Shown here piece by piece: positions 1 through 37,035 of a DNA stretch of 37,035 nt. Under the pieces are notes generated by a model. The model saw only the letters and a list, made by a program, of their open reading frames with translations. It was not told where the DNA came from and searched no databases. Source of the stretch: an uncultured Mycoplasma sp. (GTDB taxonomy: Bacteria; Bacillota_I; Bacilli_A; RF39; UBA660); contig CAZEAD010000001.1 of the NCBI GenBank assembly GCA_964510115.1, positions 1-37,035 of the forward strand, given 5' to 3'. Position 1 is the first letter of the stretch. Each line of letters starts with the position of its first letter. The position numbers and the translations under genes are program-made.

Positions 1-49
1 TCTATATTATTAAAATACAGCGTTTGCCTAAAACATTATCTATTATATT

Positions 50-388
50 TTATTCATCCTTTCCAAAAATAACTTTTTCCAAATTAGACAATCTTTTCAA
101 AATGTCAATATTACTAGTACCAGTATTCTGTTGAGAACTAGCTTTTGCTATTTCAACATTTACATTAGCATCTCGAAGCTCTTGTTTAAGTTTTAAGATT
201 TCATCAGAAAGCTCATCTTTTTCAGCTTCCTGTTTTTTTATCAAATCAATAAGCATTTGATAATCCTGAATAATCAAATCTAAAAACTGATCAACTTCCT
301 TTAACCTGTATCCACGTGTATCTATCTTAAACTCTTTTTCCAAAATATCATCTGGAGTCAAATTAAGTTTATTTTGATACATATGCAT
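50..388 (-). CDS. gpsB: GpsB, DivIVA-domain cell-division/elongation adaptor
   Basis: N-terminal LTPDDILEKEFKIDTRGYRLKEVDQFLDLIIQDY and C-terminal NIDILKRLSNLEKVIFG closely parallel B. subtilis GpsB as recalled. The ORF-track start is TTG at 394. ATG at 388 (AAAGG 6 nt upstream) or ATG at 382 is more likely. Stop is TAA at 50-52. Confidence 0.9.
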   Translation of the reverse strand: MHMYQNKLNLTPDDILEKEFKIDTRGYRLKEVDQFLDLIIQDYQMLIDLIKKQEAEKDELSDEILKLKQELRDANVNVEIAKASSQQNTGTSNIDILKRLSNLEKVIFGKDE

Positions 389-731
389 CACCAACCTTTT
401 ACAATATTAATTTTAAAAAAAAAATAGTATTTTGTCAATCGCGAAAAAGAACAATAAATATATTAATTAACAAACAAAATCTATTCAAAACAAACAATAA
501 TACTAATAAAAAAAGAAAAACAAACAAAAAAGCAATTCAAAACTTGCTTTTTAAAAAATTTAAATAATAATCACTTTTTACCAATTTAGTTTTATTTATC
601 ATCATTTTCAAAGCCACTTCTACATCATCACTTTTCATATCCACCATCCTTACTCTTTACTATACTTTACATTATTTTCAAACTAATTTCACTCACTTCG
701 ACAAAACTTTCCATTTTTTACTCTAAAAAAG

Positions 732-760
732 ATGAAAAAATAATTTATATATAGTATAAT
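732..760 (+). promoter_or_regulatory. Candidate sigma-A promoter for recU-ponA
   Basis: -35-like ATGAAA at 732-737, 17-nt spacer, TATAAT at 755-760. Its closeness to ATG 767 argues that translation starts at GTG 779, which follows GGTGA at 769-773. Confidence 0.35.
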
Positions 761-766
761 TTTAAT

Positions 767-1345
767 ATGGTGATCAACGTGATAAAGTATCCAAATAATA
801 TTATAAAAACAAATAAAACAAAAGTTAAAACATATGGTAATCGTGGTATGACTCTTGAAAATGACATAAATCTTACAAACGAATACTATTTAGAAAACAA
901 CATCGCAGTAATATATAAAAAACCAACCCCTATTGCAGTTGTAAAACAACAAAACAATAGAATCGTTGATGCTTATTTCAAATCACCTTCAACTACTGAC
1001 TACAATGGATTATACAAAGGAAAATATATCGACTTTGAAGCAAAAGAAACAACTATTAAAACCTCATTTCCCTTACATAATATCCATAAACATCAAATAA
1101 AACATATGAGTAAAGTAGTAGAAAATGGAGTAATATGTTTTTTAATAGTTAGATTTACCACTTTAAATGAAACATACCTATTATATGCTGAAGACTTCAT
1201 ATCTTTTATCACTACAAACAATAAAAAATCTATTCCATACAACTATTTTAAAGAAATGGGATATCTTATAAAAACTAACATCAACCCAAATCTTGACTAT
1301 ATAAAAATAGTAGATCAAAAAATAGATCAAAAAGGAGAAATATAA
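767..1345 (+). CDS. recU: Holliday junction resolvase RecU
   Basis: YGNRGMTLENDINLTNEYYL, IYKKPTPI, STTDYNGLYKGKYIDFEAKET and SFPLHNIHKHQIKHM match the RecU core. The stop lies 1 nt before the PBP1A start, the classic recU-ponA arrangement. The true start may be GTG 779, giving M-IKYPNN (compare B. subtilis MIRYPNG). Confidence 0.93.
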   Translation: MVINVIKYPNNIIKTNKTKVKTYGNRGMTLENDINLTNEYYLENNIAVIYKKPTPIAVVKQQNNRIVDAYFKSPSTTDYNGLYKGKYIDFEAKETTIKTSFPLHNIHKHQIKHMSKVVENGVICFLIVRFTTLNETYLLYAEDFISFITTNNKKSIPYNYFKEMGYLIKTNINPNLDYIKIVDQKIDQKGEI

Positions 1346-1346
1346 A

Positions 1347-4169
1347 ATGGAAAAAGCTAAAAACAAAAATAAAGAAAGTAAAACAAAAGCAAAAACAAAA
1401 CCAACTACAACTAAAGTTGAAAAAACAACAACTCCAAAACCAAAACAAAAGAAAAAGAAAATTAGCAACTTTTACAAACTAGTATTACTAGTTGCTGGAA
1501 TTATAACATTCATTGTATGTTATTGCTTATTTGGAACCTTAATAGCAGCCGCAGCAGTACTAGCATATACAGTTCTAGTTTTAATCACAATGATTCTAGA
1601 TACAAATCCTAAAGATAGTAAAAAAAGAAAAATCTTCAAAGTATTTATGATTTTCTGTTTAACAGTTGGAATCATTGGAATATGTGCATTCATCGGTTTC
1701 TTTACCTACATTGCCATAAAAGCACCAGAACTTGATGTTTCAAAACTAGAGCAAACCGAAACATCAATACTTTATGATAATAAAAATCAAATAATCACCT
1801 CTCTTGGAAGTGAAAAACGTGAAAATATAACTTACGACGAATTACCAGAAGTTTTAGTAGACGCCATAGTAGCAACCGAAGATTCAAGATTCTTTCAACA
1901 TAATGGCTTTGATGCCGCAAGATTCTTAAAAGCTTCCTTAGGACAACTTGCTGGTTCATCTGGAGCAGGTGGAGCATCTACCCTAACAATGCAAATATCT
2001 AAAAAAACTCTATCTAGCGAAGACGTTTCTATTACTCGTAAATTTACTGATATATACTTATCAATATTTAAATTAGAAAAAGCTTTTACAAAAGAAGAAA
2101 TATTTGAATATTATGTTAACATTCCATTTCTAGGAAGTAACTCATCCGGAGTAGAACAAGCTTCCCTAACCTATTTTGGAAAACATGCCTACGAATTAAG
2201 CTTAGCAGAAGCATCTATAATCGCTGGACTATTCCAAGCACCATCAGAATATGATCCATACGTTAATCCAGAAAATGCTGCAGAAAGACAAGACACTGTA
2301 TTAAACTTAATGGTTAACCATGGATACATCACCAAAGAAGAAAAAGAAATAGTTCAACAAATAAAAGTAACTGATTTACTTTTAAAAGATGAAAACGAAT
2401 CAAGTAATGAATATCAAAGTTACATTGATATGGTAGTAAAAGAGCTATCAGATAAATTTGGAATCAATCCTTATGAAGTACCAATTCTAGTTTACACTAA
2501 TATGGATCGTACAAAACAAGAAGGAATTTATGATGTCTTTACTGGTAAAACTTATGACTGGCCTAATAAAACAATTCAAGGTGGAGTAGCAGCAATTGAA
2601 AGTAGAACAGGAAAAATTATTGCCATTGGTGGTGGAAGAAACAGAACAGGAGCTATGCAATTAAACTATGCAACTGACATCAAAAAACAAATTGGTTCAA
2701 CAGCAAAACCATTATTCGATTACGCCCCAGGAATAGAATATAACAATTGGTCAACAGCTCAAACATTTAACGATGTTCCATACACTTATAGTAATGGCGC
2801 TAAAATGACCAACTACGACAGTGCCTATAAAGGAAAGATAACCCTACGTTACTCACTAAGAGATTCAAGAAACGTTCCAGCATTACAAGCATTTCAAAAA
2901 GTTGATAATGCTAAAATAAAACAATTTGTTACATCTTTAGGACTTACTCCTGAAATTGATTCAACTGGATACTTACATGAAGCTCATTCAATCGGAGCAT
3001 TCAATGGTGCTTCTCCTCTTCAACTGGCCGCTGCATATGCTGCTTTCTCAAATGGTGGATATTATTACGAACCATATACTATTAATAAAATAGTTTTCAG
3101 AAATAGTAACGATGAAATAACCAATGAATCTGAAAAAGTTAAAGTTATGAGTGATTCTACTGCATACATGATAACCGACATATTAAAAGGTGTTGCCCAA
3201 GACATTGGAATTACCTCTATAGTATCAGGACAAATCGCAGCCAAAACCGGAACTACTAATTATGACGATGCTACATTAAGAGCTATGAACTACCCTTCAA
3301 ACGCTACTCCAGATGGTTGGATCGCAGGATACACTCCAGAAATAGCTATGGCTATGTGGACTGGATTCGACGAAAACAAAAAAGGAGTTTATTTAACCCA
3401 AAGCCAAATGGTACGTCAAAGAAATGGCCTATACAGAGCATGTGCCAAAGTAGTTATGAAAGGACAAACAAAAAACTTTACTAAACCATCAAGCGTTATT
3501 GCAGTAACAGTCGAAGCTGGAACAAACCCTATAATGCTTCCAAGTGCTAACACTCCAAAAAATAAACAAATAACAGAACTATTCAAAAGAGGTACAGAAC
3601 CAACAGAAATTTCTATTACCTATCGTACTCTTGATAATCCAAGAAATCTTACTGGAACTCCAACAAATGGTGGTGTAACTCTAAACTGGGATTCAGTTCC
3701 TCTACCATCAGACTTAGAAAACAACAACTATGGAAATTATGGATACAAAATATATCTAAATGGAAAATATCTAGGATTTACAACCAAAACAACTTATTTT
3801 CATGCATCAAGTAGTCAAACCGGAGAATATACAGTTAAAACAGGATTCGAAAATTCTAATCAACATCTAAGTTCTGGAGTATCAATAACTTTAAGACAGA
3901 CAATAGATATCATCTATAATGAATCAAATGAAGTAACAATAAAAGTTGGCGATGGCTATACAGAACTAGATAAACCAATTACAGTTACATTAAATGGTGA
4001 AGATGTAACAAACGAAGCAACAATCAGCAGAAGCATTTTTGATGTAACAAATAACCAAACAGTAACAGAAATAAATACAACAGTCGCCGGAGAATACCAA
4101 ATAACCTTCACTGTTACCTATAAAAACTCAACCAAAAGCTTTACAAAAGTTGTCAAAATTATTGACTAA
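1347..4169 (+). CDS. ponA: Class A penicillin-binding protein (bifunctional GT51 transglycosylase/transpeptidase, PBP1A-like)
   Basis: GT51 motifs EDSRFFQHNGFD and GASTLTMQ. Transpeptidase SxxK (STAKP), SxN (SRN) and KTG (KTGTT). Lys-rich cytoplasmic tail plus TM helix at the N-terminus. FN3-like and Ig-like modules at the C-terminus. AAGGAG RBS upstream. Confidence 0.93.
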   Translation: MEKAKNKNKESKTKAKTKPTTTKVEKTTTPKPKQKKKKISNFYKLVLLVAGIITFIVCYCLFGTLIAAAAVLAYTVLVLITMILDTNPKDSKKRKIFKVFMIFCLTVGIIGICAFIGFFTYIAIKAPELDVSKLEQTETSILYDNKNQIITSLGSEKRENITYDELPEVLVDAIVATEDSRFFQHNGFDAARFLKASLGQLAGSSGAGGASTLTMQISKKTLSSEDVSITRKFTDIYLSIFKLEKAFTKEEIFEYYVNIPFLGSNSSGVEQASLTYFGKHAYELSLAEASIIAGLFQAPSEYDPYVNPENAAERQDTVLNLMVNHGYITKEEKEIVQQIKVTDLLLKDENESSNEYQSYIDMVVKELSDKFGINPYEVPILVYTNMDRTKQEGIYDVFTGKTYDWPNKTIQGGVAAIESRTGKIIAIGGGRNRTGAMQLNYATDIKKQIGSTAKPLFDYAPGIEYNNWSTAQTFNDVPYTYSNGAKMTNYDSAYKGKITLRYSLRDSRNVPALQAFQKVDNAKIKQFVTSLGLTPEIDSTGYLHEAHSIGAFNGASPLQLAAAYAAFSNGGYYYEPYTINKIVFRNSNDEITNESEKVKVMSDSTAYMITDILKGVAQDIGITSIVSGQIAAKTGTTNYDDATLRAMNYPSNATPDGWIAGYTPEIAMAMWTGFDENKKGVYLTQSQMVRQRNGLYRACAKVVMKGQTKNFTKPSSVIAVTVEAGTNPIMLPSANTPKNKQITELFKRGTEPTEISITYRTLDNPRNLTGTPTNGGVTLNWDSVPLPSDLENNNYGNYGYKIYLNGKYLGFTTKTTYFHASSSQTGEYTVKTGFENSNQHLSSGVSITLRQTIDIIYNESNEVTIKVGDGYTELDKPITVTLNGEDVTNEATISRSIFDVTNNQTVTEINTTVAGEYQITFTVTYKNSTKSFTKVVKIID

Positions 4170-4170
4170 A

Positions 4171-4199
4171 AAAGAATCTTCCAAAAGAAGATTTTTTTT
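4171..4199 (+). terminator. Rho-independent terminator after ponA
   Basis: 7-bp stem AATCTTC/GAAGATT with loop CAAAA, followed by a T7 run. Confidence 0.5.
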
Positions 4200-4203
4200 A
4201 TTA

Positions 4204-4232
4204 TTGATAAGGTTTTTTATTTGCTATATAAT
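4204..4232 (+). promoter_or_regulatory. Sigma-A promoter for the LCP gene
   Basis: TTGATA (4204-4209), exactly 17 nt, TATAAT (4227-4232). AAGGAG RBS and ATG 4264 lie downstream. Confidence 0.55.
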
Positions 4233-4263
4233 AATAATATAGTACATTAAAAGGAGCTTTATT

Positions 4264-6321
4264 ATGAAAAAAGAAAAAGAGAAAAAAAGTACAAAAGAAA
4301 AACAAGATACAAGAGAAAATAAAAAATCTAATAAACTACTATATATGATTCCAAGTATACTACTAACAATAAGTGCTATCTTTATAATATATACTATTAC
4401 ATTAATAAGTGGAATTGAAACAGAACTACGAATAATCGCCATAATCGCTTTAATACTTATCAATATCTTATTATTAGTAACCTTTAAAAAACTTTATAAA
4501 AAGAAAAAGATAAGTAGTACCCTAATCTTAATCTTCTGCTTTTTAATTGGCTTTTGTATTCAAACATTCGTTGGAATATTTGTCTATAAAACATATGCAT
4601 CAATCGATAACATGAACAAAGACAAAATAACTTACGAAACAGTAATAATAACCCTTAAAAATAGTAAAATGACTTCCAATAACATCAAAAGTGGTAAAAT
4701 TGGAATAGTAAAAGATGAAAGTTCAATAGATGGTTATCTAATAGGACTTGATCTAATAAAAAGTAATAATATTTCAGAAGAAAATATTACCTACTACAAC
4801 GATAACTCAATCATGGTCGCAGGATTATATGATAAAGAAGTAGATGCTATTATCATATCAAACAACTACCCTAGCATGTTTAGAGCAATAGATAAATTTA
4901 AAGACATCGAAGACGATACCAGAGTAATAGCTAATAAAGAAAAAACATATACCAAAAAAGAAATAGAAAAAATAACTGGAGAAAAAAATAAAACCCCAAT
5001 TAGTAATGCCAATAGTATTACAGAACCATTCACCATGTTAATCATGGGTATCGACTCTACTAAAGAAAACCTATCAAAAAATGCCACTGGTAATGGTGAT
5101 GCTCTAATGGTCGTAACATTTAATCCTAAAACATTAAATGCTACAATCCTAAGTATTCCAAGAGACACATATGTTCCAATCGCATGTTTCGCTAACCAAA
5201 AAGAAAACAAAATAACCCATGCTGCTTGGAATGGTGAATCTTGCATGATGAAAACAATTGAAAACTTTACCGGTATTCCAATCGATTATTATGTAAAAAT
5301 AAACTTCAAAGGAGTCGTAAAATTAGTCGATGCCCTAGGAGGAATAGATGTTAATGTTCCAATAGAATTCTGTGAACAAAACAGCGATCGTAAAAAAGAT
5401 AAAAACCATCAACTATGTCTTAAAAAAGGTTTCCAAAATATTAATGGTGAAGAAGCACTAGCCTTAGCAAGGCATAGAAAAACACTATTAACCGGAGACA
5501 TTCAACGTGGAGAAAATCAACAAATAGTAGTCCAAGGAATTTTAAATAAAGCTAAATCTATAAAAAGCCCTACTGATGCATTAAATATCCTAAATGCAAT
5601 AAGTAACAGTATGGATACAAACTTTACAACCAAACAAATACTTTCCTTTTACGATATAGCTAAAACCATTTTAATGACTAGTAGTAGTGAAAATCCATTT
5701 AACATCCAACAACTTCAACTAGCAGGATCAAGTCAAATGATTTATGATGAAAGTATGAGATTAGTATTATATAACTACATTCCTAACCAAGACAGTATTG
5801 ATTTAATAGTCAAAGCTATGAAAGAAAACTTAGGTATCAATAAAATAAATCATACCTATAAAACACTTGATTTCAACATTGAAGAAACATACACAACTAA
5901 TCCAATTGGAAAAAGCGGAATTGGCGCAACAAGATTATACACTCTCCTACCAAACTTCACTAATTCCAGTCAAGGATATGCCCAATCTTGGTTAAGTTCA
6001 AGAGGAATTAAAGTATCAATCGTCGAAAAAGAAGTAACTCAAGGTAAATCAGGAATCGTCTTAGAACAAAGTTTACCAGCAAGCAAAAGAGTCGATTTAA
6101 TTGGCAATTCTGGTATAACATTAACTATTTCTAAATTAAAGAGTACTACTCCAGTAGCGCCTCCAGTTACACCATCAAATCCAGATAATGAAAATAACGA
6201 AAATAATAATGAAAACAACAATCAAAATCCTGGTGATAACAACGATAACAATCAAAACACCGAAGATAACAATAATACCAATCCTGACGATAACAATGAA
6301 AATAGCACACCAGAATCTTAA
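4264..6321 (+). CDS. LytR-CpsA-Psr (LCP) family cell-wall glycopolymer ligase with PASTA-like module and Asn/Asp-rich tail
   Basis: The LCP core reads FTMLIMGIDS..GDALMVVTFNP..LSIPRDTYVPI..YYVKINFKGVVKLVDALGGIDVNVP..GEEALALARHRK..GDIQRGENQQ. The N-terminus has a Lys-rich tail and TM helices. The C-terminus has a PASTA-like stretch and an NDE-rich low-complexity tail. Confidence 0.85.
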   Translation: MKKEKEKKSTKEKQDTRENKKSNKLLYMIPSILLTISAIFIIYTITLISGIETELRIIAIIALILINILLLVTFKKLYKKKKISSTLILIFCFLIGFCIQTFVGIFVYKTYASIDNMNKDKITYETVIITLKNSKMTSNNIKSGKIGIVKDESSIDGYLIGLDLIKSNNISEENITYYNDNSIMVAGLYDKEVDAIIISNNYPSMFRAIDKFKDIEDDTRVIANKEKTYTKKEIEKITGEKNKTPISNANSITEPFTMLIMGIDSTKENLSKNATGNGDALMVVTFNPKTLNATILSIPRDTYVPIACFANQKENKITHAAWNGESCMMKTIENFTGIPIDYYVKINFKGVVKLVDALGGIDVNVPIEFCEQNSDRKKDKNHQLCLKKGFQNINGEEALALARHRKTLLTGDIQRGENQQIVVQGILNKAKSIKSPTDALNILNAISNSMDTNFTTKQILSFYDIAKTILMTSSSENPFNIQQLQLAGSSQMIYDESMRLVLYNYIPNQDSIDLIVKAMKENLGINKINHTYKTLDFNIEETYTTNPIGKSGIGATRLYTLLPNFTNSSQGYAQSWLSSRGIKVSIVEKEVTQGKSGIVLEQSLPASKRVDLIGNSGITLTISKLKSTTPVAPPVTPSNPDNENNENNNENNNQNPGDNNDNNQNTEDNNNTNPDDNNENSTPES

Positions 6322-6330
6322 TAAAATATC

Positions 6331-6367
6331 AAAAAGATCTAGAAAAATCCTTTCTAGATCTTTTTTT
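6331..6367. terminator. Bidirectional intrinsic terminator between convergent genes
   Basis: Perfect 15-bp inverted repeat AAAAAGATCTAGAAA / TTTCTAGATCTTTTT with a 5-nt loop. It is flanked by A and T runs on both sides. Confidence 0.75.
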
Positions 6368-6456
6368 AATTCAAACACCCTCAAATAAAACATTTAAAAA
6401 CATCTCTAATGAGATGTAATTTTTTATAAATATAAAATTTTTCAAAATATTAACTT

Positions 6457-7296
6457 TTATTCTTTTTCCAGATTTCTTGCCAAAAAGAATCCCCATAAGA
6501 AAGCAATCAAACATGTAATTACAGTTAAGAATGTAAAATTGAAATCTTTGATTTGAGTAATCAAAACTACAACTGAAGATAAAACAAAACCAGTTATAGC
6601 AAAATATGTTTTAACTTCATGCTTTTTAATAAGATAAGAAATTAATTTAGCAATTAAAATTATTCCTAATAATACTCCTACTCCAAAAGGAAGTAAAATC
6701 ATTAAATTTTGTCCTAAAAGATTAATATGAATCAAATTAGAAACAGTTTCTATAATTCCTTCATAATAACCAAATAACATCAATATAAATGATCCACTTA
6801 TTCCTGGAATTACCATCGCTCCACTAGCAAAAGCACCAGCAAAAAATAATTTAATATAATCAAATACTTTTAGATTAGAAAAACTTACAACATTATCTGT
6901 TGCCATAAAATTAAAAGCTACAACAATTGCAAAAGTTATTAAAAATATTATAATATTCCAAACATTAAAATTACCTTTTACCTTTTTAGTAATAAGAGAA
7001 ATACCACCAATTATTAATCCTACAAATAAAAATATAGTCTGAGCTTGAAAATTCTTCAAAGCATAAGTAACTAAGTTACTACCAGACAAAATTCCCACTA
7101 CAGCACCTAAAATAATAGGTAACAACGCTAAAAAATTTTCTTTAATATTTCTAAAAAAATTACCAATAGCATCTAATAATAATTCGTAAATTCCAAGAGA
7201 AACAGCAAGAGTACCACCACTGACTCCAGGAATAATATTAGCAATACCAATAATAATTCCCTTAATAAAAAGCAAAAATCTATCCTTAAGTCTCAT
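6457..7296 (-). CDS. DUF368 family polytopic membrane protein (PopT-like candidate undecaprenyl-phosphate translocase)
   Basis: Internally duplicated DUF368 signature: IPGVSGGTLAVSLGIYE and IPGISGSFILMLFGYYE. Hydrophobic multi-TM profile throughout. Confidence 0.8.
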   Translation of the reverse strand: MRLKDRFLLFIKGIIIGIANIIPGVSGGTLAVSLGIYELLLDAIGNFFRNIKENFLALLPIILGAVVGILSGSNLVTYALKNFQAQTIFLFVGLIIGGISLITKKVKGNFNVWNIIIFLITFAIVVAFNFMATDNVVSFSNLKVFDYIKLFFAGAFASGAMVIPGISGSFILMLFGYYEGIIETVSNLIHINLLGQNLMILLPFGVGVLLGIILIAKLISYLIKKHEVKTYFAITGFVLSSVVVLITQIKDFNFTFLTVITCLIAFLWGFFLARNLEKE

Positions 7297-7300
7297 TTAA

Positions 7301-7600
7301 TTATTCAGAAACATCTTTCATAAACCAAAGCTTTAACTGTAACAATACTTTTTCCCCTACTTCTTCTTGCTTTACAATTTTATAGATCTTACCATCATAA
7401 ACTGTAACATAACTATTTCCATGTTGATATGGTTCTTTCTTCTCCATCATGTATGGTTCTTCATCTTTACTTATTCTACTAAAATTAACATAACCCAAAA
7501 TAAAATAAGCAACTAATAATAATACTAAAATATCTACAATTATAATGATAATTCTTTTTGTCATATTCTTTTTAGGTTCTGGCATAGTAGCATCTTTCAT
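7301..7600 (-). CDS. Small single-pass membrane protein, unknown function, cotranscribed with the DUF368 gene
   Basis: One TM helix (IIIIIVDILVLLLVAYFILGYV) and a short extracytoplasmic domain. Its stop is 4 nt from the DUF368 start. GGAGGG abuts the ORF-track ATG at 7606, so the ATG at 7600 (6-nt spacer) is the likelier start. Confidence 0.6.
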   Translation of the reverse strand: MKDATMPEPKKNMTKRIIIIIVDILVLLLVAYFILGYVNFSRISKDEEPYMMEKKEPYQHGNSYVTVYDGKIYKIVKQEEVGEKVLLQLKLWFMKDVSE

Positions 7601-7743
7601 ATTCATCCCTCCAATTATAATTATAACTTAAAATCCATAAGAAAAACAATATATTTTAATAAATAAACAAAACTAAACAACAAACCTTACCCCCTATTGT
7701 TATTTTTCATAAAATAAATCATAAACTTTATCAGGTGATTACC

Positions 7744-9651
7744 ATGTTTTTAAAAAAGAATAATGAAAGAATTAAACTAATATTTTATATTTTAAGCCTT
7801 TGTTTTTTAATAGTATTAATAAAAATCATCTATATTCAAACTATATCTTACAAAAAACTATCATTATTATCAGATGATCTATGGTCAAGAGAACTACCAA
7901 TAACCGCAGAAAGAGGAAAAATTCTAGATAGAAATGGCATCGTATTAGCAGATTCAATCACTACCACTACCCTAATCGTTATTCCCAATCAAATAAAAGA
8001 TAAAGAAAATACTGCAAAGATTCTTGCCCAATGTTTAAATACAGACTATAAAGATATGTTAAAACATGTTAAAAAAATAACCAGTATTGAAAGAATTCAT
8101 CCAGAAGGAAGAAGATTATCAAGTGATGTCGCAGACAAAATTAACTCCTACCATCTAGAAGGCGTTTACTTAGTAAAAGAATCACAAAGATACTACCCAA
8201 ATGAAGAATTACTATCCCACGTTCTAGGTTATGTAGGAATCGATAATCAAGGTTTATCAGGAATAGAACTACAATACAATGACTATTTAACTGGAGAAGA
8301 TGGTTCTATAAGATATTACAGTGATGCTAAAGGAAATCGTCTAGATTTAAATGAAATATATGAAGATTCAACAAGCGGAATGGATGTTCAATTAACAATC
8401 GATATCGAAATCCAACAATCAATCGAACGAGAACTAAATAACATAGTAAAAATGTTTTCACCAGATCATGCCCTAGCATTAGCAATGGATCCTAATACTG
8501 GAGAAATATTAGCCATGTCATCAAGACCAAACTTTAATCCAAATAATTACCAAAAATATAGTGTAGAAACCTTAAATAGAAACCTTCCAATTTGGATGAC
8601 TTATGAACCTGGATCAACATTTAAAATCATAACCACCGCCGCTGCAGTTGAAGAAGGCGTCGTAAACTTAGAAAAAGACCCCTTCTATGATTCAGGATCA
8701 GTAACAGTAAGTGGAGCTAAAATAAGATGTTGGAAACCAGGAGGACATGGTTCCCAAACTTTCCTCCAAGTATTTGAAAACTCCTGTAACCCCGGCTTTG
8801 TAGAAATGGGATTTAGACTTGGAAAAGAAAAACTATTCTCATATTTAGATTTGTTTGGATTTGGTAAAAAAACTGGAATAGATTTAAATGGTGAATCAGT
8901 AGGTATTCTATTCCCACTAGATAAAGTAAAAGATCTAGAACTAGCAACAACTGCTTTCGGTCAGGGAGTATCAGTTACCCCTATTCAACAAGTAACAGCA
9001 GTCTCATCAATCGTAAATGGTGGATATTTATATGAACCATATATTTTAAAAAACATCGTTGATACAAAAACCAATAATATAATTCTCAGCAATGAAAAAA
9101 ATCTTGTCAAAAAAACAATTACCAAAAATACCTCAAACATCTTAAGAATGGCTCTAGAAAGTGTTGTTTCAAATGGCGGAGGAAAAAAAACATACATAGA
9201 TGGTTATCGTGTTGGAGGAAAAACTGGAACAGCCCAAAAAGTAGAAAATGGAAGATATTTAGAAAACAACTACATCATGAGTTTTATGGCAGTATTACCA
9301 GCAAATGATCCTAAAGTAGTAGTTTATCTAGCAATCGATAATCCTAAAAAAACAGCACTTTTATCAAGCTACACCACTACTCCATTCGTAAGAAGAATTT
9401 TACAAGATATTATTACAATAATGGATATCCCAAAACAAGATAATCAAAAAGAAAAAGATTATGAATGGTATGATAAAAAATACTACGATGTCCCAAATGT
9501 CATTGGCATGACAAAAAAAGAAGCAAAAAAACTATTAACAAACTTTGAAATTGAATATGTTGGAGAAGGAAAAATAATAAAAGAACAAACCCCAATAGCA
9601 AATACTAGATATTATGAAACAGGAAAAATTAGACTTCTTATGGGTGATTAA
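7744..9651 (+). CDS. Class B penicillin-binding protein (PBP2B/FtsI/SpoVD-like) with one C-terminal PASTA domain
   Basis: SxxK (STFK), SxN (SCN) and KTG (KTGTA). PASTA domain VPNVIGMTKKEAKKLL..IKEQTP. The ORF-track start is GTG 7735. ATG 7744 sits 5 nt after AGGTGA and is preferred. Confidence 0.9.
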   Translation: MFLKKNNERIKLIFYILSLCFLIVLIKIIYIQTISYKKLSLLSDDLWSRELPITAERGKILDRNGIVLADSITTTTLIVIPNQIKDKENTAKILAQCLNTDYKDMLKHVKKITSIERIHPEGRRLSSDVADKINSYHLEGVYLVKESQRYYPNEELLSHVLGYVGIDNQGLSGIELQYNDYLTGEDGSIRYYSDAKGNRLDLNEIYEDSTSGMDVQLTIDIEIQQSIERELNNIVKMFSPDHALALAMDPNTGEILAMSSRPNFNPNNYQKYSVETLNRNLPIWMTYEPGSTFKIITTAAAVEEGVVNLEKDPFYDSGSVTVSGAKIRCWKPGGHGSQTFLQVFENSCNPGFVEMGFRLGKEKLFSYLDLFGFGKKTGIDLNGESVGILFPLDKVKDLELATTAFGQGVSVTPIQQVTAVSSIVNGGYLYEPYILKNIVDTKTNNIILSNEKNLVKKTITKNTSNILRMALESVVSNGGGKKTYIDGYRVGGKTGTAQKVENGRYLENNYIMSFMAVLPANDPKVVVYLAIDNPKKTALLSSYTTTPFVRRILQDIITIMDIPKQDNQKEKDYEWYDKKYYDVPNVIGMTKKEAKKLLTNFEIEYVGEGKIIKEQTPIANTRYYETGKIRLLMGD

Positions 9652-9660
9652 AACAAAAAA

Positions 9661-9700
9661 AGAAAACTAATAATAGAAACAAATTTATTATTAGTTTTCT
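9661..9700 (+). terminator. Hairpin terminator after the class B PBP gene
   Basis: Perfect 15-bp stem AGAAAACTAATAATA / TATTATTAGTTTTCT with a 10-nt loop. The stem is AT-rich and the U-tail is weak. Confidence 0.55.
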
Positions 9701-9774
9701 TATAATTTAAAATAAAAATATAGTCATAAAATAATAAAAAATAACATAAAATATCATAAATTAAAACCCATTCG

Positions 9775-9803
9775 TTGACAAAACACCATCAATAGTGTAA
9801 CAT
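9775..9803 (+). promoter_or_regulatory. Candidate promoter for tRNA-Cys
   Basis: Consensus TTGACA (9775-9780), 17-nt spacer, TAACAT (9798-9803), about 25 nt upstream of the tRNA 5' end. Confidence 0.45.
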
Positions 9804-9828
9804 TATTTAATGTAATAAACATTTTTTT

Positions 9829-9902
9829 GGGGCTATAGCCAAGTGGTAAGGCATGGGTCTGCAAAACCTTGAGCACCGGTTCAAATCCGGTTAGCCCCTC
9901 CA
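9829..9902 (+). tRNA. tRNA-Cys: tRNA-Cys (anticodon GCA), CCA encoded
   Basis: Acceptor stem GGGGCTA/TAGCCCC, anticodon loop CT-GCA-AA, T-arm GGTTCAAATCC, discriminator U73 (a Cys identity element), then CCA. Length 74 nt. Confidence 0.95.
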
Positions 9903-9948
9903 TTGGAAAATCTGTCCTAACTCTTATGAGTTTAGACTTCAATATATA

Positions 9949-9983
9949 AGTATCAATTTCTAGTTAGAAGTTGGTACTTTTTT
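9949..9983 (+). terminator. Rho-independent terminator after tRNA-Cys
   Basis: 12-bp stem AGTATCAATTTC / GAAGTTGGTACT (two G-U pairs), loop TAGTTA, then T5. Confidence 0.75.
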
Positions 9984-10011
9984 AATGCTTAAGTAAAAGG
10001 ATGGACTTTAA

Positions 10012-10350
10012 ATGATTAATATTACAGCAAAGGAATTAGAAATTGAAAGTAAATTAAAGAAAAAAAATAGAACTTATATGTAATTATTGTAATACCAAAC
10101 CTATTTTTATTAATGGTAATATTCATAATATTAGTAAATCAAACTTAACTTATATTGAACCTAATAAAATAATCATTAAAGATAGACATTTTCAATATTT
10201 AACTATTCTAATGACATATTTATCAAAAATTTATCTAATAAGATAAAACTATCAGAACTATTAGAAAAATCGTCTTTAAACAAATTATTCAAAATAATAA
10301 AAGTTGTAATAGAACTGCTGACTTTGAAAGACAATTATGCTAAAATGTAA
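10012..10350 (+). pseudogene. Possible multi-frameshift remnant of an unknown gene
   Basis: ATG 10012 with AAAGGA upstream opens a 23-codon ORF that runs through an A8 tract (10060-10067). The +1 frame then stays open for about 60 codons (IELICNYCNTKPIFINGNIHNISKSNLTYIEPNKIIIKDRHFQYL..) to 10246. The original frame reopens at 10186 and runs to 10350 (..LSELLEKSSLNKLFKIIKVVIELLTLKDNYAKM) without its own start codon. Confidence 0.3.
10318..10346 (+). promoter_or_regulatory. Candidate promoter for the 10371-11051 gene pair
   Basis: CTGACT (10318-10323), 17 nt, TAAAAT (10341-10346). GGGAGG RBS at about 10355 and ATG 10371 follow. Confidence 0.4.
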
Positions 10351-10370
10351 TACAAGGGAGGTTTATAAAA

Positions 10371-10640
10371 ATGACAAGCGAAATTACAAAAAGATATGAA
10401 AATTATAAAAAATATAGAAATATTATTCTAGATTATGATGAAATATTATTATTTTATCCAGACTATTTTAAAACAAAAACCGAATTAGGCCAATTAAATT
10501 TTATTTCTAAAGAAGAGGCTGATGAATATTTTGAAAATCATTATAAAAATTCAGAATTATATAAAAAGTTAACTTCTCTAGCAATGACTAAAGATGAAAT
10601 TTATAACTTTATGAAACATAATATGGAACTTAAATATTAA
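10371..10640 (+). CDS. Hypothetical 89-aa cytoplasmic protein, no recognisable family
   Basis: Strong GGGAGG RBS 10 nt upstream. The ORF is long for this AT-rich background. Acidic/aromatic helical-looking composition. Confidence 0.6.
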   Translation: MTSEITKRYENYKKYRNIILDYDEILLFYPDYFKTKTELGQLNFISKEEADEYFENHYKNSELYKKLTSLAMTKDEIYNFMKHNMELKY

Positions 10641-10652
10641 CAATTAAGTTTA

Positions 10653-11051
10653 ATGTTTAAAAAAACAAATGCTGCTGCTATTCAACTTTGCAAACTAATT
10701 GATTACATAGGGCATTATCCAACAACATGGCCTGTGCCAAAAGAGGAAGAGAAGAATCCTGAAATGGAAGAACTACTTGAAAAATATGATATTATAATTA
10801 GATATCATTTAAATGACGAACTTGACAAAATGCAAATTACTTCTGATGATGTTGTAAGGATAATTGAAACATTAAAAATACGAATGGAATATGTTAATTC
10901 AATAATTAGAATAACTTATAATAACGATTGGCTATTCACAAAAAAAGGAACAGATGAAGAAAATAAAAAGTTCTTTGATCAAGTTATAGAAGATCTTAAT
11001 TGGTTCCCATTATCTTGCTATCAAGAAAAAGATAAATCAAAAATTGAATAA
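10653..11051 (+). CDS. Hypothetical 132-aa cytoplasmic protein, no recognisable family
   Basis: Starts 12 nt after the previous stop with no obvious SD, so probably coupled. No signal peptide or TM helix. Confidence 0.55.
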   Translation: MFKKTNAAAIQLCKLIDYIGHYPTTWPVPKEEEKNPEMEELLEKYDIIIRYHLNDELDKMQITSDDVVRIIETLKIRMEYVNSIIRITYNNDWLFTKKGTDEENKKFFDQVIEDLNWFPLSCYQEKDKSKIE

Positions 11052-11094
11052 GGAAAAATGTATTTAAGAAGTCAACATGGAAAAAATATTATTT

Positions 11095-11126
11095 AAAATA
11101 AGTAGCAAAGTTGCTACTTTTCTATT
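11095..11126. terminator. Bidirectional hairpin between convergent genes
   Basis: Palindrome AGTAGCAA-AG-TTGCTACT (11101-11118), flanked by an A-rich 5' side and a T-rich 3' side. Confidence 0.45.
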
Positions 11127-11173
11127 ATTTGTTAAAATATTATTAGATATTGCTACTCTAATAGTATTAAATC

Positions 11174-11467
11174 CTAATTAGTTAGAAAAGTTTGAAATAA
11201 CTTAACCAAATCTTGTTTTCTTTCCTGTACCAAATCTCTAAATATTCCAGTAACAAAAATATGGGTATTATAATACTTCAAATCATACTTCAATTTAATT
11301 TTTTCAAAATAATCACATAATTCTTTTAAATTACTTTCACTAATTCCCTTAAAAGGATCAAAATTATTTTTAAAATAAATAGAATGTTCTTCTATAAGTT
11401 TCAACTCATCTTTATAACAATAAACTTTTATTGTTGATGAACCAAGATCAATATAAAAATTATTCAT
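11174..11467 (-). CDS. 97-aa ASKHA (Ppx/GppA-like) N-terminal fragment, possibly a truncated gene
   Basis: Phosphate-1-like motif YIDLGSSTIKVY and a later HIFVTGIFRDL stretch resemble domain I of Ppx/GppA-type sugar-kinase-fold phosphatases, which are normally about 300 aa. AGGAG RBS 8 nt upstream. Ends at TAG with only about 120 nt before the next gene. Confidence 0.45.
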   Translation of the reverse strand: MNNFYIDLGSSTIKVYCYKDELKLIEEHSIYFKNNFDPFKGISESNLKELCDYFEKIKLKYDLKYYNTHIFVTGIFRDLVQERKQDLVKLFQTFLTN

Positions 11468-11683
11468 AGTATCAACTCCTAAATATTATTTTATCACAAA
11501 AACAAAGTTTTTTAAGAAATTTAAAAAAGTTGTATTAAAATATTATTAACGAAAAACTTAATAATCCCAACATAAATTTCAATAAAAATATACAAAATTT
11601 ATAATTAAAAACAACCATCAAAGTTCACCAAACAAAAAAGTAGTTTATTAAAAATCAATATACTACTTTTTTAATCATTATAT

Positions 11684-12205
11684 TTATACTCTTTTTCTTA
11701 TCGTACTTATAACAGAATTATTAATAGAATACCAACAATCATCAGTTAAAATTCTAAAAGGACACTCATCAACATAATTATAAATACCATTTTTTTGACA
11801 ATTATGAGGACATAAATCATCACAATAAGAACATCCATAATAATCTAAATAATCCAAAGGACAACCATCCAAAGTAGATAATTTTGGTAAATCTCCTGCT
11901 AAAAAGTCCTCATAAGAAACCATCTCCGCACAAGATTCATCACTTTGATATGGATTAGCAAGAGTAACAAACTTAACACTAGGAACAACATTTTTAGAAA
12001 AAAATAACTCCTTTTCAACCAAAACAAAATGATCATTTTTATAGTAACGATTATCATCTTCAAGAATCAAAGGTTCTAATTTATACCCAGAACCAAGACA
12101 TTCCATACAAAGAATAGCAACATCACTAAAAGAATCATATTTTATTCCAGTACCATTACAAGCTTCACAATTACACTTTACATTCTTTAAAAACTTAGTA
12201 CTCAT
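11684..12205 (-). CDS. Cys-rich 173-aa cytoplasmic protein with two DnaJ-type CxxCxGxG zinc-finger motifs
   Basis: CEACNGTG and CMECLGSG near the N-terminus. C-terminal Cys cluster GCPLDYLDYYGCSYCDDLCPHNCQ..ECPFRILTDDCW. GAGGGGG RBS 7 nt upstream. Confidence 0.7.
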   Translation of the reverse strand: MSTKFLKNVKCNCEACNGTGIKYDSFSDVAILCMECLGSGYKLEPLILEDDNRYYKNDHFVLVEKELFFSKNVVPSVKFVTLANPYQSDESCAEMVSYEDFLAGDLPKLSTLDGCPLDYLDYYGCSYCDDLCPHNCQKNGIYNYVDECPFRILTDDCWYSINNSVISTIRKRV

Positions 12206-12233
12206 TACAATACCCCCTCAATAAGTAAGCTAT

Positions 12234-12262
12234 ACTATAACACAAACAAAATAATTTCGCAA
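12234..12262 (-). promoter_or_regulatory. Sigma-A promoter (extended -10) for the Cys-rich gene
   Basis: Minus strand reads TTGCGA (12262-12257), 17 nt, TGT-TATAGT (-10 at 12239-12234). Confidence 0.6.
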
Positions 12263-12296
12263 CTAAAAGTTAAACTATCAAAAAACAATTACAAAC

Positions 12297-12323
12297 AAAA
12301 AAAAGAAGAAAAATCTTCTCTTT
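12297..12323 (-). terminator. Intrinsic terminator after the 795-aa scaffoldin-like gene
   Basis: Minus strand reads GAGAAGA-TTTT-TCTTCTT followed by a T8 run. The stem is short and AT-rich. Confidence 0.45.
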
Positions 12324-12332
12324 ATTTAATAA

Positions 12333-14708
12333 CTAATCATCATCACTATAAATGCTTGATCTGTCCTTAGTTTTAACTTTATCTTTTAATTTATTCAATT
12401 CTTCCTGTTTCAATAACATTTTTAACTTTTCAGGATTATTTGTATCAATACCTTCTTTAATAGCATCAATCAACTCATCCTTTGTCACAACATCATCATA
12501 AGGATCATAAGGAAGTTCAGCCTTAACTTCACCAATAATTTTTGGAGGTTCCTCTTGTTTAGCTATAGGCTTAACATCTTGATTCAAAACTGCATTTGGA
12601 TAAACAATATCATCATCAGTACCATTTTTAGATCCAAAATTAAACTCAGGTTTAAATTCAAACATAGGAGTTGCCGCTTGCTGTGTTCCTTGTGGAACAA
12701 TTGGAAGCTTTCTTCTATGAAGAAGAACAGCACTTGTAGCCACTAAACCAACAGTACCAGCCCCAATTACAGAAGCAGCTATAAACTCACCAACTGTCAT
12801 ACCAAAAATCGTACCACTTTTCTTTTCTACATTTAATTGATAAATACGAGTAAAACCATTTTCATCTGTTACCTTTATTAAAACAGCATTATTACCATTT
12901 TTTAAATTATTATTACCAGTAATTTCAACTTTAGCCTTCTCATTTTCTGGAGTAGCTACAATATCTATACTATCTACATTACTATCAACTTTAATATTAT
13001 AAGTATCAATATCCTTATCAAAACTGGGACTAATATTATGATCTTTAATAGTCAAAGATTTTAAAAGATTATTACTTGCTACCGCATCCTTATTTACATT
13101 CAAAGTATAAATACGAACACTACCATCTTCAGCAGTAACTTTAACTTGAACTGTAGAAACTTCTCCAACCTTAAAATTACCATTCCCTACTACTTCAACT
13201 TTAGCTTTTGAAGAAGAAGCAGCATAATCAATATCTAATAAATCCACTTCATATGGAATTTTAATATTATAATTACTTAAATCTTTATTAAAAGCTGGAT
13301 TTAACTCTACACCCTTTATATTTAAAGATTTAAGATAATTATCACCAGATTTTTTTACTACAGGATCAGTATTTGTCTTTGGAGCCTCTCTTGTAACATT
13401 AATAATATATATATTTTTAGTACCATTTTCTGCTTCTACTAAAACACTTACTTGATTTATTCCATATTCTAAAGACTTATTACCTGTTATTGTAACTTTT
13501 GACTTACTATCAGTTGGAATAGCTTTTACATCAAGAGATGTTACCTTCTCTCCAACAGAAATTGAATAAACATTTGTATTTTTATTAAATCCTGGTTTCA
13601 AAGTTTGTCCAGAAATACTAAGTGATTTCAAAGTAGCATCTCCACTAAGAACTGGAGTTTCTGTTTTTTCCTCTCTAGTAACTTTAATTGTATAAGTTTT
13701 CTTTGAACCATCTTCAGCTGTTACTACTACACTTACTGTATTCTCTCCAACCTTCAAGTTATCTGCTCCAGTAATAGCCACTGTAGCCTTACTATCATTC
13801 TTTATAGCATTTACAATTACCTCAGTAGCAGCATTTGGAACCTTTAAAGTATAATTAGTAACATCCTTATTAAAAGCTGGTGACAATGAATAACCATTTA
13901 CATTCAAACCACTTAACGTATTATCACTTGATTTAGGGACTTCTGTTGCTTGTCTCGTAACTTTAATTGTATAAGTTTTCTTTGAGCCATCCTCAGCTGT
14001 TACTACAACATTAACATTATTAACACCAACATTCAAATTTACATTACCAGTTCCTGTAATAGTAGCCTTTGTATCTTCCTTCGTAGCATTTACTGTAATA
14101 GAAGAAACATCATTTGGAACAGTCAAACTATAACTAGTAGTATTTTTATTAAACGCTGGAGTAATTGTCCTATCAACTACACTCAAACTAGTTAAAAAAG
14201 CATTATTCGATTTTCTTTCACCAATTGTTATTCTACCTTCACTTACAGTTCCAGTTAACTTATTAGGGATTGTATCAGATACCAATAAATTATTAATTGT
14301 TACTGCAGTAGTTCCAATCTTCTTTGTCTTAAAAGTAAAATTCATCAAATTTGTATTTGTCTTTATTCCAGTTCCAGAATAAACCCAAGCAAACTTTTTA
14401 GTTGATTCCATATAAGAAAAATTAATACCATTTGTAGCACTAGTCTGAGATACAAAATCCAAATAATCAGTATCAAATACTATATTTCCTCCAATAGAAG
14501 CAACACCATCTGTATCAGTGGTTGAAATGTTTGAAATCTTCATAGTGAAAACAACATTATCTCCCACTTGAACATTAGTCTTATTAGCAGTAAATCCAAC
14601 TGTAGCAGATCCAGCATTTGCTGCCTTAGCTTGAGGCAGCTGGAACACTAAAAATGAAAGACAAATCATTAATAGTATTCCAACCAAATTTTTACATTTC
14701 TTTTTCAT
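12333..14708 (-). CDS. Membrane-anchored scaffoldin-like surface protein: signal peptide, cohesin-like module, 5 cadherin-like modules, TM helix, cytoplasmic tail
   Basis: Signal peptide MKKKCKNLVGILLMICLSFLVFQLPQAKA. Domain motifs are listed in the sub-features. TM helix FIAASVIGAGTVGLVATSAVLL followed by HRRK (12718-12785). The tail is about 125 aa and acidic/Lys-rich. The ORF-track ATG 14720 contains the SD (ATGGAGGT), so ATG 14708 is preferred. The upstream gene's stop overlaps it (TAATG). Confidence 0.85.
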   Translation of the reverse strand: MKKKCKNLVGILLMICLSFLVFQLPQAKAANAGSATVGFTANKTNVQVGDNVVFTMKISNISTTDTDGVASIGGNIVFDTDYLDFVSQTSATNGINFSYMESTKKFAWVYSGTGIKTNTNLMNFTFKTKKIGTTAVTINNLLVSDTIPNKLTGTVSEGRITIGERKSNNAFLTSLSVVDRTITPAFNKNTTSYSLTVPNDVSSITVNATKEDTKATITGTGNVNLNVGVNNVNVVVTAEDGSKKTYTIKVTRQATEVPKSSDNTLSGLNVNGYSLSPAFNKDVTNYTLKVPNAATEVIVNAIKNDSKATVAITGADNLKVGENTVSVVVTAEDGSKKTYTIKVTREEKTETPVLSGDATLKSLSISGQTLKPGFNKNTNVYSISVGEKVTSLDVKAIPTDSKSKVTITGNKSLEYGINQVSVLVEAENGTKNIYIINVTREAPKTNTDPVVKKSGDNYLKSLNIKGVELNPAFNKDLSNYNIKIPYEVDLLDIDYAASSSKAKVEVVGNGNFKVGEVSTVQVKVTAEDGSVRIYTLNVNKDAVASNNLLKSLTIKDHNISPSFDKDIDTYNIKVDSNVDSIDIVATPENEKAKVEITGNNNLKNGNNAVLIKVTDENGFTRIYQLNVEKKSGTIFGMTVGEFIAASVIGAGTVGLVATSAVLLHRRKLPIVPQGTQQAATPMFEFKPEFNFGSKNGTDDDIVYPNAVLNQDVKPIAKQEEPPKIIGEVKAELPYDPYDDVVTKDELIDAIKEGIDTNNPEKLKMLLKQEELNKLKDKVKTKDRSSIYSDDD
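12822..14211 (-). repeat. Array of 5 cadherin-like beta-sandwich modules (about 88 aa each)
   Basis: Recurrent pattern L.SL.v.g..LsPaFnkd...Y.l.Vp..v..i.v.A...d.kA.v.itG...L..G.N.v.v.VtAedGs.ktYti.VtR. The VVVTAEDGSKKTYTIKVTR coding stretch recurs almost identically at about 13681 and 13961. Confidence 0.85.
14212..14609 (-). other. Cohesin-like module of the 795-aa protein
   Basis: SATVGFTANKTNVQVGDNVVFTMKISNI..GVASIGGNIVFDTDYLDFVSQ..MNFTFKTKKIGTTAVTI follows the cohesin pattern (v.v....v..Gd.v.v.v......g....i.yD...l.fv...f.fk....G...i). Confidence 0.55.
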
Positions 14709-14719
14709 ATAAACCTCCA

Positions 14720-17700
14720 TTAATCTATTAAAGCCTTACCAATAAAATGATTAGTTACTTTAACAGCATCTAACAAATCAATAGCATCATCGTCAATTAC
14801 ATTTCCAGCAATTCTATATGCCCCAGTCAAAGATGATTTACCAATAAAATCATTAGTTATTTTAACAGCGTCTAATAAATCAATTTCTCCATCACCAGTT
14901 GTATCACCTAAAACAATAATAACTTTTTGATCTTTAATTTCACCATTGATAATTAATTTTACAATCATTCCAGTTCCTATATTTGAATCAGTAACTACTG
15001 TAGTATCTGTACTATCATAGATAACCAAATATGCATTTTCATTATCAATATTATCTTTAAAGTCATCAATTGAAGTCAGAGATTTAACACCTAAAATATT
15101 ATCAGTAGTTACATTATATACTGAAGAAGTAATTTTCTGATCAGTCGGATCTTGCTCTCTCGTAATAACTAAAGTATAAACCTTTTCTGTACCATTTTCA
15201 CTAGTTACTTTAATCTTCAACTCATTTGCCCCAGCTTTTAAATCACTATAAGTATATGTATCTGTTTCTGTTAAGCTAGTCAAATCTTTACCAATCTCTA
15301 GTTTTGAAGCTTGATCTTCTTTACTAGCAGTAACTATAACAGATGTAATACCAGATGCCACAGTTGCGGTATAATTTTCTGTTTCTTTATTAAATGTCGG
15401 AGTCAATGTTCCTTCACTTATTTCAAGGTTTCCTAAATAATTATTATCAGATTTTCTACGAATATTAATTACATAAGTCGTCTTTGTAACATTATCTTGT
15501 GCTGTTACAACAACCTCAAATCTATTATCACCAACTTGTAATGTTTTAGTACCAGTTCCAGTTACAGTCGTGTTCTCCTCACCCGTAGCACTAATTACAA
15601 TTGAATCTTTTATATTAGAAACAGCATCTAAAGTATAACTAGTTTTAGAAGTTACAAATCCTGGAACCAAAACTCCATCTACTTCCAAACTTGCCAATCC
15701 AGAATTACTATTCATTGCTCTTATAATTGTTAACTTATAAATAGTTTTTTCATTATTCTCAGCAGTAACTTTTATTTCAAATTCATTTGAACCATATTCT
15801 AAAGTCACATCTCCAACACCCTCAATTACACTACTTGCATAAGGACTATTAGCAACTGCACTTATATTAACACTAGTAACATCACTTGTAACATGAACCT
15901 CATATTCTTTATGATCAGGAGCAAACACTGGAGAAAGAGTATAATCTGATCCATCTTTAGAAACTGTAAGAGCTGATAATGTACCATCATCATCCAATAC
16001 CTGTTCAAAATCAATAACATAAGTTTTAAGATTACCATCTTCTGGAGTTATCGTAATTGTAGCTTGTGAATCAGTTCCAATTGTATAATCACCAGTTCCA
16101 GTTATTCCTATTGCATCATTTGAAGTAGCAGCTACATGAATCGTTGTTACAGTTCGATCATATTTATATACATAACTATTTGTATTAGGATTAAACTCAG
16201 GAGTTAAAACACCTTGCGGATCACTAGTTACTTCCAAAGTAGCTAAATTTGCATCACTTAACAAACGACGAACTTTTAAAGTATAAACTTTAGTAACTGA
16301 ACCATCTTGAGAAGTTACTGTAAGAGTTATGTTGTTTTCTAAACCTTCTACTAAGAAATCAGCACCACTTACAACAACATCAGCCTCATCATGACTCTTA
16401 GTATAAGTAATAGCTAAACTTGAAATAGCACTACCAACAGGATCCAATGTATAAGTTATTGTATCCTTATTAAAATCAGTAACTGATACTCCACCAACTT
16501 TAATATCCAATAAATCAGCATCTGAACTCAATTCTCTTTTAATATTAACAGTATATGTTTTCGTAGAATCATCTTCAGCTGTAACTACAATCTTCACCTC
16601 ATTATTTCCAAATGCAAGAGATTTATTTCCAATTCCAGTAACACTTTTAACATTTTCACTACTAGCAGTAGCCTTAATCTCTACCTGATCAATATCATTT
16701 GGAACGCTTACTGTATATGTATCAACATTAGGACTAAACCTTGGATCAAGCGTATAAACATTATCACCATTTTCAACACTTAAACTTGCTAAAGTAACAT
16801 CAGAAGAAGTTTCCCTTTCAAATGTTACAGTATAAGTATCTTCACTTTCATCTTCAGCCACTACTTTAATTGTTGCAACTGTATCAACTCCTACTGTATA
16901 CTCTCCTATTCCTTCAATTCTAATTACCTTAGAATCAGCTGCAGTGGCATTAACATTTATTTTCTCAACACTTTCATCATAAATATAACGATAACTCTTT
17001 TTATTACCACTAAAAGTCGGAGTCAAAACACCTTGTGGATCACTAGTAACAATAAGTTCTGATAAAGTAGTATTATTTGATTTTCTATAAACATTTAAAG
17101 TATATGTTTCTTTAGTTGTTCCATCTTGAGCAGTAACCTCAACTAATATAGAATTATTTCCAAACTTCAAATTACTATTTCCTGTTACAGTATAAGTAGC
17201 ATGTGGATAACTAGTATGAGCTGTAATATTTAAAGAAGTTATACTTCCTGAAACTGGATCCAATGTATATGTATCAGTTCCACTTGTAAAACCTGCAATA
17301 GCAGTACCATTTACATCAATACCAGTTAAAGTTGCATCAGTATTAAGCTCTCTTACAACTCTAATATTATAAGTTTTTGTCTTATTATCCTCAGCTGTTA
17401 CTACTAATTCAAAATCATTATTTCCAAAATCAAGTGTTTTATTTCCAGTTCCAGTAACACCTTTAGCATTCGCACTACCAGCTGTTGCTTTTATCTCAAC
17501 ACTATCTATATTATTTGGAACACTAACTGTATAACTATCTTCAGTAGGACTAAAACTTGGATTAAGTGTATAAACAGTTCCACTATTTTCAACACTCAAA
17601 CTTCCTAAACTTGTATCTGAAGATTTCTTTCTTTCAAAATTAATTGTATAAGAATTAGTTGTACCATCCTCAGCTGTTACTGTAATAACAGCATTTGTAT

Positions 17701-20251
17701 CAACACCAATTGTATATTCCTTAAAACCAGTAACACTCTTTACATTAGCATTTGTTGTCGTACCATTAATATCTATTTTCGTTACCTTCTCATCATAAGT
17801 ATATGTATAAGTTCTAGTACCACTTGAGAAATTAGGACTCAATACACCTTGCGGATCACTTGTTACATTAAGTTCTGACAAAGTTGTATCATTTGATTGT
17901 CTATAGACATTTAAAGTATATGTTTCTTTAGTTGTTCCATCTTGAGCAGTAACCTCAACTAATATAGAATTATTTCCAAACTTCAAATTACTATTTCCTG
18001 TTACAGTATAAGTAGCATGTGGATAACTAGTATGAGCTGTAATATTTAAAGAAGTTATACTTCCTGAAACTGGATCCAATGTATATGTATCAGTTCCACT
18101 TGTAAAACCTGCAATAGCAGTACCATTTACATCAATACCAGTTAAAGTTGCATCAGTATTAAGCTCTCTTACAACTCTAATATTATAAGTTTTTGTCTTA
18201 TTATCCTCAGCTGTTACTACTAATTCAAAATCATTATTTCCAAAATCAAGTGTTTTATTTCCAGTTCCAGTAACACCTTTAGCATTCGCACTACCAGCTG
18301 TTGCTTTTATCTCAACACTATCTATATTATTTGGAACACTAACTGTATAACTATCTTCAGTAGGACTAAAACTTGGATTAAGTGTATAAACAGTTCCACT
18401 ATTTTCAACACTCAAACTTCCTAAACTTGTATCTGAAGATTTCTTTCTTTCAAAATTAATTGTATAAGAATTAGTTGTACCATCCTCAGCTGTTACTGTA
18501 ATAACAGCATTTGTATCAACACCAATTGTATATTCCTTAAAACCAGTAACACTCTTTACATTAGCATTTGTTGTCGTACCATTAATATCTATTTTCGTTA
18601 CCTTCTCATCATAAGTATATGTATAAGTTCTAGTACCACTTGAGAAATTAGGACTCAATACACCTTGTGGATCACTTGTTACATTAAGTGCTGATAAAGT
18701 TGTATCATTTGATTGTCTGTAAACATTTAAAGTATATGTACCCTTAGATACACCATCTTCTGCTGTTACCACTACAGTAATTGCATTATCTCCAACTTTT
18801 AAATTATTATTACCATTAACTACATATGTAGCATATTGAAAACTAGGAGTAGCAGTAACGTTTAAAGAAGTTACACTATTAACAACTGGAGCTAAAGTAT
18901 AAGTATCAGTACCACTCGTAAAACCATTAACTGTTACATTATTTACTTTTAAATCCGATAAAGTTGTATCTGTACTTGGATTTGATCTTGTTATTTCAAG
19001 TTCATAAGTATTTGAACTACAAACATTTCCCGGAACATCTTTATATAAAACATTACAATCTTCTGCATCTACAATAACACTTTTTTTATGCAAACCAGCT
19101 GTTGCAAAATTAAAATTTCCTGTTCCCTCTCTTATCGTCCCAGGTGAAACAGCAGTTGCGCTTACCAAAGTACTAGTAGTTCTATATGGAACAGTAGCAG
19201 TATATTTATAAGAACTATCAGAAAAATTTGGAGTCAATGTAATACCTGATAAAGAAAGAGCAGAAAGAGAAGCAACATTTGACAATCTCTTAATAACAAT
19301 TGTATAAATTTCTGCCGACCCATCTGCAGCAGTTACAGTAATAGAAAAACTATTATCTCCAACTACCAAATTTTTATTTCCAAGTTCACCAGGTAAAATA
19401 GAAGCACCAGAATCATGACCAACAGCTTGTAAATCAATACTAGATATTGCATTAGGAACAACAGTATTATAATTTGTAGTTGTACTGCCAGCAACAAAAG
19501 TAGGATTTAAAATATAAGATGTTTCCCCATTTTTAACAGTCAAACTTGCAAGAGTATTATCACTTGAAACCTCACCATATACTTCATATGAAACTGGAGT
19601 ACTAGTCATACTAGAAGCATTACCATCTTGATCAGTCTTAGAATTTCTTTCATCATCAAAAGTAAATTCAATCTTAGACTGTGGAGTTGCATCATCTTTT
19701 ACTTTAAAGAAATAAAAGAACATAACTCCTCCAGGATTAGTTAAAAGTGACCTAGATGCACTTTCATCCCCCAAAGTTACATTAATTAAATTTTTCCCAT
19801 CTTTAAAAAGTGGCATCTCATTAGCATCAGAAATTGTCCAACGAACACGAGTAGCAGCACTACCAGTTCCTGGGAATACTCCACCATTCTTCTCTGCTCT
19901 GTTATCAAACTCTAACATAATAAGATCTTCATCTTTCACTAACTCTAAAGCATTAGGATCATAATACATACCAATTTGTATTATCATAGCATCAGCCGGA
20001 TCCCCTACTTTATACTTAACACCCGCAGCTACATAACTACCAGGGTTAATAGCAGCACCATCACTAATTTTTACAGCATCGCCATCTTGATATGACATCA
20101 AAAAATCAGCAGTATCTAATCCATCAAATTCATATAATTCAACAGATATATCATAAGGAGAAGCTGCATTTACATCAAAAAATGGAACAAACATAAAAAT
20201 AGCGATAAGCAACAAAACAAAAATATTTCTTATTTTAAAACTGTACTTCAT
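14720..20251 (-). CDS. Giant secreted adaptor-like protein: signal peptide, cohesin-like module, 16 cadherin-like modules, X-like module, type-I-like dockerin
   Basis: The ORF is 1849 aa from ATG 20269. The internal ATG 20251 (MKYSFKIRNIFVLLLIAIFMFVPFFDVNA) fits the upstream extended -10 and the GGAAG RBS better. The C-terminus has two Ca-binding dockerin segments. Stop is TAA at 14720-14722. Confidence 0.85.
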   Translation of the reverse strand: MKYSFKIRNIFVLLLIAIFMFVPFFDVNAASPYDISVELYEFDGLDTADFLMSYQDGDAVKISDGAAINPGSYVAAGVKYKVGDPADAMIIQIGMYYDPNALELVKDEDLIMLEFDNRAEKNGGVFPGTGSAATRVRWTISDANEMPLFKDGKNLINVTLGDESASRSLLTNPGGVMFFYFFKVKDDATPQSKIEFTFDDERNSKTDQDGNASSMTSTPVSYEVYGEVSSDNTLASLTVKNGETSYILNPTFVAGSTTTNYNTVVPNAISSIDLQAVGHDSGASILPGELGNKNLVVGDNSFSITVTAADGSAEIYTIVIKRLSNVASLSALSLSGITLTPNFSDSSYKYTATVPYRTTSTLVSATAVSPGTIREGTGNFNFATAGLHKKSVIVDAEDCNVLYKDVPGNVCSSNTYELEITRSNPSTDTTLSDLKVNNVTVNGFTSGTDTYTLAPVVNSVTSLNVTATPSFQYATYVVNGNNNLKVGDNAITVVVTAEDGVSKGTYTLNVYRQSNDTTLSALNVTSDPQGVLSPNFSSGTRTYTYTYDEKVTKIDINGTTTNANVKSVTGFKEYTIGVDTNAVITVTAEDGTTNSYTINFERKKSSDTSLGSLSVENSGTVYTLNPSFSPTEDSYTVSVPNNIDSVEIKATAGSANAKGVTGTGNKTLDFGNNDFELVVTAEDNKTKTYNIRVVRELNTDATLTGIDVNGTAIAGFTSGTDTYTLDPVSGSITSLNITAHTSYPHATYTVTGNSNLKFGNNSILVEVTAQDGTTKETYTLNVYRQSNDTTLSELNVTSDPQGVLSPNFSSGTRTYTYTYDEKVTKIDINGTTTNANVKSVTGFKEYTIGVDTNAVITVTAEDGTTNSYTINFERKKSSDTSLGSLSVENSGTVYTLNPSFSPTEDSYTVSVPNNIDSVEIKATAGSANAKGVTGTGNKTLDFGNNDFELVVTAEDNKTKTYNIRVVRELNTDATLTGIDVNGTAIAGFTSGTDTYTLDPVSGSITSLNITAHTSYPHATYTVTGNSNLKFGNNSILVEVTAQDGTTKETYTLNVYRKSNNTTLSELIVTSDPQGVLTPTFSGNKKSYRYIYDESVEKINVNATAADSKVIRIEGIGEYTVGVDTVATIKVVAEDESEDTYTVTFERETSSDVTLASLSVENGDNVYTLDPRFSPNVDTYTVSVPNDIDQVEIKATASSENVKSVTGIGNKSLAFGNNEVKIVVTAEDDSTKTYTVNIKRELSSDADLLDIKVGGVSVTDFNKDTITYTLDPVGSAISSLAITYTKSHDEADVVVSGADFLVEGLENNITLTVTSQDGSVTKVYTLKVRRLLSDANLATLEVTSDPQGVLTPEFNPNTNSYVYKYDRTVTTIHVAATSNDAIGITGTGDYTIGTDSQATITITPEDGNLKTYVIDFEQVLDDDGTLSALTVSKDGSDYTLSPVFAPDHKEYEVHVTSDVTSVNISAVANSPYASSVIEGVGDVTLEYGSNEFEIKVTAENNEKTIYKLTIIRAMNSNSGLASLEVDGVLVPGFVTSKTSYTLDAVSNIKDSIVISATGEENTTVTGTGTKTLQVGDNRFEVVVTAQDNVTKTTYVINIRRKSDNNYLGNLEISEGTLTPTFNKETENYTATVASGITSVIVTASKEDQASKLEIGKDLTSLTETDTYTYSDLKAGANELKIKVTSENGTEKVYTLVITREQDPTDQKITSSVYNVTTDNILGVKSLTSIDDFKDNIDNENAYLVIYDSTDTTVVTDSNIGTGMIVKLIINGEIKDQKVIIVLGDTTGDGEIDLLDAVKITNDFIGKSSLTGAYRIAGNVIDDDAIDLLDAVKVTNHFIGKALID
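14723..14908 (-). other. Dockerin (two 22-residue segments) of the 1849-aa protein
   Basis: DTTGDGEIDLLDAVKITNDFIG and NVIDDDAIDLLDAVKVTNHFIG. These are EF-hand-like D.[ND].D..ID loops followed by helices. Confidence 0.75.
14909..15136 (-). other. X-like module immediately preceding the dockerin
   Basis: YNVTTDNILGVKSLTSIDDFKDNI...LVIYDSTDTTVVTDSNIGTGMIVKLIINGEIKDQKVIIVLGD. The same layout precedes the other two dockerins. Confidence 0.5.
15151..19568 (-). repeat. Array of 16 cadherin-like modules with an internal three-module super-repeat
   Basis: Counted by eye from recurrent L.SL.V...L.P.F.....Y...V......i.a........v.G.g...l..G.N...v.VTAeDg....Yt..v.R units. Modules 4 to 15 form four A-B-C triads. 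Confidence 0.85.
17091..18722 (-). repeat. Near-perfect tandem duplication, 2 x 816 bp (272 codons, three cadherin-like modules per unit)
   Basis: Direct comparison shows 17091-17851 identical to 17907-18667 (761 bp, no mismatch seen). A few mismatches occur in the remaining about 55 bp of each unit (for example 17852 c versus 18668 t). Confidence 0.97.
19569..20161 (-). other. N-terminal cohesin-like module of the 1849-aa protein (tentative)
   Basis: ..IIQIGMYYDPNALELVKDEDL..GGVMFFYFFKVKDDATPQSKIEFTFDDE resembles the cohesin i.YDp..Le.v / f.fkvk....g...i.f pattern. It is longer and more divergent than the other two. Confidence 0.4.
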
Positions 20252-20283
20252 AAAACACTTCCAAATCATCTATTCTTATAATG

Positions 20284-20292
20284 ATTATAACA
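20284..20292 (-). promoter_or_regulatory. Extended -10 element (TGTTATAAT) upstream of the 1849-aa gene
   Basis: Minus strand reads TGT-TATAAT. The -35 at 17 nt (TAGTAA) is weak. Confidence 0.4.
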
Positions 20293-20381
20293 TGTCATAA
20301 ACATATTTACTACTTTTTTTTGCAAATTTCGACAAATTATTATTTAAAAGTAATAATAAAAATCATAATTACAAAAATACC

Positions 20382-20408
20382 AAAAAAAAGAGATACATTA
20401 GTACCTCT
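20382..20408 (-). terminator. Rho-independent terminator after the 3460-aa gene
   Basis: Minus strand reads AGAGGTAC-TAAT-GTATCTCT (8 bp, one G-U) followed by T8. The stem overlaps the TAG stop. Confidence 0.7.
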
Positions 20409-23400
20409 AATTTACAGATGAGATTATCATTAAAATATAATTATTCAATATTGCTTTATCACCAACATTGACCGCTCCATCACCATTTATATTAGCAGCT
20501 ATAAATGGGTAATCACTTAAAAGTGAAATCATCAATATATGATTATTAATCATTGCTTTATCACCAACATTAATTTTACCATCACCATTGACATCACCTA
20601 AAACAATAACTTCTAATTCATCATAAACAATATCATCTTTTTCCAAACGTACTTTCATATAACTACTAGTCAAAGCTGTTAAATCACTAATCAAATTATT
20701 TTCTTTATCATAGAAATGTACCATAGTTAAATCATTATCAAAAGTTGTAATAAAATCATCTAACTTATAATTTGGTTCCATTCCAACAATATAATTATCA
20801 TCACGATTAATTGTATAAATAGGATTAATCAAAGTATAAGTAGTACTATCTCTAGTAATATTAAGCTTATATTCTTGAGTTGTATAACCATCCTTAGCAA
20901 TAACCTCAATTGTATAAATATTAATAATATCTAAAGATAAATCCAAATCACCAAGCAAATTAACTGTAGACTCAGGATCCTTAGCTATTGCAGTTATTTC
21001 ACTTTCCAAAAGTTTATCCTTACTTCTAGACACCTGAATATTATAAACAAAAGTATCTGGATCAAAAGCAAAATCATATCCTAAAATCTTCAAACTTTCT
21101 AATCTAGCATCAGATGTTGTCTCTCTAGTAACATTTATCGTATATGTCTTTTCATTACCATTTTCAGCTTTTACCACAATCGTTCTTACAAAATTATCAT
21201 TAGGAATAGCTTTCTGTTCATTACCTGTTACAACTGCAGTACTATCAGCAACCTCTACATCAAATTTTAAGAACAAATCTGTATCAGAAACCTTCATAGA
21301 ATATTCTAAAGTATCTGGATCAAATTCTGGAGATAACTCTCCAACACTAGGAACAATACTTATTACATCATTATTAGAACTCTTAACCCTAGTTATAACA
21401 ACTGTATAAGTCTTTGGATTACCATCTTCACTTGTTACTACAACATCATAACTATTTACATCATCTGTTAATTCCTTTGTTCCAAGACCAGTTATTGTTG
21501 CATTAGCATCAAATGCAGTTGCATCAATAGTAACAAACTTAATACTAGAAGGAACCTCAAGAGTATATTTTAAAGTATCTTTATCAAAAGTTTCATTAAA
21601 AGGAAGAACTTCTATTCCATTTAATACTCGTAAATTACTAAGGCTATTATTACCTGAAGCAATACGATTAACATTAATAGTATAAGTTCTCTCAACACCA
21701 GTCATTGATCTTGTTTTAACAAATATCTTATTTTGACCAATATTTAACTTATGTTTTCCAAGTCCTGAAATAATCTTAGCAGTTGTATCACTAACATCAG
21801 CATCAACTGTTATTTCAGTAACATCATTAGCAACCTCAACATTATAAACCATTTCATCTGGAGAGAAAGCCGGACTAAGCGTTCCTGGATCAACTGTTAA
21901 ATACAATAATTTATTATTAGTAGATAACTGACGATTTACATACAAAGTATATGTTTCAGTAAGAGTACCATCACCACTAGTAACAACTATTTCAACTTCA
22001 TTCATTCCAATATGGAAATTCTCATTTCCATTAATTTCAACATTAGCATTTTCATCAATTGGAAGTGCAGTAATATCAACATTAAATACCTCATTTGGAA
22101 CATCAATATAATATTCCATAAAATCTGAATCAAATTCTTGATCTAACTCATATCCTGTAACTTCCAAACTTTTTAACTTAGCACTAATCAAACTTTCCCT
22201 TACTACATTTATGTAATAAGATCTTACTGTTCCAAGTTCACTAGTTACATCAATTTTTATTTTATTTGATCCAACATCTAACGTATAATTATCAAAACCA
22301 CTAACAGTTGAACCACGAATCTCTGCAGCACCTGCAACTGTTATATTATCAATTTCATAAGGAACTGTTACCTCATACTCAGTTGTTTCCTTGTCAAATT
22401 CCGGAGTAAGTTCTCCTTCACTAACCAACAATGAAGCTAAATAATTATTATCACTACCATTCTTTGTAATCAAAACTGTGTATACCTTTTTAGTACCCGC
22501 TTCACTAGTAACTTCAATTAACACTTCATTTACCCCAGTAGCCACTGGATGTAAACCTATACCAGAAACCACAGCAGATGAATCTTCAGGAGTAGCATTT
22601 ATTATTACACTATTAACATCATTACCAACATCCACAGTGTAGAAAGTTATAGCCTTATGGAATGCTGGAATTAACTCCTGACCAACAACTTCCAAACTTG
22701 CCAAGTTATTATTTTTACTAGGACTTCTATTAACAGTTAAAGTATATACTTCTTTATCTTTGCCATTCGGAGCAGTTACTGTAATTGTTACTGTATTAGC
22801 ACCAGTTACAAAATCTTTATTACCTTCTACTACATAAACAGCTTCATCCTCAGTTGGTTTAATTGTTGTAAACTCTAAAGAACTACCACTAGTATTAATA
22901 GTATATTCCTTAATATCTTTATTAAACTTTGGACTCAATGTATGACCTTTGATTACCAAACTTGCCAAAGTAGCATCTGGACTCTTTTCACGTGTAATTA
23001 TTACTTGATAATCTTTTCTAAGACCTTCTTCATTAACTACTCCAACACCAATTGAATTTTTACCAACTCTTAAATCATAACTACCATTACCAACAACATT
23101 ATGATTTTCATTTACCGCTGTTCCCTTAATAGATACCTTAGATACATAATATGGAACAGTTACATTATAAATATAATCATAACTAGAAAATTCTGGAACA
23201 AGCTCCCCTTCTAAAACTTCCAAATCACTAAGCAATAACTCATCAGTTGTTGGTTCTTGTCTTATAACATTTAATGTATAATTTTTCTTATCACCACTTG
23301 GAGCAGTTACTACCACTACCACCTTATTGTTACCTACAACAAAATTTTCATTTCCCACTATTTCATATGTTGCATTTTCATCCTCCGGAATAGCCTCTAA

Positions 23401-26400
23401 AGTAAGTTTTGTTACACTATTATCTACATAAACATCATAGAAGATCGTTGTATCTTTAAAAGTAGGATTCAAAGAACCTTCTAAAGCAAACAAATATGCC
23501 AAATCATCATTATGAGATAAATCGCGAACAACTAAAACTTCATAATATTGAACAATCCCAGACTCACTAGTAACAGTAAGACTAATTGGATTTTCTCCTG
23601 TTTTCAAATCATATGACCCATTTCCTAAAACTTTAGCCTTCGGATCATTTGGAATACCTTCAATTGCAATTCTCTTAACATCATACTGAACATCCAAAAC
23701 ATACTGTGTATCTGAAACTTTCGTAACAACACTATTTTGATCATTCTTAACTTCTTTTAAAGAATTATCATCACTTTGACCTTTAGTAACTTTAAGAGTA
23801 TAAGTTTTTTCCTCACCAAGTTCACTAGTAACCTTCAAAGTTATAGTATTCTCACCTGTTACTAAAGCATATTCACCATTTCCAGTTATATAAGCATTAG
23901 CATCAGCCAAAATACCTTCAACATTAATTTTACTAGTATCATGAGGAACAGTCACCTCATATTCAGTTGTATCCTTATCAAATTTTGGATTAAGTTCTCC
24001 AGCACTTAAAATAATATCACTTAAATCATTATTATTTGAAATATCCTTTGTAACATATAAATAATAAACTTTCTTAGCTTTATTTTGAGCAATACTAGTA
24101 ATTGTAATCTGATTAACATTAGCAATTAAATTATTATTTCCACGTATCGTATAAGTAGTAGTTTCTACCTCAGGAGTAACTTTAATATCAAGTTTATTTA
24201 CACTCTTTGGAACAGTAACATGATACTCTGTAACATCCCTATTAAACTCTTCTTCCAAAGCATAACCATTTACCTCAATATTAGCCAAATTAGGATTTCC
24301 ATCTTTTTGTTTAATAATATTCAAATTATAAGTATTAATATCATTTTCCCCATTTGTAACATTTATCTTAACTTGATTAACACCACTTAAAAGTATACTA
24401 GGTTTTACAATTTCTACATTTGCTGAACTACTTTCTGCAAGAGCAATAATATCTACATCATTTACACTACTAGGAATTTCAATTGTATAATCATTTACAA
24501 GTCTATCAAAAACAGGTTTCAAAGTATAAGAAGTTGTTCCATTTTTAACTTCTAAACTACTCAAGAATACATTAGTATCTTGTTGTTTATAAATATGGAA
24601 AATATATGTTTTTGTCTCACCATTCGGAGCAGTAATAACAACATAAGCATCATTCATTCCAAGTCCTAAATTCTTATTACCATTAATAGTAACTGTTGCC
24701 TCAGGTAGTTCAGGCGTTACTTGAAAGTCAACCATTGAATATTGACTTTCTAAATTAATAGAATACTCATAAATTAATGGTGCGAAAGTCAACTCCATCT
24801 CTGGATCAACAATCTTTATATCTAAAACATTAGTATTTCCTCTTGGATCCCTAGTAATATCATAATTATAAATAACATTAGAAACCCCATCTTCACTAAT
24901 AACTTCGACTTGGAACTTATTAAGTCCAGAAGCTAAATCAACTTTACCATCCTCGATTTCTACAAAGTTTTCTCCATCCCAAGCACGATAAATTACAGTT
25001 TGGTATTCAGTTCTTAATAAAGCAATTATTTCTACTTTACTAATTGCAAATGGAACCAATATATCATAATCAGTTGTATCCGCATCAAAAGCATACTTAC
25101 AATATTCATCACCAATACTACAAATATATGGTGTCATTTTATTAATCTTAATTGTATTAGGAGTTGGATCAGTAGAAGGTTCTCTATAAATATTTAAATT
25201 ATATACCCTTACACTACCATCAGTTGAAGTAACTGTAATAGGTAAAACAGATTCATTTGGAGGTATCTTGTGTGTACCAAGTCCTAAAACAGTAGCCATA
25301 CTGTCTTTAGGAACAGCATCAACTTTTAAAGTAGCCTCATCCTCTAACAAATAAACATCATACTCTAAAGTACCTGGATGAAAATCAACAGAAATATCTC
25401 CATCATTCAAAGTTATACTATCTAAAAAGTTATTACTACTTAATACTGTCAACAAATCAATACTTGCATATCCATTACCATTATTACCATGCCCACTAGC
25501 AAAATATTCACCATTTGGATTTGGCATTAACTCTAACTTATCTTTTTTAGTTGTCCAAGAATATCCTGCTCCATCAATCATTACAGTATCGATAAAATAT
25601 CTGCCTAAGTAATTATAAGAATCTTCAATTGTTGTATAAGTAGAAACATTAGGAGTACCATCTTCCATAACTCCAATACTTCCAGCATGACCTGAAATAT
25701 ATGAAGATCCAGATCCACCTGAAATATAAGAAGAATTACCAGCATTTAAATTATAACCACCATAGTAACCACCACCAGCTCCACTTGAACCAGCAGTAGC
25801 ATCATTACCAATTTGTCCATAACCAAAAGCATATCCTGAAGTTTGAGTAGCAATTAAATTAGAATTAGATGGCTTATAACCTTGCAAGCCTCCACCTGGA
25901 ACACCAACATAATAATAACTACCACCACTTGCTCCAGCAGATACCATAATCCTACTTCGTAAAGAAGTAACATCGTTCCAAGCGCCACCAATCAAACGAA
26001 CATCAGTAGCTCCACCACCACCAGAACCAGGTTCTGGTGATGAATCATGGTTAGAATCGTTTCCACCATTAGCTCCACCGTTATAGCCACCACGACCACC
26101 AGTAAATCTATCAATTGTAGCAGAATCTTGTCCTTTACAACCAACATTGACATATAAAGTATCTCCTTGCCTTAAAAGAATTGTTCCTTTAGTATAAGAT
26201 CCTTCTCCACCAATATATTTATATACACCATCAGTCATTCCTTTACCACCAGCAGCACCCCATAACTTAATGCTATAATATCCTGAATATGGTGCAACAA
26301 ATTCCTCTGTTTTAGCAGTACAACTATAATTTTTACTATAACTTGCATCATCAGTATGAACAATTTTAATATTATAAACAGTATCATCTACCCCATCAAC

Positions 26401-29400
26401 ATGAGAAGTTATTTTTATAATATCTCCCTCTTCAATAAATGAATTACCAACTATATCAATTTTTGCTGATTTATAATAAGGAATAGCTATAAAATCAAGC
26501 TCTAGAATATTTTTATTTATAACCAATTCATAATCAGTTTGATCTTCTTTAAAATCTAAATCTATTCCTGGAAGAGATGTTTGAAGAGATTTCAACAAAC
26601 TAGTCTTTTTTCTGTTAATATTTACAGTATAAGTCTGATTCTCAGTAGAATCCTCAGATATTACAAACAAAACCTTAGATAAATTATCTACATCAAAATC
26701 ATAAGTTCCTTCTTGTCTTACTGTTTGTCCTTCATTATGTTTTATTCCTGCAATACTTACTTTATCTAAATAATAAGGAACTTCAACATCATAAACAAAC
26801 TTAGTACTTGAAAAATCTTTTATAGGAACACCATTTACTAAAATACCCTCCAAGAATTTATAATTATTTGCTTCTCTTATAAAAGTTAATTTATATATTT
26901 TAGTATTACCAGCATCATCAGTTAAAGTTATATTATGCTCAGTTGTACCAATCGGTATTGTTAATTTACCAATTCCTGTAATCAAAGCATCTTCATTATT
27001 TGAAGTAGCCTTAATTTCTAAATCAGTATCAATATTATCTAAATTAACTGTATATTCATAAACATCTTCAGCAAAACTTGGAGATATTTCTCCTTTTGAA
27101 GTAGTAAGAGATGTCAAAACAGTATCAACAGAACCTATAAATCGAATCTTAACATAACCATTTTCACTGTTTCCAGTCATATTCTTACTAGCATCAGTAT
27201 AAGTAGGCATGGATTCATTTCCAGCTTTCATTATAATATTAGAAAAAGATTTACCACTATAATGAATACTTTGCCCTGTATGAACTATCTTAGTGCTTAC
27301 AGAACTTTCATCTATAGCATTACAACCACTACAACCTGAAACGAAACTAGAACCACCTGCTCCAGAAGTATTATAAGTTGAAGCAGCGCCACTCGAATTA
27401 GCAAATCCACCATAGTATCCGCCACCACCGCCGCCAACATCAACATTAGAATTCTTAAAAACACCATCCATACCTTTACCAAAAGCATATCCAGTTGTTT
27501 GAGTACCACCTTTTGAATATTTCGTATTTTGACCACTCAAAGTTCCACCATATCCACCAGCAAGGCCATAAGCAGAACCACCACCACCAGCCGCAACCAT
27601 AATTCTTGATTTTAAAGAGTCAAAATTATCCCAATCTCCGCCTACTAAACGAATATCAGAAGCTCCTCCGCCTGCAGCAGCAGCCTCATCATCACTATGA
27701 TCATAATCTCCACGACCACCACCATTATAGCCACCAGGAACAATCGTTGAAGCCTTAGCATCACTTCCACGACCACCTACATTAATATAAAGAATAGTTC
27801 CTTCTTCTAAATAAATATCTCCTTTTGTATAAGCACCTTTTCCACCAGCATAATTAGCAGAAGCAAGATCAGAAGTATTCTTTCCACCAGCAGCACCCCA
27901 AGCTTCTAATCTATAATATCCAGTTTTATTAACAATATACTCTTCAGTATGGCCAGTATAAGCAAAATCTACATTACTTTTAGCATATTCACGATAAACA
28001 TTAAATACATACTCATTAGTATTCCCATTATCATCTGAAATTGCTATCGTAAAACTATTATCTCCTACTCTTAAATTTAAAGAACCATTAACAGTATAAG
28101 TAATATTATCTTCTTTCAAAATTTCTGGTGTTAATTTTTTAACATTATTTGGAACCTTCAAATCATAAGACATAACATTTGGAGAATAGTTAAACTTAAC
28201 TTCTTTAAATGCAATTTCTGATAAAGTAGGCTTTTCAATAGTTGGAATAATATTATAAACACTAAGAGAGCCATCTTCATTCATCAAAACAATATAATGA
28301 GTTTCTCCTTCTTTTAAGGTTACTTCTCCATCACCTATAATTGTAACAGCCTTATCTGTTGTTACTTTTATATTTGTCGAAAAATTATCATTAGGAATTA
28401 AAACATGATATGTAAGTATGCTATCACTAACAGGTTCAACAACTTTAGCTCCTTCAACATCTAAATCAATAATAGCTGGTAAAGCTTCAATTAACGTTAT
28501 TCTAGCATGACCATTACTATCATTACCAGTCATAGTTGTTCCTGGAGTTTGGAAACTAGGCATTGAAACATTTCCGGCTAGCATAACAATGTCTGTAAAA
28601 GATTTGCCACTATAATGTATACTTTGACCTGTATGAACTATATTAGTACTTACAGAACTTTTATCTATAGCATCACAACCACTGCAACCAGAAACGAAAC
28701 TAGATCCACCTGCACCAGCAGTGCCATAAGCTGAAGCAGCACCACTTGAATTAGCATAACCACCATAGTAGCCACCACCAGCGCCACCAACATCAACATT
28801 AGAATCTTTATAAATTCCATCCATTCCTTTTCCAAAAGCATACCCAGTTGTTTGAGTTCCACCTTTTGAATATTTAGTATCCTGTCCAGCTAAAGCACCA
28901 CCATAGCCTCCACTAAGGCCATCAGAAGCACCACCGCCACCACTAGCAACCATAATTCTTGATTTCAAGGAATTGAAATTATCCCAATCACCGCTAATTA
29001 AACGAATGTCAGTAGCTCCTCCTCCTGCTCCAGCAGCTTCATCATCACCATGATCCCAATCACCACGACCTCCGCCATTATAGCCACCAGGAACAATTGT
29101 CGAAGGTTTTGCATTAGTTCCTTTACCACCAACATATATATAAAGAACTTCATCCTTTTTTAAGTAAATTCTACCTTTTGTATAAGCACCTTTTCCACCA
29201 TAATAAGTTACTCTAGTGCCAGAAACAATATTATTACCACCACCAGCACCCCAAGCTTCTATCTCATAGTATCCAGTTCTTGGTACTTTAAAAGTTTGAT
29301 AATTTCCAGAATAATTAAAGTCCTCAACCTCTGTCACATCATTATCTTTATATTCTTCGCGAATAACTTTTATTTTATATTCAGCATCATCACAATTTTC

Positions 29401-30789
29401 ATCAAAAACACGAATCGTTATTAAGTTTTCTCCAACTTCCAAATCCAAATCCCCAACTATTTCATAAGTAGTAGATGCATCTTTTTTAATAAAAGGAGCT
29501 AAACTTTTTACATTATATGGAACAGTTCCAGAATACTCATAAACAAATGGTTTAAAATCCAATTTTAAATAATCAAAATCAAGTGAATTAAAATGAGCTT
29601 TTTGAGTTTCCATATATACAGTATAAATCAAAACATCACCAGATTGAGTTGTCAAAGTAATATCAAAACTATTTCCTGAAACCAAAGCAATATTTTCATA
29701 TCCAGTAACACTAACAGGAGTACCATAAAATTCTAAATCAAATGTTCCTGTACTAGCATGATTTTTTTTCAAATAAGCAATATATTCAAAATGATTATAA
29801 TCATTAGCTCTAAAAACCATTTGGTCTTCTAAACTAATATTAGCAATAGCTTCTCCACCAGATATCTTAGTAATTCTTGCATAACCATTTCCTGCATTAC
29901 CAGTCATATTACCACTACCAGTAGTATTTGGCATTGAAGCATTACCAGCAATCATTTGCGTATCTTTAAAAACAAAATTACTATAGTGAATATTTTGTCC
30001 TGTATGTACAATATTATCACTTGTTGATTCTAAAGCTATAGCATCGCATCCACTATGTCCAGAAATAAAACTAGATCCACCAGCACCAGCAGATGTCCAA
30101 GTATTATAAGGAGAAGAATTAGCAAATCCACCATAGTATCCGCTACCACCACCAGCAACATCAACATTAGAATTTACATAAACACCATCCATACCTTTAC
30201 CAAAAGCATATCCGGTTGTTTGAGTACCACCTTTCGAATAAGTTACATCGCCACCAGTTAAAGCGCCACCATTTCCTCCATTCAAATTATAAGTAGCTCC
30301 TCCGCCACCACCAGCAACCATTACTCTAGCTTTTAATGATTTAAAATCATCCCATTTTCCACCTACAATACGAATATCAGTAGCTCCTCCGCCACCTCCT
30401 GATGCTTCATCATCAGTATGGTCATGTTCTCCACGACCACCGCCATTATAACCACCAGGAACAATTGTAGATTTTTTAGCATCAGTTCCTTTACCACCGA
30501 CATAAATATACAATTTCTGCCCTTTATGTAAAAAAGTAACACCACTTGTATAAGCACCTTTACCAGGTGTCATTGATCCAGAAGAAGAACCATCTCTTAA
30601 ATTCTTTCCGCCGCCAGCACCCCAAGCCTCTACTTTATAATAACCATCACTAGGCACAACAAATTCCTGAACAGATCCTGTATAATTAAAAGAATATTGC
30701 GATCCAGCAGCATTAACATCCAAAAAAGAAGCTAAAAAAACAACTAAAACACTAATAATATAAACAAATAAAAAACGTCTACTGCGCAT
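20407..30789 (-). CDS. Giant (3460 aa) secreted protein: signal peptide, four ALK/LTK-like glycine-rich modules interleaved with cadherin-like modules (24 in total), X-like module, dockerin
   Basis: Single uninterrupted ORF with signal peptide [27 protein letters not shown]. Modules are detailed in the sub-features. The C-terminus reads [22 protein letters not shown]...[21 protein letters not shown]. Confidence 0.9.
   Translation of the reverse strand: [3460 protein letters not shown]
20410..20598 (-). other. Dockerin of the 3460-aa protein
   Basis: [22 protein letters not shown] and [22 protein letters not shown], two near-symmetric Ca-loop plus helix segments. Confidence 0.8.
20599..20845 (-). 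other. X-like module preceding the dockerin
   Basis: [75 protein letters not shown]. Confidence 0.5.
20849..25443 (-). repeat. Array of 17 divergent cadherin-like modules
   Basis: Each is about 88-100 aa and ends in ..Y.l.v.R/K[DEQ]. Examples are [50 protein letters not shown] and [27 protein letters not shown]. Confidence 0.85.
25444..26334 (-). other. Glycine-rich module 4 (most divergent)
   Basis: [107 protein letters not shown]. Confidence 0.7.
27130..27972 (-). other. Glycine-rich module 3
   Basis: [137 protein letters not shown]. Confidence 0.75.
28480..29322 (-). other. Glycine-rich module 2
   Basis: [125 protein letters not shown]. Confidence 0.75.
29854..30696 (-). other. Glycine-rich module 1
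   Basis: [128 protein letters not shown]. Confidence 0.75.
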
Positions 30790-30833
30790 ACTACCACTAC
30801 CTTAATGCTTATTTTAGTTTCTACACTAAAAAT

Positions 30834-30842
30834 ATTATATCA
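30834..30842 (-). promoter_or_regulatory. Extended -10 element (TGATATAAT) upstream of the 3460-aa gene
   Basis: Minus strand reads TGA-TATAAT about 45 nt upstream of ATG 30789. A TTGATA hexamer nearby is spaced too closely (10 nt) to be the -35. Confidence 0.4.
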
Positions 30843-30895
30843 TATTCTTTATCAATTTAAAATTCTTTTTTGAATTTTTTATACAAAATTTAATA

Positions 30896-30925
30896 TAAAA
30901 AAAGTAACCTAAATATAAGATTACT
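30896..30925 (-). terminator. Intrinsic terminator after the 137-aa gene
   Basis: Minus strand reads AGTAATC-(9-nt loop)-GGTTACT (7 bp, one G-U) followed by T7-8. Confidence 0.6.
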
Positions 30926-30938
30926 AAATTTATAAAAT

Positions 30939-31352
30939 TTATTCTTTATCAAATCCACAACTAAGTTCTACTTTAATATCATAATCAGTCTTCCCATATT
31001 TTTCTTTTGGATAAATAATAGCACGTGTTGACATAGTATCACATTTTTCATTTGTCTTTCTATTTACAAACTCTTCTATCTTAGCTTGATTTTCTTTACT
31101 ATTATATCTACTTAAACCATCAAGAGTAACTTTAATTCCGATAGTTTTAAAAGGTTTAAGAAACTTTTCACGATCCTCTAAAGTTTCACCAGTTTGATCA
31201 TAATAATAATCCTCATAAAAATCTCTACCCATCTCTTTTAAACTTCTCTCTAGTTTCTTTTCTTGAGTATTATTTAAAATTAAAAACAAAGCCACGCCTA
31301 AAACTGCAACCACACCCACAACTATTAAAATTAAAACATTCTTCTTTTTCAT
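30939..31352 (-). CDS. 137-aa membrane-anchored protein of unknown function
   Basis: AAGGAG RBS 7 nt upstream. N-terminal anchor MKKKNVLILIVVGVVAVLGVALFLIL. The extracytoplasmic domain has two Cys residues. Confidence 0.65.
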   Translation of the reverse strand: MKKKNVLILIVVGVVAVLGVALFLILNNTQEKKLERSLKEMGRDFYEDYYYDQTGETLEDREKFLKPFKTIGIKVTLDGLSRYNSKENQAKIEEFVNRKTNEKCDTMSTRAIIYPKEKYGKTDYDIKVELSCGFDKE

Positions 31353-31427
31353 ATTTACTCCTTTATTTTTCTTATATTATCAATTACTATTCAATCATAA
31401 CATACTTTTACAATTTTTGCACTATCA

Positions 31428-31457
31428 ATTTAAAAATTAATAATTTAAAAATTAATA
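31428..31457. repeat. Perfect 15-bp tandem direct repeat in the divergent intergenic region
   Basis: ATTTAAAAATTAATA occurs twice back to back (31428-31442 and 31443-31457). Confidence 0.9.
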
Positions 31458-31545
31458 ATCTTAATCTATTATAATAAAGTAATTGTAAACCATCGACAAA
31501 AAACAATCTTTTTTTCATAAGCAAATATACTTATTAAGATATATC

Positions 31546-31554
31546 TGTTATAAT
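31546..31554 (+). promoter_or_regulatory. Extended -10 element (TGTTATAAT) upstream of the autolysin gene
   Basis: TGT-TATAAT at 31546-31554. GGAGG at 31570-31574 follows. Confidence 0.4.
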
Positions 31555-31582
31555 AAAAATATAAACAATGGAGGTATGCAGT

Positions 31583-33790
31583 TTGAAAAAAATTACTAAT
31601 ATATTATTAATCATTGCAATTATATGCAATTATTTTATTTTACCAATCACAGTTAACGCTGCAACAATAACAGCAACAATCATCGATCCTGATGGAGTAA
31701 ACGTAAGAAATGGTCCTGGTACTAACAATACAAAAATAGGTGTTCTAGCTTTTAAAAAACAAATTACCTTAGTATCCACTACCAAGCATAAAGGAACAGG
31801 TTGTTCAAAAGGTTGGTATCAAATAAACTATAATGGTTCAACCAAAGCTTATGTATGTAGTGAACTAGTAACAATCAACAATGAAAACACTACAACTAAT
31901 AACAAAACATATTACACTACTAGCGAATGGGGAACAAGAATAAATGAAGATTATGCCAACGTTAGAAAATCAACCAGCATGTCTGCAACAGCCCTAGACA
32001 AATTATTTCTAGGAACAAAAGTAAATATCTTAGAAACAATTAACACCTCAACAAGTGGTTGTAGTGAAGGTTGGTATAAAATATCTTATTATAACAATAA
32101 AACAGGTTATGTATGTAAAAGATTAATAGACAAATACGAAGATGTCACAGCAAGTGATAAAGACTATGAAAAACAACTTAAAACACTAGGTTTCCCAGAT
32201 AGTTATATCCCCTTCTTAGTTTACCTACATAAAAAACATCCTAATTGGAACTTTAAACCAGATTTAACTAAAAAAGACTTTGCAACTGCAGTAAACAAAG
32301 AAACTGGAAAAAACTATATTCAAACTAATATAGATATTTATAGAACATCAAACACAGCAGTAGAATCAGGAACCTGGTACATTGCTTCAAGCCCAGTTGT
32401 AGCAATATTCCTTGATCCTAGAAACTATTTAAATGAAAAAAATATTTGGGTTTATGAAGATTTAACTTATGATGAAAAAGCAACAACCTATCATGATACT
32501 GTAAAAAGTATATTTGCCAATACTTATCTTGATACTGAAGAATATATCGGATACTTTTTAGAAGGCGGTAAAGAATCCATGGTATCACCAGTTCATTTAG
32601 CAGCACGCGTAAAACAAGAAGGAGGAACAAACGAAAAATATGATGGCGTAAGTGGAAAATCAACTTTAAAATACGATGGAAAAGCCCTTACAAATGCCTA
32701 TAACTATTACAATATTGGAGCTTATGAAGATTCCAAAACAAAAAGTGCTGTAGCAAGAGGACTAGCAGTAGCTAAAGGATATGTAGATAATTACTATGGA
32801 ACTCCATGGGACACTAGAGAAAAAGCAATCAAATATGGAGCCAAATTCATTGGAGACAAATATGTTTCAAAAAAGCAAAACACTCTATACTATCAAAAAT
32901 TCAATACTGCTAATAATTCATACTATGCCCCATATACCAATCAATATATGACAAACGTTATGGCCCCAGCTAGTGAATCATTATCAATTAACAGTACTAA
33001 AAAAAATAATAATATTGCTGATTTAACATATACATTTGCTATTCCAGTTTATGACAATACCCCACAAAGTTATTTAACCTACCCTCCACTTGGAGACACA
33101 ATAAACGATTTAACAAGCATTAAAGTAAATAACACAACAGTAAATGGTTTTGATAGTGACGTCTTAGAATATACACACTACATTAGTTATGATACAACTG
33201 AAGTATCTCTAACAGCAGATAAAAAATCAGCTAAAAGTACTGTAAAAGGTACAGGCACAATAAAAACACCAAATGCAAATACAAAAGTTCAAATTATAGT
33301 AACAAGCGAAGTTTTAGAAACAAAAACCTATACAATTACTTTAATAAAAGAAGATAAACCAGCCGAAGATACTTTAACAGCTGAAGAAATAATTAATAAA
33401 TTAGATGTAAAATTAAGTAATAATTATTTAACAGGTATTTCCTCAGGAACTTTACCTGCAACACTTGCTAACGATATCAATAAAATATCACCTTCAGCAA
33501 AAGTTACAATAACTGATAAAAATAAAGTTAAAAAAACAAGCAAATTAGCAACCGGAGACATCATAACCATAAATAATACAAGTTATACAATCTCAATCAA
33601 AGGAGATCTAAATGGTGATGGTACAATAAACTCTGCAGATTTCTCAAGAATTCAAAAACATATTTTAAAATATAGCACCCTAAAAAATGAATACAAAGCC
33701 GCCGCTGATGTCAACTACGATGGAAATATCAATTCCGCAGATTTCTCAAGAATTCAAAAACATATTTTAAAATATATAAAATTAAAATAA
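31583..33790 (+). CDS. Secreted peptidoglycan hydrolase: 2 x SH3b, GH73-type N-acetylglucosaminidase, cadherin-like module, X-like module, dockerin
   Basis: SH3b modules: GVNVRNGPGTNNTKIGVL..CSKGWYQINYNGSTKAYVCSELV and YANVRKSTSMSA..CSEGWYKISYYNNKTGYVCKRLI. GH73-like core: VSPVHLAARVKQEGG...YNYYNIGAYED...TPWDTREKAIKYGAKFIGDKYV..QNTLYYQKFN. The ORF-track ATG 31568 contains the SD (ATGGAGGT). TTG 31583, 8 nt after GGAGG, gives a canonical signal peptide (M)KKITNILLIIAI..PITVNA. Confidence 0.85.
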   Translation: MKKITNILLIIAIICNYFILPITVNAATITATIIDPDGVNVRNGPGTNNTKIGVLAFKKQITLVSTTKHKGTGCSKGWYQINYNGSTKAYVCSELVTINNENTTTNNKTYYTTSEWGTRINEDYANVRKSTSMSATALDKLFLGTKVNILETINTSTSGCSEGWYKISYYNNKTGYVCKRLIDKYEDVTASDKDYEKQLKTLGFPDSYIPFLVYLHKKHPNWNFKPDLTKKDFATAVNKETGKNYIQTNIDIYRTSNTAVESGTWYIASSPVVAIFLDPRNYLNEKNIWVYEDLTYDEKATTYHDTVKSIFANTYLDTEEYIGYFLEGGKESMVSPVHLAARVKQEGGTNEKYDGVSGKSTLKYDGKALTNAYNYYNIGAYEDSKTKSAVARGLAVAKGYVDNYYGTPWDTREKAIKYGAKFIGDKYVSKKQNTLYYQKFNTANNSYYAPYTNQYMTNVMAPASESLSINSTKKNNNIADLTYTFAIPVYDNTPQSYLTYPPLGDTINDLTSIKVNNTTVNGFDSDVLEYTHYISYDTTEVSLTADKKSAKSTVKGTGTIKTPNANTKVQIIVTSEVLETKTYTITLIKEDKPAEDTLTAEEIINKLDVKLSNNYLTGISSGTLPATLANDINKISPSAKVTITDKNKVKKTSKLATGDIITINNTSYTISIKGDLNGDGTINSADFSRIQKHILKYSTLKNEYKAAADVNYDGNINSADFSRIQKHILKYIKLK
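33602..33787 (+). other. Dockerin of the autolysin
   Basis: DLNGDGTINSADFSRIQKHILK and DVNYDGNINSADFSRIQKHILK. The SADFSRIQKHILKY coding stretch (gcagatttctcaagaattcaaaaacatattttaaaatat) is duplicated verbatim at about 33636 and 33738. Confidence 0.8.
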
Positions 33791-33804
33791 AAAGGAGTAA
33801 AAAA

Positions 33805-35340
33805 ATGAAAAAAAAATATTTATTAAATTTATTATTTCTACTTAGTCTTTTCTTAATTCCAAATATTAATGTTCAAGCTGCAACTGGTAAAATCGACCTA
33901 TATGTCTCAAGCAAAAACGTTACCATTGGAAGCTCAGTAACAGTAAGTGTCTATTGTGAAAGTTCTGTAACAATAGGAACCTGTGAATATACTATTGATT
34001 ATGATTCTAAAAAACTAAAACTTACTTCTGTCTCAGATCAAGCAAGCTGTAATCCAAGTGGTTATTGTATGTATGCAGTAGGAAGTAAAAAAAGCTCAGC
34101 AAAAAAATTCACATTCAAAGTTTTAACAACTGGAACTCACAAAGTAAGTGCCAAATCCGCAACTATGTATGAACTAAATCATAGCGAAGAAGATGTTTTA
34201 ATAAAAACAAGTGTTGATCCAACAACATTCACAAGTACAACAGCATCATCAACAAACTCAAGTGGCAATAATTCTTCTAGTAATTCCAGCCAAACAACCT
34301 ACTCTACTAATAATAATTTAAAAAACCTAACAGTAGACAATGTTCCCCTATCTCCTAAGTTTAATAAAAACACAACAGAATACAAAGCCACTATCGATTC
34401 TAATATAAGCTCTATAAAAATAAACGCTACCAAAGAAGATAATAAAGCAAAGATAAAAGGAACTGGAACGTTCCCAGTAACATACGGTGATAATAAATTT
34501 CCTATTGTAGTTACTTCCGAAAAAGGAACAACAAAAACTTACAATATTACAATAACAGTTGAAGATAAAAATCCAATACCAATAACAATCAATGAAAAAA
34601 ACTATAATATTATAAAATCTGCAAGTATCTTAACCAAACCAAATAATTACACTGAAACAAAAGTAACCATAAATGATCAAGAAATTCCCGCTTTCTATAA
34701 CGAATTGCTAGATTATACAATAATCGGTATAAAAGATGTTTCAGGAAAAATAAATTATGCAATCTACGAACAACCAAATACCTATCGTTTATATAAAGAA
34801 ATACAATTTGATGCTACAACCTTAGAAATAGATGAAACAAAAACCTTATCAGGATATAATAAAATAGATCTAGAAATAAATGATAACAACATTCACGCTT
34901 ATCAAAAAGATGAATCATCACACTATGCTTTCTTCTATGGAACAAACCTTGCAACAGGAAAATCTGGTTGGTATAGTTATGATAAAGAAGAAAATACTAT
35001 TCAAAAAAACTATGAAGATGATTTATCACTACAAGATACAAAAATAGAACAAGCCAAAAAAATAATCATTACATTAGTACTAGCATGTATCTTATTAGTC
35101 ATAATTTTAATAATCGTTTCAATTATGAAAATGAAAAACAATCATCAAAAAACCAAAGAACAACAAAAACATTATGAAGAATTAAAAGAAAAGAAAAAAA
35201 ATAATAATCCTTCTAATAAAAAACCAGAAAAACAAACAAAAGAACCAAAAGAACTTCTTGAAGAAATTACTAAAAAAGAAAATGAAGAACAACAAAAACT
35301 AAAAAAGAAAAAACCAGAAGATATCTTAGATGAATGGTAA
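33805..35340 (+). CDS. Second membrane-anchored scaffoldin-like protein: signal peptide, cohesin-like module, Ser/Asn linker, one cadherin-like module, unknown module, TM helix, Lys/Glu-rich cytoplasmic tail
   Basis: AAGGAG RBS 8 nt upstream. Signal peptide MKKKYLLNLLFLLSLFLIPNINVQA. Cadherin-like module LKNLTVDNVPLSPKFNKNTTEYKATI..VVTSEKGTTKTYNITITVE. TM helix IIITLVLACILLVIILIIVSIM (about 35063-35128). The tail is about 70 aa and KE-rich. Confidence 0.85.
   Translation: MKKKYLLNLLFLLSLFLIPNINVQAATGKIDLYVSSKNVTIGSSVTVSVYCESSVTIGTCEYTIDYDSKKLKLTSVSDQASCNPSGYCMYAVGSKKSSAKKFTFKVLTTGTHKVSAKSATMYELNHSEEDVLIKTSVDPTTFTSTTASSTNSSGNNSSSNSSQTTYSTNNNLKNLTVDNVPLSPKFNKNTTEYKATIDSNISSIKINATKEDNKAKIKGTGTFPVTYGDNKFPIVVTSEKGTTKTYNITITVEDKNPIPITINEKNYNIIKSASILTKPNNYTETKVTINDQEIPAFYNELLDYTIIGIKDVSGKINYAIYEQPNTYRLYKEIQFDATTLEIDETKTLSGYNKIDLEINDNNIHAYQKDESSHYAFFYGTNLATGKSGWYSYDKEENTIQKNYEDDLSLQDTKIEQAKKIIITLVLACILLVIILIIVSIMKMKNNHQKTKEQQKHYEELKEKKKNNNPSNKKPEKQTKEPKELLEEITKKENEEQQKLKKKKPEDILDEW
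33886..34230 (+). other. Cohesin-like module of the 511-aa protein
   Basis: GKIDLYVSSKNVTIGSSVTVSVYCESSVTIGTCEYTIDYDSKKLKLTSVS..KKFTFKVLTTGTHKVSAKS fits the cohesin pattern. Confidence 0.55.
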
Positions 35341-35344
35341 AACC

Positions 35345-35376
35345 AAAAAAGAAAACCTCCAAGGCTTTCTTTTTTT
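35345..35376. terminator. Bidirectional terminator between the 511-aa gene and ileS
   Basis: AGAAAACCT-CCA-AGGCTTTCT (9 bp, one mismatch), flanked by A6 upstream and T7 downstream. Confidence 0.6.
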
Positions 35377-35386
35377 ATACTTATAT

Positions 35387-37035
35387 CTAATACTTACAAA
35401 CATCAATAAATACTTTTAATCCATTAAGTTCAAACTCATTAGAACAATCATCTCTAACTTTAAAATCTAAAGCTAATATTTCATCTTTAATATAATCACC
35501 ATAATCACGAATAATCTGTTCTAATTTATCATTTTTCATATAAAATACTGTAATTCTATCAGCAATATCAAAATCCTTTTCTTTTCTTAAGTTTTGCACC
35601 TTAGATACAAATTCACGAGCAATTCCTTCATCCAAAAGTTCCTCTGTCAAAGTAGTATTAATAATAACAAAATTGCCATTATCAAGTACAGAATCAAATC
35701 CTTCCTTAGAAGTAATACGAATATCTATCAAGCTAGAATCAATATCTACATCCATAAAACGAACTGTCTTACCATCTTGTAAAGATTTAATATCATTATC
35801 AGAAAGACCATTTAAAAAATTAACATAATCCTTCATCTTATTACCAAATACCTTACCAGCTTCTTTAAAATTAGGTTTAACAGTAAAATCCATATATTGA
35901 CTTAAATCATCTGCAAATAAAACTTTTTTTACATTCAATTCTTCTTGTAAAAGCAAAGTCAAATCTCCAAGAATCTCTTTATTCTTACCATCCAAAATAA
36001 CTTCACTAATAGGTTGTCTAACCTTAATCTTTGCCTCTTCCCTAGCATTTCTACCAAGAGAGATTAAATCACGAAGTAAATCCATTTTTTTCTCTAATTT
36101 ACAATTAATCAAAGCATCATCATATTTTGGGAAGGATGCCAAATGAACAGAAACATCACCAGTTAAATTCTGATAAATCTCTTCAGTAATAAAAGGAGCA
36201 ATTGGTGCAGTCAATAAAGAAATTCCTACTAAAACTTGATAAGTAGTCTGATAAACTGCTTTCTTACTAACATCAAGTTCACTACCCCAGAAACGATTTC
36301 TATTTCTTCTGATATACCAATTTGATAAATCTTCACTAACAAATAAAGTAAGCGCACGTACAACTTTATTTAAATCGTACTCTTCATAAGATTCAGTAAC
36401 ATATTTAACTAACTTATTATATTTTGATAATAACCACTTATCAATCTCCTCCAACTCATCATAAGAAACATAAAACTCTCTAGGATCAATTTTATCAACA
36501 TTAGCATACATACTAAAGAAAGAATAAGTATTTCTAAGAGGATTAAAGAATTTTGAATAAACCTCTTTTAATCCCTCTACATCAAACTTAAGTGGTGTCC
36601 AAACCGGAGAAACATATGGTAAATAGAAACGAACAGTATCAGCACCATACTCTTCCATAGTCGTAAATGGTTCAACAATATTACCCTTAGATTTAGACAT
36701 CTTTTTACCCTCTTTATCTAATAATAAATCATTAACCAAAACATTTTTATAAGGAGCACATCCCTTTAAAAAAGTTGAAATAATAAGCAAAGAATAAAAC
36801 CAACCACGTGTTTGATCAATTCCCTCACAAATAAAATCTGCCGGAAACTGTCTCTCCCATAAATCCTGGTTTTCAAATGGATAATGATATTGTGCAAAAG
36901 GCATTGATCCAGAATCAAACCAACAATCAATAACATCTTTAACACGAGTCATTTCCTTACCACACTTACTACATCTTAGATGAATATCATCAACATAAGG
37001 ACGATGCAACTCAACAGTTAAATCTATATCTTCAA
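35387..37035 (-). CDS. ileS: Isoleucyl-tRNA synthetase, C-terminal about 549 codons (partial, continues past the window edge)
   Basis: KMSKSKGN (KMSKS motif), FPADFICEGIDQTRGWFYSL, RCSKCGKEMTRVKDVIDCWFDSGSMPF and HYPFEN are typical of type-2 (eukaryote-like) IleRS. The frame stays open upstream of the ORF-track start (..EDIDLTVELHRPYVDD), so the N-terminus lies off-window. Confidence 0.93.
   Translation of the reverse strand, partial: EDIDLTVELHRPYVDDIHLRCSKCGKEMTRVKDVIDCWFDSGSMPFAQYHYPFENQDLWERQFPADFICEGIDQTRGWFYSLLIISTFLKGCAPYKNVLVNDLLLDKEGKKMSKSKGNIVEPFTTMEEYGADTVRFYLPYVSPVWTPLKFDVEGLKEVYSKFFNPLRNTYSFFSMYANVDKIDPREFYVSYDELEEIDKWLLSKYNKLVKYVTESYEEYDLNKVVRALTLFVSEDLSNWYIRRNRNRFWGSELDVSKKAVYQTTYQVLVGISLLTAPIAPFITEEIYQNLTGDVSVHLASFPKYDDALINCKLEKKMDLLRDLISLGRNAREEAKIKVRQPISEVILDGKNKEILGDLTLLLQEELNVKKVLFADDLSQYMDFTVKPNFKEAGKVFGNKMKDYVNFLNGLSDNDIKSLQDGKTVRFMDVDIDSSLIDIRITSKEGFDSVLDNGNFVIINTTLTEELLDEGIAREFVSKVQNLRKEKDFDIADRITVFYMKNDKLEQIIRDYGDYIKDEILALDFKVRDDCSNEFELNGLKVFIDVCKY

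Follow-up and report, generated by a model that had tools for sequence, protein, structure and literature searches.

Cohesin and dockerin modules in an uncultured gut bacterium appear to tether a cell-wall hydrolase and, separately, to build a long surface fibre

Judging from its sequence, an uncultured gut bacterium with a small genome appears to use cohesin and dockerin modules, familiar from cellulose-degrading complexes, for two purposes: to hold an enzyme that cuts the cell wall at the membrane of the same cell and, through a separate gene set that is not always present, to assemble a surface fibre of great length. A literature search found no description of such a use. The modules lie in a block of genes within the window, i.e., the whole stretch of DNA analysed (37,035 nucleotides), and the genome is viewed here through this one 37-kb contig. 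The preliminary description had treated five genes of the block as one system. They are better read as parts of two putative independent cohesin–dockerin systems, A (the 740-aa and 511-aa proteins) and B (p137 and the 3460-aa, 1849-aa and 795-aa proteins), since the 740/511 pair stands without giants nearby at 26 of 26 related loci, and the giant genes are missing from the closest relative. The explanation that we favour, at somewhat better than even chances for the whole of it, is that a walled gut bacterium of the class Bacilli, uncultured and with a reduced genome, carries a membrane-tethered housekeeping autolysin (A) and a hierarchical anchor–adaptor–fibre adhesin (B), independent of each other.

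The open reading frames of the five proteins lie where they had been placed before, and all five carry a signal peptide (judged by eye only) and cadherin-like modules. A recount by jackhmmer and Pfam PF12733 gave 24 such modules in the 3460-aa, 16 in the 1849-aa, five in the 795-aa and one each in the 740-aa and 511-aa proteins, and this total of 47 equals the earlier by-eye estimate (5+16+24+1+1). The module assignments, and with them the plug-and-socket logic first proposed, are borne out overall by Pfam, relatives' profiles and fold search, with some qualification. Among the three C-terminal dockerins, those of the 740-aa and 3460-aa proteins score 61.7 and 36.8 bits against PF00404 (Dockerin_1; gathering threshold, GA, 22.9 bits), but that of the 1849-aa protein is divergent and alone remains sub-threshold (17.2 bits, E 0.0058), with orthologues above GA (29.3 and 24.0 bits). 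Among the three N-terminal cohesins, that of the 511-aa protein is recognised by fold and by Pfam Cohesin (PF00963; 28.3 bits, GA 24.1), while those of the 795-aa and 1849-aa proteins are recognisable as cohesins only when profiles built from their relatives or orthologues are used. A search of the window in all six reading frames yielded no further dockerins, and no cohesin protein has more than one cohesin; dockerin proteins from other parts of the genome may be competitors for these sites. The three dockerins have distinct, internally duplicated helix signatures, and the three cohesin types are likewise distinct. As described before, the 795-aa and 511-aa proteins each have one TM segment, located close to the C-terminus, an LPXTG motif is absent from all five proteins, and the window holds no polysaccharide-degrading enzyme.

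System A comprises the following features:

31568..33790, + strand: system A enzyme, 740 aa, signal peptide at N-terminus
31691-32137, +: two SH3_3 domains of the 740-aa protein (Pfam SH3_3, 77 bits)
32150-33067, +: its GH73-like glucosaminidase domain (GH73 structures, NCBIfam SagB)
33098-33361, +: its cadherin-like module
33362-33601, +: its X region
33602-33787, +: its type I dockerin (Dockerin_1)
33805..35340, +: system A anchor, 511 aa, signal peptide at N-terminus
33880-34254, +: cohesin of the 511-aa protein (Pfam Cohesin; fold)
34303-34575, +: its cadherin-like module
34576-35010, +: its conserved beta-rich domain, unknown family
35062-35130, +: its TM helix, followed by a Lys-rich cytoplasmic tail

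The 740-aa dockerin is closest to that of Clostridium thermocellum Xyn10B (2ccl/1ohz, 1.5e-12). The GH73 assignment stands with respect to structures (Atl, SagB and AtlE, 1e-6 to 2e-4; 6fxo, 6fxp, 6u0o, 4pi7) and NCBIfam SagB (6e-11), but Pfam Glucosaminidase (PF01832) does not match the 740-aa protein itself; it is present in the orthologue at locus L034. The glutamate of the catalytic QE(G) motif is invariant in 19/19 orthologues. Sequence comparison places the protein at a distance within the GH73 glucosaminidases, with SagB and Atl as its nearest neighbours. It is not a SagB orthologue, because it reaches 42 bits with the NCBIfam SagB model, whose cut-off is 425. As for the 511-aa protein, which belongs to a family of 253 clusters, the AF2 model of its N-terminal module (pLDDT 82.6) matches solved cohesins in Foldseek (2w1n, 3e-8; 2jh2, 4ums and 6kgf, TM ~0.63).

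The two genes form a conserved, strict two-gene operon: at all 26 related loci, a 740-aa homologue with a C-terminal two-segment dockerin is followed 10–17 nt downstream by a 511-aa homologue, and the flanks otherwise differ. The genome-collection scan alone contributes 21 of these (pair present in 21/21), each from a different species-representative assembly. The pair lies on the chromosome, with one copy at each locus, and the 3460/1849/795 trio is not found within ±6–10 kb of it at the 26 loci. The dockerin and cohesin co-diverge, with a partial correlation of distance matrices of 0.56 when GH73 divergence is controlled (other domain pairs ≤0.46; partial Mantel p = 2e-4), although shared phylogeny inflates both the mirror-tree and the partial Mantel statistics. 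Genes for DivIVA, PBP2, LCP, LtaS or PASTA proteins occur ≤6 kb from the pair in 14/26 loci. Such closeness to division genes thus applies to about half of the pair loci, not all, a point against the favoured explanation.

System B and its left border comprise:

9829..9902, + strand: tRNA-Cys (ARAGORN and Rfam), left edge of the variable ~21.4-kb segment with system B
12333..14720, −: system B membrane anchor, 795 aa, signal peptide at N-terminus
12336-12716, −: conserved ~125-aa cytoplasmic tail of the 795-aa protein
12717-12809, −: its TM segment
12810-14210, −: its five cadherin-like modules
14211-14621, −: its cohesin (profile A1)
14720..20269, −: system B adaptor, 1849 aa, signal peptide at N-terminus
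14723-14908, −: divergent dockerin of the 1849-aa protein (orthologue matches, BLASTP to the 3460-aa protein)
14909-15145, −: its X region
15146-19567, −: its 16 cadherin-like modules (jackhmmer)
19571-20164, −: its divergent cohesin (orthologue and profile matches)
20407..30789, −: system B distal protein, 3460 aa, signal peptide at N-terminus
20410-20598, −: dockerin of the 3460-aa protein (Dockerin_1)
20599-20835, −: its X region
29860-30708, 28486-29334, 27133-27984 and 25447-26349, −: its four glycine-rich ALK_LTK_GRD domains (PF12810, E 9e-192)
within 20407..30789, −: its 24 cadherin-like modules (jackhmmer), interleaved with the ALK_LTK_GRD domains
30939..31352, −: p137, small, N-terminally membrane-anchored, first gene of the giant operon

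The genes run p137, 3460, 1849, 795 on the minus strand, and the stop codon of the 1849-aa gene overlaps the start of the 795-aa gene by 1 nt. The earlier idea of an adaptor role for the 1849-aa protein gains support, because the order giant (X–dockerin; orthologous to the 3460-aa protein), adaptor (cohesin to X–dockerin) and TM-anchored cohesin recurs in other contigs (L029, L033). The adaptor–anchor pair recurs in L030 and L031, and in all four contigs the 795-aa orthologue lies downstream of the adaptor gene. In L026, a giant of >4256 aa with GRD and cadherin-like domains comes immediately after a p137 homologue (6e-40). The operon is accessory: in the closest relative, the giant genes are absent from the corresponding tRNA-Cys site; at L001 the same tRNA-Cys follows PBP2 and the segment contains only one 141-aa gene, unrelated to p137 at the same position.

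The N-terminal module of the 795-aa protein alone has no Pfam cohesin match, but PF00963 matches 21/27 of its relatives, and the 27-member profile (A1) of these finds solved cohesins (5g5d, 1.2e-8; NagJ, about 5e-8). Its tail motif FKPEFNFG..NGTDDD...TKDEL is common to the L029 and L030 orthologues, the two whose available sequence reaches the C-terminus. The 1849-aa N-terminal module scores 16.1 bits alone (sub-threshold), but two orthologues exceed GA (26.8 and 32.7 bits), and the top eight PDB matches of a three-sequence profile (A4) are all cohesins, led by those of ScaB. The C-terminus aligns with the X region and dockerin of the 3460-aa protein (BLASTP, E 4e-12) and with the 740-aa dockerin (E 1e-6); the second Ca loop is degenerate (NVIDDDAIDLLD). 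Single-sequence AF2 gave a pLDDT of only 32 for the 1849-aa protein, which counts against the favoured explanation.

Recurrent gene order, the 1-nt overlap, distinct dockerins and cohesins, and absence from the closest relative support the reading of system B as an accessory assembly of its own. In it, the cohesin of the membrane-anchored 795-aa protein would accept the adaptor's dockerin, and the adaptor's N-terminal cohesin would accept that of the 3460-aa protein. The resulting chain of ~45 cadherin-like modules could reach ~180–200 nm if extended (at ~4 nm per module) and would carry four glycine-rich heads, most likely for adhesion. These partners within system B are assigned from gene order and parsimony, on only about four independent examples.

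A single promiscuous display, in which any dockerin enters any cohesin and autolysin and giant are alternative cargoes, would agree with the adjacency of the five genes, their common cadherin-like spacers and the internal symmetry of each dockerin, which resembles dual-binding cellulosomal dockerins. We consider it unlikely, since the pair occurs without the trio at 26 loci, and the trio without the pair in the L029–L033 sequence (flanks ≤8–10 kb; two of four contigs only 8.6–16.5 kb). Furthermore, the recognition helices differ strongly (RIQKHIL, AMINNHIL and AVKITNDFI), the cohesins are barely alignable with one another, and the dockerin–cohesin co-divergence is pair-specific. The suggestion that autolysin and glycine-rich giant are cargoes of one assembly is not supported, as the 740/511 operon is inherited apart from giants that are missing in the closest relative.

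For system A, the 26/26 pair loci, the invariant glutamate, the co-divergence, the division and envelope neighbours and the nearness to SagB suggest that the type I dockerin of the secreted SH3_3–GH73 enzyme plugs, presumably with Ca2+, into the 511-aa cohesin. This single-pass protein would keep the peptidoglycan-cutting domain closely tethered on the outer side of the membrane of the same cell, where it would serve as a housekeeping autolysin, either in wall remodelling or in the separation of daughter cells. SH3_3 wall-targeting domains are common in lysins, and dockerin–lysozyme fusions noted in rumen metagenomes have been read as weapons (PMC6487960); an offensive bacteriolytic role against neighbouring bacteria is nevertheless quite unlikely for a chromosomal pair that is single-copy per locus, present across different species representatives and often adjoined by DivIVA, PBP or LCP genes. 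The 511-aa ectodomain is also short (cohesin, one cadherin-like module, one beta domain), and would therefore place the enzyme within, not beyond, a Gram-positive wall.

Many non-cellulosomal dockerins have no identified partner, and two of the three cohesins and one of the three dockerins here fall under Pfam thresholds by themselves. It could thus be argued that the modules are not partners, the dockerins being Ca2+-binding stabilisers or binders of other ligands and the cohesins generic beta-sandwich spacers. This is very unlikely given the co-divergence, the strict adjacency of dockerin and cohesin genes (26/26 loci in A, 4/4 in B) and the placement of cohesins always at the membrane-distal N-terminus and dockerins at the extreme C-terminus, as in scaffoldin–enzyme pairs. 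An ordinary cellulosome or amylosome with enzymes encoded elsewhere is highly improbable despite the single-contig view and the C. thermocellum-like 740-aa dockerin, since the window and >30 related loci contain no plant-polysaccharide hydrolase, CBM or multi-cohesin scaffoldin, each cohesin protein has one cohesin, and the hosts, labelled Bacilli, 'Mycoplasma' or 'Tenericutes' MAGs, belong to reduced-genome lineages with minimal metabolism (PMC10868615).

If the two-system reading is correct, modules of cellulose complexes serve own-wall autolysin tethering and surface-fibre assembly. Cohesin–dockerin use away from cellulose degradation is already known as such, from Clostridium perfringens (NagJ and NanJ), from the amylosome of Ruminococcus bromii and from the dockerin–lysozyme fusions. 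The C. perfringens cohesins (GH84C NagJ, NanJ; PDB 2w1n, 2jh2, 2ozn, 2vo8), also from a Firmicute and outside plant-polysaccharide degradation, are among the best profile or fold matches of the 795-aa and 511-aa N-terminal modules. There the modules link secreted glycosidases and toxins to one another, whereas here the cohesins are on single-pass membrane proteins, and the partners would be an enzyme that cuts peptidoglycan and a giant with cadherin-like and glycine-rich domains. The amylosome likewise represents a gut Firmicute using cohesin–dockerin for a non-cellulose function, and its Amy12 and Amy16 dockerins are detectable homologues, but its cargo is GH13 amylases for nutrient acquisition, not own wall or adhesion (PMC5814915).

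Cellulosome scaffoldins (C. thermocellum; Acetivibrio cellulolyticus ScaA/ScaB/ScaC) share the proposed hierarchy of anchor, adaptor with cohesin and dockerin, and distal dockerin subunit, an X-like region before the dockerin, and the Xyn10B and ScaB similarities given above. Unlike these, the present block is without plant-polysaccharide enzymes and CBM, has single cohesins rather than arrays, is anchored by TM helices instead of SLH or sortase, and uses cadherin-like spacers. In Staphylococcus aureus SagB–SpdC (PDB 6u0o, 6fxp; bioRxiv 10.1101/2020.05.21.109470), a membrane protein holds a GH73 glucosaminidase at the membrane, as is proposed for system A, and no named family comes closer to the 740-aa catalytic domain than SagB. 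SagB, however, has its own TM helix and pairs within the bilayer with a polytopic membrane protein, while the tether proposed here is an extracellular cohesin–dockerin joint. Giant beta-sandwich adhesins (RTX, cadherin-like stalks) project ligand-binding heads on long tandem arrays of ~90-aa modules (PMC7493085), and Foldseek gave matches to 6xi1 and cadherins. These adhesins are single polypeptides anchored by their own termini, whereas the fibre predicted here would be non-covalent, made of three polypeptides held by two cohesin–dockerin joints.

Besides the five large open reading frames listed in the preliminary description, the block at 12333–35340 contains one gene for a 137-aa membrane protein (p137), and it comprises two systems. 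System A consists of the genes for a 740-aa dockerin-bearing enzyme and a 511-aa cohesin-TM anchor, and system B encodes a 3460-aa giant with a dockerin, a 1849-aa putative adaptor with candidate modules of both types, and a 795-aa cohesin-TM anchor. The five genes had been regarded as one surface assembly locus, but a single co-inherited system is not supported: the system A pair is present in 26 of 26 loci, and the closest relative lacks the system B trio at this site. The window is an entire contig of a metagenome-assembled genome (37,035 bp, GC ~30%), and has the following features.

Left flank, in order: DivIVA fragment, RecU, class A PBP, LCP-PASTA protein, VCA0040-like translocase, class B PBP
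1347–4169: the class A PBP, with a C-terminal extension of ~270 aa that weakly matches a beta-sheet domain
4264–6321: the LCP (LytR-CpsA-Psr) protein, with a C-terminal PASTA domain
9829–9902: tRNA-Cys, following the left-flank genes
12333–35340: the genes for the 795-aa, 1849-aa and 3460-aa proteins and p137 (30939–31352), all on the minus strand, and for the 740-aa and 511-aa proteins, both on the plus strand
Right end: truncated IleRS

Because the left flank carries DivIVA, RecU, PBP and LCP genes, the host can be taken to make peptidoglycan. In the closest relative (locus L001, 61% identity), genes for LCP, VCA0040, PBP2, tRNA-Cys, a pair of 733 aa and 484 aa, and IleRS are found in synteny, with only one unrelated 141-aa gene in place of 21.4 kb of the window, so that the trio counts as accessory at this position. 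On its left side, the segment missing from this relative is bounded by the tRNA-Cys gene. The ~2.4 kb that follow it (within 9829–12333) are very AT-rich (GC about 22%) and hold two orphan ORFs, one of 132 aa and one encoding a 173-aa Cys-rich protein (11684–12205, minus strand) with CxxCxGxG zinc-finger-like motifs and without a signal peptide. System B was also considered as a tRNA-linked mobile island, but neither an integrase nor an att repeat could be seen, and we refer to it as a variable segment only.

System A is widespread and strictly linked. The family of the 511-aa protein includes at least 253 clusters. Four contigs, identified through protein identity, each carry a 740-aa homologue immediately upstream of a 511-aa homologue, on the same strand and at a distance of 10–17 nt. 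The same arrangement recurs in 20 more of the loci from a one-genome-per-species scan, which returned 24 (L005 repeats L001), and in two more distant relatives, giving strict linkage in 26/26 loci with flanks that vary between them. The pattern search used a closer 11-member set, the 34-member alignment being too diverse for it. A two-segment dockerin forms the C-terminus of each upstream protein. The host records bear the labels uncultured Bacilli, “Mycoplasma sp.” or “Tenericutes” from rabbit, Hadza and other guts, and belong to the reduced-genome Bacilli orders treated in PMC10868615. Division or envelope genes lie within 6 kb of the pair in 14 of the 26 loci, with DivIVA in 8 and PBP2 in 4; an LCP gene adjoins in L004 and L034, the latter also with LtaS and PASTA genes. 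In L004, an LCP-PASTA gene lies directly 3′ of the autolysin/cohesin pair.

Regulatory signals were sought in the window and in the upstream region of the pair. Promoter scans returned 30 sites versus 27.3 ± 5.5 in shuffled controls and 31 versus 22.3 ± 4.5, and since these counts fall within about two SD of the controls in such AT-rich DNA, they were set aside. The few terminator-like sites fell within genes or in the 9.9–12.1 kb region, none of them marking an operon boundary. Upstream of the 740-aa gene (31353–31567), a ATATACTT...TGTTATAAT stretch is conserved in L001 (7612–7785), where it is kept although the upstream gene content differs; judged by its sequence, it looks like an extended −10 promoter. 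An exact look-up of ORF-start translations in the protein collection retrieved the 511-aa and 3460-aa proteins and p137, and not the 795-aa, 1849-aa and 740-aa proteins, whose deposited versions probably begin at later start codons (e.g., MKKKCK instead of MEVYMKKKCK).

As for the dockerins, the type I module was defined as two ~22-residue segments, each with a Ca2+-binding loop and a helix. The 740-aa and 3460-aa proteins score 61.7 and 36.8 bits against Dockerin_1 (PF00404, gathering score, GA, 22.9), and both loops in each fit D-x-N/D-x-D-G-x-I/V-N/D-x-x-D. The 740-aa dockerin aligns end to end with the type I dockerin of C. thermocellum Xyn10B (2ccl/1ohz; 1.5e-12). The third dockerin proposed, in the 1849-aa protein, is a candidate. 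The C-terminus of this protein, at first missed with Pfam, reaches 17.2 bits as a 66-aa fragment, which is below GA; the first Ca2+ loop reads DTTGDGEIDLLD, and the second, NVIDDDAIDLLD, is degenerate and lacks the canonical position-3 ligand. Orthologous adaptors do pass GA (29.3 and 24.0 bits), and the last 145 residues of the 1849-aa protein align with the region X and dockerin of the 3460-aa giant (E 4e-12) and with the 740-aa dockerin (E 1e-6). A six-frame scan of the window gave no further dockerins. Read from the sequence, the recognition helix is INSADFSRIQKHIL, twice, in the 740-aa dockerin, INVGDKAMINNHIL and VNVGDKAILNNYIL in that of the 3460-aa giant, and IDLLDAVKITNDFI and IDLLDAVKVTNHFI in that of the 1849-aa adaptor, i.e., three different recognition helices, each internally duplicated.

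Of the three cohesins postulated in the preliminary description, that of the 511-aa anchor is borne out by both Pfam and fold, that of the 795-aa anchor by the profile of its relatives, and that of the 1849-aa adaptor is only probable. The N-terminal module of the 511-aa protein scores 28.3 bits against PF00963 when scanned alone (GA 24.1) and 21.1 bits within the whole protein. The AF2 model of this protein, based on 34 homologues, has a mean pLDDT of 82.6 (~90 for residues 30–145), and by AF2 and Foldseek the module has the cohesin fold, for which a nine-stranded beta-sandwich was the criterion. The best Foldseek match is 2w1n (3e-8), a cohesin-FN3 construct of C. perfringens GH84C, followed by 2jh2, 4ums, 6kgf and 2vo8 with target TM scores of 0.62–0.65. 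The 795-aa module alone has no match to PF00963; in the PDB it comes closest to a cohesin (E 0.035). For the 795-aa and 1849-aa modules, word-index searches found no relatives; an exhaustive search of representatives found 86 for the 795-aa module, nearly all of them N-terminal in signal-peptide proteins and followed by cadherin-like repeats. A profile built from 27 of these relatives matches solved cohesins (1.2e-8 to 1e-7), among them NagJ in a full-length alignment, and 21 of the 27 match PF00963 themselves (best 4.6e-12). By transitive sequence homology, the 795-aa module is a cohesin. The 1849-aa module scores 16.1 bits alone (E 0.014, below GA), while orthologues, located through gene neighbourhood and profile scan, score 26.8, 32.7 (both above GA) and 14.1 bits, the two GA-passing ones being 31–32% identical to it. 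The top 8 PDB matches of the resulting 3-sequence profile are all cohesins (best 0.0032), hhalign relates this profile to the 795-type profile at a probability of 47%, and a single-sequence AF2 model was unusable (pLDDT 32). Taken at the sequence level, the 1849-aa module is a probable cohesin.

The three cohesins of the window are almost unalignable with one another, and because the dockerin recognition helices also differ, three orthogonal pairs would fit the data. The 511-aa cohesin would then take the 740-aa dockerin, the 795-aa cohesin the 1849-aa dockerin, and the 1849-aa cohesin the 3460-aa dockerin, with little cross-binding. That the modules bind in both systems, with the Ca2+-dependent high affinity of cognate pairs, is a prediction on which the strict gene linkage (26/26 loci for system A, 4/4 for system B) bears indirectly. 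Across 21 system A operons, the distance matrices of dockerin and cohesin retain a partial correlation of 0.56 after removal of the GH73 signal (partial Mantel p = 2e-4), compared with 0.46 for the next inter-domain pair. As evidence of pairing this co-divergence is only suggestive, since tests of this kind are inflated by phylogeny.

All five large proteins have a hydrophobic leader that, by eye, ends in VNA, VQA or AKA followed by Ala; that of the 740-aa enzyme is a cleavable-looking signal peptide (VNA↓A). The predicted membrane anchoring of the 795-aa and 511-aa proteins agrees with a single TM segment near the C-terminus of each, and LPXTG is absent from all five. The 740-aa enzyme had been described as a GH73 peptidoglycan hydrolase. 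GH73 membership was assessed by the PF01832 profile and a catalytic Glu in an (L/Q)E(S/T/G)G motif; the profile does not match the central domain, but the domain matches the GH73 structures Atl, SagB and AtlE (1e-6 to 2e-4) with the catalytic Glu aligned, and the best NCBIfam match is glucosaminidase SagB (6e-11; 42 bits versus a cut-off of 425). The aligned Glu, residue 351 in an ARVKQEGG motif that begins at residue 346, is invariant in 19 orthologues, and a distant orthologue in L034 carries PF01832. From these sequence relationships, the central domain is probably a divergent GH73. In the simplest reading, system A would be a membrane-tethered autolysin: the 740-aa protein would be exported, with wall-binding SH3_3, a conserved active site and a canonical dockerin, and its obligate neighbour, the 511-aa anchor, would present the cohesin on a short ectodomain above the TM helix. 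Residues 258–402 of the anchor (34576–35010), which come after the cadherin-like module and before the TM helix, form a well-conserved, confidently modelled beta-rich domain with the motifs NPI, IPAFYNE, LVGLKD and WY.YE and no family match; it is located where a tethered enzyme would meet the membrane.

The system B trio is conserved as a unit of its own, and in 4/4 loci a dockerin gene strictly adjoins a cohesin gene. A metagenome scan with the sequence of the 1849-aa module returned nothing, and L031–L033 came from a later profile-based scan. The gene orders in related loci are as follows.

L029: giant ending in an X region and a dockerin, 1573-aa adaptor and 803-aa cohesin-TM protein, in that order, with an extra cohesin-TM gene
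L029, 12489–14117: this fourth gene, encoding another 795-type protein (542 aa) with cohesin, cadherin-like and TM parts
L030: 1858-aa adaptor, then 807-aa anchor
L031: 2594-aa adaptor, then anchor
L033: giant, adaptor and anchor, in that order

Because of the second 795-type gene in L029, the number of anchors varies between genomes. In the window, the stop codon of the 1849-aa gene and the start codon of the 795-aa gene overlap by one base. A homologue of p137 (6e-40; L026, 795–1241) lies directly upstream of another giant with glycine-rich and cadherin-like domains, and p137, which is anchored at its N-terminus, may serve the giant as a dedicated accessory factor. The 141-aa gene that takes the corresponding position in L001 was compared with p137; homology was rejected, the two being unrelated.

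The description of the giant as a glycine-rich/cadherin-like protein is confirmed by four full-length ALK_LTK_GRD domains (PF12810, E 8.6e-192, above GA) and 24 cadherin-like modules. With a self-trained profile, with which Pfam PF12733 agrees in kind, the ~47 cadherin-like modules counted by eye come to exactly that number in the five proteins (24+16+5+1+1). A phmmer search of the PDB gave no sequence match of the glycine-rich domain to solved structures, and no literature on bacterial PF12810 members was found. Repeat search and direct comparison revealed a ~1353-nt unit in the 3460-aa gene (25400–30700), composed of one glycine-rich domain and two cadherin-like modules and present three times at 77–90% identity, which indicates that the giant grew by cassette duplication. 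The 1849-aa gene contains an exact (100%) tandem duplication of an 816-nt unit of three cadherin-like modules (17030–18660), and a third, older copy that is 70–75% identical. The exact duplication reflects either very recent expansion or ambiguity in the assembly, so the adaptor's actual module count may be different. Tandem Repeats Finder reported no repeats, both periods being above its limit.

From gene order and module content, the chain would run from the membrane outward through the 795-aa, 1849-aa and 3460-aa proteins, forming a non-covalent fibre of ~45 beta-sandwich modules with four glycine-rich heads. We infer an adhesive role from this architecture. The cytoplasmic tail of the 795-aa anchor (~125 aa, 12336–12716) is conserved in the L029 and L030 orthologues with the pattern FKPEFNFG..NGTDDD...TKDEL..A..E......KL+MLLKQ+E and has no match in Pfam or NCBIfam. 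The conserved tail hints at a role beyond passive anchoring.

Tentatively, and with somewhat less than even confidence, we propose that in reduced-genome, wall-bearing gut Bacilli the cohesin–dockerin joint serves as general envelope hardware. As an obligatory membrane tether of the main GH73 autolysin, it would set where and how deep peptidoglycan is cut, in the manner of an extracellular, modular SagB-SpdC analogue. As a connector, it would join three polypeptides into a ~200-nm “adhesosome” fibre with polyglycine-type glycine-rich heads, which the conserved tail of the anchor could couple to the cell interior. Confirmed binding would make this a natural example of cohesin and dockerin positioning the peptidoglycan hydrolase of the cell itself, conserved throughout a whole lineage of uncultured gut bacteria, together with a surface fibre assembled non-covalently from separate stalk proteins, and the known biology of these modules would be widened past nutrient-degrading complexes. 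Of interest to cellulosome and cell-wall specialists, the proposal would, if true, offer a new and genetically simple way to control autolysins, three apparently orthogonal pairs for protein engineering, and a function for >250 “cadherin-like domain-containing” hypothetical proteins from human and animal gut metagenomes.

With respect to known systems, the earlier statement that cellulosomal enzymes are absent is upheld: neither dockerin-bearing plant-polysaccharide hydrolases, a multi-cohesin scaffoldin nor a CBM was found in the window or related loci. The use of cohesin and dockerin outside cellulosomes is already established by C. perfringens structures and the R. bromii amylosome. A rumen metagenome survey notes dockerin-lysozyme fusions and assigned no cohesins or dockerins to Tenericutes (PMC6487960). 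A full-text literature search turned up no account of an operon for an autolysin and a TM-cohesin protein, nor of a cadherin-like fibre made of three proteins. The nearest characterised relative of the 740-aa catalytic domain is SagB, which acts in complex with SpdC at the membrane on nascent peptidoglycan (bioRxiv 10.1101/2020.05.21.109470). SagB has its own N-terminal TM anchor and a polytopic partner, SpdC, whereas the 740-aa enzyme has a signal peptide and a single-pass cohesin partner. At 42 bits against 425, it falls outside the SagB equivalog and is thus not a member of the SagB-SpdC complex. By analogy, the 740-aa/511-aa pair may nevertheless work like SagB-SpdC, a likeness that would be one of function and not of orthology.

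What the first reader, a model, noticed from the sequence alone, without database searches (positions are those of the whole stretch)
14723..14908. Three dockerins with three different, internally symmetric recognition codes
Numbering from the first Asp of each 12-residue Ca loop, positions 10-11 are the classical cohesin-contact pair (Ser-Thr in C. thermocellum type I dockerins). They read L-L in both segments of the 1849-aa dockerin (14723-14908). They read V-G in both segments of the 3460-aa dockerin (20410-20598). They read S-A in both segments of the autolysin dockerin (33602-33787). The following helix is also conserved within each dockerin but differs between them: DAVK[IV]TN.FIG, DKA[MI][IL]NN[HY]IL and DFSRIQKHILK. 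Within-dockerin symmetry is the hallmark of the dual binding mode. Between-dockerin divergence predicts three distinct specificities, which matches the three cohesin-like modules in the locus.
Basis: partly seen in the sequence, partly recalled or inferred. Interest (0 to 1): 0.6.

Follow-up and report, generated by a model that had tools for sequence, protein, structure and literature searches.

The report
Three orthogonal dockerin–cohesin pairs, one locus
An uncultured small-genome gut bacterium carries three "plug" (dockerin) modules with three different, internally mirrored recognition codes, and each is encoded right before a gene that opens with a "socket" (cohesin) module, so the locus probably builds a membrane-anchored three-part surface fibre plus a tethered cell-wall enzyme using the connector known from cellulosomes.

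Summary
The 1849-aa, 3460-aa and 740-aa proteins end in dockerins at the stated coordinates. Loop positions 10-11 read L-L, V-G and S-A, the same in both segments. All five classical recognition positions (10, 11, 17, 18, 22) differ between the three dockerins.

The three cohesin-like modules are real. They are the N-termini of the 795-aa TM-anchored protein, the 1849-aa protein and the 511-aa TM-anchored protein.

Every dockerin gene is followed directly by a gene that starts with a cohesin. This suggests giant -> adaptor -> membrane anchor, and autolysin -> second anchor. The three-gene order recurs in eight other lineages, each with different, symmetric, tier-specific codes.

Across 142 related dockerins, positions 9-11 are hypervariable yet mirrored within each dockerin. 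In 120 autolysin/anchor pairs, dockerin divergence tracks the neighbouring cohesin specifically (partial r 0.57).

Binding, orthogonality and dual-mode binding are untested. Gene conversion explains part of the symmetry.

This scan had already found the autolysin/anchor pair on other DNA (at least 8 genomes). The three-tier giant-fibre system and the code statistics are new here. Verdict: a new variant of a known kind (non-cellulosomal cohesin-dockerin assembly).

The parts
14723..14908 (-). Dockerin of the 1849-aa adaptor. Ca loops at 14870-14905 and 14768-14803. Code L-L / T-N / G at positions 10-11 / 17-18 / 22 in both segments. The second loop is non-canonical (N-V-I-D-D-D).
14909..15136 (-). 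Beta-rich X-like module directly upstream of the adaptor dockerin
   Evidence: AF2 model, residues 15-85 of the 150-aa construct, pLDDT >87. No convincing PDB match for this part.
19562..20164 (-). Divergent cohesin with a ~35-residue insertion at the N-terminus of the 1849-aa adaptor. Proposed socket for the 3460-aa dockerin.
14720..20269 (-). Adaptor gene: signal peptide, cohesin, many cadherin-like modules (13 Pfam matches), X module, dockerin
20410..20598 (-). Dockerin of the 3460-aa giant protein. Code V-G / N-N / M in both segments.
20407..30789 (-). Giant cargo gene: 4 ALK/LTK-type glycine-rich domains, 19 cadherin-like modules, X module, dockerin
14205..14621 (-). Cohesin at the N-terminus of the 795-aa anchor. 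Proposed socket for the 1849-aa dockerin.
12720..12785 (-). C-terminal TM helix of the 795-aa anchor, followed by HRRK and a ~125-aa cytoplasmic tail
   Evidence: sequence
12333..14720 (-). Anchor gene 1 (795 aa). Its ATG overlaps the stop codon of the adaptor gene.
33602..33787 (+). Dockerin of the 740-aa GH73-like autolysin. Code S-A / Q-K / K in both segments. Codons for positions 11-23 are identical in the two segments.
31568..33790 (+). Autolysin gene: 2 SH3b modules, GH73-like core, cadherin-like module, X module, dockerin
33880..34263 (+). Cohesin at the N-terminus of the 511-aa anchor. Proposed socket for the autolysin dockerin.
35062..35127 (+). TM helix of the 511-aa anchor
   Evidence: sequence
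33805..35340 (+). Anchor gene 2 (511 aa), starting 14 nt after the autolysin stop codon

Best explanation
The locus encodes two non-cellulosomal cohesin-dockerin assemblies on the surface of a small-genome gut Bacilli bacterium. Together they use three separate plug-socket specificities.

(1) A three-tier fibre. The 795-aa protein sits in the membrane by a C-terminal TM helix and presents one cohesin. That cohesin binds the L-L dockerin of the 1849-aa adaptor. The adaptor's own N-terminal cohesin binds the V-G dockerin of the 3460-aa glycine-rich/cadherin-like giant.

(2) A tethered enzyme. The 511-aa TM-anchored cohesin binds the S-A dockerin of the GH73-like autolysin.

Distinct residues at recognition positions 10, 11, 17, 18 and 22 keep the three interactions from crossing, so each tier assembles in the right order. 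Because the recognition residues are the same in both dockerin segments, each dockerin can probably bind in either of two orientations rotated by 180 degrees.

Shown here: module identities, gene order, conservation, code symmetry and co-divergence. Inferred: who binds whom, orthogonality and dual-mode binding.
For: Module identity: dockerins. Cohesins (511-type versus 795-type hhalign 97.6%, E 3.4e-12).

Adjacency in the window. The 3460-aa gene ends at 20407 and the 1849-aa gene starts at 20269. The 1849-aa stop overlaps the 795-aa start at 14720. The autolysin stop is 14 nt before the 511-aa start.

Conserved order. The order giant -> adaptor -> anchor recurs in JGI contigs L098/L099 and L100/L101, in G057, and in G217, G250, G256 and G141. 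In G065 the giant's dockerin ends one contig and the adaptor-anchor pair opens another.
- In all nine triads the giant and adaptor codes differ.
- 19 of 21 dockerins tabulated carry the same 10-11 pair in both segments.
- Same-tier dockerins from different genomes are more alike (adaptors 0.48, giants 0.38) than different tiers in one genome (0.30).
- Close orthologues keep the code: L-L in three adaptors whose N-terminal modules share 57-67% identity, A-I in four others.

Autolysin/anchor pair.
- Dockerins occur in 53 of 61 genera of the family.
- The 511-type anchor occurs in 20 of 24 family genomes and in at least 514 loci of species representatives.
- In G010, G017, G018 and G020 the only Pfam dockerin and the only Pfam cohesin of the genome lie 100-300 nt apart.

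Symmetry is position-specific (142 dockerins). Positions 9/10/11 have entropy 2.4-2.7 bits but within-dockerin identity 0.73/0.91/0.79, against 0.24/0.24/0.27 expected. Variable positions 4, 8 and 16 are no more alike within a dockerin than expected, and positions 2 and 7 are less mirrored (ratio 1.8-1.9 against 3.0-3.8).

Co-divergence (120 pairs). r(dockerin, cohesin) = 0.72, against 0.52 and 0.49 for two other domains of the same anchor. Partial r is 0.57 (permutation p <= 0.001), against 0.07 and 0.09. For positions 9-11 alone, partial r is 0.45 against about 0.

Structure: in the AF2 model positions 10-11 open helices 1 and 3, as in solved dockerins.

Precedent: adjacent single cohesin and dockerin genes do bind in C. 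lentocellum (PMC13487519).
Against:
- The dockerin and its proposed cohesin are under 300 nt apart on the DNA. Co-replacement by recombination would give the same co-divergence without proving contact.
- The mutual-information scan picked helix positions 13, 14, 17 and 18 rather than 10/11.
- Identical codons between segments exceed expectation (0.72 against 0.59). The autolysin dockerin has 13 identical codons in a row, so conversion contributes to the symmetry.
- The second Ca loop of the 1849-aa dockerin lacks the canonical position-3 ligand (Ile) and the Gly at position 6. The module is below the Pfam cut-off.
- The model of the 1849-aa N-terminal cohesin is only moderate (pLDDT 60.9).
- Small hydrophobic pairs (L-L, V-G, S-A) could allow some cross-binding.
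Confidence: 0.6

Rival explanations
1. The modules are real, but specificity is loose. The three dockerins cross-bind two or all three cohesins, and the differences at positions 10/11 are drift on a generally hydrophobic interface.
For: Positions 10-11 are hypervariable among orthologous autolysin dockerins: 60 distinct seg1/seg2 combinations in 142 dockerins. The mutual-information scan did not tie 10/11 to specific cohesin columns. All three pairs in the window are small or hydrophobic residues.
Against: Drift would not keep both segments identical at exactly the variable positions 9-11 (0.73-0.91 against 0.24-0.27). The codes are stable among close orthologues (L-L x3, A-I x4). Distance at positions 9-11 tracks the partner cohesin only (partial r 0.45 against ~0). 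Helix residues also differ at 7-10 of 11 positions between the three dockerins.
Confidence: 0.2
2. The internal symmetry is a by-product of concerted evolution (intragenic gene conversion between the two repeats), not of selection for a dual binding mode. Each dockerin binds in a single orientation.
For: Same-codon frequency between segments is 0.72, against 0.59 expected. The window's autolysin dockerin has identical codons at positions 11-23, while its loops differ at synonymous sites.
Against: Conversion would homogenise whole tracts. Instead, variable positions 4, 8 and 16 are no more alike within a dockerin than expected, while 9, 10, 11, 13, 14, 17 and 18 are mirrored. The 1849-aa and 3460-aa dockerins carry several synonymous differences around identical recognition residues. 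The expected codon identity was pooled over genomes, so it is probably an underestimate.
Confidence: 0.3
3. The dockerin-like modules do not bind cohesins at all. They act as Ca-dependent stabilising or wall-binding tails, and the neighbouring cohesin-like proteins have an unrelated role.
For: Many non-cellulosomal dockerins have no known partner. [quoted passage not shown] Two of the three cohesins and one dockerin fall below the Pfam cut-offs.
Against: Dockerin-then-cohesin gene adjacency holds in about 120 non-redundant loci and in nine triads. Co-divergence is specific to the cohesin domain. In four genomes the only dockerin lies beside the only cohesin.
Confidence: 0.07

Closest known systems
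Cellulosomal type I cohesin-dockerin system with adaptor and anchoring scaffoldins (e.g. Acetivibrio cellulolyticus ScaA/ScaB/ScaC, C. thermocellum CipA/OlpB)
   Same: Duplicated 22-residue dockerin segments with recognition residues at positions 10, 11, 17, 18 and 22. Internal symmetry. An adaptor protein carrying both a cohesin and a dockerin. Different specificities for different tiers. The dockerin model superposes on 2ccl, 1ohz and 4uyp at 0.9-1.4 A. The cohesin profiles hit ScaB and CipA cohesins.
   Different: No plant-cell-wall enzymes or CBMs in the locus. Each scaffold has a single cohesin, giving a linear chain rather than a multi-enzyme platform. Anchoring is by a C-terminal TM helix with a cytoplasmic tail, not SLH or sortase; SLH was not found and sortases are present elsewhere in the genome. 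The cargo is a 3460-aa glycine-rich/cadherin-like giant and an autolysin. The recognition pairs (L-L, V-G, S-A) differ from S-T or S-I/L.
Clostridium perfringens non-cellulosomal cohesin-dockerin pairs (NagJ cohesin, PDB 2jh2/2ozn)
   Same: Best solved-structure match of the 795-type cohesin profile (E 8e-11). A non-cellulolytic Firmicute uses Coh-Doc to join large secreted multimodular proteins.
   Different: There the partners are secreted glycoside hydrolases acting on host glycans, with no membrane-anchored hierarchy (own knowledge of Adams et al. 2008, not read here). Here there are three tiers and TM anchors.
Single dockerin plus single cohesin associated with a GH73 enzyme in Ruminococcus bicirculans (Wegmann et al. 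2014, as quoted in PMC4611034)
   Same: A dockerin associated with a GH73-type wall hydrolase, plus one cohesin, in a non-cellulolytic gut Firmicute. This matches the autolysin/511-aa pair.
   Different: It is only mentioned in passing, with no binding or specificity data. It has no additional giant/adaptor tiers.
ClcC/ClcD minimal cohesin-dockerin pair of Cellulosilyticum lentocellum (PMC13487519) and the R. bromii amylosome (PMC4611034)
   Same: Adjacent single cohesin and dockerin genes shown to form a complex. Cohesin-dockerin assembly used outside cellulose degradation.
   Different: The cargos are cellulase or amylases. There is no TM-anchored three-tier chain and no autolysin.

Membership tests
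Dockerin (Pfam PF00404, type I-like) | Two tandem ~22-residue segments, each a 12-residue EF-hand-like loop followed by a helix | tested here: met
   All three C-termini. The AF2 model of the 1849-aa module has helices starting at loop position 10 of each segment.
Dockerin (Pfam PF00404, type I-like) | Score above the Pfam gathering cut-off (22.9 bits) | tested here: inconclusive
   740-aa: 66.6 bits. 3460-aa: 46.7 bits. 1849-aa: 17.0 bits, which fails. The lineage-specific HMM gives the 1849-aa module 60.5 bits, and the fold matches solved dockerins.
Dockerin (Pfam PF00404, type I-like) | Canonical Ca ligands (D/N) at loop positions 1, 3, 5, 9, 12 | tested here: inconclusive
   Met in both loops of the 740-aa and 3460-aa dockerins. 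The 1849-aa dockerin has Thr (loop 1) and Ile (loop 2) at position 3 and Asp instead of Gly at position 6 of loop 2. Loop 2 is similarly non-canonical in P0006 and P0007 (Ile at position 3, no Gly at position 6).
Dockerin (Pfam PF00404, type I-like) | Ca-dependent binding to a cohesin | not testable with these tools
   Needs protein work or multimer modelling.
Cohesin (Pfam PF00963) | Sequence membership | tested here: met
   511-aa module: 27.7 bits, above 24.1. 795-type profile against PDB cohesins: E 8e-11. 1849-type profile against PDB cohesins: E 6.9e-7. hhalign 97.6% and 90.5% between the three types. As single sequences, the 795-aa and 1849-aa modules fail the Pfam cut-off.
Cohesin (Pfam PF00963) | Nine-stranded beta-sandwich fold | tested here: inconclusive
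   Only the 1849-aa N-terminus was modelled: pLDDT 60.9, 10 strands, disordered insertion at residues 79-114. The Foldseek top 8 hits are all cohesins, but TM is only 0.45-0.57.
Dual-binding-mode dockerins | Same recognition residues in both segments | tested here: met
   Positions 10, 11, 17, 18 and 22 are identical in both segments of all three dockerins. Family-wide, 74% share the 10-11 pair.
Dual-binding-mode dockerins | Two orientations of binding demonstrated | not testable with these tools
   Needs single-segment mutants or structures.
Cellulosome | Dockerin-borne plant-cell-wall-degrading enzymes on a multi-cohesin scaffoldin | tested here: not met
   The cargos are a glycine-rich/cadherin-like giant and a GH73-like autolysin. 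Each scaffold has one cohesin. The genome holds only three dockerins.
Cellulosome | Anchoring scaffoldin attached by SLH repeats or sortase signal | tested here: not met
   Both anchors end in a TM helix plus a cytoplasmic tail. No SLH was found in the 77%-complete genome.

The most novel reading that the evidence does not exclude
Reduced-genome gut Bacilli build a surface filament of more than 6,000 residues by chaining three proteins end to end (membrane anchor, adaptor, giant glycine-rich adhesin) through orthogonal cohesin-dockerin pairs. They leash their autolysin with a third pair. The recognition code diversifies quickly between lineages while staying mirrored within each dockerin. That would give a natural library of dozens of mutually orthogonal, dual-mode connectors that co-evolve as dockerin/cohesin cassettes across adjacent genes.
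Probability: 0.45. Interest if true: 0.72.

Novelty: new variant of a known kind. Interest (0 to 1): 0.6.

Why it matters
Cohesin-dockerin biology has been worked out almost entirely in cellulosomes. Here the same connector appears to organise the cell surface of an uncultured, wall-bearing, ~1-Mb-genome gut lineage. One pair tethers an autolysin and occurs in most genera of the family. A rarer three-tier chain, found in 8 of 251 genomes searched, displays a giant protein that carries ALK-type glycine-rich domains.

If the adjacency-based pairings hold, the locus gives a compact, testable case of how tier order is enforced by orthogonal recognition codes. The roughly 140 related dockerins give a natural experiment on how specificity residues change while keeping two-fold symmetry. 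The pairs could also serve as new orthogonal parts for designer protein scaffolds.

Tried and rejected
- The search for homologous proteins with the 795-aa N-terminus found only the query itself.
- The search for related loci failed three times: alignment A1 had no conserved stretch, A2 found nothing in genome contigs, and A5 found nothing in metagenome contigs.
- Mutual information between dockerin and anchor columns was enriched for cohesin columns (46 of the top 100, against 27% expected). It pointed to helix positions 13, 14, 17 and 18, not to 10/11, and it is confounded by class structure. I rely on the partial mirror-tree test instead.
- A wholesale gene-conversion explanation for the symmetry was considered and only partly retained.
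- Single-sequence Pfam scans miss two of the three cohesins and one dockerin, so Pfam alone would have undercounted.
- The review by Peer et al. 2009 (PMC3035643) is not held.
- Complex prediction was not possible: structure prediction takes single chains of the window only.
- No paper in the library mentions both RF39 and dockerin. The order name RF39 is my own guess from record titles such as 'Clostridium sp. CAG:524' and 'uncultured Tenericutes'.
Full report

| Protein | Gene | Dockerin | Loops | Positions 10-11 |
|---|---|---|---|---|
| 1849 aa | 14720-20269, - | 14723-14908 (62 aa) | DTTGDGEIDLLD / NVIDDDAIDLLD | L-L / L-L |
| 3460 aa | 20407-30789, - | 20410-20598 | DVNGDGKINVGD / NINGDGAVNVGD | V-G / V-G |
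| 740 aa | 31568-33790, + | 33602-33787 | DLNGDGTINSAD / DVNYDGNINSAD | S-A / S-A |

Two second loops start with Asn rather than Asp. The literature names five recognition positions, 10, 11, 17, 18 and 22 (PMC3413522; PMC8063739). All five read the same in both segments of each dockerin: L-L/T-N/G, V-G/N-N/M and S-A/Q-K/K. They differ between dockerins at all but position 18, where the 1849-aa and 3460-aa dockerins both have Asn. Segment-to-segment identity is 15-20 of 23. Identity between dockerins is 4-12 of 23, and only 1-4 of 11 in the helix.

**Is the flagged module a dockerin?** Pfam accepts the 740-aa and 3460-aa modules (66.6 and 46.7 bits). It does not accept the 1849-aa one (17.0 bits, cut-off 22.9). 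Three further results address this.
- An HMM built from 35 dockerins of related genomes scores it 60.5 bits.
- An AlphaFold2 model of its last 150 residues, using 53 homologues, has pLDDT 92.1.
- The C-terminal 60-odd residues of that model superpose on solved dockerins (2ccl, 1ohz, 4uyp, 2vn5/2vn6) at 0.9-2.9 A, with target-normalised TM 0.77-0.88. The 15 best hits are all dockerins.

In the model, positions 10-11 of each segment (L99/L100 and L133/L134) are the first residues of helices 1 and 3. The second Ca loop is atypical, with Ile at position 3 and Asp at position 6. Loop 2 is similarly non-canonical in orthologues P0006 and P0007.

**The three cohesin-like modules.**
- 511-aa protein N-terminus: passes Pfam Cohesin when scanned alone (27.7 bits).
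- 795-aa protein N-terminus: no Pfam hit. A profile of 15 homologues matches the Clostridium perfringens NagJ cohesin (2jh2/2ozn) at E 8e-11, followed by cellulosomal cohesins.
- 1849-aa protein N-terminus: the most divergent. Pfam gives 16.1 bits. This type occurs in only 23 clusters among 1.84 billion representatives. A profile of 19 of them hits essentially only cohesins in the PDB (28 of the first 29), best 3l8q at E 6.9e-7. hhalign to the 795-type profile gives 90.5%. A moderate AF2 model (pLDDT 60.9, with a disordered ~35-residue insertion) finds cohesins as its top Foldseek matches.
- The 511-type and 795-type profiles match each other at 97.6%.

Both anchors carry a signal peptide, one cohesin, cadherin-like modules, a C-terminal TM helix (12720-12785 and 35062-35127) and a cytoplasmic tail.

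**Gene order suggests the pairing.** Each dockerin gene is followed directly, on the same strand, by a gene that starts with a cohesin.
- The 3460-aa gene is followed by the 1849-aa gene.
- The 1849-aa gene is followed by the 795-aa gene, with the stop overlapping the start.
- The 740-aa gene is followed by the 511-aa gene, with a 14-nt gap.

**Conservation of the autolysin pair.** Dockerins occur in 53 of 61 genera of the same GTDB family. The 511-type anchor occurs in 20 of 24 family genomes and in at least 514 loci among species representatives. Their record titles are uncultured Bacilli, Tenericutes or Mollicutes MAGs from rabbit, human (Hadza), goat, sheep and deer guts, and they include Clostridium sp. 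CAG:524. In almost all of the loci fetched, the dockerin-bearing hydrolase is followed by the cohesin anchor. In G010, G017, G018 and G020 the only Pfam dockerin and the only Pfam cohesin of the genome lie 100-300 nt apart. The hydrolase core matches staphylococcal GH73 glucosaminidases (6fxo at E 1.2e-6).

**Conservation of the three-tier unit.** The adaptor-type cohesin is rare: 8 of 251 family genomes, and it was not found in same-genus G001, which is 94% complete. Wherever it was found with enough flanking DNA, the order giant -> adaptor -> TM anchor recurs. The cases are two JGI metagenome lineages, G057, and G217, G250, G256 and G141. In G065 the giant's dockerin ends one contig and the adaptor-anchor pair opens another, so contiguity there is inferred. 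G162 has the adaptor and anchor with no giant upstream.

Codes at positions 10-11, giant / adaptor:

| Lineage | Giant | Adaptor |
|---|---|---|
| window | VG | LL |
| L098 | VG | LL |
| L100 | VA-VG | LL |
| G065 | VT-VS | IN |
| G057 | GP | PL |
| G217 | VD | AI |
| G250 | VK | AI |
| G256 | ID | AI |
| G141 | VK | AI |

The two tiers never share a code. Nineteen of 21 dockerins are symmetric at 10-11. Same-tier dockerins across genomes are more alike than different tiers within one genome (0.48 and 0.38 against 0.30). The three specificities are therefore old and tier-specific, not recent duplicates.

**Symmetry statistics.** In 142 non-redundant dockerins of the lineage, positions 9, 10 and 11 are among the most variable (2.4-2.7 bits). 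They are nonetheless identical in the two segments of one dockerin in 73%, 91% and 79% of cases, against 24-27% for cross-paired segments. Other variable positions (4, 8, 16) are no more alike than expected, and 2 and 7 are less mirrored. The same 10-11 pair occurs in both segments in 74% of dockerins, against 7.4% expected. This position-specific mirroring is what selection for two equivalent binding faces predicts (PMC12484212 sec. 3.1). Gene conversion contributes as well. Identical codons at identical residues are more frequent than expected (0.72 against 0.59). In the window's autolysin dockerin, positions 11-23 use identical codons in both segments, while the loops differ synonymously.

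**Co-divergence.** For 120 autolysin/anchor pairs, pairwise dockerin distance correlates with the distance of the neighbouring cohesin (r 0.72). The correlation is weaker with the cadherin-like domain (0.52) and the C-terminal domain (0.49) of the same anchor. The partial correlation with the cohesin is 0.57 (permutation p <= 0.001), while those with the other two domains fall to 0.07 and 0.09. Using only positions 9-11 of both segments, the values are 0.45, -0.005 and -0.02. A mutual-information scan put 46 of the top 100 pairs in cohesin columns (27% expected), but it highlighted helix positions 13, 14, 17 and 18. One caveat applies: the two modules are physically adjacent on the DNA, so joint replacement by recombination would give the same signal.

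**Comparison with what is known.** The modules are cohesins and dockerins, but the system is not a cellulosome. It has no plant-cell-wall enzymes, it has single-cohesin scaffolds, and it uses TM anchors instead of SLH or sortase; sortases exist elsewhere in the genome and no SLH was found. Closest precedents:
- C. perfringens non-cellulosomal cohesins (best PDB match).
- The single dockerin and cohesin 'associated with a GH73 enzyme' in R. bicirculans, and the R. bromii amylosome (PMC4611034).
- The adjacent ClcC/ClcD pair, shown to bind (PMC13487519).

This scan had already described the autolysin/membrane-cohesin pair in at least eight other genomes. New here are the three-tier chain with the glycine-rich giant, the co-existence of three tier-specific codes in one locus, and the family-wide evidence that positions 9-11 are both hypervariable and mirrored.

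**Limits.** No binding, orthogonality or orientation data exist. The genome is incomplete.

**Verdict.** This is a new variant of a known kind.

Noticed in passing
window 30939-31352 (-); L182 9923-10460; L184 10643-11090: The 137-aa single-TM protein upstream of the giant gene (…FYEDYYYDQ…VELSCGFDKE) has clear homologues just downstream of the adaptor/anchor genes in G162 and G250 (…FYTDFYYTE…VELDCGFDSE; …FYENFYYEQ…TELDCGFKK). It may be a conserved accessory of the three-tier unit. Function unknown.
   Followed up: partly
P0008, P0012, P0023, P0024; L086 1159-2062 (G057, 301 aa): 'Mini-adaptors' of 260-300 aa: an adaptor-type or 795-type cohesin joined almost directly to a dockerin, without the cadherin-like stalk. 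In G057 the 301-aa one carries the same P-L code as the 2440-aa adaptor.
   Followed up: no
L085 (G011:C2, 811 aa), L084 (G047:C62, 894 aa), L081 (G095:C39, 828 aa): Single TM-anchored proteins in which a weak dockerin-like segment is followed within ~20 residues by a 795-type cohesin in the same reading frame. This could be a fused or self-capping form of the pair.
   Followed up: no
window 12336-12700 (-) and anchors in L098, L100, L183, L185, L186: The cytoplasmic tails of 795-type anchors share a conserved motif (…VVTKDELIDAI.EG…NPEKLKMLLKQEELN.LKD…) across distant lineages. This suggests an intracellular partner or signal.
   Followed up: no
window 34570-35000 (+) and ~120 homologous anchors: 511-type anchors have a well-conserved ~150-residue domain between the cadherin-like module and the TM helix (…PI.V.I….YTVV…EVPAF…TLVGLKD..G.I.LY.YD…). 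It has no Pfam or PDB match.
   Followed up: partly
L100 17082-18749: One relative has two consecutive 795-type anchors (803 and 555 aa) after the adaptor and two giants before it. G057 also has two giants with identical dockerins. Copy number of tiers therefore varies.
   Followed up: no
window 17091-18722 (-): Near-perfect internal duplication of three cadherin-like modules in the 1849-aa protein, visible in the translation.
   Followed up: no
G000 versus G001: The giant/adaptor/anchor unit was not found in the same-genus genome G001 (94% complete). It is present in only 8 of 251 family genomes. The distribution is patchy and suggests gain or loss as a block.
   Followed up: partly

Follow-up and report, generated by a model that had tools for sequence, protein, structure and literature searches.

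Four modules in a giant secreted protein from an uncultured gut bacterium of the Bacilli are homologues of the TNF-like plus glycine-rich domain of ALK and LTK. On balance, we consider that they probably act as multivalent binding heads on a stalk assembled through cohesin–dockerin pairing, although a good deal of doubt attaches to this function. In ALK and LTK, the glycine-rich region forms a lattice of polyglycine-II helices fused to a TNF-like fold and serves as the ligand-binding unit. Here, "the window" denotes the whole stretch of 37,035 nucleotides that was analysed, and GRD the ALK/LTK-type domain.

Organization of the giant surface protein

The 3,460-residue protein, which is identical to database protein P0121, consists of a signal peptide, GRD1, two cadherin-like domains, GRD2, two cadherin-like domains, GRD3, three cadherin-like domains, GRD4, sixteen cadherin-like domains, a linker, and a dockerin (Table 1). 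The interval 25444–30696 on the minus strand, in which the initial annotation had placed four paralogous modules, corresponds exactly to residues 32–1782, and the coordinates, the alignment and the Pfam matches agree on four paralogues (M1–M4) there. The term "tandem" used for them is loose: the four copies do occur in series, but two, two, and three cadherin-like domains lie in between.

Besides PF12810, Pfam detected cadherin-like and Dockerin_1 domains and no others, and no NCBIfam model matched the protein. PF12733 matched the whole protein in 19 stretches (E 1.3e-137), while the number of cadherin-like domains was 23 by jackhmmer and is about 23 in all; the first domain after M1 (residues 311–401) was assigned by eye alone from its resemblance to the repeat pattern. 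Residues 1–27 were predicted to be a Sec signal peptide from their basic N-terminus, hydrophobic core, and VNA-A cleavage-type site. The dockerin scored 36.8 bits against a curated cut-off of 22.9 and contains two duplicated calcium-loop segments, DVNGDGKINVGD and NINGDGAVNVGD; the duplication is visible both in the protein and as DNA repeat D10. The promoter-like site upstream of the gene is weak because such sites were no commoner in the pattern scan than expected from shuffled sequence.

Table 1 Features of the giant gene and its locus, in order along the window.
Feature	Coordinates	Strand	Evidence
tRNA-Cys(gca), left edge of variable island	9829..9902	+	Rfam, ARAGORN
795-aa membrane-anchored scaffoldin-like protein	12333..14720	-	PF12733, translation, N-domain model
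Cohesin-fold domain of 795-aa protein, aa 33-172	14205..14624	-	Structure model, Foldseek
1,849-aa secreted protein, candidate adaptor	14720..20269	-	PF12733 E 8.4e-131
Terminator-like hairpin and T-run, directly 3' of the giant gene's stop codon	20389..20408	-	Pattern scan, consensus match alone
Giant surface-protein gene, 3,460 aa	20407..30789	-	ORF list, translation, Pfam, jackhmmer domain map
Type I dockerin, aa 3397-3453	20431..20601	-	PF00404 E 4.5e-09
Stalk, 16 cadherin-like beta-sandwich domains, aa 1789-3314	20848..25425	-	PF12733, jackhmmer
GRD module 4 (M4), aa 1486-1782, divergent	25444..26334	-	PF12810 E 1.8e-40, alignment
Three cadherin-like domains, aa 1225-1478	26356..27117	-	jackhmmer
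GRD module 3 (M3), aa 940-1219, CSGC	27133..27972	-	PF12810 E 1.7e-52
Two cadherin-like domains, aa 773-934	27988..28473	-	jackhmmer
GRD module 2 (M2), aa 489-768, CSGC	28486..29325	-	PF12810 E 2.1e-52, AF2, Foldseek
Two cadherin-like domains, aa 311-478, first one divergent	29356..29859	-	jackhmmer aa 402-478; rest by eye
GRD module 1 (M1), aa 32-310, HSGC	29860..30696	-	PF12810 E 1.2e-54, covering 6-242 of the 243 model positions
Predicted signal peptide, aa 1-27, MRSRRFLFVYIISVLVVFLASFLDVNA followed by AG	30709..30789	-	Read by eye from translation
Promoter-like site, extended -10 (TG), ~45 nt upstream of ATG	30834..30861	-	Pattern scan
740-aa protein	31568..33790	+	SH3_3 9.2e-22, Dockerin_1 7.6e-17
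511-aa protein, second membrane anchor	33805..35340	+	Pfam Cohesin on isolated domain

Sequence homology to the ALK/LTK domain

PF12810, presumed in the initial annotation to be the family covering the ALK/LTK glycine-rich region, is indeed ALK_LTK_GRD, and it matched the whole protein in four stretches with 635 bits (E 8.6e-192; gathering cut-off 24.5). Individually, the modules scored 140–186 bits (E 1.8e-40 to 1.2e-54), and the matches extended from position 6 or 7 to position 242 or 243 of the 243-position model. A profile built from the four modules retrieved ALK chains in the PDB (E 2.9e-06), and an 80-sequence, bacterial-only profile retrieved LTK (1.3e-09), SCD-2 (2.3e-09), and ALK (3.6e-09). 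Profiles are needed for this detection, as phmmer with M2 as a single sequence found no match in the PDB.

The motif order WGAxGG, LYIxVG, GGGGAT, (I/V)(I/M)VAAGGGG, GGGGYxGG, and GxSFIS is common to the modules and ALK/LTK. The order given for human ALK in the initial annotation is visible in the PDB chain alignments, with the exception of GHGEVNI, which is absent from those outputs. Among 332 non-redundant domain instances, 35 positions are conserved at at least 90%. Twenty-four of them are glycines, the others being Y20, W25, A27, Y48, L55, N83, A104, T105, V126, A127, and I275, and the family-wide variable stretches fall between the glycine runs.

Predicted structure

The AlphaFold2 model of M2 has a pLDDT of 96.9 and a pTM of 0.94, with no low-confidence segment. 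Strands are located at residues 2–64 and 244–278, with almost none between them, and the glycine-rich middle (block pLDDT 81–99) is neither helix nor strand according to DSSP. In the model, the N- and C-terminal strands form a predicted TNF-like beta-sandwich carrying the glycine-rich insert. A Foldseek search of the PDB agreed with the proposed kinship, since the 21 best matches were all ALK, LTK, or SCD-2 (probability 1.00), including the "TG domain of LTK" and the ALK and SCD-2 GRDs. The fit is moderate (TM 0.39–0.49, rmsd 7–11 Å, identity 16–21%), and the glycine-rich middle aligned to the ALK/LTK GRDs within this TM range.

Predicted phage proteins are a better structural fit to M2 than ALK/LTK/SCD-2. 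In BFVD, 80 viral matches were found at E <= 1e-3, the best with TM values of 0.74, 0.71, and 0.70 and identities of 29–32%. Solved phage fibres matched the model weakly (TM 0.27; 9d93_Qa, E 9e-3; 7ypx_A, E 0.024). At the profile level, PHROGs 5811, 1589, and 7388 gave matches at 1e-33 to 1e-35. A tblastn search of 50,697 phage genomes with M2 gave no match with the low-complexity filter on; this negative probably comes from the filter, because the PHROG profiles match strongly.

The likeness to T-even gp38 adhesins put forward in the initial annotation did not emerge from the structural search, in which Salmonella phage S16 gp38 (6F45) was absent from the best 50 of 120 Foldseek PDB matches (E <= 10). 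In gp38, a lattice of glycine-rich polyproline-II-type helices is the platform for variable receptor-binding loops (10.1101/2023.11.25.568672; PMC9608196), but it is a beta-helix that carries this lattice there, instead of a TNF-like sandwich (PMC9608196). The modules resemble gp38 in principle, not by family. The phage relatives that matter here are TNF-like plus glycine-rich tail-fibre tips of the Pam3 gp24 type, together with numerous uncharacterised phage proteins.

Comparison of the four modules

M1 to M4 comprise 279, 280, 280, and 297 residues with 21–23% glycine. The pairwise identity among M1, M2, and M3 is 64–71%, whereas M4 shares 42% with the others; in the alignment, M4 has an 11-residue insertion and lacks the cysteine pair. 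The cysteine pattern had been described correctly: HSGC at residue 245 (M1), CSGC at residues 702 (M2) and 1153 (M3), and HAGS in M4. The ordered motif series of the initial annotation is real as a consensus, but its regular expressions are not literal in every copy. Specifically, M3 has V-N for V-P and NGYVKI, M2 has TNA for TDA, M1 has RVMVA and DIRI, and M4 departs from the consensus in most motifs.

The repeats are visible in the DNA: three copies lie 1353 and 1368 nt apart and are 80–85% identical over 300 nt, and DNA-level repeat families with four copies include M4. Tandem Repeats Finder reported no repeats because the periods exceed 500 nt; a separate repeat search recovered them. M1–M3 retain loops such as D.DH.DDEA and G.Y..SNVD, which M4 lacks. 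The differences among M1–M3 fall in family-variable loops in 54% of cases against 41% of positions (Fisher p = 0.07). Since this enrichment is weak, an argument for loop specificity is suggestive at most.

Relatives in animals, phages, and bacteria

The ligand-binding TNF-like plus glycine-rich (TG) domain of metazoan ALK, LTK, and C. elegans SCD-2 (PDB 7LRZ, 7N00, 7NX1, 7LIR) has its Pfam family, motif order, and predicted layout in common with the modules. The ALK-family receptors, however, possess an EGF-like module, a transmembrane helix, and a tyrosine kinase, all three of which are missing from the window protein. ALK and LTK have one GRD copy, whereas the window protein has four, together with a bacterial signal peptide, cadherin-like domains, and a dockerin. 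The receptor tyrosine kinase architecture is therefore not present; the GRD domain alone is common to both, and the genomic setting of the gene is that of a bacterial chromosome. ALKAL cytokines, which activate the ALK-family receptors, are metazoan, and thus the ligand of the bacterial modules must differ.

The cyanophage Pam3 gp24 (PDB 7YPX/7YFW) and the Klebsiella phage TFP_Y have the same two-part TNF-like/glycine-rich fold as the modules. Pam3 gp24 was compared by its authors with C. elegans ALK (RMSD 2.6 Å over 125 Cα; PMC9608196). TFP_Y recognises LPS, and host-range mutations map to its glycine-rich domain (PMC12671077), while a C. difficile prophage receptor-binding protein with the Pfam glycine-rich domain binds SlpA (PMC9615553). 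Both the phage tips and the modules combine a conserved glycine scaffold with variable distal loops, an arrangement used in the phage tips for cell-surface recognition. Phage fibre proteins differ in having an N-terminal helical shaft or other fibre/baseplate domains and in forming trimers, held by the shaft, with the aid of a chaperone; the window protein has no such shaft, is predicted to be a cellular protein exported by Sec, and strings its four heads along a single chain.

The initial annotation implied that such a protein is rare. This does not hold, as members of the family from bacteria and phages number in the thousands (8,807 clusters at 50% identity in the representative library), multi-GRD proteins are frequent, and some carry up to nine near-full copies. 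The name "glycine rich domain-containing protein" is already in use at NCBI. The protein is accordingly not the first of its kind, because the domain family has been catalogued and is common in bacteria and phages; it is a further, uncharacterised member.

Direct bacterial homologues of the modules are 40–61% identical, and most close ones are single-domain proteins of 270–480 residues. A prepilin-type motif is present at the N-terminus of 25 of the 83 full-length single-domain homologues (about 30%). These type IV pilin-like relatives carry a C-terminal GRD on a prepilin-type N-terminus, in contrast to the dockerin-anchored stalk of the window protein. Closer in architecture are a protein of L002 with three GRDs, 14 cadherin-like domains, and a dockerin, and P0131 with three GRDs and 21 cadherin-like domains. 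A literature search found no study of bacterial cellular or cell-surface GRD members, although thousands of them are present in public sequence data.

Cohesin anchors and candidate adaptor

In a synteny comparison with L014, the giant gene lies in a variable island of ~21 kb (about 9.9–31.5 kb) that adjoins tRNA-Cys. The anchoring of the stalk by a dockerin, as proposed in the initial annotation, is supported: the PF00404 dockerin is real and candidate cohesin partners are encoded next door. Two of these candidates, the 511-aa and 795-aa proteins, are cell-anchored by a transmembrane helix.

The 795-aa protein consists of a signal peptide, a cohesin, five cadherin-like domains, a transmembrane helix, and a cytoplasmic tail. 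The structure model of its N-domain (pLDDT 83.5) matched only cohesins among the 46 best Foldseek PDB matches (TM 0.63–0.81); a homologue search with this domain gave no matches. The 511-aa protein has a signal peptide, a cohesin (residues 25–150; 27.9 bits in isolation against a cut-off of 24.1, E 3e-06), a cadherin-like domain, a transmembrane helix, and a charged tail. Its gene is located just outside the island, and its orthologue in a related genome is 61% identical.

The 1,849-aa protein has a weak cohesin-like N-domain (E 0.013, below the Pfam threshold), 16 cadherin-like domains, and a dockerin-like duplicated C-terminus. Pfam found no dockerin at this C-terminus, and the duplicated segment was read from the translation. 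From this layout we hypothesise that the protein may be an adaptor. Comparing the three candidate cohesin domains by single-sequence hhalign gave nothing informative. The 740-aa protein, likewise encoded just outside the island and kept in the related genome (66% identity), contains two SH3_3 domains, a central domain without a known family, one cadherin-like domain, and a dockerin.

The locus resembles cohesin–dockerin systems, cellulosomal and non-cellulosomal, in its type I dockerin, the nearby membrane-anchored cohesins, and a possible adaptor with both module types. It differs from them in that it encodes neither a glycoside hydrolase nor a carbohydrate-binding module, carries a putative adhesin head as cargo, attaches its anchors by a transmembrane helix instead of SLH domains or sortase, and has cadherin-like linkers.

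Possible function of the modules

A binding-head function of the modules is suggested by analogy with their characterised relatives. Once exported by Sec, the protein would bind a cohesin through its C-terminal dockerin; this cohesin could belong to either membrane anchor, or the 1,849-aa adaptor could provide the link. The result would be a fibre of ~100 nm or more on the cell surface, its free end formed by the four GRDs. Each GRD may be a rigid scaffold in which the glycine lattice packs on the TNF-like sandwich, while the variable loops would make the ligand contacts, a role also proposed for loops in phage tail-fibre tips of like fold. M1–M3 share most loop sequences and therefore probably bind one ligand multivalently; M4, which differs in every loop, probably has another specificity. 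By analogy with the phage relatives that recognise LPS and S-layer protein, the most likely target would be a glycan or a protein on the surface of other microbes or of the host gut.

It is unlikely that the modules are instead structural, serving as rigid spacers or as self-associating units that bundle fibres or form a protective coat, with no specific external ligand. The conservation of the family, nearly all in glycines and hydrophobic core residues and without a conserved polar pocket, would suit such a role. So would the many members with six to nine copies along 7,000-aa proteins, which look like a building block rather than a single tip, and the frequent oligomerisation of TNF-like folds noted for Pam3 gp24 (PMC9608196). 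However, in every characterised relative the GRD is the ligand- or receptor-binding part (ALK/LTK with ALKAL in the PDB; phage fibres, PMC9608196, PMC12671077), and it forms the head of the pilin-like proteins. The modules are also at the end remote from the anchor, and the cadherin-like domains already form a stalk.

Enzymes acting on polysaccharide or peptidoglycan are what cohesin–dockerin systems classically display, and the neighbouring dockerin protein has SH3_3 cell-wall-binding domains. D106 and R108 are invariant and E23 nearly so among the 80 closest sequences, but in the 332 more diverse instances no polar position other than N83 and T105 reaches 90%. No catalytic family was matched in Pfam or NCBIfam, and catalysis is not known for any member of the fold; "binding or catalysis" is raised only as a possibility in the study of the Klebsiella phage (PMC12671077). 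We rejected the interpretation of the modules as enzymes on a cellulosome-like scaffold as very unlikely.

An origin as a prophage or phage-derived tail-fibre remnant was also considered, since predicted phage proteins fit the M2 model best, three PHROG families match, and the variable island that holds the gene adjoins a tRNA gene. This origin is highly improbable for a protein with a predicted Sec signal peptide, cadherin-like domains, and a dockerin, and with no N-terminal fibre-shaft or baseplate-docking domain. The other genes of the island encode cohesin and cadherin-like surface proteins, and no phage structural, integrase, or lysis genes were found in the window. An att-like copy of the tRNA-Cys 3' end was searched for and not found. 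Nothing indicates that the island is an integrative element. Finally, the chance that glycine-rich low complexity inflates the Pfam score of a disordered or generic repeat region is negligible: the glycine content, the empty single-sequence phmmer result, and the filtered tblastn result would fit, but such an artefact is refuted by matches spanning the whole model in like order in all four copies, non-glycine residues conserved in register (W25, Y48, N83, T105, V126, and others), bacterial profiles that reach ALK/LTK, the confident model, and its top Foldseek matches.

Beyond the reading of the GRDs as binding heads, a broader proposal is possible but doubtful. The island would encode a self-contained three-tier adhesion fibre, joined by cohesin–dockerin pairs and composed of the 795-aa anchor, the 1,849-aa adaptor, and the 3,460-aa four-headed tip, whose heads recognise microbial or host surfaces. 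The prokaryotic GRD would then be a general, exchangeable receptor-binding module of bacterial fibres, type IV pilin-like proteins, and phage tail fibres, with the metazoan ALK/LTK domain as a derived offshoot. If true, such a fibre would have up to about 44 cadherin-like domains in series.

These results overturn nothing, and standard annotation pipelines already recognise the GRD. The protein is a clean and very confidently modelled example with a plausible display apparatus, and it offers a tractable entry to GRD binding outside animals. It bears on the possible reuse of a polyglycine-II scaffold across bacteria, phages, and animal receptors, and it widens the range of non-cellulosomal cohesin–dockerin systems to include putative adhesin display by uncultured gut Bacilli.

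Family identity and predicted fold of the glycine-rich modules

The 3,460-aa protein contains four paralogous glycine-rich modules (M1–M4, also GRD1–GRD4; GRD, ALK/LTK-type glycine-rich domain), and its residues 32–1782 correspond exactly to positions 25444–30696 of the window. The Pfam profile PF12810 (ALK_LTK_GRD) matched the protein in four stretches with an E-value of 8.6e-192. The profile search on the isolated modules, which the initial annotation had proposed, gave matches for all four over nearly the full model (positions 6/7 to 242/243 of 243), with E-values of 1.2e-54 (M1), 2.1e-52 (M2), 1.7e-52 (M3), and 1.8e-40 (M4). A profile made from the four modules only retrieved human ALK chains from the PDB (E 2.9e-06), and the ALK motifs quoted in the initial annotation are visible in that alignment. 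With a profile of 80 bacterial sequences, LTK (1.3e-09), Caenorhabditis elegans SCD-2 (2.3e-09), and ALK (3.6e-09) were found, and these matches span the first strand to the GGSSF motif. A phmmer search with a single module as the query gave no match, indicating that the relationship to ALK/LTK is remote. At the family level, the modules are ALK/LTK domains.

An AlphaFold2 model of M2 was built with an 80-sequence alignment (pLDDT 96.9, pTM 0.94, no segment below 50). Strands in the model are limited to residues 2–64 and 244–278, and the glycine-rich middle is predicted as neither helix nor strand; this modelled layout is that of a TNF-like plus glycine-rich “TG” domain, in which the modules would adopt polyglycine-II geometry. 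The Foldseek search against the PDB that had also been suggested returned ALK, LTK, and SCD-2 glycine-rich domain structures as the top matches to the model, accounting for all 21 hits at E ≤ 0.001 (E 4e-09 to 4e-06, probability 1.00). The next matches were the tail tip of mycobacteriophage Bxb1 (E 9e-03) and the fibre of cyanophage Pam3 (E 0.024). Superposition of the M2 model on ALK was moderate (TM 0.39–0.49, rmsd 7–11 Å). The modules are members of PF12810, and their fold is most probably the TG fold seen in ALK and LTK. The glycine content is 21–23% per module; an artefact of composition is excluded by the ordered, full-length family match, by the in-register conservation of non-glycine residues, and by a fold result specific to ALK/LTK/SCD-2.

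Architecture of the giant protein

A predicted Sec signal peptide (MRSRRFLFVYIISVLVVFLASFLDVNA/AG, judged from the translation) at the N-terminus of the giant protein is followed by GRD1, two cadherin-like domains, GRD2, two cadherin-like domains, GRD3, three cadherin-like domains, GRD4, 16 cadherin-like domains, a linker of ~80 aa, and a dockerin at aa 3397–3453. The jackhmmer map contains 23 cadherin-like domains, and one more divergent domain was assigned by eye at aa 311–401. The initial annotation had described four tandem modules: their number and paralogy hold, but they are not strictly tandem, as cadherin-like domains intervene. Its ordered motif series is valid as a consensus from which individual copies deviate slightly, and the cysteine pattern it gave was recovered (HSGC at residue 245, CSGC at 702 and 1153, HAGS in M4).

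M1–M3 are mutually 64–71% identical in protein and 69–77% in DNA, and M4, which carries an 11-residue insertion, is 42% identical to the other modules. The duplication is mirrored in DNA repeats, three copies of which are spaced by 1353 and 1368 nt; two four-copy repeat families take in M4. The G+C content of the window is ~30%. A tentative promoter-like site precedes the start of the giant gene, and a tentative terminator-like hairpin follows its stop codon. The coordinates of the features are shown in the table.

Features of the giant gene and its surroundings in the window.
Feature	Residues	Position	Strand	Length	Content
Giant protein		20407-30789	(-)	3,460 aa	
M1	32-310	29860-30696	(-)	279 aa	
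M2	489-768	28486-29325	(-)	280 aa	
M3	940-1219	27133-27972	(-)	280 aa	
M4	1486-1782	25444-26334	(-)	297 aa	
1,849-aa protein		14720-20269	(-)	1,849 aa	signal peptide, weak cohesin-like N-domain, 16 cadherin-like domains, dockerin-like C-terminus
Tandem repeats in 1,849-aa gene		~16436-18832		3 × 816 nt	
795-aa protein		12333-14720	(-)	795 aa	signal peptide, N-domain, five cadherin-like domains, transmembrane helix, ~150-aa cytoplasmic tail
N-domain of 795-aa protein		14205-14624			
740-aa protein		31568-33790	(+)	740 aa	two SH3_3, ~300-aa central region, one cadherin-like domain, dockerin
511-aa protein		33805-35340	(+)	511 aa	N-domain, cadherin-like domain, transmembrane helix
tRNA-Cys		9829-9902			
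Low-G+C stretch		9950-11680			short ORFs
Cysteine-rich ORF		11684-12205	(-)	173 aa	CxxCxGxG-like motifs

A cohesin–dockerin locus at a variable island

The window also carries RecU, a class A PBP, an LCP protein, a class B PBP, and IleRS, which is the content of a Bacilli-type chromosome. Downstream of the giant gene, the 1,849-aa and then the 795-aa gene lie on the same strand, and the stop codon of the former overlaps the start codon of the latter. The N-domain of the 1,849-aa protein, at aa 35–236, is cohesin-like below the threshold (E 0.013). Its C-terminal segment is duplicated (GDTTGDGEIDLLDAVKITNDFIG and GNVIDDDAIDLLDAVKVTNHFIG) and resembles a divergent dockerin, for which Pfam gave no match; the protein may be an adaptor scaffoldin. 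The N-domain of the 795-aa protein, at aa 33–172, folded confidently in AlphaFold2 from the single sequence (pLDDT 83.5, pTM 0.79), and cohesins account for all of its best 46 Foldseek matches in the PDB (E as low as 4e-10, TM 0.63–0.81, rmsd mostly 2.3–3.2 Å among the best). On this model, the domain is a predicted cohesin that Pfam missed.

The opposite flank of the giant gene holds the 740-aa and 511-aa genes. The dockerin of the 740-aa protein is strong (E 7.6e-17), and its central region, which contains SPVHLAARVKQEGG, had no match in Pfam. This protein is conserved in a related genome with 66% identity and may be a cell-wall-directed protein docked by cohesin–dockerin binding. The isolated N-domain of the 511-aa protein, at aa 25–150, scores above the Pfam cohesin cut-off (27.9 bits).

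The related genome GCA_947625575.1, whose PBP2 is 85% identical, has the flanks in the same order: one side runs from RecU to PBP2 and tRNA-Cys, and the other comprises the SH3-dockerin gene, the cohesin anchor (61% identical), and IleRS. The six ORFs at ~9.9–31.5 kb, including all three large cadherin-like proteins, have no counterpart there, and nothing but a NUDIX gene and an ORF of 141 aa occupies the syntenic site (L014 11908–13388). This identifies the region as a variable island adjoining tRNA-Cys. Neither an integrase nor an att-like repeat was found at the island. That the giant gene is a prophage remnant is unlikely. The stretch directly downstream of tRNA-Cys has a very low G+C content (~22%) and only short ORFs of 43–132 aa, none with a family match. 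A cysteine-rich ORF inside the island has the motifs CNCEACNGTG and CMECLGSG, no Pfam match, and no counterpart in the related genome.

Distribution of the domain in bacteria

Rarity of the domain, implied by the initial annotation, is contradicted by the searches. A word-indexed search with M2 gave more than 2,259 proteins at E ≤ 1e-05, mostly of 270–480 aa with one domain, and an exhaustive HMMER search of 1.84 billion cluster representatives gave 8,807 clusters at E ≤ 1e-3 (1,399 at E ≤ 1e-30). Some M2 homologues from Segatella, Bacilli, and Acutalibacteraceae are named “glycine rich domain-containing protein” by NCBI, and among GRD-bearing genomes the closest belong to uncultured gut Bacilli of humans, mice, rabbits, and the rumen. 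Both the family with its bacterial and viral spread and the existence of multi-GRD proteins are already known, being present in public databases and recognised by standard annotation.

Among 268 retrieved proteins, 121 contain at least two near-full domains and 71 at least three; the largest number, nine, occurs in proteins of ~7,000 aa. Pfam detected seven GRD stretches in the database protein P0125 and six in P0127. P0131 combines three GRDs with 21 cadherin-like domains, and a 3,033-aa protein of a Hadza-gut Bacilli MAG (L002) has three GRDs, 14 cadherin-like domains, and a dockerin. These two share the combination of GRDs and cadherin-like domains, so the architecture recurs. A different giant architecture around the GRD is found in two MAG-encoded proteins of ~3,240 aa, from Bacillales and Erysipelotrichaceae (L005 6977–16705 and L006 3992–13726), which have a single internal GRD (~aa 1025–1240) and a GLUG motif, with neither cadherin-like domain nor dockerin.

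A prepilin-type motif (e.g. KGFTLIE) was present at the start of 25 of the 83 full-length single-domain homologues (~30%; within P0003–P0110), 17 of them with Glu at +5, and Pfam N_methyl was present in several single-domain homologues. These starts indicate that type IV pilin-like proteins of gut Bacillota also use the GRD, as their C-terminal head.

Viral relatives and the scaffold-plus-loops design

Against predicted viral structures, the M2 model gave 80 Foldseek matches at E ≤ 1e-3. The best three (TM 0.74, 0.71, and 0.70, identity 29–32%), a closer fit than ALK, are uncultured siphovirus-like proteins; the remaining matches include proteins of Caulobacter phages and giant viruses as well as virion and short-tail-fibre proteins of cyanophages. 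Among the PHROG families, three without an assigned function also matched (1e-33 to 1e-35). The three best matches carry the UniProt automatic name “receptor protein-tyrosine kinase”, as do many phage and giant-virus proteins, apparently from the GRD alone; this is likely a systematic mis-annotation.

A receptor-binding role of the GRD in phages is supported by published work. The Pam3 tail fibre gp24 combines a helical shaft with a TNF-like and a glycine-rich domain; these two domains superpose on C. elegans ALK with an RMSD of 2.6 Å over 125 Cα atoms, and host recognition via a hypervariable distal tip was proposed for them (PMC9608196). A fibre with this build from a Klebsiella phage recognises LPS, and host-range mutations lie in its glycine-rich domain (PMC12671077). 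The SlpA-binding receptor-binding protein of a Clostridioides difficile prophage has a Pfam glycine-rich domain at residues 14–267 (PMC9615553). A gp38-type adhesin, to which the modules had been likened, was rejected: T-even gp38 (6F45) was absent from the best 50 of the 120 Foldseek PDB matches of the M2 model at E ≤ 10, and gp38 is built on a β-helix, not a TNF-like sandwich (PMC9608196).

Conservation was analysed in a non-redundant set of 332 domain instances drawn from the retrieved proteins. Of the 35 positions conserved at ≥90%, 24 are glycine and 11 are core or packing residues (Y20, W25, A27, Y48, L55, N83, A104, T105, V126, A127, and I275); that the GRDs act as an enzyme is unlikely. 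Highly variable stretches lie between the glycine runs at profile positions 32–41, 71–78, 89–98, 149–153, 170–178, 192–201, and 227–231. The family thus has the same scaffold-plus-loops design as the phage fibres. Family entropy is higher at the positions where M1–M3 differ from one another (2.82 vs 1.84 bits, p 4e-11), but these differences are only weakly concentrated in the variable stretches (54% vs 41%, p = 0.07). The family-variable loops D.DH.DDEA, G.Y..SNVD, and.NIVH are kept in M1–M3 and all differ in M4, which suggests, at the sequence level, that M1–M3 may be three heads of similar specificity and M4 a head of another specificity.

Proposed function

Directly observed are the domain content of the giant protein, its dockerin, and two membrane-anchored cohesin proteins nearby. 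We propose that the giant protein would be exported and that its dockerin would bind a cohesin, either on a membrane anchor directly or via the 1,849-aa protein as an adaptor. That would place the four GRDs at the free end of a cadherin-like stalk, where their loops would bind a surface ligand, multivalently for M1–M3. As a whole, this reading of a dockerin-anchored cadherin-like stalk with ligand-binding GRD heads is considered fairly probable. By analogy, the phage relatives would point to cell-surface glycans or surface proteins as ligands. The main rival, that the GRDs are structural or self-associating, we regard as rather improbable. Lacking the EGF-like module and kinase of ALK-family receptors, the giant protein is not one of them; nor is it a phage fibre, since it has neither a shaft nor a phage context.

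A 2024 review of polyproline-II bundle proteins covers ALK, LTK, gp38, antifreeze proteins, Obg, and acetophenone carboxylase, and a cellular bacterial GRD is missing from it (10.1101/2023.11.25.568672); our literature search found no study of one. The interest of the giant protein is that it places the GRD, a domain unstudied in bacteria, in a coherent cohesin–dockerin display locus.
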